DNA from: Lepidodermella squamata
Taxonomy: Eukaryota > Animalia > Gastrotricha
Length of the DNA stretch: 64,000 bases
Reading direction: 5' to 3'
Assembly (NCBI GenBank): GCA_047495785.1
Contig: JBLDXI010000031.1
Location: 620,001-684,000, forward strand
Below, piece by piece: positions 1 to 64,000 of this stretch. Position 1 is the stretch's first letter, and every line of letters begins with the position of its first letter. Made by a program: the position numbers and the translations under genes. The notes below the pieces were generated by a model. The model ran no database searches and was not told the DNA's origin. It saw only the letters and a program-made list of their open reading frames with translations.

Positions 1-473
1 CACTGGTCCAAATCATTCAAGGTCTCACCGATTTTACTTGGAGGTTCACCTACACATCTCATGCCTTGCTCCATAGTGAAGTCTACGTCATTTCTAGCCG
101 GGGTCGATGGCCTAACTAGCGATCGCAATTTTTCATAGAAAACAGACCCTGGATCATCGACTGAGGAACAACCGGTAGATCGAGAAATACATGACTTATC
201 TTCGATTCGGAAATTGAAGCCGAAACAACTAGGCTCGGAGTTGCAGAACTTAGCGCATAAGTTCGGGTCTCCCTTTTGGATATCTCCTAAGGCTGTACTA
301 GGGCCCCCGGTGCACCTTTTGCCTTGAGTCGCGCGGTAACCGGCTACGTTGTTTACATCCTGCGCGGTAACTAAAAAACAAAAAATACCGGGAAGCAATT
401 ATAGTGTTTTTTTGTTGTATAACTCACCTTCCTTTAGTGCGAGAATAATAAACAAGGAAATATGCCGCATCAT
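1..473 (-). CDS. Secreted PAN/Apple-like repeat protein A (5' part; runs off window)
   Basis: Exon 473-428 encodes a signal peptide (MMRHISLFIILALKE) followed by a GTGAGT...TTAG intron. Exon 370-1 reads VTAQDVNNVAGYRATQGKRCTGGPSTALG...CAKFCNSEPSCFGFNFRIEDKSCISRSTGC, the same 6-Cys repeat as the neighbouring genes. Not in the ORF track. Confidence 0.85.
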
Positions 474-675
474 TTTGTTGTGTTGTTTTGTTGTCGTGTT
501 ATTTCACGTCAAACGACGTTCATGCACCAAACAAAAGCACTTGTAAATGACTTTACGCAAAAATATGCACCGAGAGCAGATTCACTTCACTTTATTGTTG
601 TAAAAAGAACAAAATACATTATTATAAGCTCAAAATTTGAGATAGAAGCGCGTGGGTTGTGGGTGGTTTCTGTTT

Positions 676-3600
676 TCAAGAGGGCCGGACGATTTTGTAG
701 AAAATTAAACCGGTCGCTGTTGCTTCGACGCAGCCGAAGGTTCGAATGGCGCAAACCTGCGTCAGGGTGATGTAATTGAAGCCGTAGCACGTCTCATCGT
801 CCGAGCACATCTTCTTGCACGTATCCAGGCCTGAAGCGATGCCGAGAGATTGACTCGTCCCGCCTGCACATCGAATTTCGGCGAGAGGGGTGAAGTTCAC
901 GCCCGCTGTCGCTGTAGTAGTAGTAGTGGCTGGTGTTTGATTATTTACGAGCAAAGCTGGATTTGATGTTCGTGGAGTAGTCGTGGTCGTGGTTGTTGTT
1001 GAGGTCCAAGTGGTGACAGCACTCGCTGCTTTTAAGAAGAATACGAAAAGATCGTCAGCGTATTCGTCGCATCCAGTTGACCTCAAGGTACAGCTACCAT
1101 CAGAAAGCTGGAGAAAAAGAGAAATTCAGATACATTATACATTCAAGGCAGAATTGATGAGGGCTTTATTCGAGATATCTTCTTTCCTACAAATAGCGAA
1201 ACCCCGATTTCCCTTTGTCAGGAATCGTGATATGTAAATATTTAGGAGTGGGTTGGACTCACAGAGAGCAATAACTCGAAAAACTCCCTGCCTTTCCTCT
1301 AAATTTCGATTTTCAATCAGGATTTTTGTGGAACCGCAGAAGACGCGAAATCGGGGTTTCGCGGTTCTTACTTGTTATCTTTATCTTTATTCAGGGGGAA
1401 TCTACGAAATAGATATTTAATTTTTAAAATAAAGAATGAGTGACACCATAAATTGTCAGAGACAAAAAACGTATCGTTGAAAATTCGACACGAGCCAGTT
1501 CCAAGGCCCAAAAGTCTTTCACACGTATCCTTATTGCTAGAGGGTTTTATTGCTATTATTCCTATTGGGTATGCTTTATTTTTATGAAGGCATTCTTAAA
1601 TTGCATGTATTAACCTAACAATGTAGACGCCATGTCTGTTTAGCCTGTGAAACTCATAAATTGGGGAGGAAAAACGATAGAAATCCTACATTTAATCCAC
1701 CTTGAAAAAGATTATCAATGGAACGGCCCACTTTGATTACTAATTACGTTTATTATTGAGCCATTATTTCTTACCAGGGACAGAAATAACCGAATATTAG
1801 TTATTATTAAGGAGCACTACTCTTTAATGGTTTTCGAGCTTTTTATCAATTAATTGCTTAATTCACGACTCTGATGACTTCAATTCAACTAAAATTTTCA
1901 GTTGGTAAAACCAAATCAGGTAAAATAAAAGAAGGAATAAAATGGTATCCCAATTTCAGAAATACCAAATCTCGGAAGTACGGAAGGTATTCAAGGCAAA
2001 AACTACATAGGTAACCATTTTTCAATCGACCGATTGCGAATCATCTCTCCAGAATGAAACTGATGGAAAAAAGAAGACGGTAGCGGTAGCTTTTTTACCT
2101 GTAAATTGTAGCCGTAGCACTTAGGATCACTGGAGCATTTCGAGGCGCAGACTAGCGGATCCTTCTCCAGTCCACCCAGCCGCTCCGAAGAACCACCAAT
2201 ACATCGTATCGAAGACTTCACCGTGAATCCAGACTGAGTTAACTGCACTTTCGATGTCGTAACGGCTGTTGTCGTTGTTCGTTGAGTACGAACTGTTGGC
2301 GCCGCTGTCGTCGCTCTAGTGCTAACTTGAACCGCTGGAGCCATTGTGGAACCCGTCATTTGCATTGCCCCTCTTCTACGATACAAAATCGCTCCAGTTG
2401 TATCAATCTCGATTTTACAATCAGTGGTACGAGCAACGCACGTCCGAGTTCTTGGATATAACGTAAAGCCAAAACAGTCTCGCCTAGAATCGCAAAGTGT
2501 TGCGCATTTCCGGGTATCGGGCAAAGGCTCGCCCAGCTGAGTCGATGGATCAACCTTACAAGCCCTAGCTGCAGCGACCATGTAATTCGGAAACAAAATA
2601 CTCGACTGCCAGTCGATATCAGCAACGTTTCCAATGAAAGCTGGTGCAGCAGCTTGAATTGACGGCGGAGGTGCTACAGGGTCGGATGGAATGTAAGCCG
2701 GCCGAGTTGGAGCTGGCGGTTGAGTTGGATCGGTGTAGTAAAATGTGGTGGTTCGACTAGTAGTTGGCCCTGTTGTTGTCGTTGTTGGAATCGGTGTAGT
2801 AGTCGTTGACGTAACAGTACTTGTTGGCCTCCTCGAAGTGGTAGTAGTCGTTGTTGCAGCTCTAGTAGCAACTGTTGTAGTAGTCTGAAGCTTTTGATAG
2901 AAAAGATTCGACGGATCCACAACCTCATCACAGCCGAAACTCCGCGCGACGCAAACGCCCTCATTCTTCTGAAAGTTGAAGCCATAGCAATTCGGAGCGG
3001 CTGAGCATATAACTTCACATGTCTCAACACTCGTAGCTGTATCTCCAATTTTAACGCTAGATCCCGCAGTACATCTTCGGCCGATGATGATGGCGTAGTT
3101 AGGGAAGCTAACAGGCTCAGCCACTGTGTTGCTCGATACGGCGTCCGAAAGGTCTAGATCCATTTTTGGCCTGGACTTGATAGTGGAATTCTTTCGGTAG
3201 AACGCAGAGGTAAGATCCGGCTCCATTTTACAACCTTGTTTTCGAAGAACGCATAGTTTCGAGTAATCACGCCAGTTGAGGCCGATGCATTCCGGGGTGT
3301 AGTTGCATTGCTGGGTGCATTCGAATATATTATCCATCGGAACACCTAAAACGGTCTCCATTCCACCGGTGCATCGCTTCCCGTCTTCGATTACGTAACC
3401 AGAAACGGCGGAAGTGATTTTCTTCTTCCTCTCCTTGGCGTAGTAGGTAGAGCCGGAGTCTTCTTCAATATTGCAACCAGAGGTACGCATAACACATTTC
3501 CCGTCGAGATTAACGTTGAAAGTTGTACATTCGCTCCTGGCGTAGCAAATTTGCGCACATTTCGCCGGTTCCATCTGCATGTCATCGATAGGCTTACTCG

Positions 3601-3767
3601 TTCCACTGTTGCATCTCTTGCCAATATGAGCGACAAACCCCGCGTATTGTTGCTGGCCAGCTTTGATGTGAAAAATTCATTCATCGAGGTGTTAGAATAA
3701 CTCAGAACCAAATCAAACCTGTTAACTGAGCTAGTACGGTGAGAAAAATTAGCTGGTCCAGTGCCAT
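676..3767 (-). CDS. Secreted PAN/Apple-like repeat protein B (6 repeats, Thr/Pro-rich mucin-like linkers)
   Basis: Exons 3767-3719 (MALDQLIFLTVLAQLT), 3660-2099 and 1107-676 join in phase. Repeats follow RCxGG...CxxxC-x5-CxGFN...C-x5-C...FY. TATA-like element near 3810 and AATAAA near 590. Confidence 0.85.
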
Positions 3768-4994
3768 GTCGTATTTCGCTCGCTTTTCCTATAATAGTAG
3801 TTGTGCGCGTATATATAGCTTTCACAATTCATGCAAGAAATGCTTTAGGTCGCTTGGCCTCGAGTTGATGATGGTGGTTTGATAGCCGTATGGCGTAGCG
3901 GCCGGGCCGAGAGTTCACACCTTAAAGCAGAAACGAGCAGAGAAATTAAGCTGTTAAGCAATTTGTTAACACACAGCACGCTCGCCCGTGCCGTTCAATG
4001 GTAAGAACGTGATGTAAGCTGTGTATTAGTAGTAAAAAATTTAGTGTCAAATTTACGCGCTCGCCTTTTCTTATCTAGCTGACTTATCGCAATCTTCAAT
4101 TAACTTCGTATGCATGCTGTTTTTTTTCGAGAGATAATCTGTTCATGGGCAAATGACTATCCTTTTGACAACCATTTAATACAATCCTCGTGGTATTAAA
4201 ACTTCGCATTGGATTGACATGGATAAGACAGATCTGGGCTTACGTTTAATCTCTCACGTGTTCGGCTTACATAAAACCTCTGAAACCTTAAAATCTAGGA
4301 GAAAATGGAGAAGCTATCTTAGGGTGAACAGTCTGAGACTGAAAGATGTAATATGTGTCTGAATGAATCAATTTTAGCTTATTGCAAATGGATAGTTTGT
4401 GTCATTTCAATCGTTTATTGACGTCTTCGATAACCCATGCGAAGTAACATTATATTCGTAAGGAAAAGTGATCAACTTGACTAATAGCTGTAACTTCGTA
4501 TCCCATAGGCGGCGACCATCGAAGGCGTCTGAAGCTACTAATCAAAGCTGCCAAGCTTTGCTTCATATACTACCCTCAGGCAAAGTAACAATCTTATTCA
4601 TGACCATTGGCTCGAGTAGGGTGCCGCTATTTCTTCTCTGATGATAAAAAAACTGGACGTAGGAGGAATATGAGTTATCAACTATCCAGGTTGAATTCAA
4701 CGTGATAAAGAATAATATGAGGTGAGAACGAAATTGAATGAAACATTTAACATTTCAAAAAGCATGTCTAAGTAATTGTCATTAAAATCCGTGGAGTCGT
4801 ATACATTTTGAACCAGAAGCTGCGAAACGACAAAATAACAATCTTGGGAATATTTTTTGTATGGAGTGTCCAAATAATCGAGTTGCTTTCCAGTAAGAAA
4901 AAAATATTAATAATTATTCTTTAATTTTTTCTTATTAAACTTCCACCTCTTATGTAGTTCCGTGTTATAGATGATGAGCATTTAAATACGCAGT

Positions 4995-5170
4995 TAAGGC
5001 TTTCAGACAAACCTTCATTCCATTCTCAGATACACTGGCGTCGCCTGAATTGATCAATTGCTTCATATAAAACGCTGCAATACGTCTTCCTGTTTCGCAT
5101 CCCTTTTACCCAAGAGGGCCAGTCTAACGTGCCACAGCCCAAACGCAGTTAATACTAAGCCACTCGCACC
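4995..5170 (-). pseudogene. Degenerate copy of the 3' end of the 5339-6244 gene
   Basis: Reads SGLVLTAFGLWHVRLALLGKRDA, then a frameshift, then FYMKQLINSGDASVSENG. This aligns with SGLALTVAGFLRVRSALSRKTDA...YFIKQLIDSGDFSVSDKG. Confidence 0.7.
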
Positions 5171-5338
5171 GGGCAGCCCAGGGAATATAGTAACTATTTG
5201 TTAAGGGCTGTTAAAATCCCACCAGCTATCAAGAGCCAAAACAGGATGTTTTGGACTGTATATAAATTCATTTATTCTGATAAAGCGTTTTTCGGTTTAT
5301 GCTTGTCATAATTAAAATCAAACGTTCAAGTCACCAAA

Positions 5339-6244
5339 CTAAGCGTTCAGATGAACCGTTACCTGCCCCTTGTCAGAAACACTGAAGTCGCCTGAATCAA
5401 TTAACTGCTTTATAAAATAGGCATGCAATAAGTCCTTCTCGGCGTCCGTTTTCCTCGAGAGTGCTGATCGAACGCGAAGAAACCCAGCCACCGTCAGCGC
5501 CAAGCCACTTATGCATATTAATTTATTGATTAGTTCGGAGGAAGACATAATCTCCTGCAGACCGATGCCTGTTAGCATTGCACCTGCAGCCATGAGCCCA
5601 TAGGAGGTGCCAATGCTATTGCTTACTTTGCAGTGTAAATCAGCCAGAAAGAAATCAGCGGCGATTTTCTGCTCACCGTGACCGCATGGGTTACGCCCAG
5701 TGTAATCACTCTTCTCACGGCCGCAGGACTCACAGAAAAGCCTACCTGCAAACCACACAACGTGAGTCTCCTCGCCTAGAAGCCCATTCGTTGTAGCGAT
5801 GATGTTGCAATTATGTTCCCCCGGGACCTTCGACCGCGTTATAGCCTCCAATGTTGCTGTCATGGCGAACGTAGACTTGGAGCGCTTCAAAATTTCTGAA
5901 ATTGCCTCAATTGACTGCTTGAAAGACTCGTGACTGTACGCGACCCCCCTTGTGGATAACTGCTTCATATTGCTGTAGCCGGTGACATGATGAGCTCCTG
6001 AGCTGTGAACCAGCGCCGAAACAGATGGCTTAAGTTTGCCACCTCGCAAAGCTATAGGAGAAGTCATTTGTTCTCGCTGATCTGCAAAATGATGCCATTT
6101 ATTCCATTCGGCTGTATTTATCTGAAGTCGCCCACGCTGTGATAAAGCTGAAGATATGCTCCTATCTCTTTGTTTCAGAAGTGAGACCCGTATAACTTCA
6201 CCCACAAAACAGAAAAACAGCCCGAGATAAGCATTATTCATCAC
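5339..6244 (-). CDS. Uncharacterised intronless protein with a Cys/His cluster and two C-terminal hydrophobic helices
   Basis: 301-aa ORF containing CESC...PCGHGE and two TM-like segments. The adjacent paralogous remnant supports coding status. Confidence 0.6.
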   Translation of the reverse strand: MMNNAYLGLFFCFVGEVIRVSLLKQRDRSISSALSQRGRLQINTAEWNKWHHFADQREQMTSPIALRGGKLKPSVSALVHSSGAHHVTGYSNMKQLSTRGVAYSHESFKQSIEAISEILKRSKSTFAMTATLEAITRSKVPGEHNCNIIATTNGLLGEETHVVWFAGRLFCESCGREKSDYTGRNPCGHGEQKIAADFFLADLHCKVSNSIGTSYGLMAAGAMLTGIGLQEIMSSSELINKLICISGLALTVAGFLRVRSALSRKTDAEKDLLHAYFIKQLIDSGDFSVSDKGQVTVHLNA

Positions 6245-6425
6245 TCAAGACTTTGCAGTGGGCAGACCGGTCCGAAAAGTATTCACCGAATCAATTAAAC
6301 AGGAAAATGCCGGGTTTTTCATGAACAATGATTTATTAACAATACCATTTTATTAGCTCTAAGCAGTGTCAATTTAGTTCTGAAAAAATTAAGAAAATAT
6401 AAATTCAGAATGCTATCATTTCACT

Positions 6426-9400
6426 TTAGGTGTTTTTCTGGTAGTAAGTCATGCCACCAGCTCGCATCTCATTGCAAGTCGGCGATCTCAGAGCGCAGTC
6501 ACCAGAAGATTGAACAAAGTTAAAGCCGTAACACTGAGGATTCCGGTTACACAAAGCTAGGCAAGAGTTCAGACCATTTCCGCCACCGATGGCGATACTC
6601 GAGCCACCAGCGCATCGAGTCTCGTCTTTCACAATGAAATTATTGATCAAATTCGACTGAGTAGTGATCGGAGGCCGGGTGGGTGTTGTAGTCGGTCGAT
6701 TTGGCGATTTTCGGTACAAAAGAGCCTGTAGGTTATCTCGATCGGTTGTGTAGACACAAGCTCGAGTTCGGACGATGCAGGTTCCAGATTTCGGGTACCA
6801 CGTAAAGCCGTAGCAATCAGAGCGACGGTCACAAATAGTGGCGCAGGCTTTAGCACTTGTTCCAGGCTCTGCGATCTGAGAATCTGAATCGCCGGTGCAG
6901 ACTTTACCCATTCTAACTCGGTATTGAGGCAGTAGGACTGATGTCTCCCAGCCTTCATCTGAGTCCATTTCTGGGTTGTAAGACCAGTTTGAAGCCGTGG
7001 TGATACGAGATGCTGGTGTTGTGGTGCGTTGAGCGGTTGTAGTAATTTGCCGTCTAGTCGTTTGAGCTGAAATTCTTTCGTAGAAAACGAAATTGCTATC
7101 GGTTTCCTTGACGCATCCAGAAGTTCGCACGATACACGTTTGAACATCGACTTGCCCTGGAAAATAAGAAAAAGTGTTGAGCAATTTACTTGAGAAGCCA
7201 AAAAAATTGGAAAGATGAAAGCGATAGTTTAAACAAAATATAAATTTCAATTTAAAAAATTAAAAAATAATCTCTAAATTTAGAAAAAAAATTGGATATT
7301 TTTTTAAATATTTGTTATGTTTCTCATTTTTGTTACTAAATAAATCTTACAGTTGTAACCGGCACAGTCCTCGTTTTGGTCACACAAATCGCGACACAGC
7401 TGCTCGTCGTCATTGAAAGTGCCCAATCTCTGGCTCGAACCTCCAGAACAACGCGTCGAAGCTAGAGTTCGGTAGCCATATCTATTATCCCTCGTATCAG
7501 GCACTCTCGCGGTTGTTGTAATTCGCTTCTTCGGGGTGATTTCTGTCCAAGAATCCTCAATAATCTCAGTCACCAGCGTTGTCTGTTCAGTCGTAGGACG
7601 TCTCCTGGTGACTGTGAAAGGTATATCACTTGTCATTGGCAGACGGCGGTAGAAGGCGTAAGCTCTGTTCTGAGAAATGATGCAGCCTGAAGTTTTGACA
7701 ACGCATTTCATATCCCAAAGTTGGATATTGAATCCAATGCAATTTGGTTCGGCATTACATAGACCAGCGCAGACCTCAGCAACAGTTCCTGAGATGATAG
7801 TCGAACTGTAACCACCCTCGCATTGCATGCCAAGTATAAGATTGTATCCGTCATATTCCCTTGGATTTCCTAGTGTTGTTGAGGTCGTGCGGCGGGGTGT
7901 TGTAGTCGGCTCTTCCGTCGTAGTAGTCGTTGTTGTTTGGCTGTCCCGTTGAGACTTTCGAAGGAAAGCGAACTTCTCGTCCTGAACCAAATCACAGCCG
8001 AAGGTTCGAGCAATACATCTACCATCATTAGTATTGACGTTAACGCCGATACAATCACTTCTAGCCAGGCATAATCGACTGCATTGATCGACCTCATCCC
8101 CAGTCGCGATTGTGTTGCTTGTACCAGCAGCACATCTAACCCCATTTTCTCGGCTGAATGATGACCCAGATCTAGTCGTAACCTCGTAGTAAGGCTGAGT
8201 TGTAGTTTCGATGTACTTGATTCGGCGGTAGAAAAGGCCGGTCTGGTCAATCTCGAAGCTGCAGGTAACTTTGCGGATAACGCATAGCTCCGCTGATTCG
8301 AACCAGTTGAAACCGAAGCAATCTCGGTCTGAGTCGCATTTCGCAGCACATTGGGCCTTATTGGTGTAAAAATCTCCGATCTGAGTCGAAGCACCGCCTG
8401 AACACTTTTTACCAACTTCCAGGATGTAGTTAGGTAATTGCCACGCTTGTAGAGTTTCTATTATTGGAAATTCCATAAAAACGTTATTGCAATAAATGAA
8501 GAGTTTGGCTTACGGTCATCGATACTCGGAGCCATAGTAGATGTAGTACCAGAATCAGTGGAATCAGATGGCTTGTCAGTGGGACGGTCGGATTTACGAT
8601 AGAAAACAGTGTTGCTATCGTCCAATGTTTCGCAGCCCGTTGACTTGGCAACACACATAGTTCCCTGAGCTAACCAGTTAAAACCAACGCAATTGCTGCT
8701 CTTCAAACACCACTGGGCACAACTGTCCGGATCCCCAGCGTCATACAGCGAAACGCTAGTCCCAGCAGCGCATCGTTTGCCTTGTTCAGTGGCAAAATAA
8801 GCCAAGGCCTTTGAAGGCTTAGATGGGCCAGCTGTACTTGAGGCGGGCATGGTCCGTCTCTTGTAAAACGCGAATTCGTCCGAATCGATTTCTTGGCAAA
8901 CTTCATCGCGGAGGAAGCAAGCTCTGTTGTTGTAGCCAATATCGAAGCCTATGCATTCAACATTCTCATTGCAACGAGACGCGCAGTACTCGACTCCACC
9001 CATCTCCCTCTGGTTATCGACACGCTCAAGGATATGAGTCGCAACACATCTAACTTGATTCTTCAACTCGTAACCGTTAACTCGAGGGAGAGGAGCTTGG
9101 GTCGTTGTAGTAGTGCGGGAAGGTTTTGTCTCTGCAGCTTGTTTTAGGTAGTAGACGGTAAATGAGTCGGAGGATTCGTCGCAGCCGTAGGATCGGGCAA
9201 CACATTGGCGGTCATTCATTTGCCAATTGAAGCCAGCGCAATTCGGTAGACTATCGCAAATCGCAGCACACTCCTGAACACTGCGGCCAAAATCTCCAAC
9301 TCTGGTGCTTGAACCCCCTGTGCAGCGGGTGCCAGATTTCGAAATATACCCGGTGAAGCTTGACGACGTCTCCCCATTAGTCGCTTGGGTAGTCCGAGCT

Positions 9401-11906
9401 GCAGCTGTAGTTGGGGCGGCGACGACTTTCCGGTAGAAAACTGAATTTCCATCATTGGAGAAGTCGCAATCCTTTGTCCTAGCGACGCAAATGGTCGAAG
9501 CTTGGATCCAATTGAAGCCCAAACAATCATCGCGGGATAGACATAGTGCAGCACATTCTTTCGGGTCGTTGGAAGATTCCCCGATTTTGGTCTCAGCATC
9601 TCCGGAACAACGTTTCCCGTCTTGACGGAGATAATTACGAAATTCGCTAGAACTGCCTTGGACAATCGCTGTAGCTGGAGCTGACGTAGTCGCAGCAACT
9701 CTTGTAGCTGCTTGCTGAGTGCTGATTGCAGCTGGTTGACCAGAGATGACTTTCTGGTAGTAAATCGTGTTTTGACTCGCCTCGACATTACAACCACTGC
9801 TCCTGGCCACACAGGACAAATCTCTCGATTGCCAATTGAAACCAACACAATCCGGGTCAGAATCGCAGATTGATCGACAATCATCGAGGTTTTTGACAAT
9901 GTCACCGATTCTACGACTTGAGCCACCAGTGCAGCGAACATTGTTCGAAGTAGTATACTCAACTCTGGAGGACGCTTCAGTTCGCGCAGTGGTAGATGGG
10001 GCTGACGTAGTCGCAGCAGCTCTTGTAGTGCGTTGTTGAACGGTGGTTGGTTGCTGGGTAGATGTGATTTTCCGGTAAAAAACCATATTTTCACTCGCCT
10101 CGATAATGCAACCCGCGCTTCTAGCTGCACAGCTCATATCTATAAATTGCCAGTTGAAGCCCACGCAATCGGGTTCAGCGTCGCAGACTGATTGGCATGA
10201 CTCGATGCTTCCGCCAATATCGCCGATTCTTCGACTCGATCCGCCCGAGCAACGAGTATAATTTGTGGTAGAATACTCAAATCCTGAAGATACTGCATCA
10301 GTTTGCGCCATCGTAGTTGGGGCCAACGTAGTTGCTGCGGACCGCGTGGATGGTTGCTGAGAGCTGACGGAACCAGCTTGCTGGGCGGGAACGCCTTTCT
10401 TATAGTAAATTGTGTTTTCACTGGGCTCAACGACACAACCCGTGCTTCTCGCTACGCAGGTTAGGTCTCGAGATTGCCAATTGAAGCCCACGCAATCAGG
10501 ATCGGCGTCGCAGATTGACCGGCAGGAATCGAGGTTATTAACGATATCGCCGATTCTTCGGCTCGATCCGCCCGAGCAGCGGACATTGTTCGAAGGGGTA
10601 TACTCAGCCTTAGAAGTTACTTCAGTTCGGACGACGATAGATGGGGCAGCAGATGATGGTGGCGCTTCAGTTTGCCTAGCCACGCCTATGACCCGAACCG
10701 ATTCTGCCGCATTGATAGTTTGGTTTCCCGTTGAAGCATCGGAAGTATTGGTAGCCGCTTTCTCAGTGGCGTTACCACTATTCCTTCTGAAGAATATAGC
10801 ATTCTCGCTTGATTCGAGATTACAGCCCCTCGTTCTAGCGACACAAGCCCGATCTCTAGTTTGCCAGTTGAAGCCGTAACATTCCGCATTATCCCGGCAA
10901 ATCGCTTCACAAGCTTCAATTGAGTTCCCTGACCCTAACGATGCGCTTGTTCCAGCTGTACACCTCTTCCCAATTTGTTGCTCGAAAGTTATTCCATCAG
11001 CTGTTTCGGCTTGAATAACAGTTACTTTCCCAGTTTGATTCATAGTTTGATTTCCTGAAGTTTCATTCCAAGTCTGTGTTTGATTCCAGGTTTGGCTCCA
11101 GGTTGCATTTAGCCATTGGCCGATTTTAGAAATCACTTTCTCGACAATTGTAGCATTACTCGTCGCATTTGATGAAGAGACTGCGACTAGAGTCACATTT
11201 TTCGCCTCGGTTGTAGAATTCGCGATAAGGCTCGAATTAGACGTGCCGTTAGTGCGAAGGTAGAACACCCAGTTAGTGCTGTTCTCCATTTCGCATTCGA
11301 TTGTGCGAGCAGTACAAGAGCCGAGGTTTATGTCGTAATTGAAACCAGAGCAATTAGCGTTCGCTTCGCATAATAATTGGCATGCTGTAGCATTCGCCTC
11401 AGCACTGCCAATCCGAGATGTTGAGTTCCCGACACATCGCATGCCGATTCTTGCTTCATAATTCGCTATTGAAGGTAAGGCTGAAATAAAAAATGAAAAA
11501 TTAGCAAATAACTTAAAAAATAATTGATATTTATTAAAATTATTTTGAAAAATCTTAAAATTCTCAAAAATTCAGAAAAAAGGTAAATAAAAGACCCAAG
11601 AACAGAAATCAGTCAGATAGACGATTTTGAACATTCTGGGTTATGACGATATTAACTGATCTAACTCCGGAACCTTTACTCCCACTATACTTCTACTTTC
11701 AAGAATCCAGCTTGAAGACTTCAAGACTTTAGGTAATTCAGAATTGAATGATTATCGATTTCCGAGAAATAAAGTTTACAAACTATTCTAATAGTGAGCT
11801 AACTATTAGGAAATTCGTCCTAGTTATTTTTTCGAACTTCCATACCTTTTTGCGTGCTTCCAAAACTGAAGATTGCGAGAGCCAGCACGGCGCCGGCTTG
11901 CCACAT
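6426..11906 (-). CDS. Large secreted PAN/Apple-like repeat protein C (15 repeats with Thr/Ser-rich linkers)
   Basis: Exons 11906-11846 (MWQAGAVLALAIFSFGSTQK), 11480-8514, 8457-7351 and 7156-6426, all with phase-1 GT-AG junctions. I counted 15 six-Cys repeats and saw no TM segment. Confidence 0.88.
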
Positions 11907-12421
11907 GGTAATCATGTTGACCGTATTCCGATGGTACTTGAACTAACACCAGATTATCAGAGATACGTATTAACATAAGTGGCGTAAACAAGAACTATAG
12001 CCACCTACCTGAAGTGCAGGCCAGCTGATGCGCCTAGCTGATAACGCAGGGAAGAAATATCTCGAGCACCCACGTTGAACGAATAACAGCCGGTAGCCAG
12101 TATCATATTACTGTGGCTATATGCATTTATAACGATTAAAAATTCGTGTTTTATCATCACACTACATCGGACGCGTTTAATTAGCGCCAACACTGCCCAA
12201 GCACAGTTTTTTCCTGCTTCTTACTACATACGCATTACTAGTCAGCGCGAAATTTAATTGAAGGATTTACTAATAAAACCAGGTGCTACGAGTGCGCCAG
12301 GTCATCACGTCTTGTTATAGCGAGAAGGCAAGACGATTGTTGACGAGCGTGTGAAGCGAAAATACAGTTGTGTATATGCCAAGTGTACTTAATGAATGCG
12401 TTTAATTTACCTTTAATCGGT

Positions 12422-12425
<4 letters not shown>

Positions 12426-12454
<29 letters not shown>
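12426..12454. repeat. (TC)n microsatellite
   Basis: About 14 perfect TC units. Confidence 0.95.
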
Positions 12455-12457
<3 letters not shown>

Positions 12458-12924
12458 ATGGCGTTTCTTCCGGCACTCGAGTTAATCCTTAACACACTTG
12501 ACGTTAACAAATGATTTGATTAGTGGTGGATAAACAATCGTAATGCACTGGGCAGCATGAATTACTCATCGTTACATAGGAAATTTGAACTCATAAGATG
12601 GGGTGACCAAAATGCTTCCAGGATGAACTTGAGGATATGAGAAAATAAAATAGGCTGTGATATAAATCCGGAAATTCAGAGAGCGAAGTAGGACCACAGA
12701 ACTGGTAAGCGTAAGGAACATCGACTTTATGGTCCCTGGTCCCTCCTTTGGTCATTGATTAAGTTGCGGAGTGATTGAAATGGTAGGGATCCCTAGCGGT
12801 ACTTTGCTCTCTGCGGCGGTTGTTGTATATGACATCCATAAACTGATCATAGAATCATCGCTAAGGCAATAGAGGAGTTGATTCACCAACAATTAGTTAC
12901 GCCACCATCGAATTTCAACTGCGT

Positions 12925-13292
12925 GGGGAGCAAGTGGTCGAGCGGTCCAAGCACCTCACTGGCGGCGAAGAGGCACGGGTTCAATCCCCAGAACCGCAAC
13001 ACCAATCATTGAATGCGGCGTTTCTGGGGCTGTTAATTTAGCTGATAGGAAGACGTGTCGCCGACTACGGAGCCAAGGGCACAATCCTCGAGTGCGTACC
13101 TGCTGGTAACACCGCCAAGCAAATCCACCCGATATGGCTACTCAGCACGCAAAGCCTGGGGGACCATGGTTCGACCTTCAACCATGGAAATAGTTGACTC
13201 ATAAGCCTTGTGATGATGTCTGATACCAAAATGCTAACTGTCGAAAGGCAACTTGCATAAATAAAGAGTATGAGTATGAGTATGAGTGTATG
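12925..13292 (+). mobile_element. tRNA-derived SINE
   Basis: Pol III A box TGGTCGAGCGG (12935) and B box GGGTTCAATCCC (12977) at tRNA spacing, with no paired acceptor stem. About 270 bp of body ends in a (GAGTAT)n tail at 13266-13287. Confidence 0.7.
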
Positions 13293-13992
13293 TTTTTGAC
13301 GTCTCGCATTGGTAAACTAAGTCCATTGGCCATTTCAAGAGCCAGTTCAAATGGTTACTTGCTGACAAAATTATCTGCTTTTCACGATTTAGAAGCCAGT
13401 CGCCTAAACCAGTTAGGCTACTGGCTACTAATGGTTTAGGCGACTGGTTTTTCATTTTTGAGTCATAATTATGATATCGCTTTTCCATCAAATCCTACGA
13501 CTAATCATTGAATATTATCATTTTTCATGTGAGTATTCCCTATTCCCTTTAAATTGTTTGGCCAGTCGCTGAACCACCTGATATTATTTATTCGTTCAAC
13601 TGGTTTATCGAGATTCTGGATGAGGAGCGATGCCACGCTCAAAAAAGCACAATGTATGAGAGATTCATTTTGAGCAGCTGTTTTCGAATTGATTAATCAT
13701 ACAATTTGGCTTTCACGCTCTCAAAAACTCGCCGGCGTTTTGTTAAGAGCACGGACAATTATTGAAAAATCAGTGCGGGAATGGATTTTTCGGCAAATGC
13801 AGTGTACAATTAGGTTTTGTATACACACATACCTCGAGGGATAGTCCACGCGAAATTTCAGAGCTTATACATTTATGGGCACGCAAGCCTGCAATGTGCT
13901 CATTCTAACCACTGTTTGGCGATTAGCTCCTGTTGTTTTTTCCGATCACGAATTTCTTAGTGAAACTTGTTTTGAATTATAACCTCGCAAGA

Positions 13993-14241
13993 ATGTTCCT
14001 GATCGCCATGCTTACCATGTTAATTCTCGCTGTGATCCCGGCCGAGGCTGAGAGACACGGCATTTCGGACGCTGAACTGCAGCTGTACCTTGGCAATACG
14101 TTTGCGGTGCAAGATTTGCTGCCTGATGAACGCAGCCCGAAGGCGGAGACTGACGCTGATTCGGCGCAATTGGGCTACGACGAGCCAGATTTCGACGCCG
14201 TTGTCAATCGATTTCGCCGATCATCTAGACTGTCTCGATGA
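13993..14241 (+). CDS. Small secreted peptide precursor, family copy 1
   Basis: Signal peptide, then HGISDAELQLYLGNTFA, an acidic spacer and EPDFDAVVNRFRR. Paralogous to the 18360 and 19331 genes. Confidence 0.85.
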   Translation: MFLIAMLTMLILAVIPAEAERHGISDAELQLYLGNTFAVQDLLPDERSPKAETDADSAQLGYDEPDFDAVVNRFRRSSRLSR

Positions 14242-15264
14242 AATTCGAAATGCAATTTAGGCCATATCGCCATGAAGAAATAATTAATAATCATTTTTCA
14301 CTATCGTTGATTGAAAAATCCTCAATAAAATCGGAATTCTTCGCTTCATTTTTTTAGGAGGTAATTTCAACAGCGCTACACTCTGTAAAGATCCCGATTT
14401 CGTTGCATAATATTTAATTTCATCATAAGAATTCAATTGGATGATGATAGGTAGTGCTGTGAAAAACGCGGAGCTAACACAATTCAGGCATGTATTGTAC
14501 GCAGAAACTTGTAATAAATTCTATGATCAATCGTCAATGCTTCTTAAGTCGAGGCTGACATTAATTCTTATCTCCGTGTGCAATTTAACATTAATTTTAG
14601 TAACACAGGCTCCTTGCCGATGAATCAGTATCTCTCCCTGCTAATATTCAATGAACCAAATGAGTGAACTTTCTAATTTTGCTAAGCTATTTAAGAAGTC
14701 CATGAATGAAACCTCGGCTCCTTGGGAGTCATTGCGAGTCACGCAAGCTTCAAATTCCTTCGTCCTCCGGCATCAATATGGAGTTTTGAATCCAAAATGG
14801 ATGAACTCTATTGCCTGCTAACTCGTGTTTAGAATCAGACCTGGACACTGGGTCTCGCTAGGTACAGTGGTCTGGGCAGGCGGTCTCTTCCGACGACTGG
14901 CTGAAGGGAAAGGTCCACATCGGGGCACGATCTTTGCAGTGGAGCAATCAGTGTGCGAAGTAGGATCTGGGAGCTGAGGTGTTTTCTAGCATCAAGCCGA
15001 AGAAGCCGAAGAAAGGTCTTGTCAGACTTCCTCCTTTTGGAGTCCCGGAGTTGGGTATCGTGTCGCTGCGTTTTCGTGCAACACGCCCGCGACAGTCGCA
15101 GATTCCGTAAACCTACCTAAAGACTGTGACATTGATAATGAATGGAAACTGGGTAATTTCCTGCATTATCGGATTCATTCTGCATTGTTCCTGGGCTCGC
15201 ATGAACTGGCTTGGTAGCTGAAAAGACCCATTTCATTTCGACTTTTTACCGAATATCAGCTAAC

Positions 15265-15630
15265 ATGAATTTTGAAGTTATGTTTTGCCTGCTTCTCGCC
15301 GCTATGGCATCTTCGTCAGGTACGTCAAATATTGCCAAGTGATTCCAAAAATTGTTTCATCTTCTTGCAGCGGCTTTGATGTGTTACGAGGGGAAGGGAA
15401 CGATTACGAAACTGCACAAGCAAGACACTTCTATGATAAAATTTGGCTGTGCGACTTGCTCCTACCCCGAAACTGTTTCGGGTGACAAAACTGAGCAGAT
15501 CAAATCATGCATGACGAAATCTCTTTCGGCTAGCGATATCGGGTGTAAAGTGAAAGTTAGCTGGTCTGCAACCACGACGACCTGCTACTGCGTCAAAGAT
15601 GCATGCAACTTGGATAAGCCTGAATTCTGA
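15265..15630 (+). CDS. Secreted three-finger (Ly6/uPAR-like) protein
   Basis: Signal exon 15265-15319, 51-bp intron, exon 15371-15630 reading LMCY...CATC...SC...GC...CYCVKDACN (8 Cys). No GPI tail. Confidence 0.75.
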
Positions 15631-15677
15631 AATTGCCCGCTTTATTCTTGCAAGGGTTTATGATTCAATTAAATCTT

Positions 15678-18092
15678 TTAAGGTCCTTGAACGTTAATGT
15701 TGATAGTAGATGCAACAGCCATCGAAAAATTCGAGTGACTCGCTTGAAACCCGCGTCTACTGCGCAGAAATAACGGGATTATAAGCAGGCAATTAATCAA
15801 TCCTCCCGTGACCAAACAAAGAAACGCAAGAATCATCCGCACGGTACTTGGCGATGATACTGTTACAACAAGTAAAACCCCGGCACATATGAGAGTAGTT
15901 TCATTCGCAAGGAATGCCGAAATGTGCTTGAGATCAGAGCAAATTGTTGTGTTCCTAGGATTCATCCGTTTTAACTGATAGGCTATAAAAGAGCCGGCGA
16001 GAATGGGAGCTAATGCGACGATTAGCAATGCAACAAGCCATTTGCCTTGGTTAATTGAGTGGCAAGATCGGTCGAAGACTCCGGTTAGGACATCGGAGAC
16101 CTCGTCGTAGGATGAGCTAACTTCAATCCCTGATATCGGCGTGACCGGGTCGGTTAGGATCCAAATCAAATTGATTATAAGGCTCAGCGCGAAAAGTAAG
16201 ATCGACCCTAAGATTATCCGTTTATTGAGCCCGGACATGACCTCGGCTGAGATAAGTACTCTAGGAGGGATTGATGAAGTTGACGGAAAAGTGCCGCGTT
16301 GCTTTCGCTTCCTGCCAGATCGTTTGCTCAGGAGGGAACCAACCGATGCGCTTCTTGAGGAAGTTGAATTGAGTTCGCGGCGAAAGCTGAGAAGCTTCGA
16401 AAACAACAAGCCATTAGCTAATGCGAAACCTAGGCTTAAGAGCCATCTTTCCGCTGCGCAAATAGCTCTTCCACCTCCGAATTCCGTCAACTCCGAGGTG
16501 AAGGCTATTCCTGCTGAATTGATGGAAACCGAAGCTGCAACTAGAAACCCATAGAGTCCAGGCATCATGCTTCGCCACTCGACCATGTTTCGATCGACTT
16601 TACCCTTGAAGAATGTGAATCCAAACAAAAGGACAGAAATTGAGGATGACAAAACTGAGATTGAATATACGGAATACTGATAAGGATCGGAAATATTCTG
16701 CATCTTCGGTACGAACAACATTTGATCACGTGGATGTCGAGCTTTCATATCAGACCAAACTTGATCGCTCATCTTACGAACGATGTAGGATTTGATGTCG
16801 TAGACAGACTGGTTTTGACCCGGGTACATTTTGTAGATTGGAAAAAAGGAATCGGCTGGAGACCATCGTAAGACAACCTGAGCTTCATAGTCCATTTCAA
16901 GACGGCTTGAGTAGAAACTTCGACCAACCCTCAGGCCAATGTAGTCTACAAGCCCAGCCGATTTTGAAATAGAGCTAGAAATTCTCGAAAAATCAGTTTT
17001 AACTTCAAGTAGAGATGAATTCATTGACTTGAGCTCTTGATTTGCTAAATCCAATGTTAAGATCGCCTGTAACAAAGAATCGTGGCAAACGTGTCTTTTA
17101 TCGTAATCCGGAGTCCTGGAACTGTTAGTATAAACATCTAAAATTTGATCAAACTCGTTAGTATCGTAACCAAGAATAGTCGGAGGATTGTTCTCAAAAG
17201 CTGAAAGAGTGCCTCCGATCCAAAATGATATTTTCGATTGTTCGACAACCATCTCCCGCGTGCAACCTGGGCTGACAATTGCGCCTAACCTCAAAGGATC
17301 GGAAATCACAGTGGATTGGAGAATGAAGGCATATTTTTGGCCTCTCATTCCAAATTTGTAAGTCTGGCATAGAAATCTGAGGACTACGCTAGAATCAACC
17401 ATTTCAACCACGATAACCCTCAGGTTGCTTTCTTGCAACGAAATCATAGTTGCATCATCTATCTCCGACACAACATTCAGCCATTTTATGGCCAGACCAT
17501 TCTCACGGCTTCCTTTCAACATCTCTAGAGAAATCAGATAATTCACCCAGTTAGCCCCATTCACAAGAAGCGCGATTTTTGACCATTTGCCTATTTCTTT
17601 GATGAATTTGATGCGTGGGTAGATGGCGAATTCCCCTGACATTTTACTACGAAACAATCCCGGAAAAAGCCGCCGATTTGCTGTCAGAACTGGAGTTGCA
17701 CATGACGTCCCAATAGTAACCATTCCCAAATGATGAATCATCGCTCCTAAACGCTGGCATCCTGCTGAGAAGTTGGGCCCAACTGCGACTAAGGATGGGT
17801 AAATAGCTTCTTTAGTCGTCTCGGATCGGCGGGAAAAGTCTAAGGCCCGTTTCACGGCTTGCATTGAGTTGGGCCCTTCATCTTGAAAGTCGGGTTCTAG
17901 GTGATAATCGGGTAAGATGTCTGATCGGTTGTTGACGATATTCGCGAGTAATTCGCTAACACTACGACACAGTTTGCCATCTCGCGGCTCTCCGCCAGTG
18001 AATGGAATCATTACAAGAAGAGGCATTCTATACTGCTTGGAGCAATATGATGCGCAGATCCATAGGGAAAGCAAAAACCAGGTGAAATGCAT
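15678..18092 (-). CDS. Intronless class C GPCR, GABA-B-receptor-like (Venus flytrap plus 7TM)
   Basis: Signal peptide and VNNRSDILPDYHL VFT motif. No Cys-rich domain. Seven hydrophobic segments including CxxxxWLLSLGFALxxGxLFSK and WxxxDP. Confidence 0.88.
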   Translation of the reverse strand: MHFTWFLLSLWICASYCSKQYRMPLLVMIPFTGGEPRDGKLCRSVSELLANIVNNRSDILPDYHLEPDFQDEGPNSMQAVKRALDFSRRSETTKEAIYPSLVAVGPNFSAGCQRLGAMIHHLGMVTIGTSCATPVLTANRRLFPGLFRSKMSGEFAIYPRIKFIKEIGKWSKIALLVNGANWVNYLISLEMLKGSRENGLAIKWLNVVSEIDDATMISLQESNLRVIVVEMVDSSVVLRFLCQTYKFGMRGQKYAFILQSTVISDPLRLGAIVSPGCTREMVVEQSKISFWIGGTLSAFENNPPTILGYDTNEFDQILDVYTNSSRTPDYDKRHVCHDSLLQAILTLDLANQELKSMNSSLLEVKTDFSRISSSISKSAGLVDYIGLRVGRSFYSSRLEMDYEAQVVLRWSPADSFFPIYKMYPGQNQSVYDIKSYIVRKMSDQVWSDMKARHPRDQMLFVPKMQNISDPYQYSVYSISVLSSSISVLLFGFTFFKGKVDRNMVEWRSMMPGLYGFLVAASVSINSAGIAFTSELTEFGGGRAICAAERWLLSLGFALANGLLFSKLLSFRRELNSTSSRSASVGSLLSKRSGRKRKQRGTFPSTSSIPPRVLISAEVMSGLNKRIILGSILLFALSLIINLIWILTDPVTPISGIEVSSSYDEVSDVLTGVFDRSCHSINQGKWLVALLIVALAPILAGSFIAYQLKRMNPRNTTICSDLKHISAFLANETTLICAGVLLVVTVSSPSTVRMILAFLCLVTGGLINCLLIIPLFLRSRRGFQASHSNFSMAVASTININVQGP

Positions 18093-18359
18093 GCCTAAAA
18101 TTCGATAAATGCGACTTGTTTTCAGATTTTATGCTCTTAACCACCCCCGAGCACGTGTTCAAGACAAACGCAGGATACAAACCATACATTGAATAGCTAG
18201 GTCTCACGTTTCCTCTAGCTAGACATTCCCGCGAGGGTTGGCCTACTCGTAATTCGAGATCGACAAATTTAGACGCGATAGTTCATGCAATGTGATCATT
18301 AGAGAGAATTTTCTGTCAAGAGGAATTTCTTTTTTTGTTTAGATCCATTTTTAGCCAAA

Positions 18360-18623
18360 ATGGCTAGACTCTTCCTATTAGCGGTTGCTGTGACACTTCT
18401 CGCTGCTAATTTTGCAAGGGCTGAAATGTATGGCATTTCAGACGAAGACCTGCAGCGATATCTCGGCAATTGGTTTGCAGCTAAAGACCTGTCCGAAGAA
18501 CACTATCACGGCGACGGCCCGGCGGATGAGCACGAGGATTACTCGCCGCAATCGAGTTACGAAGAGCCTGATTTCGACGCTAATGTCAATCGATTTCGCC
18601 GGTCGGCTAGGCTTATTCGGTAG
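18360..18623 (+). CDS. Small secreted peptide precursor, family copy 2
   Basis: Signal peptide; YGISDEDLQRYLGNWFA...EPDFDANVNRFRR. Confidence 0.88.
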   Translation: MARLFLLAVAVTLLAANFARAEMYGISDEDLQRYLGNWFAAKDLSEEHYHGDGPADEHEDYSPQSSYEEPDFDANVNRFRRSARLIR

Positions 18624-19330
18624 AGAAATATAAAGTCGAAATAAAGACATTAACCCCGCACCGATGCTTGTTTACTCGGCGTGAATTTTTAATTAATTAT
18701 ATTTGCACTTCCCTTGCTACATTCTGTAAAGTAAATAATAAAATCGAGATTCGTCGATGCGTGGTTTCAGTTTATTGGTCCGGGATAGTCCACAAAGGTC
18801 AAAAGTTGCAGAGACAAAAATTCTTACACGAAAAAGGAGATGAAATGTTTGCCACATCGCACAAACCCCTTGCGATTTGATGCTACCATATCTAATACCA
18901 TTTTTTATACAAAAACATCAATAATCAAATTTTGAGATCATAATATGATATTTCATTCATAACATCCCACACTTTAGAAATATTAGCTTGTGTAAATCCA
19001 CGTGATGGTGCTGCAGAACTATTGATCTCCCTAACTGTTTTCTCGCGTTATCGAACGGTTTTTAGAGGCTTGTTTATTTTTAACTTCGACATAATGTGAT
19101 CGGCTCCACTTCCGTAGCTGCTAACAATAGAACATTCTCTACGCTTTACTTTAGCAAAAATTAGTTCGATAACGCGAGAAAATTCCTATGAAGATCAATA
19201 GCTCTGCATATTTGGTCTCACTTAGCGGGACCCCACTAACTTTTTTATTTTGATTGATAATTTACTTTATCTACAAAACCTGAGTTTTATTTTATTAGGA
19301 TCCTCCAAATCGGCAATTTAATTTATTACA

Positions 19331-19567
19331 ATGCTGAAGTCTCTGGCTCCTATTTTCCTCGTCATTGTTTCCCTTGCTTTAATTCAAGCAGAACGGTATG
19401 GCATCTCAGATGTTGAACTCCAGCGATTCTTAGGCAATTCATTCGCCACGGAACAAGGACACGGACATGGTCAGCAAGCCCAGAATGCAGACAACGGTTA
19501 CAAGTCTCACTTTGTATATGACGATCCTGATTTCGATGCCGACCTCTTACGATTCAGGCGATGGTGA
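19331..19567 (+). CDS. Small secreted peptide precursor, family copy 3
   Basis: Signal peptide; YGISDVELQRFLGNSFA...DPDFDADLLRFRR. Confidence 0.88.
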   Translation: MLKSLAPIFLVIVSLALIQAERYGISDVELQRFLGNSFATEQGHGHGQQAQNADNGYKSHFVYDDPDFDADLLRFRRW

Positions 19568-19949
19568 TACCATGCACGGCAAAACCGATCAATAATTTTA
19601 TCGTGAATTCTCGCTATTTTAATTTAAATCCTAATTCCAAGCATTATAGGCCTGTATGAATTGAAGGTTTTGTTATAATAAAATTAACATTCTGGTAAAG
19701 GTGAATCTGCGTAATTCGAGATGATCGCATTCAACAATTCCATTCCATTCAAAAAATGATGATTCCTGTTGGATCATTGTGAATTAGAACGCTGAGAGAA
19801 GTTCTTATGACGAAAAAACCGATTATTTTTATCATAAGGATCACGCAATACACCAATTATTCACTGCAATCTTTAAACTTGCTTCAGAGTCAATGTATAA
19901 TTATCCAATAAACATCATTTTCACCACCGAATTCTGATATGTCATAAAA

Positions 19950-20183
19950 ATGGACAAGCTAGCGCTACTCCTTTTCGCTGCTGTGATGGTTCTTACTGCT
20001 TCGCGAACGCAGGCTTCAAATTTTGGAATAACAGGATACAGACTGCAGCGCCTTTTCGATGATAGTTCACTCCTGGACAGCGACGAGATGTCAGCGGAAG
20101 CCTATGAACAGGAAGAAGATTTTGAGAACTTTATAAAACAGCCGCAACAACCAGCTGCAGTTCAACGAGGAGCTCAGATCTGA
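19950..20183 (+). CDS. Small secreted peptide precursor, subfamily B copy 1
   Basis: Signal peptide; SNFGITGYRLQRLFD; acidic spacer. Confidence 0.85.
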   Translation: MDKLALLLFAAVMVLTASRTQASNFGITGYRLQRLFDDSSLLDSDEMSAEAYEQEEDFENFIKQPQQPAAVQRGAQI

Positions 20184-20743
20184 ACTCGGAAATGGCACAG
20201 TAAAAGTAGTGCCGACGATAAACATTTCATGGAACAGCCCAATAGTACAGTACGCGTGAACTTCCTATTTCCTTTCTTGGGTTCGAAATTGACTGTTGTA
20301 AACTCACATTACTTTTATCATCAACAATCTTTCCCATTGATAAATGCATCTTGAGTTGTGAAAACTTCAGTGATCTGAATGATTTTCTGTCAACGCTTTT
20401 GTCTGCGTCACTGAAAACTATGTTTCAAAATTATTGATATGGCTAAATCACGCCCAGATGGAGCTGTGGCCAGAAGTCAATTAGTGAAGCGAAACCGGAC
20501 GTGTGTCATCTCGAATAATTAACCTGGACCTTCGCATGGAATTCCTCTAGAGTCCCACAATTTACTATATATAATACTGGGATCCTTGAAATTTAATAAG
20601 TTGAAACCTAATCAAGTCTCATTTTTGCGATGTGTGTGTTCTCAATTTTACGCCCATCGGAGGAACACAAATTCGATTTGTGCTCGCCTCATGTGAAAGA
20701 TTCGATCATTAAAATAAATGAGGATCCTAATTTTGTGTAGTCA

Positions 20744-20866
20744 GGGTATGGCATCTCGGATTTTAAACTGCGGCGATTCCTGGGCAATTCATGTGCCAAA
20801 GAACAAGGGCACGGAAACAGTCAGCAAGCGAAGAATTCAGACTATGCTACTATTGAAAATAACTGA
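20744..20866 (+). pseudogene. Truncated copy of the 19331 peptide gene
   Basis: Reads GYGISDFKLRRFLGNSCAKEQGHGNSQQAKNSD. It lacks the ATG, the signal peptide and the C-terminal motif. Confidence 0.75.
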
Positions 20867-21031
20867 GATTGATGGACTATTGAGAATTGGACGCAGTCGA
20901 TTGAAATTTTTATGACAGAAAAATCGATCATTCTGTTTGATATGGATTACGGACCACGCAATACGGCAATTGAAAAATTCTTCTTGCTTCGCGGCCTCTG
21001 AATAATTATCAAAACGATATTGTTGATTAAG

Positions 21032-21259
21032 ATGAACAAGCTACCGCTATTCGTTTTTGTTCTGGTGTTTCTGGCTGTTTTGCGGTCACAGGCTTCGAAT
21101 TTTGGCATGACAGGATACAGACTGCAGCGGCTGTTTGATAACTTTCTCATGGACAGTGACGAGTCGTCATCGGAAGTTGATGAAGAGAGAGACGATTTTA
21201 AGAACTTTATAAAACAGCCTCAACAAAAAGGTACGTTTCGACAAGGAGCTCGAATCTGA
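21032..21259 (+). CDS. Small secreted peptide precursor, subfamily B copy 2
   Basis: Signal peptide; SNFGMTGYRLQRLFD. Flanking DNA is duplicated with the 19950 copy. Confidence 0.85.
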   Translation: MNKLPLFVFVLVFLAVLRSQASNFGMTGYRLQRLFDNFLMDSDESSSEVDEERDDFKNFIKQPQQKGTFRQGARI

Positions 21260-22020
21260 ACTCGGAAATGGCACAGTAAAAGCAGTGCAGATGATAAACA
21301 TTTCAAGAAACAGTCTCAAGAAAACAGTACGCATGAACTTTCTACTCGATTTACTTCCTGAAGTTCGAATTTGAGTATTATGGATATTCACATTATTTGT
21401 ATCACCAGTAAGCTTCTTGATTAATAAAATGAATGTGGAGCTGTGAAAACGGCAGGATCTGAGTCATTCTATACAAAACTGTTATCTGACGTCACTGGAA
21501 GTATGTTTTCAAGTTATTGATACGGCTAATTCACGCCCAGACGGCGGAGCTGTAGCCAAAAGTCAATTAGTGAATGGACACCGGACGCGCGTCATCGCGA
21601 ATAAATTAACCTGGACCTTCGCATGGAATCCCTCTTCACAGAGTCCCAGAATTTACAATAGAATTATAGGATCCTCTAGATTTAATTAGCTGAAACCTAA
21701 TTTCATATCTCATTTGCGATGTGTGTTACTATAGGCCCATCGAAGGAACAAAAATTCAATTTGTGCTCGCCTCATGTGAAAGATTCTATCCAAAAAAATG
21801 AGAACCAGAATAAGAATGGGATCAACCCCATTTTCACGACTTTGAATGAGCTAATCAACCATATGATTCAATCTATGCTGAAATAGTGTTGCCAGTTAAT
21901 TTTATTTCGTATGTCGAATGGATAAGCCTCCATTAATGAAAATGCGTGTTTTACGGCATTAAATGCCTGTTAAGCTCATTACTACTACTACATGGCAGAG
22001 TTCTTAGGCAGCATCAGCTT

Positions 22021-22761
22021 TCACTTCGTGTTGAACGGCCAGTTGTTGCCCCAGGGAATTGCTGGCAATGCATTCCAGTTCCAAGTGGGCGGCTGTACCC
22101 AATTGAAGGGCCATTTGTTCGCAGGCGCCTTCGTAGTAATTGCCTCCCAGCGAACAACAGGTAGTCTAACCGCTGGCGGCGTATCAGGGCGAGCAACCTC
22201 GGTGTTTCCCCCAGTTACAGGACCAATGCCATGATCAACAGCCTCCAGCTTGCTAGACGGAACACCCCATCTTCCCAGAAGTTGAATACCGTAGTTAGAA
22301 AGAGGCGTTGACAAAACGATAGAACGAGACAAGACCCATCCATAACGCCATATAAAGCCGTTTTGGACAGTTTCACTGTAGACTACAGCGACATTGTCGT
22401 AGTCAGTGTACAGAATGCGGTAGTCGTTGTCCTTATCGCCGAAATTGACGTAGCGGATCGCCCACCAGGCAGGCTCATCATTCGATTTGACTCTCGCCTG
22501 GCCTAGCTTTAAGTTCCATGTGTTTTTCGCATCGAGCCATTGACGATCGTAGACCGTCACAGTGCCGTCTCCGTTTGCAACGTATGATTTCGTGGCGTCG
22601 CTGCCTGTTTCTTGAGGGGTTCCTTTTGTTCGGTAGATGACGTACCAGTTGCCAACATATCGCGAGGCGTCGAAATCAGCCTGCAGGGCTGGTCGGCCAA
22701 CTGAGGTTTGGCAGTTCACTATGGCTAGGAAAGAAGCTGCAGCTATTACGCTGGCAAGCAT
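22021..22761 (-). CDS. Lipocalin (ApoD/Blc-like) with a Trp/Pro/Asn-rich tail
   Basis: Signal peptide; SCR1 FDASRYVGNWY, SCR2 YTDYDN, SCR3 WVLSR. Confidence 0.9.
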   Translation of the reverse strand: MLASVIAAASFLAIVNCQTSVGRPALQADFDASRYVGNWYVIYRTKGTPQETGSDATKSYVANGDGTVTVYDRQWLDAKNTWNLKLGQARVKSNDEPAWWAIRYVNFGDKDNDYRILYTDYDNVAVVYSETVQNGFIWRYGWVLSRSIVLSTPLSNYGIQLLGRWGVPSSKLEAVDHGIGPVTGGNTEVARPDTPPAVRLPVVRWEAITTKAPANKWPFNWVQPPTWNWNALPAIPWGNNWPFNTK

Positions 22762-23255
22762 GGCAGTGTTTTTAACTCAACGAAACAGAATTGAGTGGAA
22801 AATGATGCAGCTTGTCGATGTTGGCATGCTTAAATATTAGCGTCGACACCATAATCCTGATGGTCCCCTGCATCTAGTTGTTTTTTACCACGTTTTCGTG
22901 TTTGGCTGAGCACTCATTGGCAAGAGTTCACGATAGAAAAACGCATGCATTTGACGCATGTCGACAAGCAGTGATAGAAACATCTGGAAGTGAACGTTAA
23001 GCAGCTCAGGTTACAACGATGGAGATTCAGGAACAAAAATGTAAAGGCTGTTGAAGGTCTTTTTTATTCCAGCTTGATCCGAGTTCAAATTCAAACTAAA
23101 TTTTCATCTTTAAAATTTCTGACGCCAAGGCACTTGCCTTACTTCCCCATCGGATAGGTTATCTATAGCTACTCTACTCAAAAGGGGACACTTTTTTGGC
23201 TAAAGTTCTCAATGTTTGTAGGCAAGCCAGCCTGAAATATTAATTACATAATGAT

Positions 23256-23439
23256 CAGGGCTGGAAAAAGTGTCCTACCACGGTATCAATGGTAGCGGAA
23301 ATTTCGGCAAAATTAGGAAGAGAATGGGAAAATAAGGGAAGTTTCCGAAAAATACCACGAAAAGTTGTGCTTTTCGGCCAAAATTAGCGGAAATTTCCGA
23401 GTTTTGAGACCGGAAGGTTTGACACTTTTTCCGCCCCTG
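23256..23439. mobile_element. hAT-type MITE (184 bp)
   Basis: TIRs CAGGGCTGGAAAAAGTGTC and GACACTTTTTCCGCCCCTG (17/19 match), with a perfect 8-bp TSD ATAATGAT on both sides. Confidence 0.88.
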
Positions 23440-23564
23440 ATAATGATGATACCGCACTCTCATTTCCATTCGCTCCTTGAAATCGGATAATTTTGCAATG
23501 TAATGGCATAAAAACATCAGTACCCTAGGCACTTTTCATAATTTACTTCTTGCCAAACTGACGG

Positions 23565-25872
23565 TTATCTGTTACTAAAGAAACTCATGAAACTCGTGCG
23601 ACTTGGTTTTTCAATCGGAAGCGCTTCAAAGATCTTGCGAGTCTTATCTATGCGCTTTTCAAAAAACATGAATTCGGGATAAGTATCGACAAGATCAGCC
23701 GGTTTTTTTCCATCACTGTCTTTAACTGTAACCAAAGCGCTACATCTGTCTATCAGCATCTGCACGACTTCAGGATTAAAAGACTCGGCGGCGTAATGCA
23801 AAGGCGTGCGGCCTGTTTTATCGACAGCTGTCACGTCAGCCTTGTAATTATTGATCAGTAACTGCACGAAAGAAGCGTTGCCATTACCCGCAGCCAAATG
23901 CAAAAGCGTCCGGCTGTTTTTATCAACAGCTTTCGCATCCGCTCCATATGTGCCTATCAGCAACTGCACAACTTCAGCGCGGCCATACTTTGCAGCCGAT
24001 TGTAAAGGCATCCAGCCATCGTCATCGGCAGCCTTCTCATCCGCTCCGTATTCGTCGATCAGCAACTGCACGAGTGAAGCTTCGCCTCTCTGTGCAGCCA
24101 AATGCAAAGGCGTCACTTTGTTACGATCAACAGCTTTCGCATTGGCTTTGTGGTTGTCGATCAGCAGCTTGACGACTGCAGCGTGGCCATGTTCTGCAGC
24201 GAAATGCAAAGGTGTTCGGCCGCGTCCATCAACAGCGTTCTCATCCGCTCCGTATTTTTCGATCAGCAACTGCACGAGTGATGCGTGGCCATTGCAAGCA
24301 GCATAATGCAAAGGCATCCTACCGCTCCTAGACGCACCTTTCACATCTTCTCCATATTTGTCGATCAGCAACTGCACGACTGAAGCGTGGCCATTCATTG
24401 CAGCGGAATGCAAAGGCTTCCAGCCAACGTTATCAGCAGCTTTTACGTCCGCTCGGTATTTCTCGGCCAAGATGCTCACAATGTTGATGTGACCTCGTCG
24501 CGCGGCCAAATATAAGGGCGTCTCGCTGTCCTTATTCTTGCAATCAACATTTAGTTTGCCTGCGAAATTAGTCATGATTCGGCAAACCCGAAGCAGAAAG
24601 CCTTTTTCGGCGCATCTCAACAGCTCCTGTGAATTCGTCAAAGTTTCATTGAATAAACTGAACTAACGTCTAGTCAAACCTTCTCTGCATCTTCCTTGCT
24701 TACTGGAATCGGGTCAACGTCTAACCTAATAGCATATGTGATCAGTTGGTCCACTGTTGGTCTCTTCTGGGGTTGGTCGCTGGGATCACTCATCATCGAG
24801 ATAACTAGTTTACTAGTCTCTTCTGAATATCCAATCAGTCTAGGCAGCTCTCTGAAATTAGATGTTGGTGTTACCTAAAGCAGAAACAACGTATCGTGGG
24901 CTCACTGTGACTTTCTAAGTGCTTCGCAATGCCCGAATACGTCAATTCCAGCGTTCTCGCCGTTGAACTGTCTCAACGTCAAATATCAATATGAAGCCCA
25001 TTCTGTCATAATTTTAATCTCACCGGTCTACGGCCGCTAGCAACTTCGTAGAGAGTCACTCCGAGTGACCAAATATCGCAAGGCTTCGTGTGCTCCAAAC
25101 GAATAAAAACAGCAGGCGATGCATAGTCGTACGTTTTCAAAACTGCCATATCATAAGACGGCTTAATACTTGAATAAGCGCATAATTAGATCAGATTTGA
25201 TTATGGAAACTAAGCATACGCTATCAAGTTTTTGGTCAGTCCGAACCCGCCAATTTTGGGAATCTTCCTATCCTTACTAAGGTAGATGTTTTTCGGAGTG
25301 ATGTCGCGATGAATGATATCCTTGTCATGGAGGACCTGGATGGCAAGCAAAAGCTGAAAAATCCAGTCAGCAAACTGATCCTTGGAAATTCTCTGGTCCA
25401 AATGAATGTAATCCTCCAATGTACCATGAGGGCAATATTCCATGATCAAATAATACATCTCAAAACCTGCCTTCGTCGAATCAGGCCCCTGATATTCCTC
25501 TGTAATGGGAAGAATTACTTTTTCACATGATTTTCGTCCAAACAAACTCACCTCTAAACGCACCATAAACTTCGACAAGGAAAATATCACTAATATTCGC
25601 CAATTTAGCGTGCTGTGGTGGAGGATCGGAATTCAAAAGATTTTCTCATGGAAGACATCATTGAAAATAACCTCTTCCAAGCTGCTTTTAACGATGATAT
25701 CAACGAATTTCCCGCCGAATCGTTCGTCTTTTCGCATGGCGGTCAAGTTCACTTCTTTGACAGCGTAATCTTCACCGCCCCATCGAGCGAGAAATACTTC
25801 GCCGAATTCCCCAGCTGGACCGAGGCTTCTGACAAAGGTAAATTCACTGACTGAAGTAAATTTAAGGGGCAT
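23565..25872 (-). CDS. Protein (pseudo)kinase fused to C-terminal ankyrin repeats (7 exons)
   Basis: Exons 25872-25672, 25612-25552, 25499-25220, 25168-25024, 24967-24941, 24874-24704 and 24626-23565 splice in frame. Kinase motifs GEFGEV, YAVK, HRDITPKN, GGFG and DIWSLG are followed by about 8-9 TPLHxAA ankyrin repeats. Confidence 0.8.
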
Positions 25873-26353
25873 TTTTCCAAATAGAGTCTTGTTTTTACAG
25901 CAGCAAGAACTTATAATTCTGAAAAGCTGACAAGTAATTTAAAGTATGGCGGTAGAACAGATAAGGATAAGGATAGATAAGGATGAACTGATGACAAAAT
26001 GTAGCCTGAATCATCCAATTATGTCGGTGAGACAACGGAATAAAAAACGGCGATAAAACTCGTCTCAACATCAACGGGGCCAAATAAGTAGGAACTGGTG
26101 AAGCTAAATTTTATCATAATTGCCGGTTGCTAAGATCCCTGTCCATCAAAACATGTGATCGTACCACTAACAAGAGGCTTCTTGCAAGTTTTGAATTATA
26201 AACAATCAGTATAAAACTCAAAAGCTGGAATCCTTGCTAAAATCACCATGCACACGTTTATTTTATATTCATTTCAAAAGGGAGTACAAAACAGCTCCTG
26301 GAATAGAAAAATTGACGAGGAGCGGCAAAATCGCCGTCCTCAGCAGCGTATCT

Positions 26354-28688
26354 TCAATTTTGAGATGCGGAATAAACGTTGTTCGACCTTCTGACAACCA
26401 TTATCATAAATACAACAGCAGGATAGATGAGTAACATCGTAGACATGAATGCTTTTAAAGCTAAAGGTTGATCTGCGACCATGGCCGAAACAGCAATAGC
26501 CGCCATGAAAAGAGTCAAAGCCACAGCATTGGCTGCCTTCGTCCTCTGAATGTCCAGAGAGACATTCTTCCCGCGCAATTTTAGCGCGCAGAGGCAACCA
26601 GCTATCAACGGAATCGCATTAAGGACGATTAAAACAGCTTGAATGACAGACCCAGCGCCATCTCGATGGCTGAGTTGGCATATGATCGACTTCTTATCAA
26701 TCCAAGCATCAGAATCTTCGTAATAGTTGGAAGAGAGTGTAACCTCAGTGACAGTAGGTTGGTCCCCGAGTATCCACGCAACGATTCCGATAACATTGAG
26801 AAGAGTGAAGATCGTCACTTTCGATGCTAAATTTTCACCTTGAACTTCGACCACCACCATGGGCTCGGTACTAGAGCGATGCTTCTTTCGAATGCCGGAG
26901 ACATTCGACGCTGAATCAACTCTTTCGATTGTTTCTCTGCCCATCGAGAAAGCAGCAAGGCTATTTCTCTGTTTCATCAACGTTGTTTCAGTTCGTCTAA
27001 TACGGGACTGGGTAACCTTTAGCAATAAGCCAAGTCCAAGAGATGAATTAGTAAGGCTAACCCCTAAAACAACTAGGATGATACGTAAGTAGCAGCTTGG
27101 GGCAATTGTTAATGCCTTTGAAGTTGCGAAAGAAATGCTAGAACAGAAAATAAGAATTACACCAAGGTAAAGAGGGTTCTTCATCATTGACCATCCTTTC
27201 AGCCTGATATTGACTCCTAACGTCACGAGGATTCCAAAAGAGCTCAAAACCACGATTGCTATGAAGCCTGATAGGGGGAATTCTAGGTAGACAGTAGTTT
27301 TGCTTGCTCCATCAGCTGGGAAAACCGGCAGACGGGTCAACTCATCGATTTTGAAGACAGCGTTCATTTCATCAGCGCAGTTCTGTGCACATGTCATTTG
27401 ATATCGAACTTCGATCGCCTGCTTCTCCTCAGACCAAGTCCCGAGTAACTGTGGCTCTTCGTCCCACTCCATGCGTTTTGAGTATTTGATTGCCCCAAAC
27501 CTCAAATCACGAACTTCTGCCGAGAAACTTTGCTGAGCAATCTCAACAACACGACTTGGGTCGATACGATAAGATTCGAAAGTCAAATTATTCGCATTTA
27601 AAAGCTGATTCGTAATGTTGAGTCGAACTATCGTATGAAGGGCGGAATCGTAGCAGAGATGTCGAAATTGGAAATCCCCTGCAGGTCTCGATTTGTTTGT
27701 ATAGGCATCAAGTTCAATGTTGAATTGCTCAAGGGTCCTTCCGAGAGAGTCAACACTTGTAGCAGAGGGTGGCAGCCAGATTTCAGTCGGGGCGCCGACA
27801 TAGATCGTCGACTTCAACTGCTCAAGTAGAACTTGCCTCGTGCACTTCGACCACGGCATTGGTGGTAGGAATGGCGGGAAGAATTGTGAGACCATTGGGA
27901 GAATGAATCGATATTTCAGTCCTGTTATCCCGTGCTTGTAAGCCATGCAGAGGAAACCAAGAGCCATCCATCCTTCGTTCGACTCCAAGTTGAATATTCG
28001 GATATCAAGCCGTTTCAAATGAAGGATGAAATCATCATTGAAGTCGGGACTTGCTTCGAAAACCGTGATTTCATAACCGTGGTAATTTGCGACTTTGAGT
28101 AAGAAGCTACCTGTTTCCATATTGTAAGAATTTGCCGATAAATGCATGATAATGGCCATTCTCTTCACATGGCTAGCCTTTGAAGAACGAAATGCGGCTA
28201 GTCATGTAAGCCTGGGCTGGCCCGCGAATTCGATTTAGGTACGGATATTTTGATCGTTTATCAATCAAGCCAGGAGCGTTACAAGATGACCCGATCCCAA
28301 TAAGGTCCAGGTGATGTAAGATGGTACCGGAAGCTTTGCAGCCAACGCTTTGAAGCGGGCCTGTTGTAATAGGTGATAGAACCCTCCATGAATCCAGTGG
28401 CTGTCGAATAAACTCGAAGGTGCTTCTGACAGCCAACATCCCAGCGATGCCTTCGTTTCGGTAGTCAAAGGTCAATTTGTACTCGGGTAAGATATCGCTG
28501 CGTCTATTCACATCTTCAACAACCATCTGCTGAACTGAGCGGCAGTATTGGAATGTCAGAGGGTCGAATCCAGTGAAAGGATGCAAGGATAGAACGACCA
28601 ATTCCTTAGTCTTATTAGCCACGGCACTGCTGGTTGTAATCAGTATTTGAGTGATGAGAATTCGAAGCATAAGTCCCGCTGCATTCAT
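26354..28688 (-). CDS. Second intronless GABA-B-like class C GPCR, interrupted by a 1-bp frameshift near 28180
   Basis: VNRRSDILPEYKL VFT motif in ORF 28173-28688 and the remainder plus 7TM in 26354-28168. Removing one A from TTCAAAGGCTAG joins the two frames (SFFKASHVKRMAII). Confidence 0.8.
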
Positions 28689-29617
28689 CTTTTTGATGTT
28701 ATGTTTTGATAACTGCGAAAATAATGATAGTTAACTCAAGAGAAGCTCATCGTTGAATAAGAGACGGATCAGCATGGCTGTTTCGCTGGTCGGAAATTCG
28801 TGGGCAAGATTGTCATGCATAGTCTGAAATAGAATGTTGACTAATTTACCTAAAACGGAAATTCAGTAATCCCTTTGTCCCCATCACGGCGGCTGCGGTT
28901 GGCACTTTAAAAGTTGCTTTCATCCGTTTTCCAGCGCTCGAAGCTCGCGACACTTAGAAGGCTTCTGACTGGGTGTGTCATTTAAGATCTTGGCGCTCAT
29001 TTCACTCTATAACGCGTTTTTCTACGGGTTATAGTTTGAGTGTTCGTTTCTTCGTTTAAGACCCAAGAAAGCGAGACAGTGACAGAAAGCATGCTGAATT
29101 GTGTTTTATTCTTGAAATACACCAGGGCTCATTATGAAGCTCATAATTCGTAATCTATATTCTTGGGAATTAATTTAAAGTGACCGAAGAAAGGCGAAAG
29201 CCAATAAAGCGACAACTATTCCAGCATAAAGACGAAGTATCATCCTGTCAGCAGTCAAGTTCTTTCGAAACGTTTTTCGATTCGTCTCGAAAAATCGCCT
29301 ATTTTGTGATATTGCTCGCCCAATCCCGTAGCTTAAATGGCTTCTTTGACTGCATGGGTCTTGACAGATCGCATCAATTTCGGAGCCATAGTCTCGTTTC
29401 AAATTAAAGAGTTGTGCAACGATAGCTGTTTCTAAAAGCAATATAATTCTAAGCGGTATCATACTATGCGTAGGATTTACTGAATAAAAGCCATTCATGA
29501 TCCAGCTAATAAATATCTGACCGCTCACATGAACAACTGTGCAAACACTTCAGTACATTTCAGGTTGTCAACAATGCTCCTTCAAGTTTTGACTCGGCCT
29601 TATCTTGTCATCATTCT

Positions 29618-30722
29618 TCAACTCTCTTCTAACAACCTTTTCAAGTAAGTAACAAGAGTGTCAACGCCATGTAGAAAGTTATCATCAGCGGCTCCATTGG
29701 CGTCGAAAACGTGCGCAAAATCGATGATTTTCACTGTAACCAATCGACTCGAAATTGCTTCGCCGGCTTCATGACAAAGAAGCAGAGATGATGAATAAAA
29801 GCAGTAAGAACGCTGTGACCGGAACCAATCGCCGATTTGCACCAGCTTTTTTATTGTTCCTTCCACACATCGGCGACGCAAATTCTCGCCGCCAAAGAAA
29901 ACTCTGAATACTGCAAACTTTTTCAAGTCAAAATGCTATAAAACAAAGAAATCTTCCACCTTTTGAATTCAGCTCATCGGGATTGACATTTCGCGTGTAG
30001 TCTGAATAGAATGTTTCTGTCTTGAATTTTTCGCTTTCAAGTTGCTTCAGATTTGTCTGAGAAATGATTTTGAGGTGAAATTTGTTTAGCTACATAGACG
30101 GCTTACCTTGAATCCGATTACTTGAAAGCCTGTCTCATTAGCGTAGCGGCTTTTGGAAGTCGCCCTTAACCGCTTTTCCTCTGAAGCATTCGGGTCCCAG
30201 GTTCGGCGACCAATTTTGACATCCATGACAGCCGAAGGTCGTACGTCGGACAGCCGGGTTACGTCTTCGAGTCTCATGTATTCAACGCCATTCTCTAGCT
30301 TTCCAACGGTGCCGTAGAATCGGGGAATGAATGGGCGCAGGGCTATCAAGGCTTCATCTGAGCAATCTGGGGCGAAAACCCGGGAATAAAATGCACATTC
30401 CAACGCCCCGCGTGGGAAGCTTTGGATAGGTTTTAGGATGATACCACGTTTAGTCGTATCGGTTAAAAAGCCGATCTTGCCATTTCTAAACATATGTCCA
30501 CCAACTTGATTGGGCAGCGGCATGGTTCCCTAATGATTAGCAAATCATCAGGTATTTCAGTTGAACACAATCGCTCCTCACCTTAGGTATGGCGAGCTTT
30601 TGATCGATTTCATAGGAAGAGTAGGTAGGGACTGGGAACTTGTTGGAAACTTTCTGAATGAAAAGTTGATCTTCTTTGTCGCAGGTGGTTGCAGTATTAT
30701 AATCATCAGCGTTTGAGGTCAT
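29618..30722 (-). CDS. IPMK: Inositol polyphosphate multikinase (4 exons; start uncertain)
   Basis: Motifs IPK|GTMPLPNQVGGH, LEDVT, PSAVMDVKIG (PxxxDxKxG), SSLL and IIDFAH. GT-AG introns near 30580, 30105 and 29955. Confidence 0.85.
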
Positions 30723-31772
30723 TGTTTTCAGAATTTGGCTAAAATATGCTGCCGAACATAGTAGCAGATGAAAAACACTTGCTTTGTGCCAAATAGGTAA
30801 CCACCTGGTTTTACAAGTAGACATAGGCAGAAAGAAATTGGTGGGATCCTTTGGATATCGACTCACTTTTACACCGGCTAAAGAAATGATATTATGAAAT
30901 GAGCTATTTCTCAGTTTTATTAATTATTAAAAAAATTCACAATTCACACATTTTGGCTGAGTTCAGTTCGAGGTGCATCATCGTGATAGCCAACGCCTCC
31001 TGTGTAAACTTTCATTTTTTTAAACATGTGATCGGATTAACAAAAAATTTCCGCATGCATATTATGCACTTCAATTATAGTCTGACCGTCTTGCGCAAAC
31101 ACAGCATTACAATCCACGAGGGTTTTCTCAGCCTCTTTCGCCATGGGAAACGGAAAATCATCCCTTCTCCCAGCTTCAGAAGGCGGTGCAATATCTTGAC
31201 AATCAGATAGCAAGAAAATATGTGAATAGCATCAAGGGAAAGAATAAGGAAAGAAACCAAGAAAAATTCGAATATTTCTTCATTCCACATGAGAACCTTT
31301 TCTCATCATTCTCGTCGTAAATCAGATACAGAGATGAATTATCTGTCGTGTAGCCTAAATTTAAATTTACGATCCTATTCCGTTTAGAAGATTTTTCCGA
31401 GTATGGCCAAATTTCAACTTTTTGCTTCACTAGTACCAAATGACCGCTGCCTTTTGTTTTCCACTCCAGTCGCTCCACCTTCTTACTTTTTCACTTCTGT
31501 TTCAGATTTAACTGACCGTATTTGCCAACCCGTGAACAAACAAACATGCTTACTGCACACACGAGAGTCGTTTCATCGCGTAAACAAACCAGCCACCAGG
31601 TAGTAACCTTTTCGAGCTATCTCGCAAAACCAATGTATGAACAAGCCGCTTCTTGTCCCATTATTTAGGAAGTTTCTGAGCTATTCCAGTACGCCTGGCT
31701 TCGAGCCAAAGATACACTACCAATGACTCAGTTCGTCCATTTCAATTTTTCGCACTGATTCAAGAACATCTG

Positions 31773-32423
31773 ATGGCATTGTTACCTATCGACTTGGCAA
31801 TCCTTGTGTTACCCTTTCTGTCTCTGGCCACAGCCCAGGAGGCCAATTCAACAGATATTTCCGACGCTCCTCTGCTGGATACAACAACCCAGGAAGCTAA
31901 TTCCACTGAATTCCTAGACACCCCACTGCTTGATACAACATTTATAAAGCAAGGCGCAGATACGAAGCAGAAAAGGTTTTCTGGTATCTGGTACGAAATT
32001 TACCGCCATCGGTCAATGTTTTACGAGTCTGGCATCAACAATTATGTTTTATGGCTATCAGACCAGGATGGCACGTTGAAAGCATCCGCTCAGGAGTATC
32101 TTCCATGGCGAGATCGCTGGGAAGGCATTACTGCAGTCGGACATCGAAGCCAGCGAGACCCTTCGTCCTACATCGTGAAATTTCTCGATTTCGCAACAAG
32201 CCCGCCCATGATAGTGAGAATCGCTGAGACTGACTACGAATCTTACGCGATAATTTACGCAGAAATGGACTACTACGGCGTTTATAAGAGCCGCTTCGGC
32301 TGGATACTGAGCCGGTCTCGTTTCATCAGCGATAAAATGGAGGACTATGCGTTTGAAATTCTTCAAAGCCAATACGGCCTAGATCGATCTGAATTCGTCA
32401 AAACCCGGCACACTTATTTGTAA
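31773..32423 (+). CDS. Secreted lipocalin
   Basis: Signal peptide; duplicated QEANST...PLLDTT; FSGIWY, ETDYE and GWILSR motifs. Confidence 0.9.
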   Translation: MALLPIDLAILVLPFLSLATAQEANSTDISDAPLLDTTTQEANSTEFLDTPLLDTTFIKQGADTKQKRFSGIWYEIYRHRSMFYESGINNYVLWLSDQDGTLKASAQEYLPWRDRWEGITAVGHRSQRDPSSYIVKFLDFATSPPMIVRIAETDYESYAIIYAEMDYYGVYKSRFGWILSRSRFISDKMEDYAFEILQSQYGLDRSEFVKTRHTYL

Positions 32424-32880
32424 TTTTGAGCAAACACCCATTTTTATTTGACGGCCCATGCTGTAAAGACGTGTTAATAAAGCTATTTTGTCAAATGAAA
32501 ACGGGTGTTTATGAAAAAACCGGGTTGTTATCGCAATCTTATTGTCAATCTTTATGAGGCTAAGGCTGACGTGTGTATGTATCACTGGCTGATAATATCA
32601 GCGTCTTGGGGCCTCAGTGCAGTCTTGGAGACAATAGCATGCGTCTCTGCCTATTGTGCTACTGCAGAACAATGGCAAGGTCGTGTTCGAGAGGCTGATG
32701 AGTTGTGTATTCTCATCCCGCTTGTCATTGATCTGTCATGAAGCAAAAACGCAGACCACAAGAGCTACTTGACCTGCGCATACAAAAATGGTCCCGGAAC
32801 CGAGGCTAATTAACCACCGGTATAAATACCGAAGAGGCAATCAGATTAATCCCGGTTGAGTTTCTTCCATTCAAAAAATC

Positions 32881-33475
32881 ATGAATTCTGCCATCGTTTT
32901 CCTCGGACTTCTTGTCGTTACTTGCTCTGCCTGGGATAGCAGCAAAGTAAGTGAATATGAAAGATCGAAATATCTACGTTTCATTTTGTTTTCAGACCGA
33001 TGATAAATTTGAGCCTGAGAAATACCTTGGTTCATGGTTTGAGGTCTATCGCCACAAAACAGTCGCTCTTTTCGAGAGGGGAACCGACAGCTTCGTGTCT
33101 TACATCAACCAGACTAATGGAACCTTCATGGCAGAGGCCAGAGATTACGATCCAGATAAAAAGCAATACACTGTCAAGCGAAATGCTTTTGAGTTGGACA
33201 AAGAGCAACCCTGGAAGTTGAATATCGAATACTCCGAGGCTATAACTGCCAACGCTACTGTCCTTGCTACAGACTACGAAAATTTCGCTGCGATCCATGT
33301 TGATGCATTGATTTTGAAAGCGTTGAAACAGACTTTCGGATGGATTTACAGCCGCAAGCCTAAACATCTAGATCAGAAATACATCGATCAAGCTTTTGCG
33401 GCTTTCAGCCGGGTTGGTATTCCTAAAGAAGATTTCGAGAAGACGCGCTTTGTTTTGGATTACGGAACAATCTGA
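32881..33475 (+). CDS. Secreted lipocalin (2 exons)
   Basis: Exons 32881-32946 and 32996-33475; YLGSWF, ATDYE, GWIYSR; TATAAA at 32821. Confidence 0.9.
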
Positions 33476-33642
33476 GAGTCTTGATACAAAGCGAGAGACG
33501 GTTGTCAAGTGACAATCGAAAATAAAGAAAGCGCACTACCTTAAAAAGTGTTTTGTAACATATCACTAGACACACTTAACTTTGCACCAGGATACACCCA
33601 CCCCTGGATTTTTATTCATTCAAAAGCAGAAAAGCAGTAGCT

Positions 33643-34339
33643 ATGGACGAATTTCTCAGTATTATTCTGTTATATGCCTTGTCACTAAATAATACGAGTA
33701 ACCCAGCAATTCAGAGCTTACAAAATATCCAATCGAACACGTTTATGAAAGTAAATTCAGTTTTAACCATAGATTCCTGTGCCTAATTCTCCTTTTCAGC
33801 AGCCTGTTGTACAGCAATCAGTACAAACAGTAACACCAGCCGAGAATTTTGAGCTTTCGCGGTTTCTCGGAGCCTGGCGGGAGATTTATCGCCACAAAAA
33901 CGCAAGATTTGGCTATGGAACAGATAACATCGTGATCTTCTCGAATAATTACGATGGAACGCTACAAATGGAGCGCAGGCAATGGCTGGCGGACCATAAC
34001 AGGTGGGAAATTGGGCGAGATATCTTGCTTATAGACTCGAAAGACTCGAGGCATATGCGAATCTACAATTCGCCATTCAACAACGCGACAGTCACTGAAT
34101 TACGAGTTCTTGAGACTGATTACGCCACTTATGCTCTTGTTGTTGTTGAATCGTCGATTTACAACGCCTACAACAGCAAATATGGCTGGTTGCTGTCTCG
34201 TCTTCCCAGCCTGAGTGAAGATTTTGAGAAGCGATGCCTGGATAAATTGGCTGAACGCGGAGGAATGAATCGGTCGGATTTTGTCAAAACTGAACAACTC
34301 CTGAAAATGTTTGATCTGTTCAATTTGTTTAAGGTTTGA
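33643..34339 (+). CDS. Secreted lipocalin (2 exons)
   Basis: Exons 33643-33750 and 33800-34339; FLGAWR, ETDY, GWLLSR. The stop codon lies inside the foldback arm. Confidence 0.85.
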
Positions 34340-34685
34340 TGCAGGATCGAGCAGACATCTCCATTCTTCCGATGAAAGAATACTCTCTGCTCTGATACCG
34401 ATATGTGCTTCGGGAGTGGGGTATATCGTTCGTGGCGCGGAAGAACCCGCACTTCGATGATTTTTTGCCCTGACTGTACCCCGCGAGTACAGCATAACGC
34501 GCAGTATTGCATATACTATCCAAGGCTGTACTCGCGGGGTACAGTCAGGGCAAAAAATCATCGAAGTGCGGGTTCTTCCGCGCCACGAACGATATACCCC
34601 ACTCCCGAAGCACATATCGGTATCAGAGCAGAGAGTATTCTTTCATCGGAAGAATGGAGATGTCTGCTCGATCCTGCATCAAACC
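34333..34685. mobile_element. Foldback/MITE: apparently perfect 161-bp inverted arms with a 31-bp spacer
   Basis: 34333-34493 is the reverse complement of 34525-34685. The left flank is TTAA and the right flank is CTTGA. Confidence 0.85.
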
Positions 34686-34919
34686 CTTGACCCTGGCCTA
34701 TTATCACGTAAAAATGATGTTAAGATGTACGTGAGTGTTATAGCAAACATCAATATATTACCCTTGATACCATGCTATTTTTTTATCGCAAAGTGATTCC
34801 ATTCACCTTGCATCGCCGCCGTCAGGTGAGGCAAAAACATCGGCAATACAGCGCAATCATTTTACAATAATAACATCACTGCCAAATCAAACATAATAAT
34901 ATACCTCCAAGGGAAGAAA

Positions 34920-35527
34920 ATGAAAGCAGTGTTTCTATTAGCTGTTTTCGCATCAATCGCCGATAATTCCGATTGCCTCTATCACGCTGTGAGATTTGAA
35001 CAAAACAATCCTACTAATTTCATCGAATTCCTTTACAGGACTCTGAGAAGCCATTCGATGTTTATTCTTATACTGGCAAATGGTACGAAATTTATCGAAC
35101 GAAAAACATCCCATACGAGTCTGGTACCGACATCTCAGCGACTTATAGCTTGAGCTCGAACGGCGTTACGCTAAATGTCTACAACGAACAATATCTGCCT
35201 GATTCTAAAACTTGGGACACTATGAGGGGAGTTGCGTATCAAATCGACCCTTACCACCCGACGCATCTAGCTGTTCGCTTCTCGCCCTGGCTCCGGCCTG
35301 GCGTCTTTCAAGTCCTAGGCACGGATTATGATAACTATTCGGTTGTTTATGGCGAGAGAATTGTGAGCGGGCAGGTTGAGAAGATTGCATGGGTCCTGGC
35401 TCGGACTCCTCAGGCGAGCTACAACGATCTCAGATCAGCATTTGATTTGCTAGGTAACACTGTTGGACTGAGCGAGAGTGATTTCACGAAAACAGCACAA
35501 GGAGTTGCGCCTCTCAATACTCATTGA
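34920..35527 (+). CDS. Secreted lipocalin (2 exons)
   Basis: Exons 34920-34988 and 35039-35527; FDVYSYTGKWY, GTDYDN, AWVLAR. Confidence 0.88.
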
Positions 35528-35902
35528 CACAAAACCTCATTTTTGTCCATAATCAGTTCAATTTTGTTCCTAATTGACTTCTTTCTCTCTTGAAAGTAGA
35601 AAATTAATTCACTCTGTTGGTCTAGAATGTTCTTTCTTGTTCACGTGAAGAGAAACCTGTGCCCACTTACTTTTTGTCGTGCCATCAAAAACACTTGACC
35701 TACAACCAATTACAAAAAATGGAGAGAGTAATAAAAGGAAAAGCGGCTATTTGAATAGAAGTTTGACACGTAACTATTTGTCTGCCGATGTAGCTCAGCC
35801 CACTTATGTCGGCGAATTTAACTGACCTGGTAATTCGGGACCCAGCCTGGCTATATAAACCGGCAGACTTGGGATCAGTTTCGACAGTTTCCGCGATTAA
35901 AC

Positions 35903-38070
35903 ATGACTAGTTTCTTGAACGGAGCGTTGCTCTTTGTTGCCTTGCCACTTTTGGCAACGTGCCAACCTCAGTGGGCTCGCCAAAGCGGGCCTGTTGCTGA
36001 GGTTCCGGTTAACCTCAACATCAAACTTCAAGAGAACTTCGATGTCAAACGCTATGTTGGTCAATGGTACGATCTCTACCACTCAAAAGGCCTACCCTAC
36101 CAGAACGGAACCGACGTAACCGCAAATTACACCCTCAACGCCAACAACACCCTGACAGTTTATAACAAGCAATGGATAAACGCGTCGAACACCTTTGAGG
36201 CTATCATTGGCCTTGCGAAGGTTGTGAACGCCAGCCAGCCGGCTAGGATGAACGTTCAATTCCCTGGCTTCTCGCCGGGCGGTGACTACAGGATCCTGTA
36301 TACTGACTACGACAATATCGCCCTGGTCTACAGCGAGTTTTCAGTGTTCAATCGAACAATCAAGTACGGGTATATCCTGGTCAGAAGTTTGGATATCAGT
36401 GAAGACATGATCGATATGGCCTTTGACATTTTCCAAGAACGAACTGGTTTAACGGAAGATTCTTTCGAGAGGACGAAATTTGGCGTCGCGAGGAATAACA
36501 ACGTGGTTGTTAGGGTAGCTCCACCAGGTTTCACGAGCTATTACGACCCGAGGGGCAATCCAACAGCACCCCGAGGAGAGATTCCAGATTTCGTCCGACA
36601 AATGATGGGAGGCAATAATGCTGATATGGCTGGAATTCCTGATTTCGTTCGTAACATGATGAACGGAGGGGGGAAGGTAAGTATACATTAAAAAGCTTTC
36701 TCCGAGTTAATTTTCTGTTTTCAATGATTAAAGCCTCCTGGTCAGATGCAATTCCCAGCTGCGAACTACACTTCGCTCGATATCCCTCTGCAGCCGAATT
36801 TCGATAAGACAAAATATATGGGCCTTTGGTACAACGTCTACTACACACCGAATATGCCCTTCCAAAACGGAACTGACGTCACAGCGAACTACACTCTCAA
36901 CCCAAATGGTACAGTTGTTGTATTCAACCGTCAATGGTTAGTCGAAGCTAAGCGATGGGACGAAATCCGTGGCTTAGCTTGGGTCCCGAATGCCACACAA
37001 CCAGCTCGTTTGATCGTTGGATTCCCCGGCTTCCCATCTGATGGCGACTACCGGGTCCTGTACACCGACTACGACAACATCTCCCTCGTCTACAGTGAAT
37101 TTTCGTTGTTCGGCAAGGTTTACAAATACGCCTGGTTCTTATCGAGAACTCAAAACCCGTCTGATATGCTTGTCAAGCGGGCGTTTGAGATTTACAAGAT
37201 CAGGACTAATTTGACCGAAGCTAACTTCACGAAGACGAGGTATGGCGTTGCGTCGACCAATGCATCAGCTGTCATGACTGCCCCACCCGGTTTCCGAGGC
37301 TTCTACACCCCAGATCCGAACAGCCGTGGGGCAGGCATTCCTGATTTCGTGAGAGACATGCTTGGAAGTGGCGGCCAGATTCCTGATTTTGTCCGTCAAA
37401 TGCTTGGAGACAAGGTAAGCTTTTCAAATTTTTCTGGAGGTTTTCAATAATTTGAACGAAATAATTATAGTCTGGCCCCGGTTCTCCGCCTCAATTTCCT
37501 CCAGTCATCCTGACAGGACTAAACATCTCTCTTCAGGAGAATTTCAACAAAACTCGTTATGCTGGACTTTGGTACAACATCTTCTACACCCCGAATATGC
37601 CCTTCCAAAACGGGACTGATGTAACGGCAAATTACGGCATTAATGCTGATGGAAGTGTCAACGTCACAAACAGGCAATGGTTTGTCGAAGCTAAGCGTTG
37701 GGATATCATTCGAGGTAAAGCTAGAGTTGCCAATGCAAGCAGACCCGCTCAGCTAATCGTCAGTTTCCCCGGTTTCCCTGATGGCGACTATCGAGTCCTG
37801 TACACAGATTACACTAATATCGCCCTGGTCTACAGTGAATTTGAAGCCTTTGGAAAGACAGTTAAATACGCGTGGTTCCTTTCGAGGACGAAAAACCCTG
37901 ACCAGAGCCTTGTTGATTACGGCTTCAGAATCTATCAGTCCAAGACTGGTTTGACGAAAACGGATTTCAAGAAAATAGAATTCGGTGTTGGATATGGCGA
38001 TGACGCTGTAGTCATGACCGCTCCTCCAGGTTTCCGTGGATACTACACGCAATCTTCTCGGTCCTCGTAA
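35903..38070 (+). CDS. Triple-domain lipocalin (3 exons, one domain per exon)
   Basis: Exons 35903-36676, 36734-37414 and 37471-38070 with phase-0 introns; IPDFVRxM linkers; TATA near 35853. Confidence 0.85.
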
Positions 38071-38250
38071 ATGAAAGGACTCGTTTTCAACAATACTGAT
38101 TTAGTGGTTAACCGTTTTCCAATTTTAATAAAAAATGAAAGACTTATTCGTGTGATCACGATACCAGAACTGCTTGAACTCCGTCACGTTTTCCGTGGGT
38201 GGGAATTTTTATATGACACAAATGGGTAAAGCAAGTAGCATTTTGTGAAC

Positions 38251-39004
38251 ATGACGTTGTCAGCACACATTATTTTTGGGTTCTGTATTTGGGCTCTTTG
38301 CATCGTAGACCTAGCAACGGCTGCACGAGGATACGAGCCATCGGTCGATCAAAGCCGTGAGATTTTGAAGTTGGACCAAAGGATTCCCGATGACGTTCGC
38401 AACATGATGAACCAGATGGTAATTTGCTGTATGGCTTTAAATAATTGATGTTAAGTTTTATTATAATTGTGAATAGACCAAGCCTGTTCAAATGCCTCCC
38501 TTTCCCCCGCCAATAGAAACAGGACTTGATATCCCTCTTCAAGAGAACTTCAATCTAACCAATTTTCTCGGTCGTTGGCATAACGTGTATTCTACACCGA
38601 ACATCCCTTACCAGAATGGGACTGCTATCACCTTTCTTTACAGCATTGGGGACGATGGATATGTGTCTATAGCTAAACGTCAGTGGTCTTCAGACGCACA
38701 GCGCTGGCAGGTCGCTCGAGGCATGGCGAGAAGTTACAATGACACGAGACCGGCCCATCTTGTAGTTAGCTTTCCCGATGACTTCGAAGGGGATTTTCGA
38801 ATCTTGCATACGGATTACGACAACATCGCGCTGGTTCACAGTCAGTTTTCACTATATGGCCTTATTACAAATTATGGCTGGTTTCTATCTCGGTCTTGGC
38901 CTCTTCATCAGAAGTGGTTGGACGAGGGCTTCGCTATTTTCGAGAACAGGACTGGTTTGACATCAGCTGATTTTGTGAAGGTGGAGCAAAGTGCGGGAAA
39001 ATAA
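38251..39004 (+). CDS. Secreted lipocalin (2 exons)
   Basis: Exons 38251-38418 and 38477-39004; FLGRWH, HTDYDN, GWFLSR. Confidence 0.87.
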
Positions 39005-39339
39005 ATTTGCTGAGGATTTCCGAAATTTAAATTATCGACTGAAACATTTTTGAATAAATTTATCATAAATTATCATGGCCGCTTCCAACACTTTTTGGCG
39101 TAGGATCGATTATCTCTGCTTATATTTCTGTCCACACATTAACGAGAAGAATAGTTGTAAAAGATGATGAAGTTTCTCGAATGAAGTTTCATACGTGTTA
39201 AGGTATTAGTGTTAATGACTTGCTGCTAATCATCACCCATCGTTAAGAGCCATCGGCCTAATAACAAAGGACCTAACTCATTCAAACAAATATTGTAAAC
39301 AAAATACAGCTACACATTTTCAGAACAAAAGAAGTGCCT

Positions 39340-40089
39340 ATGTTTTCACTTTGTGTAGCCCTTTCTTCGATCGCGCCACTTCTGGTAGCTTCGCAGCCCG
39401 ATTGGCGAGGCCAAAGCGATGTTCCACTTGGTATGGGTCCTCAGCCTCCAATTCGTGGCTTTGTGAAGAATATGTTTGACAATGGCAATGGCCAGATGCA
39501 AATGCCGCCAGTTACCTACACGTCACTGGACATGCCCCTTCAACCTAACCTCAATAAGCTGAGATACATGGGTCTCTGGTACAACATCTACTACACACCG
39601 AATATGCCTTTCCAAAATGGCACTGACATCACTGCAAACTACACCCTCAACAAGGATGGATCTATTGTAGTGTTCAACCGCCAATGGCTCGTCGAGGCGA
39701 ATAGATGGGAGGAAATCAGAGGATCGGCAATCGTTACTGATGAAAACCAGCCTTCAAGACTTAACGTTAGCTTCCCTGGGTTCCCATCTGGCGAGTATCG
39801 CGTTCTTTACACGGACTACTCGAACATCTCCCTGGTTTACAGCGAATTCTCAGTGTTTGGCAAAGTCTTCAAATACGCCTGGTTTTTGTCTCGCACTATC
39901 AATCCACCGTACTCTTTGGTGAGACTCGGATTCGAGGTCTTTAGGGTCAGGACGAAACTTACACCGGCCGATTTCGTACTCACAAGATATGGCGTTGGCT
40001 ATGGCTCGAATTCCGTCGCCATGACAGCTCCGCCCGGTTTTCAAGGCTATTACACCGCAGATCCGAGGATTGGAAATTACAGGAACTGA
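39340..40089 (+). CDS. Secreted lipocalin (intronless)
   Basis: Signal peptide; YMGLWY, YTDYSN, AWFLSR. Confidence 0.9.
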   Translation: MFSLCVALSSIAPLLVASQPDWRGQSDVPLGMGPQPPIRGFVKNMFDNGNGQMQMPPVTYTSLDMPLQPNLNKLRYMGLWYNIYYTPNMPFQNGTDITANYTLNKDGSIVVFNRQWLVEANRWEEIRGSAIVTDENQPSRLNVSFPGFPSGEYRVLYTDYSNISLVYSEFSVFGKVFKYAWFLSRTINPPYSLVRLGFEVFRVRTKLTPADFVLTRYGVGYGSNSVAMTAPPGFQGYYTADPRIGNYRN

Positions 40090-40405
40090 GGCAATACCAA
40101 TTCAAGCTGGCGGGAAATTGAAAGCTTGAAATAAAACAGTGAAGAAAATTTCTGGATTTTTTCATCAAAAAAGTAAAAAACGCCTCGATTGTAAATATAA
40201 AGGATCCAGAGTAAACACACCTACATAAGGCCTGGAAAAGGAGCCGGTATTTTTTTTTGCTTGCCCGTGCTCGCATAAAAAGTTGTCCATTCTAAGTAGC
40301 CCATGCATTGTTTTGGTTGTAAATATAGCAATATGGCCTCAAAGTCGAGGACTTTTAGCGTATATAAAGCCATTCTGAAAGCCGCTGAACACTCAGTTTC
40401 TAGCA

Positions 40406-42526
40406 ATGCTTTCTCACACGTTACTAGTTTTGGCCTTTGCGCCAATTGCCGTATTTGGCCAGCCAGAATGGGTGAAACAAATGTTGGCGAATGGTGGCGG
40501 GCAAGGTGGGGATCAATCCAACAAGTTGTCCTTTGAACCGGTTCCAATCAACACTGACATCCCACTTCAGAGAAATTTCGATCTTAGACGATACACTGGT
40601 ATATGGTACGATATCTACCATACGAAGAACCTCCCATTCCAGAACGGAACTGATAGTGTTGCAAACTACACATTGAACCCGAATGGAACCTTGAACTTGG
40701 ATGGCAAGCAATGGACAGTTGAAGCGCAAGCATTCGAGCGTTTGATTGGTCTTGCGACGCCCAAGGATCCAGCTAAGCCAGAATTCCTGATTGCGACTTT
40801 CCCTGGTTTCCCCGGTGGAGATTACAGAATCTTATACACTGACTACGACAACGTCGCTGCAATTTTCAGCAATTTCCGAACTTTAGGTCAAGATGTGCTG
40901 TACGCCTATATCAACGCTCGTATGCTGGACCCACCTCAGGAGAAATTGGACGCAGCTTTTGCTGCATTGGCGAAGATTGGAGTTACCCGAGATATGATGG
41001 AGAAGGCTCGGCATGGCTACGCTACAAATAACCGAGTAATCATGCGAACACCAGAGCCTGGTTTCACTAGCTACTACGACACTAACAACCGGAGAAATAA
41101 CGCAAGCCAAAGCGGCATCCCAGACTTTGTTCGTAACATGATGGGCAACAACTCAGGTGGGGGAATTCCAGATTTTGTTCGAAATATGATGGGAGGAGGA
41201 AACGGGGCTCCACAAATGCCACCCTTCAACCCGACGTCACTTGACCTCCCTCTCCAGCCAAATTTTGATAAGACGAGATACATGGGGCTTTGGTACAACC
41301 CGTATTATACCAAAAACATGCCCTTCCAGAACGGGACTGATGTCACCGCGAACTATACGTTGAACCCAAATGGCACAGCTGCTGTTTTTAATCGCCAATG
41401 GAATCGAGAGAATAGATATTGGGATGTCATTCGTGGTATCGCTCGAGGAGCTGATCCGAACCAGCCAGCTCGGTTCATCGTTGAATTCCCTGGCTTCACT
41501 GGGGGAGACTACCGTGTGTTGTTTACTGACTACGACAACATCGCCCTTGTCTATAGTGAGCAGAACTATTTCGGGAAAATCGTGAAAAGCGCTTGGTTCC
41601 TATCGCGAACACCGACGCCCAGTGAAGCTAATGTGCGGCGAGGATTCGAAATCTACCGCAACCGAACTGGCCTGATGATGAATGACTTTGTGAAAACTGA
41701 GTTTGGAGTAGGAACCGGTAATAGAAACATCCTAATGACACCGCCGCCAAATTTCCAGGGCTACTACACCTCACCTCGACCGGTTAATATCGAAAGCATT
41801 CCACTTCAAGCGAATTTCAACCAGACAGCATATTTGGGTAAATGGTACGAGATTTTCCGTCATAAGAGGATACCATTTCAATCCGGGACTGACGTCACTG
41901 CAACTTACTCTTCAAACCCTGATGGCACGATCGGAGTATTGAATCGTGAATGGCTTTTGAACGATAAGAGATGGACCCAAGTCAGAGGGTTTGCTCGGCC
42001 CGTTTCAGGGGCTAGGTACACCGTTCAGTTCGCCCCGGGTGCTCCGCCAGGTGACTACCGAGTTCTCTACACAGATTACGAGACCATGTCTGTGGTGTAC
42101 AGCGAATTTCAACTCGGTCCATTCAAGTCTCAGTACGGTTGGATTCTGTCCCGAACTCCTGAGTTGAGCGACAATAACATCGAGCTGGCTTTCAATCTAT
42201 TGGCGAAAACTGGCTTGACTAAGGATGATTTCTTCAAAACCCCGCATGGTGTAGGAGGCGATTCTGGATCGCAGCTAGCCGGTGGGGAAACTCCTCCCCC
42301 GCTTCAGAGGCGTCTATTGGTAGGCCGGGAGAAGTGTACTTATCAGCTGCCGAGTACAACTTGCGAAAAAAATCTTCAACCGCCATTGATTGTGTACGAC
42401 ATAAATACAAACCAGTGTGGTCTGCAGCTGACTGGTTGCGACAATTCTCCGATTGAGCCATATGCGTTTTCGAGTGCTGATGAGTGCTTCAGAACGTGCA
42501 TTCTGCAGAGACCTGGACGTAACTGA
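40406..42526 (+). CDS. Triple lipocalin with C-terminal Kunitz-like domain (intronless)
   Basis: 706-aa ORF with three GxWY/TDY/SR motif sets, then C-x8-C-x17-C-x6-C-x15-C-x3-C ending AFSSADECFRTC. Confidence 0.9.
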   Translation: MLSHTLLVLAFAPIAVFGQPEWVKQMLANGGGQGGDQSNKLSFEPVPINTDIPLQRNFDLRRYTGIWYDIYHTKNLPFQNGTDSVANYTLNPNGTLNLDGKQWTVEAQAFERLIGLATPKDPAKPEFLIATFPGFPGGDYRILYTDYDNVAAIFSNFRTLGQDVLYAYINARMLDPPQEKLDAAFAALAKIGVTRDMMEKARHGYATNNRVIMRTPEPGFTSYYDTNNRRNNASQSGIPDFVRNMMGNNSGGGIPDFVRNMMGGGNGAPQMPPFNPTSLDLPLQPNFDKTRYMGLWYNPYYTKNMPFQNGTDVTANYTLNPNGTAAVFNRQWNRENRYWDVIRGIARGADPNQPARFIVEFPGFTGGDYRVLFTDYDNIALVYSEQNYFGKIVKSAWFLSRTPTPSEANVRRGFEIYRNRTGLMMNDFVKTEFGVGTGNRNILMTPPPNFQGYYTSPRPVNIESIPLQANFNQTAYLGKWYEIFRHKRIPFQSGTDVTATYSSNPDGTIGVLNREWLLNDKRWTQVRGFARPVSGARYTVQFAPGAPPGDYRVLYTDYETMSVVYSEFQLGPFKSQYGWILSRTPELSDNNIELAFNLLAKTGLTKDDFFKTPHGVGGDSGSQLAGGETPPPLQRRLLVGREKCTYQLPSTTCEKNLQPPLIVYDINTNQCGLQLTGCDNSPIEPYAFSSADECFRTCILQRPGRN

Positions 42527-42619
42527 AAGAAACTGAACGTCTAAAAGGCGTAACCCAAATACTATTCCTTGTTTTTTAATAAAGCACGATTTAAACTGTG
42601 GAATTATCGTCTTATTTCC

Positions 42620-42860
42620 AAGGTAAACGTTTTCCTCCAAGCATCAACCTACGGAGATCTCAAAACTGAGGAGGCAAGTTTGGGCCTCAAAGGCGCAGCA
42701 TTAATTCTCGATGCCGAGACCGTAAACAAAAATGGATGTGGTGGCTATGTGAACACAGGAAAAGTGTATCGCCCAATGGGCACACAATTCTGTGTTCACA
42801 TAGACATGACCAATAAAAATGATAGATCATCAGTGCTTCAGAACTCGCAACAAGAAGAGG
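42620..42860 (+). mobile_element. Possible degenerate GIY-YIG (Penelope-like) endonuclease remnant
   Basis: KNGCGGYVNTGKVYRPMGTQFCVH...RSSVLQ loosely fits the CxxxYIGxTxRxLxxRxxEH...SAVxxH pattern. Confidence 0.3.
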
Positions 42861-43150
42861 ACCTGGACGCATATAAAAGAAATGAAACTCTAACGACAAC
42901 AGCTATGATACTTTTTAGTTTAAATAAAGGATTATGCTAAATGTTGAGACTTTTCCTTCCTCGTTTCAACCAAGGTATTAGAATTTTCACTTATGAGGGG
43001 CGATAGCGTAGTAGCAAAACGTTCATCATGAATAAATCCGAGCGAATCATGCTGAAATCATTGAGATTCACCGAGAAAACGGCTTTGAATGATTTTAGCT
43101 ATTCTTTAGAGTTATCAATTAGTTCTCGCATTGGGATATGTAATGAAATA

Positions 43151-43925
43151 CAGTGTGTCCGCGAAATAATACGCACCTATTTTTAGACTTGTAAGGCAAG
43201 TCGCAGATGTTGCTCAAGGCGCGTGACTCCTTAGGCTAGTTTTCAAATATAAGGATTATTTCGCACGTGCCACTTTGTAAAAAGTATGATATTTTTTATG
43301 AATGCACACACCGTGAAAATAAGAATTTAAATGATCAAATTTTTGTCCAAATTATTATCGACGGTGTTTAAAAGAACTACTCTAAAAATGGAATATACAA
43401 ATCAATTATTCAAAGTTTCATTTCCTCGATGCGTCCAGTTTTCAAATGTCCTGTTGTTTCGAGACTTTCGAGTTAATTTTCATATCAAAAGTAAAGAAAA
43501 ACAACGGTCATGAAAAGCAGCCCGAGAGCCGAGATGAATTGAATTAAATTGAAATTAAATTTAAGCTTTTTTGTGAAAAACATAGCAACTGGAACGTGTT
43601 TTCTGCTACTGAACCCCTATTCGATTTTTTTTTTACCGATTCCAGTATGTTTTATATGCCTTGTTTGGAAGAGCTTAACTTTTAATTTCACATTTCTCAC
43701 ATAAATAGGTAAACAAAGGCATTTTTTCCAAGCAATACCTATCCGTTCCGTTTCTTGAAATTATGATTTCAATTAGTTCTTTAACACAAAAATGGTGAAA
43801 ATTTTAGATCGCAGAGATCGCAGAGATCGCAAAGATCGCACTAGCTAAGATTTTAGGGCACGCGACACAGATGCCACATGGTGACTCGGCTATTTTTAGG
43901 TGCGTATTATTTCGCGGACACACTG
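43151..43925. mobile_element. Tc1/mariner-type non-autonomous element (775 bp)
   Basis: Perfect 29-bp TIRs CAGTGTGTCCGCGAAATAATACGCACCTA with a TA TSD on both sides. No transposase ORF. Confidence 0.9.
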
Positions 43926-44291
43926 TATTGTTCGAAAAAGTGAAAGAAGTATTCTGCAATCGCATGAAAGAGTAACTCCTCAACATGTTTGACCTCGAAT
44001 TTGATTCTTGACGCACGCATGATACCTACACATGTACATAACATAACACACGCCCTTATACACACTACACATTATAAAACAATGACAGCGTAAAAAGCCA
44101 ATGTGCCACACTTGGCTATGAGGCTTGTCTCAACGAACCAGGTCGATTGTTCGCCAAGCGTCCTGTTAAACACCAGCCTGTCCGAGATAACCCGGTCGGG
44201 CGGTACGTATTAATTGGCATGTAGACCACTTGCAATGCTATAAAAAGGGCTCTTGATGAACAAAACTGTTTATTCATCAGTCGACTCCACG

Positions 44292-46408
44292 ATGTTTTTA
44301 CAAACTTTTATCACCAACTGCATTCTTATTGCTGCCACAGTCTATGGCCAAGGTGAGATTCCGGACTTCGTTAAGAAGATTCTAGCTGCTCAGAATGGAA
44401 CAATGCCCACCGGTTACACGTTCAACCCTACGAATCTTCAGATACCACTTCAGCAAAATTTTGATAAGGCACGGTATATGGGCCTATGGTACAACACTTA
44501 CTACACTGTGGGCATACCGTTTCTAACCGGTTCAGATGTCACGGTTGAGTACACGTTGAATGCAAACGGAACTGTAGCTGTTTTGAACCGGCAATGGAGC
44601 AAAGAGGCGAATCGTTGGGAATATATATCTGCGATAGGAGCCGACCCTATGCAACCAGCTCGTCTCATCGTTCAATTCCCAGGATTTCCACCGGGCGACT
44701 ATCGAGTATTATACACTGACTACGACAACATCGCCGTGGCCTATTGTGAGGAGACTTATGTTGATAAAATGCTCAAAACTGGTTGGGTACTAACTCGGGT
44801 GCCAAAGCCAGACGAAGCGCTTATTCGACGTGGATTTGAGATTTTCCTCAATCGAACAGGTCTAACTCGAGACGATTTCGTGAAAACAGAGTTTGGTCTT
44901 GCGACGAATAGCGATAGTTATCTCATCACTCCACCGCCCTTCTTCCAGGAATTCGTTCTTCCTAAAACGGATCGCCAAGCTGAGATTCCGGACTTCGTTA
45001 AACAGCTGCTAGCGGCATCGAAGAATGACTCAAAGCTTATCGGGAATGTGTACGATACTACAAATCTTCAAATACCGCTTCAGCAAAACTTCAACAAAAC
45101 GCGTTACGCAGGGCAATGGTACAATACTTACTACACCAAGGATATACCATTTCAAAACGGCTCAGATGTCGTGGTTAACTATACGCTGAATGCAAATGGA
45201 ACAGTCACCGTTTTAAACCGGCAATGGACTAAAGAAGCAAATGTTTGGGAATATATTCGCGGAATCGCCCGAGGAGCAGACCTTGAGCAACCAGCTCGTT
45301 TAATCGTTCAATTCCCCGGATTTCCAGCTGGTGACTATCGAGTCTTGTATACTGACTACGACAACATCGCCGTGGTATACAGTGAGGAGTCCTACTTTGG
45401 TAACATCGTGAAAACCGGCTGGGTGCTAACCAGAGTGAAAAACCCTGACGAAAAGCTTGTTCGACGCGCTTTCGAAATTTATCGCAATCGGACCGGTTTG
45501 ACACGTGATGATTTCGTGAAGACAGAATTTGGCCTTGCGAAGAATAATAACAGTGTTTTGATCACTCCACCGCCCTTTTTCCAGGGGTATTACACAACGC
45601 CGAAACCTGATCGCCAATCTGATCTGAATCTACAGCCGAATTTCAATGTGACAGCTTACGCTGGTACTTGGTACCAACTCGCTAGGACGGAAGATATTCC
45701 ATTCCAAGTTAAGGACGCAACGGATACGGTTCTCGAGTACACTGTAAACGGAAATGGACTCTAACCATCAACAATCGAGAATGGCTGCCGAACGCCAACC
45801 GCTGGCTTCTAGCTGCAAGCTTGGCCACTCAAGTAGAAAATGCGCGGTTCGTAGTATCAATGGGTCCCGATAGTCCTACTGGTGACTATCGAGTTTTATA
45901 CACGGATTATAAAACGATGGCTGTTGTCTTCAGTGAGGATGAGTATCAAGGCTTCAAGGCATCGGGCGCTTGGATTTTGAGCAGGACGACACAGCTCTCA
46001 GACGAGCTTTGGCGTGATGCTTATCGCAGATTGGACGAGCGTGGCTTCAAGTGTTATACTTTCTTGAAAACGAGGCATGGCCTTGCTAACATAACAACGC
46101 AAACTGTTGCGAAGAACCAAACAGGTCAGCCATTTGTATAATATCCTGAACTCGGCTAATTTTCAAGTTTTTCAGAAAAATGCGCCTATCGCCTAACAAC
46201 TGGTAACTGCCCGAATCCTGGTGATATAGGGACTTACGTGGTGTTCAACGCGAATTCAGGAAGCTGTGAGTTGGTAAAGCGGGCTTGTGACGTGGAAACA
46301 TTGACGATTTACGCCTTTGAAAATCAACTGCAATGTGAGAACGCTTGCACTCGTCGCCGAGGAAATACGGGGATTGGTGACAGCGGGATATTGCAAGTCA
46401 GCGGTTAG
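44292..46408 (+). CDS. Triple lipocalin plus Kunitz-like domain, with a 1-bp frameshift near 45759
   Basis: Exons 44292-46124 and 46176-46408. Adding one A at GGACTCTAA restores GTLTINNREW. The last exon reads KCAYRLTTGNC...AFENQLQCENAC...LQVSG. Confidence 0.8.
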
Positions 46409-47418
46409 AGACAAACAAAGAAATATAGCGACAGCAGTTTTAATTAATCTGAAAATTCAAGCTAATAAAAAAATCTGGATTTCCTAAACATCGGGCTTTC
46501 GCGAAGAAACTAAGTCAATCCAGGGATTTCTGGAAACAAGAATCTATGTTTTTTAAAAGTTGCAAAACTCTCGACATAAAGATTGCATGGATATTTGATG
46601 GATATTAGATATTTGGGGAAAGCGCATGCGAATTTTTGGGATTGGTATATGTTTCAACTTCAACGGCATATATCGTATCATAGGATCGAGGTTATTCGAT
46701 TTAAAAGCCTTACAAGAGTTTATAAAGATAAATCAGGAGGTTCGAGTCTCAGAAGTGAAATCTGCTGTGTAACCTGAAGCCGAATTCAAGACGAAACGAC
46801 AACTAAACAGTCCTTTAATACCATAAATGTAAGGCGAGCGTTTTCCAAGGTTTGATAGGAAAAAACACACCTACCGTGAATGGTAAAAGGTTGGGCAGAA
46901 AATAGGCTGAATCAATTGGAACTGGCCGTTCCAAGGAAAAAATTGACAGACTTCAAGAATAACATTTGGATCATGAGGATAAAATATGAGGTAAACTATT
47001 TCATTTGGATGTATGGTTCATTATGCGACACCTGGCATAAAAATCATCAACAACTTCTCGCCAAGAAAACTCTCTAAATGATATGTGGCTCTCTAGTGAG
47101 TTTAAATTTAAATGTCTTCTAGAAAGTTCTGAAAATTACAAGTCCAAAAAAGCGCGATGTCCTCTTAGAGCAGGCCTTTCATGCGTTAGGGCATTGTTGT
47201 GTTACATGTTCTATTGCACTGAGCTCTACGCTCTACACAATGGCCATGTCCACGTGAATGAGGCCGCCATAGCTGTTCGGCCAACCAATGTCCAGAATAA
47301 CTCAGCCGGCTGTCCAGATATACGCGGTCGCCATGCCATATAAAGCCTATAGCTGCACTCGTCCTATGTGCATATCTCTTCGATTCAAAAATCACTCGAT
47401 ACAACGACAATCGCTACA

Positions 47419-48487
47419 ATGTTTCAACGATTTGCTTGTTTTGCTGCTTTGCTTGTCATTGCCTCGGCGCAGGACGATATTCCGGACTTCGTTCGCCAAA
47501 TTTTGGCCCAAAACGCAGCGATGGGCGGTGGCAACCGACCGATGGCCTCGCCAACCTTCACATCCGACCAAAATCTGCAACCGAATTTCGATAAGCAAGC
47601 TTACACCGGCACTTGGTACCAGCTGGCTAGAACCGACAACATGCCGTTCCAGGCGAAAGGCGCAACCGATACCGTTGTTTCCTACACGCTGAACGCAAAC
47701 GGCAGCATCAGTGTCTACAACAAGGAGTGGCTGCCTGACTCGAAGCGTTGGCTCGTTGCCATGGGCCTGGCTACCGAGGTCGAAAACGCGAGATTTACTG
47801 TCACCTTTGGCCCGCTGAGTCCACCAGGCGACTACCGCGTGCTGTTCACCGATTACACCAACATTTCGATTGTTTTCTCAGAGGACAACTACCAGGGCTT
47901 CACGGTTCGTTACGCGTGGATTCTGGCCCGCGACAGGCAGCTGTCGGATGACATGTGGCGCGATGCTTACCGCCGGTTGGATGAGCGAGGCATAAAGTGC
48001 TACACGATTGTCAAGACTCAACATGGAATTGCTGATCTGTCTGTTTCCGACCAAGCAACCACCGCGAATGCAACTGGTAATTGCTTTATTCCTATGCTAT
48101 AAAATTACAAATTTGAGAATACGAAACTCATTTCTGAAAGAATTCAACTTCGCTTTTGAATTCTAGATATTGTTTCTATTTTTATTTTTCTCCATTTTTT
48201 GCAATTTCTTTTCTTATTTTTCAATATTCATTTTTTCATGGTTTTCAGAAAAGTGCAACTACCGGCCGTCGCCAGGCAGTTGCGAGAATCCTGTTTGGGT
48301 CGGCAATTACATGATGTTCAACGCTGATACGCGCCGCTGCGAGTTCGTGCGCCGATCGTGCGAGGTCAATACGCTCACTTACTACGCTTTCACTGGGCGT
48401 GACGAGTGCGAGAGTGTTTGCCTCAACCGCCGTAATGCAAGCACCAATAACAACAATAATAGCGGTCGTTTGCAAATTTCTGGCTAA
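47419..48487 (+). CDS. Lipocalin plus Kunitz-like domain (2 exons)
   Basis: Exons 47419-48076 and 48249-48487 with a phase-1 junction. Confidence 0.88.
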
Positions 48488-49293
48488 ATGGCTGACATTT
48501 TTACGAAATTAGCTGAGGCCATTTTACTCTTTTGAAATACAAAAGCCTATGTAATTTTTTTATCGTCAGTATGAAAATCTGTTGATCACTTCTACAACCA
48601 ACTTTCGCTTAAACACATCTACATTCCCTTGATAATGAGTCAATTGTTTTCGAGACTTCTTGATTGGCTTCTTGATCAGCAATAAAATACAAATTCAATA
48701 AAGTCGTAGCTCGTTTTTGCGGGAGGAAAAATGTAGATTCAATTGCTAAGAGTAAGAACCGATGGTGTATGCGAGATTGACAGCATAGTTGCCTATGCTT
48801 TCACAACATTACAGGAAAACTTGCAGGAAAAATATGACGTGCCACCCGCGTAGAAAAGTATTGAAAATTTCTGAAAAATAGAAAACACTTAGAGTTTTGA
48901 AACAAGGAACAAGGACAGGATTATGCGGAAAAAGGGAACAACTATCTTATTTTGTAGGGAAATTTTGTCAGAGCCACTTTCAATCTTTTCAAAGTCTACA
49001 TGTATGCAATTATTTATATTAAATGAAACAGCGTTACTGCGGTTGATTATTCTAGTATTTTTTCTCCTGCTCGTGTATATTCATGATCACTTCAACTGCC
49101 AGTTTTTTCCATTCATTTTAATTGCTTTTCATTGTTTGACCACTATTCACGTTTCTGCTTTTGCTGATATTATCACCTCAAATTGTGATGTACTGAGATG
49201 AGAGAAAGATCTCGATTGCAGAGGCGTTGAAATGTGGCGCTTTATAAAGTGAGGAAATCCGAAATAAGATAAAATTGCAATTACGCATTCGTA

Positions 49294-50409
49294 ATGTTAA
49301 CAGTCACGCTTCTATTTCTTGGCGCAAGTTTTGCCTCCGGGCAAGATCCTGTTGGTCGGTTGGTTGTCCAGCAGCAGAAAATTGGCGGTGTGGGGCTACT
49401 ACAATCATTCGACCTGCAAGCTTACTCAGGCACATGGTTTCAAATCGCCCGATCTGATAACATGCCCTTCGAGCCATCTGGCGCGACTGATATTACTGCA
49501 ACATACACAGTGAACAACAACGGAACTATCACAATAATTAACAGGGAATGGTTGCCTAATCTTAGCAGGTGGGAGGTTAACAGTGGAAACGCCACCCTCA
49601 TGAGCAATGCCCGGTTTTCAGTCCGATTCGACGCAATAAGCCCGCCTGAAGAATACCAAGTCCTGTACACTGACTACCGAATAATTGCCTTGGTCTATAG
49701 TGAGGTTTCCTACTACGGCTATTCGGCTAAATTTGGCTGGGTGTTGGGCCGAACGATTCAAATGCCCGCTGCGGTTATGGAAGACGCTTTTCGTCGTTTC
49801 GAGCAGAAAGGCCTAAGCCGGACGGTTTTCATTAGCACGCAACATGGTGTTGCTCCTTCCACCCCGGCTATGCAAACTTTCAGTCGGGATCATTATTGTG
49901 AGTTTTCAACAACACCTTTGATATCAAGCCCAAAAATTAGGGTCCAATTTATTTCCCCGAATTAGTGTGTCTTTCCGGGGTAGCGTACCTAAATCCATGC
50001 CTTTTCCCCAATGAGTTAATAAATTTTTTAAAATTAAACCTTCTGACTTCTGACACCTTAGTTTACCATGAATCATAGGAAAGCGTTAAGAGCTTATCGA
50101 GAAAAGCAGATGCATCAATGCTTTTCATTTCTCCAAAATTGTCTCCATTTTAATCAGAACTCATTTCCGATTTTCTTCCCAGATAAATGCTCTGTCGTTG
50201 TTCCGGAATATGACCGGCTGTGTCCCAATAATCTTGGCGAGCTCATTCTTTACGACTCAAAGACGCGAAGCTGCGGCACGCTACGGCAATCGTGCGCATT
50301 CGAAACGCTAGCCTACTACGCGTTTGTGACGCGCGAAGAGTGCGCAAATACGTGCATCAATAGACTTGGCAACAACATCGCGGGATCGCCGCTACCTATC
50401 ATCGGTTGA
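49294..50409 (+). CDS. Lipocalin plus Kunitz-like domain (2 exons)
   Basis: Exons 49294-49897 and 50183-50409. Confidence 0.88.
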
Positions 50410-50880
50410 AAAAACCACTTCTGTCATCGTTTTTATATACATCAGGCATAGTCAACTGGCCATTTTAGCCATGTTAGCCAAATTTTTGAAATGACACTGT
50501 GCAAATCAATAAAATTACATGCTGCTTGGGGGAATCATGTGGCATCGAATTTACATTGGTTTCGTGACCGAGCAGCAAAAGCAAAAACAGGATGGCGCTT
50601 GTCGCCTTGGTAGTAAACTTGACCGCGTTTACTTCGCCCGAATTACATCCCGGTCATTTGCTCAACACTCAACCCTCAGCATACCTAACTAAGACGATCA
50701 CGAAAACATACGAAAAACAATTTGAGCAAGTCGTTATTATGCCAGTAATAACAAAATAACAGCGGAAAGTACCATCATACAATTATTCATTTTAACCAAA
50801 GAAAACAGACTTTGCAAAATGCGTTGTAAAATGAGATTCACTATCGCTAAAACGGGCGGACTCGAAGTTATAAACAACCA

Positions 50881-51734
50881 ATGGATTTTTTCGGATATCT
50901 TTTTTCTCTGTTGACAGTGAGCAACAGTGTACCAAATCAACCTGCCGCTACAATCCGATTTCCAGTTACCACCACAAGTTCACCACCGCTGACCTTACGA
51001 CAGCTTTTATTCACAGCCCCGCCTCAGACGACTATTGGCTATTTCGAGCAATTGCAGGCGCAAAAAGCGGCCATCGATAGGAATGTGCAGCTGCAACGGC
51101 CGCACTTCGAGGCGTTGAACCCACGTTGCCTAACATCGGCCGTCTCGGATCGGGCTACGATATCGTCTTCGCGAATCCCCGCCCCACCTCAGCATCCATG
51201 GACCCGGGCTTCCTCATGAAGCTGCCTGTGTTTGACTTGAATCGCTACTGCGGCGATTTGACAGAGGACGAGCGGTATCAAAACGCCTGAATAATTCAAC
51301 TCGGCGATGCCGTCAGCATTCAAACTAATGTTGAAATCGTGTCAACCGCTAAAGAATACGTCGAATCCCTGAGAAGTAAATACATCCACGGTAGCGGCCA
51401 CTTGTCGAATGGTGACACGAATAGCGAGAGCCACACCTTAGCATTCGTCGGCAGCAGTGATTATAACCGGGTTAGGGAAGTAACGAATTTAGAGCACCAT
51501 CAAATTAGCGAAACTGTCAGCTCCATCACGGTTTACACGGCTCGGCTCGGCTTCAACGATGCAGAGCTAACGCCAGGTTTCTGCAGGGCGGTGTCGCGGC
51601 TACCGATCAATTCGATCTACGGAAATGACCTGGTTCATGGAATCACCTCCCTAAATCATCGACCGCGTTTCACTGGACAAGCGTTCACTTTAACCAGACA
51701 CTTCAAGCACAAGGCATTGTTCGCTGTCCTCTAA
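50881..51734 (+). pseudogene. MACPF (perforin/apextrin-like) pseudogene fragment
   Basis: Signal-like start, then a hidden frame LPNIGRLGSGYDIVFANPRPTSASMDPGFLMKLPVFDL...TEDERYQ, then AFVGSSDY...VYTARL...LTPGFCRAVSRLP. It has a frameshift and a stop, and ends before the (Y/F)GTH signature. Confidence 0.7.
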
Positions 51735-51844
51735 AACCAGGCTTTTCATGAATTTTTTCATGGCACTAATTCTCAAGACAGCTTTCGCGTGCTATAAAAG
51801 CTGCCACGTTCTGAGTTTCCAATTCAACACATGAAACCGGTAAC

Positions 51845-52798
51845 ATGTCTTTCGGAAAACGTTTGATTCTGCTTGCTCTGATCAACCTAGCGAGTTGCCA
51901 GGAAATTCCCGATTTTGTAAAGCAACTCTTGGCTCAACGTGGTGGATCGGCAAATGGAGGAAGCTCCGCTATGGTTGCGAGCGCATATTCCACCCCTGAC
52001 AACAGTCTCCAGCCAAATTTCGACAAAACAAAATATGCTGGAACCTGGTATCAAATCGGTCGAACCAACAACATGCCGTTCCAAGCGAAAGGCTCAACGG
52101 ATACTACAGCAACTTACACCCTGAACGAGAATGGAACTGTAACAGTTTTCAATAGAGAATGGCTACCGGATACAGGTAGATGGTTGGAGGTGCTGGGCAT
52201 CGCTGTTCCTAGGGGCAACGCAAGATTCATTGTCACTTTCGGACCATACAGCCCACCTGGAGATTACAGAGTTATCTACACCGATTATAACTCGATTTCG
52301 CTGGTGTACAGTGACGTGAATTACATGGGCTTCCAGGCGAAATACGGCTGGATTTTAGCCAGATCGCCTCAGATTTCTAATGACTTGATCCAAGATGCTT
52401 TCCGGCGATTTGAACAGCGAGGTTTGAGCCGTAACCTTTTCGTAAAAACCCGGCAAGGCGTCGCTGGCACTGCATCTAATACTCAAAATCTCAACCGCGA
52501 TCAATCTTGTATGTTATTTTTTACTTTATCTTAAAAAACATTGACCCTTGGTTCATTTGCAGATAAATGCCGGTTCCAAGTGCCGAAAAATTCCGACCCG
52601 CGTTGTACGGACTTTGTTGGCAATTTTGTGTTGTATGATCCGGAAACTCGGCAATGTGGCATTCTGCGCCGGGCTTGCGAGATTGACACAATTGTTAATT
52701 ATGCCTTTTCCACACTTCAGGAATGCGAGAGCATTTGTATCCTGAGGCGAGGTTCCAGTTCAAATAACAGTTTCGGCAATCTGTTCGTCGCAGGATGA
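51845..52798 (+). CDS. Lipocalin plus Kunitz-like domain (2 exons)
   Basis: Exons 51845-52508 and 52563-52798; TATAAAA near 51794. Confidence 0.88.
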
Positions 52799-53498
52799 GA
52801 ATCATGATTTGCATATTGTGACGGAAAATACTAAAATGAATAAATAAAGGGTGAAAACGAAAACGAACGAAAACGAAATAAACCGCATTCAGACTACCTT
52901 TTGTATAGGCCAATAGGTATGCTTTATGCTTTAACGAGGAATGCTACTGTATTTGCCAAGAAGAAATCAGTGGCGGAAATTTGTGGGTCCCTCACTGCGG
53001 ATTTTCGTTGAGGTATGGCACCTGGCATGGAACTGTACTTCTTACAGAAAGATGTTACGCCTGCTCACAGAAGTATATCCAAGCCGTGATGCTTCCCTTC
53101 ACAGACTTCTCTGTTTAAAAGAGTCAAAAGAGCCTGGTCACCGCTTTGAGGTTAGAAAGTTGTTTTGATTGCGCAAGCGTTCTATTTCGTGAGCAGTTTA
53201 TTTGAAACTTGCGTCATAATTTCAAGTCTTTTTTGTTATAAACTCATAACTGCTACTGTTGAATGTGCTGGTAGTTTTTTGCATATTCGTGATATTTCCA
53301 GATCTGCTTTTATTATTCTGTTTAATAGCCTTTATTGTTTCACTATTATTCATGCTTCTGTTTATGCCAGTTATCAACAAATCCAAAAGGGATGTACTAA
53401 GATGATGGAAAGATCTCGATGGTTGGGGCGTCAAACGGTGATGCTATTTAAGGTGAAATAACTCAAGATTAGATGAACTTTCTGATTGCTAACTCAAA

Positions 53499-54462
53499 AT
53501 GCTGACTGTTATTCTTCTCTTTCTTACGCCAAGTCTCGTGCATGGGCAAGATCCTTTGGGTCGGTTGATTGCCCAACAGCCGAAAATTGGCGGCGTCTGG
53601 CTTCAATTATCTTTCGACCTCCAAGCCTATTCAGGCACATGGTTTCGAATCGCCCGATCTGATAACATGCCCTTTGAAGCAGCTGGTGCTACCGATATCA
53701 CTGCCACTTACACTTTGAACAGCAATGGCACTGTCGCCATAACAAACCGAGAATGGTTGCCTAATCTCAACAGATGAGAGGTCAACAGTGGTAGCGCGGC
53801 CTTCTTGGGCGATGCCCAGTTTTTAGTCCGATTCGACGCAACAAGCCCGCCTGAAGAGTACCAAATTCTACACTGACTACAAAACAATATCCTTAGTCGA
53901 TAATGAGGTTTTCTACTACGGCTTTTCAGCAAAATTCAGCTGGATCTTGGGCCGATCGATTCAGGTTCCCGCTGCGATGATGGAAGACGCTTTCAGGCGG
54001 ATCGAAAAGAGAGGCCCCAGCCCGTCTACTTTCGTAAACACTAGACATGGCGTTGCTCCCCCGGTTCCACTAACGCAAACCTTCAATCGTGATCATTATT
54101 GTGAGTCCTTTGAATCAAAGTAGCTTTGACGAAGTGGGCCTCAATGAGAGCTTGCCCTCTTTCACATAAATTGAGTGGAAGCATCAAACGTAAAATTTGT
54201 AATCATCCTTTGGTAATTTTCAATCTATTTTACAGATAAATGCTCTGTCGTAGTTCCGGAATACGACCGGCTGTGTCCTAATAATCTAGGCGAGCTCATT
54301 CTTTACGACTCAAAGACGCGAAGCTGCGGCACGCTACGGCAATCGTGCTCATTCGAAACGCTAGCCTACTACGCGTTCGCAACACGCGAAGAGTGCGCTA
54401 ATACGTGCATCTTTAGACTTGGCAACAACATCGCGGGATCGCCGCTACCCATCACCGGTTGA
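53499..54462 (+). pseudogene. Pseudogenised duplicate of the 49294 lipocalin-Kunitz gene
   Basis: TGG>TGA at 53775 and a 2-bp deletion near 53868. The Kunitz-like exon 54236-54462 is intact. Confidence 0.85.
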
Positions 54463-55073
54463 AAAACATTACGACTTTTGTTATTATCATTACCATTATT
54501 TACATCCCGATGTTTTGCTCAACCGTTGAGAGAGCTATGCGGGATTTTTGTTTTTAACAAATTATTTACCACGCGAAAATTGAAGAAAAATAAAGTGACA
54601 CCAGGTGGCAGAAAAGCAGGTTTTGTTGATTTTGAGCGGTTGTTGTAGTGGCAGCAAAAGTTAAGGCAGCAAAAAAACGAGCGCTGGTCAACTAACGTGA
54701 GCGCGCGCGCGCATGCGGGTCTAATGAGCGGCGCCGGTGTTATAACACAGCCGCGCGACTTAACCACCGGCCACTTACTACCTGTTGATGAGCATGCGTG
54801 TGTATGTGAGTGTGCGAGCCGGCGCAAGGCCCCACATGCACATGCACACACGCTATGACTATCAATTGATATTAATTTGACCGGCGTTAATTTGATGACA
54901 ACGACCCGGCTCAGTTAGCTGCGATGGCCAGCCTCGTCACCCACATCTCACCGGCGTCCAGTTAGTAACACTGCAACTAGCAGACCAACTTCGTTGTGAA
55001 ATTCTTTCCTTTTCCTCACGACATTGCGATTTTTTTGCTAATTTTAGGGGCATTAAAGATCAAATTTGATTCA

Positions 55074-56332
55074 ATGGCTTCAATCAGCCTGATTTCCGCC
55101 GTCTTGGCGCTCGTTGCCTCGACTCAGGCGCAATGGAACTTCCCTCGTGTAAGTATTGATTTTTTGAAAGAGAACTTCATTTCCTATTCAAATTAATTCA
55201 TCAGACACCCGGCAGCCCGATCCCAACTCAGCCAAATTTTGACATTACAAGCTTCTTGGGACAGTGGTACGAGATCTACCGAACCAAGGCGATACCCTTC
55301 CAGTCCGACTTCGTCTCTGATGTCACCTACACATTCAGTGCCAACCCGAACGGAACTGTTACCGATAAGCTTAAGGAGTGGAGGACAAACGAGAACCGTT
55401 GGAATGAAGTTAACATGCTCGCCGCACCTACTAACGCCGATGCCCCAGCCATCTGGACTGTTATGATCCCCAACTACGGCTCAACCATCAGCCTCTACGT
55501 TCTTGCCACAGATTACACCAACATCGCGATCCTTTACTCTGAGCAGACTGTTAACGGTGCCCTGACCAAGTACGCCTGGATTCTCGGACGTAACAACACT
55601 CTTGCTGATGCTGTTGCTGCTGGCGCTTTCGCCCTCGTCCGCCAAGTCGGTGACCTCTCGCCAACCAACTTCCAGCGCACTCTCTTCGGTGTTGCCCCTC
55701 TTCCGCGTAAGTCTTCAATAAAATTATAAAATTGATCCAAGTTTGATCCATCCTCTCGATCTCGAATTGATCTTGGCCTTTGATTCTTCTTCATAAATTT
55801 CAGATCCAAATTTGATCTAAATGTTTATCCAAATTTGATCCGAATTTTGAACCAAATTTGATCCACCTAAACAAGTTAATCCGAAAGTGATCGTTGTATC
55901 TAATTTCTTAAATAATAATTTTTCTGTACGTTCTTAGCAATTCCTGCCCCCGCGCCTGCTGGTTTCGTCCCTACCTGGAACAATCCTCAGCCTCAGCTCG
56001 CTCCTCTCCAGCAACAGGCCCCAGCTGCCCCAGCGCCAGTGCCGGCTCCAGCTCCAGTCGTTGCTCAGCCCCAGCAGCAGCCGCAACAGCAACAGCAGGG
56101 CCCCTTCAACTTCTTGAGCGGCTTCCCCAACTTCCTCCAACAAGGTGCTCAACCTCAGCAACCACAGATGATGCAGCAGCCCCAGCAACAAACACAACAA
56201 CAGCAACAGCCAAACCAGGCCGATTGGTTCAACCCCTTCAACCAGCTGCCCCAGGCGACGCAGAACGCGAATCCTGGCCAAAACGGCTTCCTGCCCGCCG
56301 ATTTCTTCAACACCCTATTCCCGGCCAATTAA
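55074..56332 (+). CDS. Lipocalin with a Gln/Pro-rich low-complexity tail (3 exons)
   Basis: Exons 55074-55148, 55205-55706 and 55938-56332. Confidence 0.85.
55728..55866. repeat. Degenerate AAATTTGATCC tandem repeats in an intron
   Basis: About 7 imperfect 11-bp units. Confidence 0.6.
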
Positions 56333-56604
56333 AATTGGCGAACGAGAAAATCAAACACTACGCACTCTCAGCCTTATATCATTATCTCTCTATTAGATTC
56401 GCTGATATTGCCCTATCTTAGCCCTTAGTAAGAAATTGCATGTATATTTTTTGTAATTAAAATTACCACTTTCAACCCCGTTGCGCTGCACGGTGAAGAA
56501 CCGCCTCAAAAATGTATTTTTCTCCTGAGCGATGTGCCGAAGTAAATGAGCTATAGGCGACTAAATGACTACTTCTCCAATTTTTAGGCCTTTTATTTAC
56601 AAAA

Positions 56605-58166
56605 ATGGCTTGGTCCAGTTTCGTCGTTTCGCTGGTAATGCCCCTGTTGACAGCCGCTCAGCCACAATGGACGAATATTATGCAACAAAACCAACCGCAA
56701 ATGACCCAGCAACAGCCTCAAATGCCACCACCGTCTTCCATCCCGCTTCAGCCTGATTTCAATTTACAAGCGTTTAGCGGGAGATGGTTTGAGCTATACA
56801 GGACGAAAAATGTTCCAACAATGCTGCAAAACCCTTCAGATATAAATATCATTATTACCCCGTTCCCCAACGGCACAATTGGCTTCAACAGCCGAGAATG
56901 GTCGGCAACTGACAATCGATGGGCTGAACGGCCTGCAATGGGCTGGATTTTGAACATGGCCGAGCCAGCTCGATGGGCTGTTCAGTTTTTGGACTCGATG
57001 TACCCAGTTGATTGGCGCATTGTCTCGACCGACTACGCTAATGTTGCGGTGGTCTACAGCGAATTCACGGCTAACGGCGTGACGACGAAACTTGTGTGGA
57101 TCTACGGCAGGAAGACCTCAATTACCGATGACATTGCAGCGGCGGCCTTCGCCATGATCCGGCAACTGATTGACCTCTCACCAACGTCTTTTCAACGGAC
57201 GACCCATGGCCTCTCGACCGCAGCAGCAGGTTAGCTATGGAATATCAGATTTCCTTTCCTTTCCTTTCCTATCCTTTCCTTTTAGCATTTCCATATTTCA
57301 TATGAATTGTTCCATAATTTCCATTTCAATCCTTTCCTAGCACATGTATTTTTCCTATTCGATACTTTCCTATATTTTTCTTCTACTATCTAACTGGAAA
57401 TTCAAATTGAGTTGCTAAGTTCTGGTGTATGTTTTCAGCCCCAGCTGCACAGCCTGCTCAACAGCCTGTACAACAAGCTCCCCAGCAGCAAATGCGGCCC
57501 CAACAGCAACCAGTCATGCAACAACAGCCTGTGCAACAGCCGCAACCAAGCTGGTTCAATCAGCAACAACCAGACCAGTGGCAACAACAGCAGCCTGTCG
57601 CCCCGCAACAACAACAACAACAACAGCCGGCAACATTTCAGCAATTCCCAGCTCAACAGCAGCCCGCTTTCCCATCCCAGCAGCAACAGCAGGGTTTCCC
57701 TAACCAGCAACAAGGCTTCCCAGCTCAGCCGCAGCAACAGGGATTCCCTAACCAGCAGTACAATCCTTATGCTAACTACAACCAAGACCCGATGATGCAG
57801 CAGCAGCAACAGTTCCCTCAACAGCCTGTTCAGCAACAACAGCCACAAGCAGCACAGCAGCCGGCACAGCAACAGCAACAGCAACAGCCTGTTCAATCGC
57901 AGGCCCAACCAGCGCAGCAGCAGCCTGTTCAACCGACAATCGGTGGCCTCAACGCTCCGTTCGGAAATTTGCTGCCTAAGACGAACGCTTTCCCAACTCA
58001 GAACATGATGCCGCAGAGCGGCTGGCTTCCGTTCAATAACCAAGGCAGTGGACCGTTTGCTGCTCAGCAGAATGCGCCGACACAATCAGGATCACTTGCT
58101 CAGGGACAACAACCCTCCGGCCTGTTCCCCGACATCTTCGGCTCGCTTTTCGGAGGCCGCAGTTGA
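56605..58166 (+). CDS. Lipocalin with a long Gln/Pro/aromatic low-complexity tail (2 exons)
   Basis: Exons 56605-57229 and 57439-58166; QQQGFP and QQPVQ repeats. Confidence 0.85.
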
Positions 58167-58373
58167 GATGACGCGGGGGCCGAGCTTTTTTCATTCAATC
58201 AACAACATATCTATGATCATAACTTATACTACACTTTTACCTGGGCGGGAACAAGCTCTCTTTGCAAACATTTTGAGTTTGCTTTGGTGAAAAAAGATGA
58301 GAAGATGAAGGTAAATAAAACATGGTTCAATGTCACCGCGACTCGTTTCTTATCACATTCCGCTTTTTCGAAG

Positions 58374-59775
58374 ATGAAGAGCCTGATTTTGCAGCTGTGC
58401 CTTTTCGGCGTGTCGCAGGTGTTCGGCCATTATGACAGCCACAGCCATGAGTACTTCTATTACCCGTATCCAAGGCTCAGATGGGTTAATGAACAGCCTT
58501 GGAGACTCGATAACACCAACGGAAGTTCCTCAACAGGTACGAACAATCCAGGCTCTGGATCTAACTGGCCTTCTGGCAGCAACTTGCCAGGCCAAAATAG
58601 ACCAGGTTCGAATGTTCCGGGCAGCTCCGGGCAGAATCCAGGGCCTTCCGGCCCAGGGTCAAACTGGCCTGGAACTTCAGGGCAAAATCCAGGTCAATCA
58701 TGGCCAGGCGGTAATCAGGCTCCAAGTCAGAATTGGCCATCGGGGCCCGGCAACGCTGGGCAAAATCCCGGTCAGAACTGGCCATCGGGGCCTGGATCGG
58801 CACCTGGCTCAAATTTCCCTGGGCCTAACCAGCCATCTGGACCCGGGGGTTCTAATTGGCAGGGTGGGAATCAGGCTCCAGGCGGTGCTGTTCCAGGAGG
58901 ACAGTGGCCATCTGGCCCTGGTTCTGCGGGAAATAATTGGCCAGGTGGTAATCAGAACCCCGGAGGTAATTGGCCAGCAAACCCGGGCCAACAATTTCCC
59001 CCAGCAGGTGGTAACCAAGCGCCAGGATCTAACTTCCCGGGTGGGAACCAAGCCCCAGGTCAAAACTGGCCATCAGGCCCAGGAGGAAACCAAGTACCTG
59101 GTTCAGGCTGGCCAGGATCGAATCCTGGGCAAAACTGGCCCTCGGGTCCTGGCGGTTCAAACCAAAACCCTAGTGGTCCTGGAGGTTCTTGGGGCTCTGG
59201 ATCTGGATCTGGCTCGGCTTGGCCTTCAGGTCCTGGCGGTTCAAACCCTAGTGGTTCGGGAAGTTCTTGGAACTCCGGCTCATCTTGGCCGGGTTCATCG
59301 TGGCCAGGTTCGGCATCAGGTTCTCGTGGTAGGAATTCAACCAACTCAACATGCAACTGGCCGTGGTTTCACCATCATCACGATGATTCAGACTCAAGCT
59401 GGGACGACTCTGACGGTTGGCCCGCTCGCCGTACCGCTACTTACAGGAGCAACAACGGCAACAATGGCGCCCCGATCACAACCCCGACTACAACGAGAGG
59501 TTTTCCACTTACAAATTGTACTAACAAAGGTTTGTTTATGACTTTATAGCCGGGTATCGCATTCGTCGCCATGCCTATTACCAGTGGCCGGTTTACCGAA
59601 TGAACACCTACCGGAGCAACAATGGCAACAACGGGGCCCCGTATACAACTCCAACAACAACTCGAGGTCTGTTTTTTACCTGATCTCTCAAGCTTAAGTC
59701 TTTTCGATAATAGCCGGCTATCGAATCAAACGACGAGCCAACCGGCCAGTCCAGATGAAGCAAAGCAACGAATGA
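58374..59775 (+). CDS. Secreted Gly/Pro/Ser/Asn/Trp repeat protein with duplicated furin-flanked C-terminal modules (3' end uncertain, possibly 59867)
   Basis: Signal peptide MKSLILQLCLFGVSQVFG and GQNWPSGPG-type repeats. Predicted exons 58374-59499, 59550-59666 and 59714-59775. Confidence 0.7.
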
Positions 59776-60092
59776 ACAAGATGATCGATGCCATACTGAA
59801 CAAGGCCAACTCAAAGCTGTCGAGTTTTTCTCGTGACAGCAAAAGAAACACTTTTTACCAAGAATAATCATAATACTGACTTGTTATTTACGTTTCAACA
59901 CACATGATCAAAAACTGCCTTTAATTCCCAGAATCGTAGCCACGTTACTACAACACCATGAATTAGCGTAGATCTCAAACGTAGCTTCATATGTTATTTT
60001 GACAATCAAATTTAGACGAGAGCGACCCGCTAATAGCACAATATGATGGTTTATTTTCGAAAACAACTTAGTAAACAAGTAAACAAGTTACC

Positions 60093-61127
60093 ATGAGATT
60101 TTGCCCGGTGCGATGCTGCTTGATTTACGTGTTCCTCGCAGCGGTTGTAGAATCGACAATTTTTGGTAAGCACCTCAAACAGTCTCATGGGTCGCATGTA
60201 TCCTAAAATAAATATGAAAATTGCCCACATTCCAAAGATACCCAATATAGGTCTCTCTCGATTCGGAATTTAGTGAAGCGCCAAGCGTCGGATATTCGGG
60301 TCCAGCCGAACTTTGATTTGCGAGCTTTTACCGGCCTTTGGTTCGACATCTACAGAACGAATACTAGGTCACTGTTCAGCCAAGCTGTTAGCGATATTAC
60401 GTCAACGTATACTGTGAATGTGGATGGAACAGTGAATGTCGTCGATCGGGAATGGTTGATGAATGACAACAATTGGCTCATTGCCAATGGTTTTGCTAAA
60501 TCTGTATCCAACGCAAGGCTTCTGGTCTACTACGATAAGGTTTATGCTCCGTTGGACTTCAGGGTTTTATACGTCGAGTACAACAACCTAGCTGTGATTT
60601 ATGGCGAGGAGACGTTGAATGGGAATACAGTGATGAAGTACGCAAGGATTCTCGCGAGATATCCGGATCTTGAGGATCTTGAGTTGGATAGGGCGTTCAA
60701 CGTCATCCTGAATAGGACGACTTTGAAGAACAACAATTTCGTGAAAATCAGGCATGGTGTTCGAGGCTATCACATACCCACTACGAAAATTCTTGATTTC
60801 CCTTTCATTCCCTACACGAGGAGGAGTGTAACACCTGGTGCAACAACAAGCAAAATCATAACAGTGCCGCGTAAGTTTCTTAATTGTGACATTAAAACGA
60901 TGCTTTAATGCTGCATTTTAGCGACCAATGTGAATGATCGGTCGTTCAAATGCGAGTACCGACCTGAGTCGATGGTTTGCAGGACGCTGGATCGGTTCAT
61001 TGTTTTCAACAGCACCCAACAGGAATGTGTCATTCGAACTTCTGGGTGTTCTCTGTTGAATGACGTGCAGCGATTTGCGTTTACAACCTGGGAAGAATGT
61101 TTGCAGACGTGCGCTGCTGGAGCTTGA
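60093..61127 (+). CDS. Lipocalin plus Thr-rich linker plus Kunitz-like domain (3 exons)
   Basis: Exons 60093-60165, about 60238-60870, and 60922-61127. A VKR pro-site precedes the lipocalin domain. Confidence 0.8.
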
Positions 61128-61641
61128 ATTATCGCTTGATTTGTTAACGACTGATATCTTTGTAGTCAGAAAAATGTTTCATAGAATGAAATAAAAAGAC
61201 GAAAATATTAATCCTTCTTCCGATATTACTCAGTTTTTCAAAAACAAAACATTGCGGGCGAATTTGGCACTCAATTTACGATATCATAGCATACACAGGA
61301 AAGGATATGGAACATTTCACTCACTGAGGGACATTTCAACATTTATAGTTTTGGTTTCACATTTTTTCAATTTAATTTAGGGTCTCATTTGCCGATTCCA
61401 TTTAGGGACAAATTAGTATTTTTGTGAATAACATTTTTCTCAGAAATTCTCAGATATTCTCTTATTTCCGATTTTTGTTGACGAGCTCCATCAAAAGAAT
61501 TGAGACCACTTGTTCACTAGCGAAAATATGCGACCTCTTATAATTCATTCACTAAGATGTCAACAAATTATTAAAGTTAAGTGCTAGCCTGTTTAACTCT
61601 ATAAAGTTTGCACCCTCAATAATAAGATAACTGTAAGAAAC

Positions 61642-62715
61642 ATGAGTTTTACTCGACGTATTTTCAAGCTCTCTTACGCATTGCCTATTATCCTAGTAAC
61701 GAGTCTTGCTCTTGGAGAAGAAGGTATGCATTGTTACACCGAGATAATTCTTTACAATCTATCTTCATTGTTTTATTCACAATAGAAAACAATGCGGCAA
61801 GATTAGTTAAAAGAGATGCCTATCAAGAACCAATTCTTCTTTTCGAGAACTCTGGCCCGAAACTACAAGAGAACTTCAATCTGCAAGCATTCACTGGCCT
61901 ATGGTTCGACATTTACCGGACCAATACGAACTCGCTATTCAGTCAAGCTGTTAGCGACGTCACCTCAACTTACACAACAAACCAAGACAGTTCTGTGAAT
62001 GTCGTTGATCGAGAATGGCTGATGAACGACAACGGCTGGATGATAGCGAATGGAAATGCTAAGCCTATTTCTAATGCCAGACTTCTTGTTGATTACGACG
62101 GAGTGCCTACAGCTCTGGATTACAGGATTCTTTACACTGATTACCAAAGTATAGCTGTAGTGTATGGCGAGGTCACTTCATATGACGACAAAGTTACGAA
62201 ATATGCGAGAATTCTTGCGAGATACCCTGATCCGGATGAAGCGACGATTCAACGAGCTTTTGCTATCATTTTCTCGAGGACTTTGTTGACGAGGAATAAT
62301 TTCGTGAAAATCAGGCATGGAGTTCGAGGGACTATCATTACAACCACTCAAAATCCTGATTATCCGTTAGCTGAGATTGAAGCTACCACCAGTAAGCCGA
62401 TGAGCTCAGGCCCGAATGTTGACTTCGAGAATCTTTTCCATGCTGAGACAACTGAGCGGAGTGAGTTGACCAGATGTTAACGAAATTTCTTTGATTTTGC
62501 ATTATTTTTTAGTTACTACGACATCTGACAAGTCTTGGAAGTGCGCCTACAGGCCCCCGGAAAGCTCTTGCATGTTCCTTGGCCGATTTATTGTCTTCAA
62601 CAGTGAGGATCAACTATGCGTTATTCAAACATCGGGATGCAGTATGACCGATGTCCAGCGGCATGCTTTCACTTCTTGGGACGAATGTCAAGAAACTTGT
62701 GTTGCAGCGCCATAG
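61642..62715 (+). CDS. Lipocalin plus Thr-rich linker plus Kunitz-like domain (3 exons)
   Basis: Exons 61642-61723, 61786-62460 and 62513-62715; RLVKR pro-site. Paralog of the 60093 gene. Confidence 0.85.
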
Positions 62716-63459
62716 AAACATTTTACATGAGATTGTTTGAGCATGAAATTGGAATAAAATACTGAATTTGAATTCGTATTGCGGCGAACCAGCCCTTGAC
62801 ACTTCTTCATTTGCAGAATATGTCCTATGAGACAAGTGTTAGCAAATTAAACAATGGAAAAATATAGGAGCGACAATTCAGCAAGGACAATCGAGCTGGG
62901 AACTCTTCCGAAACCTACTAATCCACAAACCTTAGCTTGAATCTTATCAAATTCAGAGGAAATGTAAATCTTCTGCTGGAATGTCGCTTGCTGAACTGTC
63001 GGGATAAGAAAATTCTCGAAATAGCTGTTTGATTGCGTGATCTCAGAATTTTCACTTTTGTGCATTTTTGCCCAGCCTGATTATTGGCAACCTCAATTTT
63101 GACCGGCTATCTTCACGTTTTTAGGCGCCTGCTGCCGCGTATTTATCACCTCTTGAGATTTGACACTAAAAACACACGAGCACAAACAAGGGATTCTTGT
63201 TACAGGTGCGCGTTTCGGCTAGGTGTTAAGCCGCTTTACTTGCCAAGATTTTAGCTCAGCTACCAGCACTGCGTCATGATTATTAGGCGTTCGAGCGCAC
63301 CTACGACAAGTAATCTCCGGCTCACAGCAACCTGCTATAGCTGCTCATCAGTTTACAGCCGACAGTTTTCTTCTCGAGCCCTTGCCATTTCTTCTCGTAT
63401 TTTCGACTTCACTATAAATACACTGCTGTTTAACCACAAACATATTTTTTAATAGAAAG

Positions 63460-64000
63460 ATGTATACTGTGTTAGTTCTAGCGATTCTACCCTTAGCTTT
63501 AGCTCAGGTATGATCGATCAATTTTCCCTGAATTTTAATGATTTTCTGGGATTAACAGGAAGTCCCTGGCGTCGCAGATTTCGACGTCTCGCAATATGTC
63601 GGCTTATGGTACGAAGTCTACAAAACAAGGGGCATGCCATTTCAATCTGATGCGGCAACCGACGTGACAGCTCAATACACGAAGAACGAAAACGGAACTG
63701 TAACAGTCCTCAACAAGGAATGGCGGCCCTGGGAAAGCCGTTGGAGCTCAATGACCGGCCTCGCTACGCCTAACGCAACCGAATCTGGCGTATTCTCAGT
63801 CCAATTCCCTGGCAATCCAGTACCAGGAGATTACCGAGTCATTTCCACTGATTATTCAACGTATTCGATTGTATACAGCGTTAAGCGATACTGCTGGATC
63901 TTGTCACGTTTCACTAATATGACTGACGCTTTCGCTGCGACGTTGTTCGCGTTCATTCGAGAGAAGACCGATTTGAGGCCGTATCAATTCTTGAAGACGG
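63460..64000 (+). CDS. Secreted lipocalin (runs off window)
   Basis: Exon 63460-63507 (MYTVLVLAILPLALAQ) and an exon from 63559 reading DFDVSQYVGLWY...STDYS...WILSR; TATAAATA at 63413. Not in the ORF track. Confidence 0.88.

Follow-up and report, generated by a model that had tools for sequence, protein, structure and literature searches.

Tick and triatomine salivary lipocalins and rodent MUPs form large tandem families of secreted proteins that turn over by birth and death; their members are single-domain, as a rule recent or rapidly evolving, and linked to a known secretion. AMBP, the vertebrate alpha-1-microglobulin/bikunin precursor, in contrast to these, joins a lipocalin to Kunitz-type domains, two of them and both canonical, in one secreted precursor. 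Within the ApoD/Lazarillo/Blc clade, teleost ApoD genes have been duplicated in tandem into clusters of no more than eight single-domain copies (PMC6325677). Multi-domain lipocalins are also on record, since insect polycalins, which are midgut proteins, carry 9 to 18 lipocalin domains (PMC10145054), and the statement in the preliminary description of the present locus that lipocalins are usually single-domain is to be qualified to that extent.

The gastrotrich locus described here shares features with each of these systems. Gene models read from the 64,000-nucleotide stretch of DNA that was analysed (the window) place 18 lipocalin genes with 24 domains on the plus strand between 31,773 and 64,000, the same number of co-oriented genes in 32 kb as had been proposed, with the correction that two of the 18 (M and I) are damaged. 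A six-frame scan, using a profile built from lipocalin domains of the window itself, found 25 domains, 24 on the plus strand (31,791 to 63,999) and one on the minus strand (22,183 to 22,716), in agreement with the earlier estimate of about 25 and with the lone gene noted at 22 kb. The array does continue past the window, as had been suggested, for 11.4 kb and six further genes (to extended coordinate about 75,420). The whole array thus comprises 24 genes and 30 domains in 43.6 kb, all in one cluster, compared to the eight copies at most of a teleost ApoD cluster; it is real, unusually large and modular. At least 47 PF08212 matches occur genome-wide. A contig search for two proteins encoded in the window gave no match.

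Table 1. Positions and organization of the genes in the window
Feature	Position	Strand	Description
Class C GPCR-like ORF	15,678-18,092		
Lone lipocalin gene	22021..22761	-	245 aa; low-complexity tail ending NNWPFNTK; Pfam PF08212 E 1.8e-14
Class C GPCR-like ORF	26,354-28,688		
A	31773..32423	+	Single exon, single-domain lipocalin; 216 aa; signal-like leader
B	32881..33475	+	Signal exon, 49-nt intron, lipocalin exon; 181 aa; TATAAAT at 32,821
C	33643..34339	+	Signal exon, 49-nt intron, lipocalin exon; 215 aa
D	34920..35527	+	Signal exon, 50-nt intron, lipocalin exon; 185 aa
E	35903..38070	+	Triple lipocalin, 684 aa; 3 exons, 1 domain each; TATA at 35,852
F	38251..39004	+	Signal + IPDDVRNMM exon, 58-nt intron, lipocalin exon; 231 aa
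G	39340..40089	+	Single-exon lipocalin; 249 aa
H	40406..42526	+	Intronless, 706 aa; signal, 3 lipocalin domains (three Lipocalin_2 stretches in Pfam, E 3.2e-50), C-terminal Kunitz-type 6-Cys (42,329-42,523); TATA at 40,361
I	44292..46408	+	3 lipocalin domains, 51-nt phase-1 intron, Kunitz-type exon (46,176-46,405); 1-nt frameshift near 45,757, in third domain; TATA at 44,239
J	47419..48487	+	Lipocalin, 172-nt phase-1 intron, Kunitz-type exon; 298 aa; TATA at 47,339
K	49294..50409	+	Lipocalin, 285-nt phase-1 intron, Kunitz-type exon; 276 aa; TATA at 49,243
L	51845..52798	+	Lipocalin, 54-nt phase-1 intron, Kunitz-type exon; 299 aa; TATA at 51,793
M	53499..54459	+	Pseudogene; in-frame TGA at 53,775-53,777 replacing conserved Trp; 1-nt frameshift near 53,868; Kunitz-type exon 54,236-54,459 still open
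N	55074..56332	+	Signal exon, lipocalin exon, 231-nt phase-1 intron, Q/P-rich low-complexity tail exon; 323 aa
O	56605..58166	+	Lipocalin, 209-nt phase-1 intron, Q-rich tail exon ~240 aa; 450 aa total
P	58374..59549	+	Tail-only G/N/P/S/W-rich low-complexity secreted protein without lipocalin domain, amid the array; 391 aa
Q	60093..61127	+	Signal exon, lipocalin exon, 51-nt phase-1 intron, Kunitz-type exon; 291 aa
R	61642..62715	+	Signal exon, lipocalin exon, 121-nt phase-1 intron, Kunitz-type exon; 296 aa; TATA at 61,600
S	63460..64000 (on to 64,281 past window)	+	Signal exon, 51-nt intron, lipocalin with N/Q/P-rich tail containing FFWPF; 256 aa; TATA at 63,413

The genes are co-oriented and tightly spaced (167 to 1,765 nt apart), with introns of 49 to 285 nt that have GT..AG ends. 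Apart from I and M, every spliced model is open with a single terminal stop, and all models begin with a hydrophobic leader, called by eye rather than with a predictor; the leaders and the 16 unbroken frames bear out the view that the family is secreted. The single-domain, triple-domain and low-complexity-tailed forms described earlier were all recovered, with triple domains in E, H and I, a Kunitz-type fusion in eight genes (H, I, J, K, L, M, Q and R) and low-complexity tails in N, O and S. Beyond the window, a secreted cathepsin L is encoded between lipocalin genes T and U.

All ORFs tested against Pfam scored above threshold, in either Lipocalin_2 (PF08212) or Lipocalin (PF00061). Every domain of the array is an ApoD-type lipocalin with the G-x-W, T-D-Y and R motifs, as in the ApoD/Lazarillo/Blc clade: among 50 domains of this genome, G-x-W and R do not vary, and 92-96% have T-D-Y. 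The closest solved structure is human ApoD (2HZQ, E 5e-35), compared to about 1e-20 for Blc and 7e-9 for the lipocalin of AMBP. The array domains nevertheless differ from ApoD in having no conserved cysteine, and hence no ApoD disulfides, in being encoded each in one exon, and in carrying extra N-terminal IPDFV motifs and C-terminal modules. A FastTree domain tree with SH-like supports, in which many deep nodes are weak and outgroups few, clusters the domains of this genome together and apart from fish ApoD and bacterial Blc, and its clades track array position and architecture. The lone 22-kb gene, which is sister in this tree to L014 and Y and is 65% identical to extended positions 74,588-75,196 (tblastx), is a paralogue of Y, the last gene of the array.

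The triple-domain genes invite comparison with the polycalins, which likewise carry several lipocalin domains per polypeptide; polycalin-like proteins gave the top matches in a full-library search (for example, a 3,464-aa protein of Leptosia nina with 18 matched stretches). The array proteins have three domains rather than 9 to 18, their linkers differ (IPDFV and PPPGFxGYYT motifs), their domains arose within the lineage's own clade, and two of the three also end in a Kunitz-type module. In gene E the introns are phase-0, 57 and 56 nt long, and directly follow IPDFV[RK]xM[ML] linker motifs; they fall exactly on the unit boundaries, at the intron site that follows the signal/IPDFV exon in single-domain genes.

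The C-terminal six-cysteine module had been called Kunitz. Homology to Kunitz domains is upheld by profile-profile and fold comparison, but the module stays under the Pfam gathering score (15.9 versus 21 bits), and we conclude that it is a divergent Kunitz-type domain forming a family of its own, with at least 95 copies in the genome at loci separate from those of the at least 152 canonical PF00014 copies. A profile search of the PDB gave 20 Kunitz proteins among 23 matches (best TFPI, E 1.5e-3), and hhalign against this genome's canonical Kunitz domains gave a probability of 94.9% (E 4.3e-8). With an AF2 model of the module (pLDDT 82), 22 of 24 VIA-align matches with Z>=2 were Kunitz, led by bikunin (Z 5.2, rmsd 2.9 A over 56 residues), as were all of the ~50 top Foldseek matches. 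The cysteine order and the fold, a beta-hairpin and a C-terminal helix, are shared with Kunitz/BPTI, whereas the spacing is C8C17-18C6C15C3C instead of C8C15C7C12C3C, loops carry insertions, and the GNxNNF motif is missing. The P1 residues of the modules are E, E, P, P, T, P, R or M, where classical trypsin inhibitors have a basic residue, and protease inhibition is therefore uncertain.

AMBP resembles the fused genes in having a lipocalin followed by Kunitz-type domains, and its bikunin part is the module's top structural match. Because the lipocalin here is ApoD-type and not alpha-1-microglobulin-type, the module is single and divergent, and no R-x-x-R site was seen between the parts of gene H, the fusion, present in nine paralogues, is independent of AMBP and convergent with it. 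By sequence comparison, the fused, triple and tailed forms also occur in proteins of other organisms. P0056 is a 272-aa lipocalin and Kunitz-type fusion, 48% identical over query residues 3-249; P0071, a similar fusion of 257 aa, groups with Q and R in the tree; P0046 carries three lipocalin domains; and P0077, a lipocalin with a Q-rich tail, falls in the tree with S, T, N and O.

Domains of the window share 19-77% identity pairwise (median 36%). For each pair in the array, dS either exceeds 0.7 or is saturated; dN/dS, where measurable, is 0.10-0.23, and pairwise comparisons showed no positive selection. The copies are thus old and constrained. Gene M, with dS of 0.74-0.91 relative to K, is an old copy of that gene. 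Gene I may owe its frameshift to a sequencing error, given that the published assembly, if it is the one analysed here, was made from amplified DNA (PMC11660948). Near-identical contig pairs are found elsewhere in the assembly. Amplification, these pairs and the two damaged genes might be taken to mean that the array is an assembly duplication or a collection of mostly dead copies, but this explanation is already contradicted and we consider it practically untenable: dS is saturated or close to it between all neighbours, which rules out assembly duplication as had been argued before; in 16 of the 18 genes the reading frame runs unbroken across introns; selection is purifying; and matching architectures exist in other organisms. 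The birth-and-death evolution proposed earlier is supported by the pseudogene, the frameshifted gene, the old duplicates and the tree clades that follow position and architecture. The likeness drawn to salivary and MUP expansions extends to this mode of turnover, but not to its typical speed, as the array copies are old, constrained and modular.

We therefore favor, with a probability of roughly 0.78, the reading of the locus as a tandem family, old and lineage-specific, of secreted, modular ApoD-type lipocalins shaped by duplication, joining of units and exon shuffling. The sequence itself shows these three processes. Whole genes were duplicated in tandem, and adjacent lipocalin units were joined into triple-domain genes. 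Every separately encoded C-terminal module is preceded by a phase-1 intron, the pattern of exon shuffling, which acted at the conserved intron directly 3' of the lipocalin exon and brought in either the divergent Kunitz-type domain or a Q/P/G/N-rich low-complexity tail with aromatic residues. Purifying selection keeps the copies, though a few decay.

The use to which such a family is put can be read in several ways. The preliminary description proposed a gland-specific secretome, in which the genes would be coexpressed in a single secretory organ (adhesive tubes or pharyngeal/salivary-type glands, for example) and supply its secretion. The leaders on all products, the tight co-orientation with short spacers, the presence of P and of cathepsin L, and the resemblance of the aromatic-bearing Q/P/G-rich tails to adhesive or coating proteins are consistent with this. 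The promoters are less so. Nine of 19 array genes have TATAWA between -85 and -35 relative to the ATG, compared to about 1.4 expected from intergenic density (binomial P about 3e-6); the motifs sit 42-80 nt ahead of the ATG, and all seven TATA positions listed earlier agree within 1 nt. However, no more than about half of the genes have TATA, and the tailed genes T-Y almost entirely lack it, which argues against a single regulatory programme, and the promoters share no k-mer besides TATA and A/T runs. The great age of the copies and the purifying selection on them are also unlike fast-evolving salivary expansions, and so the proposal seems possible, if on the doubtful side. A somewhat unlikely use, reached purely by inference, is that the carriers deliver or hold lipids in the layered, membrane-like cuticle or scales, with tails and Kunitz-type modules as matrix anchors. 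Gastrotrich cuticle has lipid-like lamellae, ApoD-type lipid carriers are here fused to matrix-like tails, and many constrained copies would suit bulk or structural use, but the tails carry no known cuticle motif (the tail of N and protein P have no Pfam match).

Defence or scavenging appears quite unlikely to us. Lipocalins would sequester small molecules of microbial or dietary origin in the manner of siderocalins, and the Kunitz-type modules would regulate proteases, possibly the cathepsin L encoded between T and U; flatworm Kunitz-type proteins that inhibit cathepsin L and not serine proteases (PMC5016662, PMC7692546) offer an analogy, and non-basic P1 residues would suit a target other than trypsin. 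Against this, insertions in its loops set the module apart from canonical Kunitz domains, and one neighbouring protease gene is weak evidence. Two class C GPCR-like ORFs lie in the window, and with a median identity of 36%, which implies pocket diversity, they raise the thought of perireceptor carriers for chemical sensing, like vertebrate odorant-binding lipocalins or MUPs, that would serve nearby chemoreceptor-like genes. We regard this as highly unlikely, given that odorant carriers feature neither triple domains nor Kunitz-type modules nor long sticky tails, and the linkage may be coincidence.

For the tandem, modular ApoD-type family that we favor, we infer from knowledge of lipocalins in general that each cup would bind a small hydrophobic ligand outside the cell, and that the C-terminal module may set the carrier's destination or what it holds. 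A Kunitz-type module would direct it to a protein partner, for example a protease, and a sticky tail to a matrix, a secretion or a condensate.

From 31,773 to the end of the window, the forward strand carries a real and large tandem family of ApoD-type lipocalins, predicted to be secreted, whose copies are old and constrained. Twenty ORFs at 31.7-62.5 kb were scanned against Pfam, and all lipocalin candidates matched Lipocalin_2, Lipocalin or both. Nearly all lipocalin ORFs tested passed a curated gathering score (PF08212, PF00061 or both), with gene H scoring 170 bits (E = 3.2e-50) and the ORF of gene O being marginal, at 23.4 bits where the cut-off is 24. A profile made from 13 window ORFs and searched against the six-frame translation of the window found 25 lipocalin domains, 24 on the forward strand at 31,791-63,999 and one on the reverse strand at 22,183-22,716, the latter in a lone lipocalin gene (the “22-kb gene”). 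Our gene models, lettered A to S in window order, give 18 lipocalin genes in the window, in agreement with the count in the preliminary description. When 20 kb of additional DNA was searched, six further lipocalin genes (T to Y) were found downstream, to extended coordinate ~75,420, so that the full array spans 43.6 kb and has 30 domains in 24 lipocalin genes. The genome searched (121.2 Mb in 151 contigs, with the window at C31:620,001-684,000) has at least 47 PF08212 matches, and there are smaller lipocalin clusters on contig C31 at 423-429 kb and 806-810 kb.

A profile of 19 of the lipocalin domains, compared with the PDB, has human ApoD (2HZQ) as its best solved relative (E = 5.3e-35, 123.7 bits), followed by sandercyanin (84 bits) and Blc (77 bits) and then by plant TIL, crustacyanin and RBP; AMBP chains reach only E = 7e-9. 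Among named proteins, fish ApoD comes nearest (~41% identity). In an alignment of 50 domains of this genome, the G and W of G-x-W are present in 100%, T-D-Y in 92-96% and the SCR3 Arg in 100%, and no column has Cys in ≥50% of the domains. Each lipocalin domain is one uninterrupted exon, and introns are confined to three places: behind the signal exon, from one domain to the next, and ahead of the C-terminal module. ApoD has conserved intramolecular disulfides, and metazoan lipocalin genes are multi-exon, with introns inside the domain. By sequence, the family is ApoD-type, without the ApoD disulfides and without introns inside the domain, and the end-to-end alignment to 2HZQ predicts an eight-stranded beta-barrel with a C-terminal helix. 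A bacterial origin, raised because the first matches were bacterial, was rejected, as ApoD scores far above Blc and fish ApoD is nearer in the tree; the domains of this genome separate from both.

Genes have been duplicated, domains joined and C-terminal modules added by exon shuffling as the array diversified, and there has been some gene death. Gene models were read from reading frames and splice signals, and each spliced join was checked for a single open frame by a local script; searches used the exons separately, and the two broken domains were read through with X in the trees only. Introns are 49-285 nt long, with GTAAGT-like donors and YAG acceptors, and a short hydrophobic leader, read by eye as a putative secretory signal, opens every gene model. 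The architectures, listed in the table, range from single-exon genes to triple-domain genes, and from fusions with a module of six cysteines (6-Cys) to proteins with low-complexity tails. Every separately encoded C-terminal module, 6-Cys or tail, is preceded by a phase-1 intron right behind the lipocalin exon, and the junction is identical in kind in a ninth lipocalin and 6-Cys fusion at C31:806.5-807.4 kb. In gene E both introns are phase 0 and lie directly 3' of IPDFV[RK]xM[ML] motifs, just where single-domain gene F has the intron that follows its signal/IPDFV exon, which suggests that neighboring genes were joined into one. The lipocalin and Kunitz-type parts are together in a single exon in gene H and as open spliced frames in J, K, L, Q and R. 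Two genes are damaged: in M, a TGA replaces a conserved Trp (53,775-53,777) and there is a 1-nt frameshift near 53,868, and I has a 1-nt frameshift near 45,757. Gene P, whose G/N/P/S/W-rich repeats are NWPSGPGG-like, has no Pfam match.

Features of the lipocalin array, its surroundings and related loci (window coordinates unless a contig or “extended” is given)
Feature	Position	Strand	Remarks
22-kb gene	22,021-22,761	-	lone lipocalin gene
Genes A, G, H		+	single exon
Genes B, C, D, F		+	small signal-peptide exon ahead of lipocalin exon
Gene E		+	3 exons, 3 lipocalin domains, 684 aa
Gene H		+	intronless, 706 aa, 3 lipocalin domains and C-terminal 6-Cys module
Gene I		+	3 lipocalin domains and 6-Cys exon
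Genes J, K, L, M, Q, R		+	1 lipocalin domain and 6-Cys exon each
Genes N, O, S		+	1 lipocalin domain and low-complexity tail each
Gene P	58374-59549	+	tail-only protein, predicted to be secreted, 391 aa, between genes O and Q
Cathepsin L-type cysteine protease gene	extended 67,398-68,462; C31:687,398-688,462 (L001:3398-4462)	+	between genes T and U
Long secreted PAN/Apple-like Cys-module proteins with Thr-rich linkers; two class C GPCR-like genes	676-11,442; 15,678-18,092; 26,354-28,688	-
IPDFV motif sites	36,600-36,676; 37,340-37,414; 38,380-38,418; 41,100-41,200; 44,350-44,380; 47,480-47,510; 51,910-51,940
C-terminal end of I	46,385-46,405		LQISG
C-terminal end of J	48,465-48,484		LPIIG
C-terminal end of K	50,385-50,406		LFVAG
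C-terminal end of L	52,775-52,795		LQVSG
C-terminal end of M	54,440-54,459		LPITG
6-Cys family, large arrays	C31:1.49-1.54 Mb; C10:1.67-1.92 Mb
6-Cys family, other loci	C10:861-862 kb; C13; C16; C103

Several short motifs recur in the array. Ahead of most lipocalin domains in genes E-L there is a conserved IPDFV[RK]x[ML][ML] motif followed by a Gly-rich stretch, often doubled between domains, and many of the domains so preceded are followed by PPPGFxGYYT. The Kunitz-fused proteins of the J-M clade (I, J, K, L and M) end in a short hydrophobic stretch closing in Gly.

The 6-Cys module has the spacing C8C17-18C6C15C3C, compared to C8C15C7C12C3C for BPTI, and it misses the PF00014 gathering score (best 15.9 bits against 21), just three of the eight modules matching even at E ≤ 10. 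There are at least 152 PF00014 matches in the genome, and none of the 152 listed lies in the array. The combined evidence of profiles, the genome-wide family, hhalign and predicted folds nonetheless indicates that the module is a divergent Kunitz-type domain. A profile of the eight modules gave Kunitz domains in 20 of 23 PDB matches, the best being TFPI (E = 1.5e-3), and the six cysteines are invariant, in Kunitz order, in all 32 of 32 family members. Aligned by hhalign with 19 canonical Kunitz domains of this genome, these 32 members gave a probability of 94.9% (E = 4.3e-8) over an alignment that covers Cys2 to Cys6 with a 3-residue insertion. AF2 models of the module (pLDDT 81-82) matched Kunitz domains in all of roughly the best 50 Foldseek matches, at E = 0.045 or weaker, and in 22 of 24 matches at Z ≥ 2 with VIA-align, which is independent of Foldseek and whose best match was bikunin (1BIK; Z 5.2, rmsd 2.9 Å, 56 aa). 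In the canonical protease-binding loop a basic P1 residue follows Cys2; the eight window modules have E, E, P, P, T, P, R and M there, making classical trypsin-type inhibition doubtful, and their loop exceeds the canonical one by 2-3 residues. At least 95 copies of the 6-Cys family are present genome-wide, at loci apart from the canonical PF00014 copies, and most are in multi-domain secreted proteins arrayed in large clusters.

Pairwise Nei-Gojobori estimates gave dS >0.7 or saturated in every within-array pair and dN/dS of 0.10-0.23 where measurable; for pseudogene M against K, dN/dS was 0.16 and 0.39 for the two halves. Identity among the lipocalin domains of the window is 19-77%, with a median of 36%. 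On these comparisons the copies are old and constrained. Assembly duplication is ruled out by dS that is saturated or near it; that divergence speaks against assembly duplicates had been argued earlier, and both dS and the range of identities bear this out. No near-identical twin of the C31 array was seen in the assembly. Elsewhere, there are near-identical loci on separate contigs (C28:1.52 Mb and C33:0.52 Mb; C25:2.30-2.37 Mb and C26:0.59-0.65 Mb), one lipocalin pair on different contigs has 99% identity and a dS of 0.11, and some Kunitz matches have equal scores. Such pairs have the look of uncollapsed haplotypes, or else of very recent segmental duplications, and they slightly inflate genome-wide copy counts.

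In a FastTree phylogeny with SH-like supports, in which many deep nodes are weak, the clades track position and architecture. Genes A-C group together. The IPDFV-linked domains form a second clade, in which (domains being numbered in order within each triple-domain gene) E1 is placed by H1, H2 by I1 and I2, E2 by G, and E3 by F. The Kunitz-adjacent domains of J, K, L and M group with I3 and, separately, Q groups with R; the tailed clades are N with O, S with T, U to X, and Y with the 22-kb gene. The three triple-domain genes are of mixed ancestry in this tree, an indication that neighbors joined and recombined repeatedly.

TATAWA is found 42-80 nt 5' of the ATG in nine of the 19 array genes of the window, compared to ~1.4 genes expected from the motif density between the array's genes (binomial P ~3e-6), and these nine include all seven TATA positions listed in the preliminary description. 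TATA is mostly absent from the downstream tailed genes T-Y. A k-mer search found no promoter motif common to all 25 array genes beyond TATA and A/T runs; GTAAACA was present in five promoters, inside the null range.

Genes for secreted proteins and receptors abound throughout the neighborhood of the array. In the left third of the window there are PAN/Apple-like mucins and class C GPCR-like ORFs, together with ankyrin repeats and a kinase-like gene. An old inverted duplication flanks the array (window 22,000-25,900, reverse, and extended 74,600-83,200, forward); the duplicated block has three genes, for a WPF-tailed lipocalin, an ankyrin-repeat protein and a kinase-like protein, with 40-65% amino acid identity by tblastx.

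The architectures of the array recur in other organisms. A full-library protein search, with the contiguous third-domain and Kunitz part of gene H as query, included P0056 (Logan, 272 aa), a contiguous lipocalin and Kunitz-type fusion ORF that matches query residues 3-249 in a single stretch at 48% identity. P0071 (ENA, 257 aa), also from another organism, is a further contiguous fusion of this kind, and other samples provided a triple lipocalin (P0046, 526 aa) and a lipocalin with a Q-rich tail (P0077). In the tree, P0071 is placed with Q and R, and P0077, P0062 and P0067 are placed with the tailed clade; these placements imply that the architectures predate this species. The relatives found by word-index protein searches were limited to single-domain proteins of ApoD/Blc type and one protein with two lipocalin domains, P0005 (348 aa), encoded on a 1,109-nt contig (L016) from Logan SRR32069677. 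The DNA of P0005 matches a two-domain gene at C15:774.8-775.8 kb, so the two-domain form is also kept across species; at only ~68% identity, its source is a different species. No relative was found in a metagenome scan with gene H, and the ESM Atlas gave weak leads only (scores ≤0.81), the sole lipocalin and Kunitz cluster listed being chordate AMBP. In the literature library searched, we found no paper joining gastrotrichs and lipocalins, nor any on AMBP-like fusions in invertebrates.

Like AMBP, the array fusions join lipocalin and Kunitz parts in one precursor, but the lipocalin is not of the alpha-1-microglobulin type (E = 7e-9 for AMBP, compared to 5e-35 for ApoD), and whereas AMBP has two canonical Kunitz domains, the array genes have one divergent module each. 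The fusions are an independent re-invention of the AMBP design. Insect polycalins were matched as distant repeats at 29-35% identity, e.g., a Leptosia nina protein of 3,464 aa with 18 matched stretches; polycalins, which are membrane-associated, have 9-18 lipocalin repeats, and the array proteins have at most three domains. Clusters of ApoD genes in teleosts have up to 8 copies (PMC6325677), and ours is by far the largest ApoD-type cluster among those we found described. The array combines known kinds: ApoD cluster expansion, AMBP-like fusion and polycalin-like repeats.

What these proteins do can be read in several ways. The lipocalin cups would act extracellularly as binders of small hydrophobic ligands, with the C-terminal modules possibly targeting or anchoring the cups. 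We tentatively propose, with a probability of about one in five, an undescribed modular extracellular carrier system in which swappable C-terminal modules, either a private Kunitz-derived binding domain or sticky tails that phase-separate, send lipid-binding ApoD-type cups to different destinations, and which might serve gastrotrichs in building or maintaining a biomaterial that contains lipid, either the layered cuticle and scales or the adhesive, with the AMBP design having been invented twice. The preliminary description had read the array as a gland-specific secretome, which it may be; its observation of the array stands, and its interpretation as a whole is supported in part. The proteins might instead handle lipids in the body covering or serve as sensory carriers. 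They could also be a defence and protease-control set. The cathepsin L gene inside the array encodes an I29 propeptide that a Thr-rich linker joins to a Peptidase_C1 domain (E = 4.6e-76), and flatworms are known to have Kunitz proteins that act as cathepsin L inhibitors (PMC5016662).

Lipocalins are textbook small single-domain carriers. Here one ancestral ApoD-type gene has given rise to a modular toolkit of single, triple, Kunitz-tipped and sticky-tailed forms in a barely studied phylum, with the exon-shuffling junction still legible in the DNA of the array and the same architectures kept in other organisms. If the tissue and ligands are found, they could explain the lipid-rich covering or adhesive of gastrotrichs, and these natural lipocalin cups with targeting modules could then serve as examples for protein engineers.
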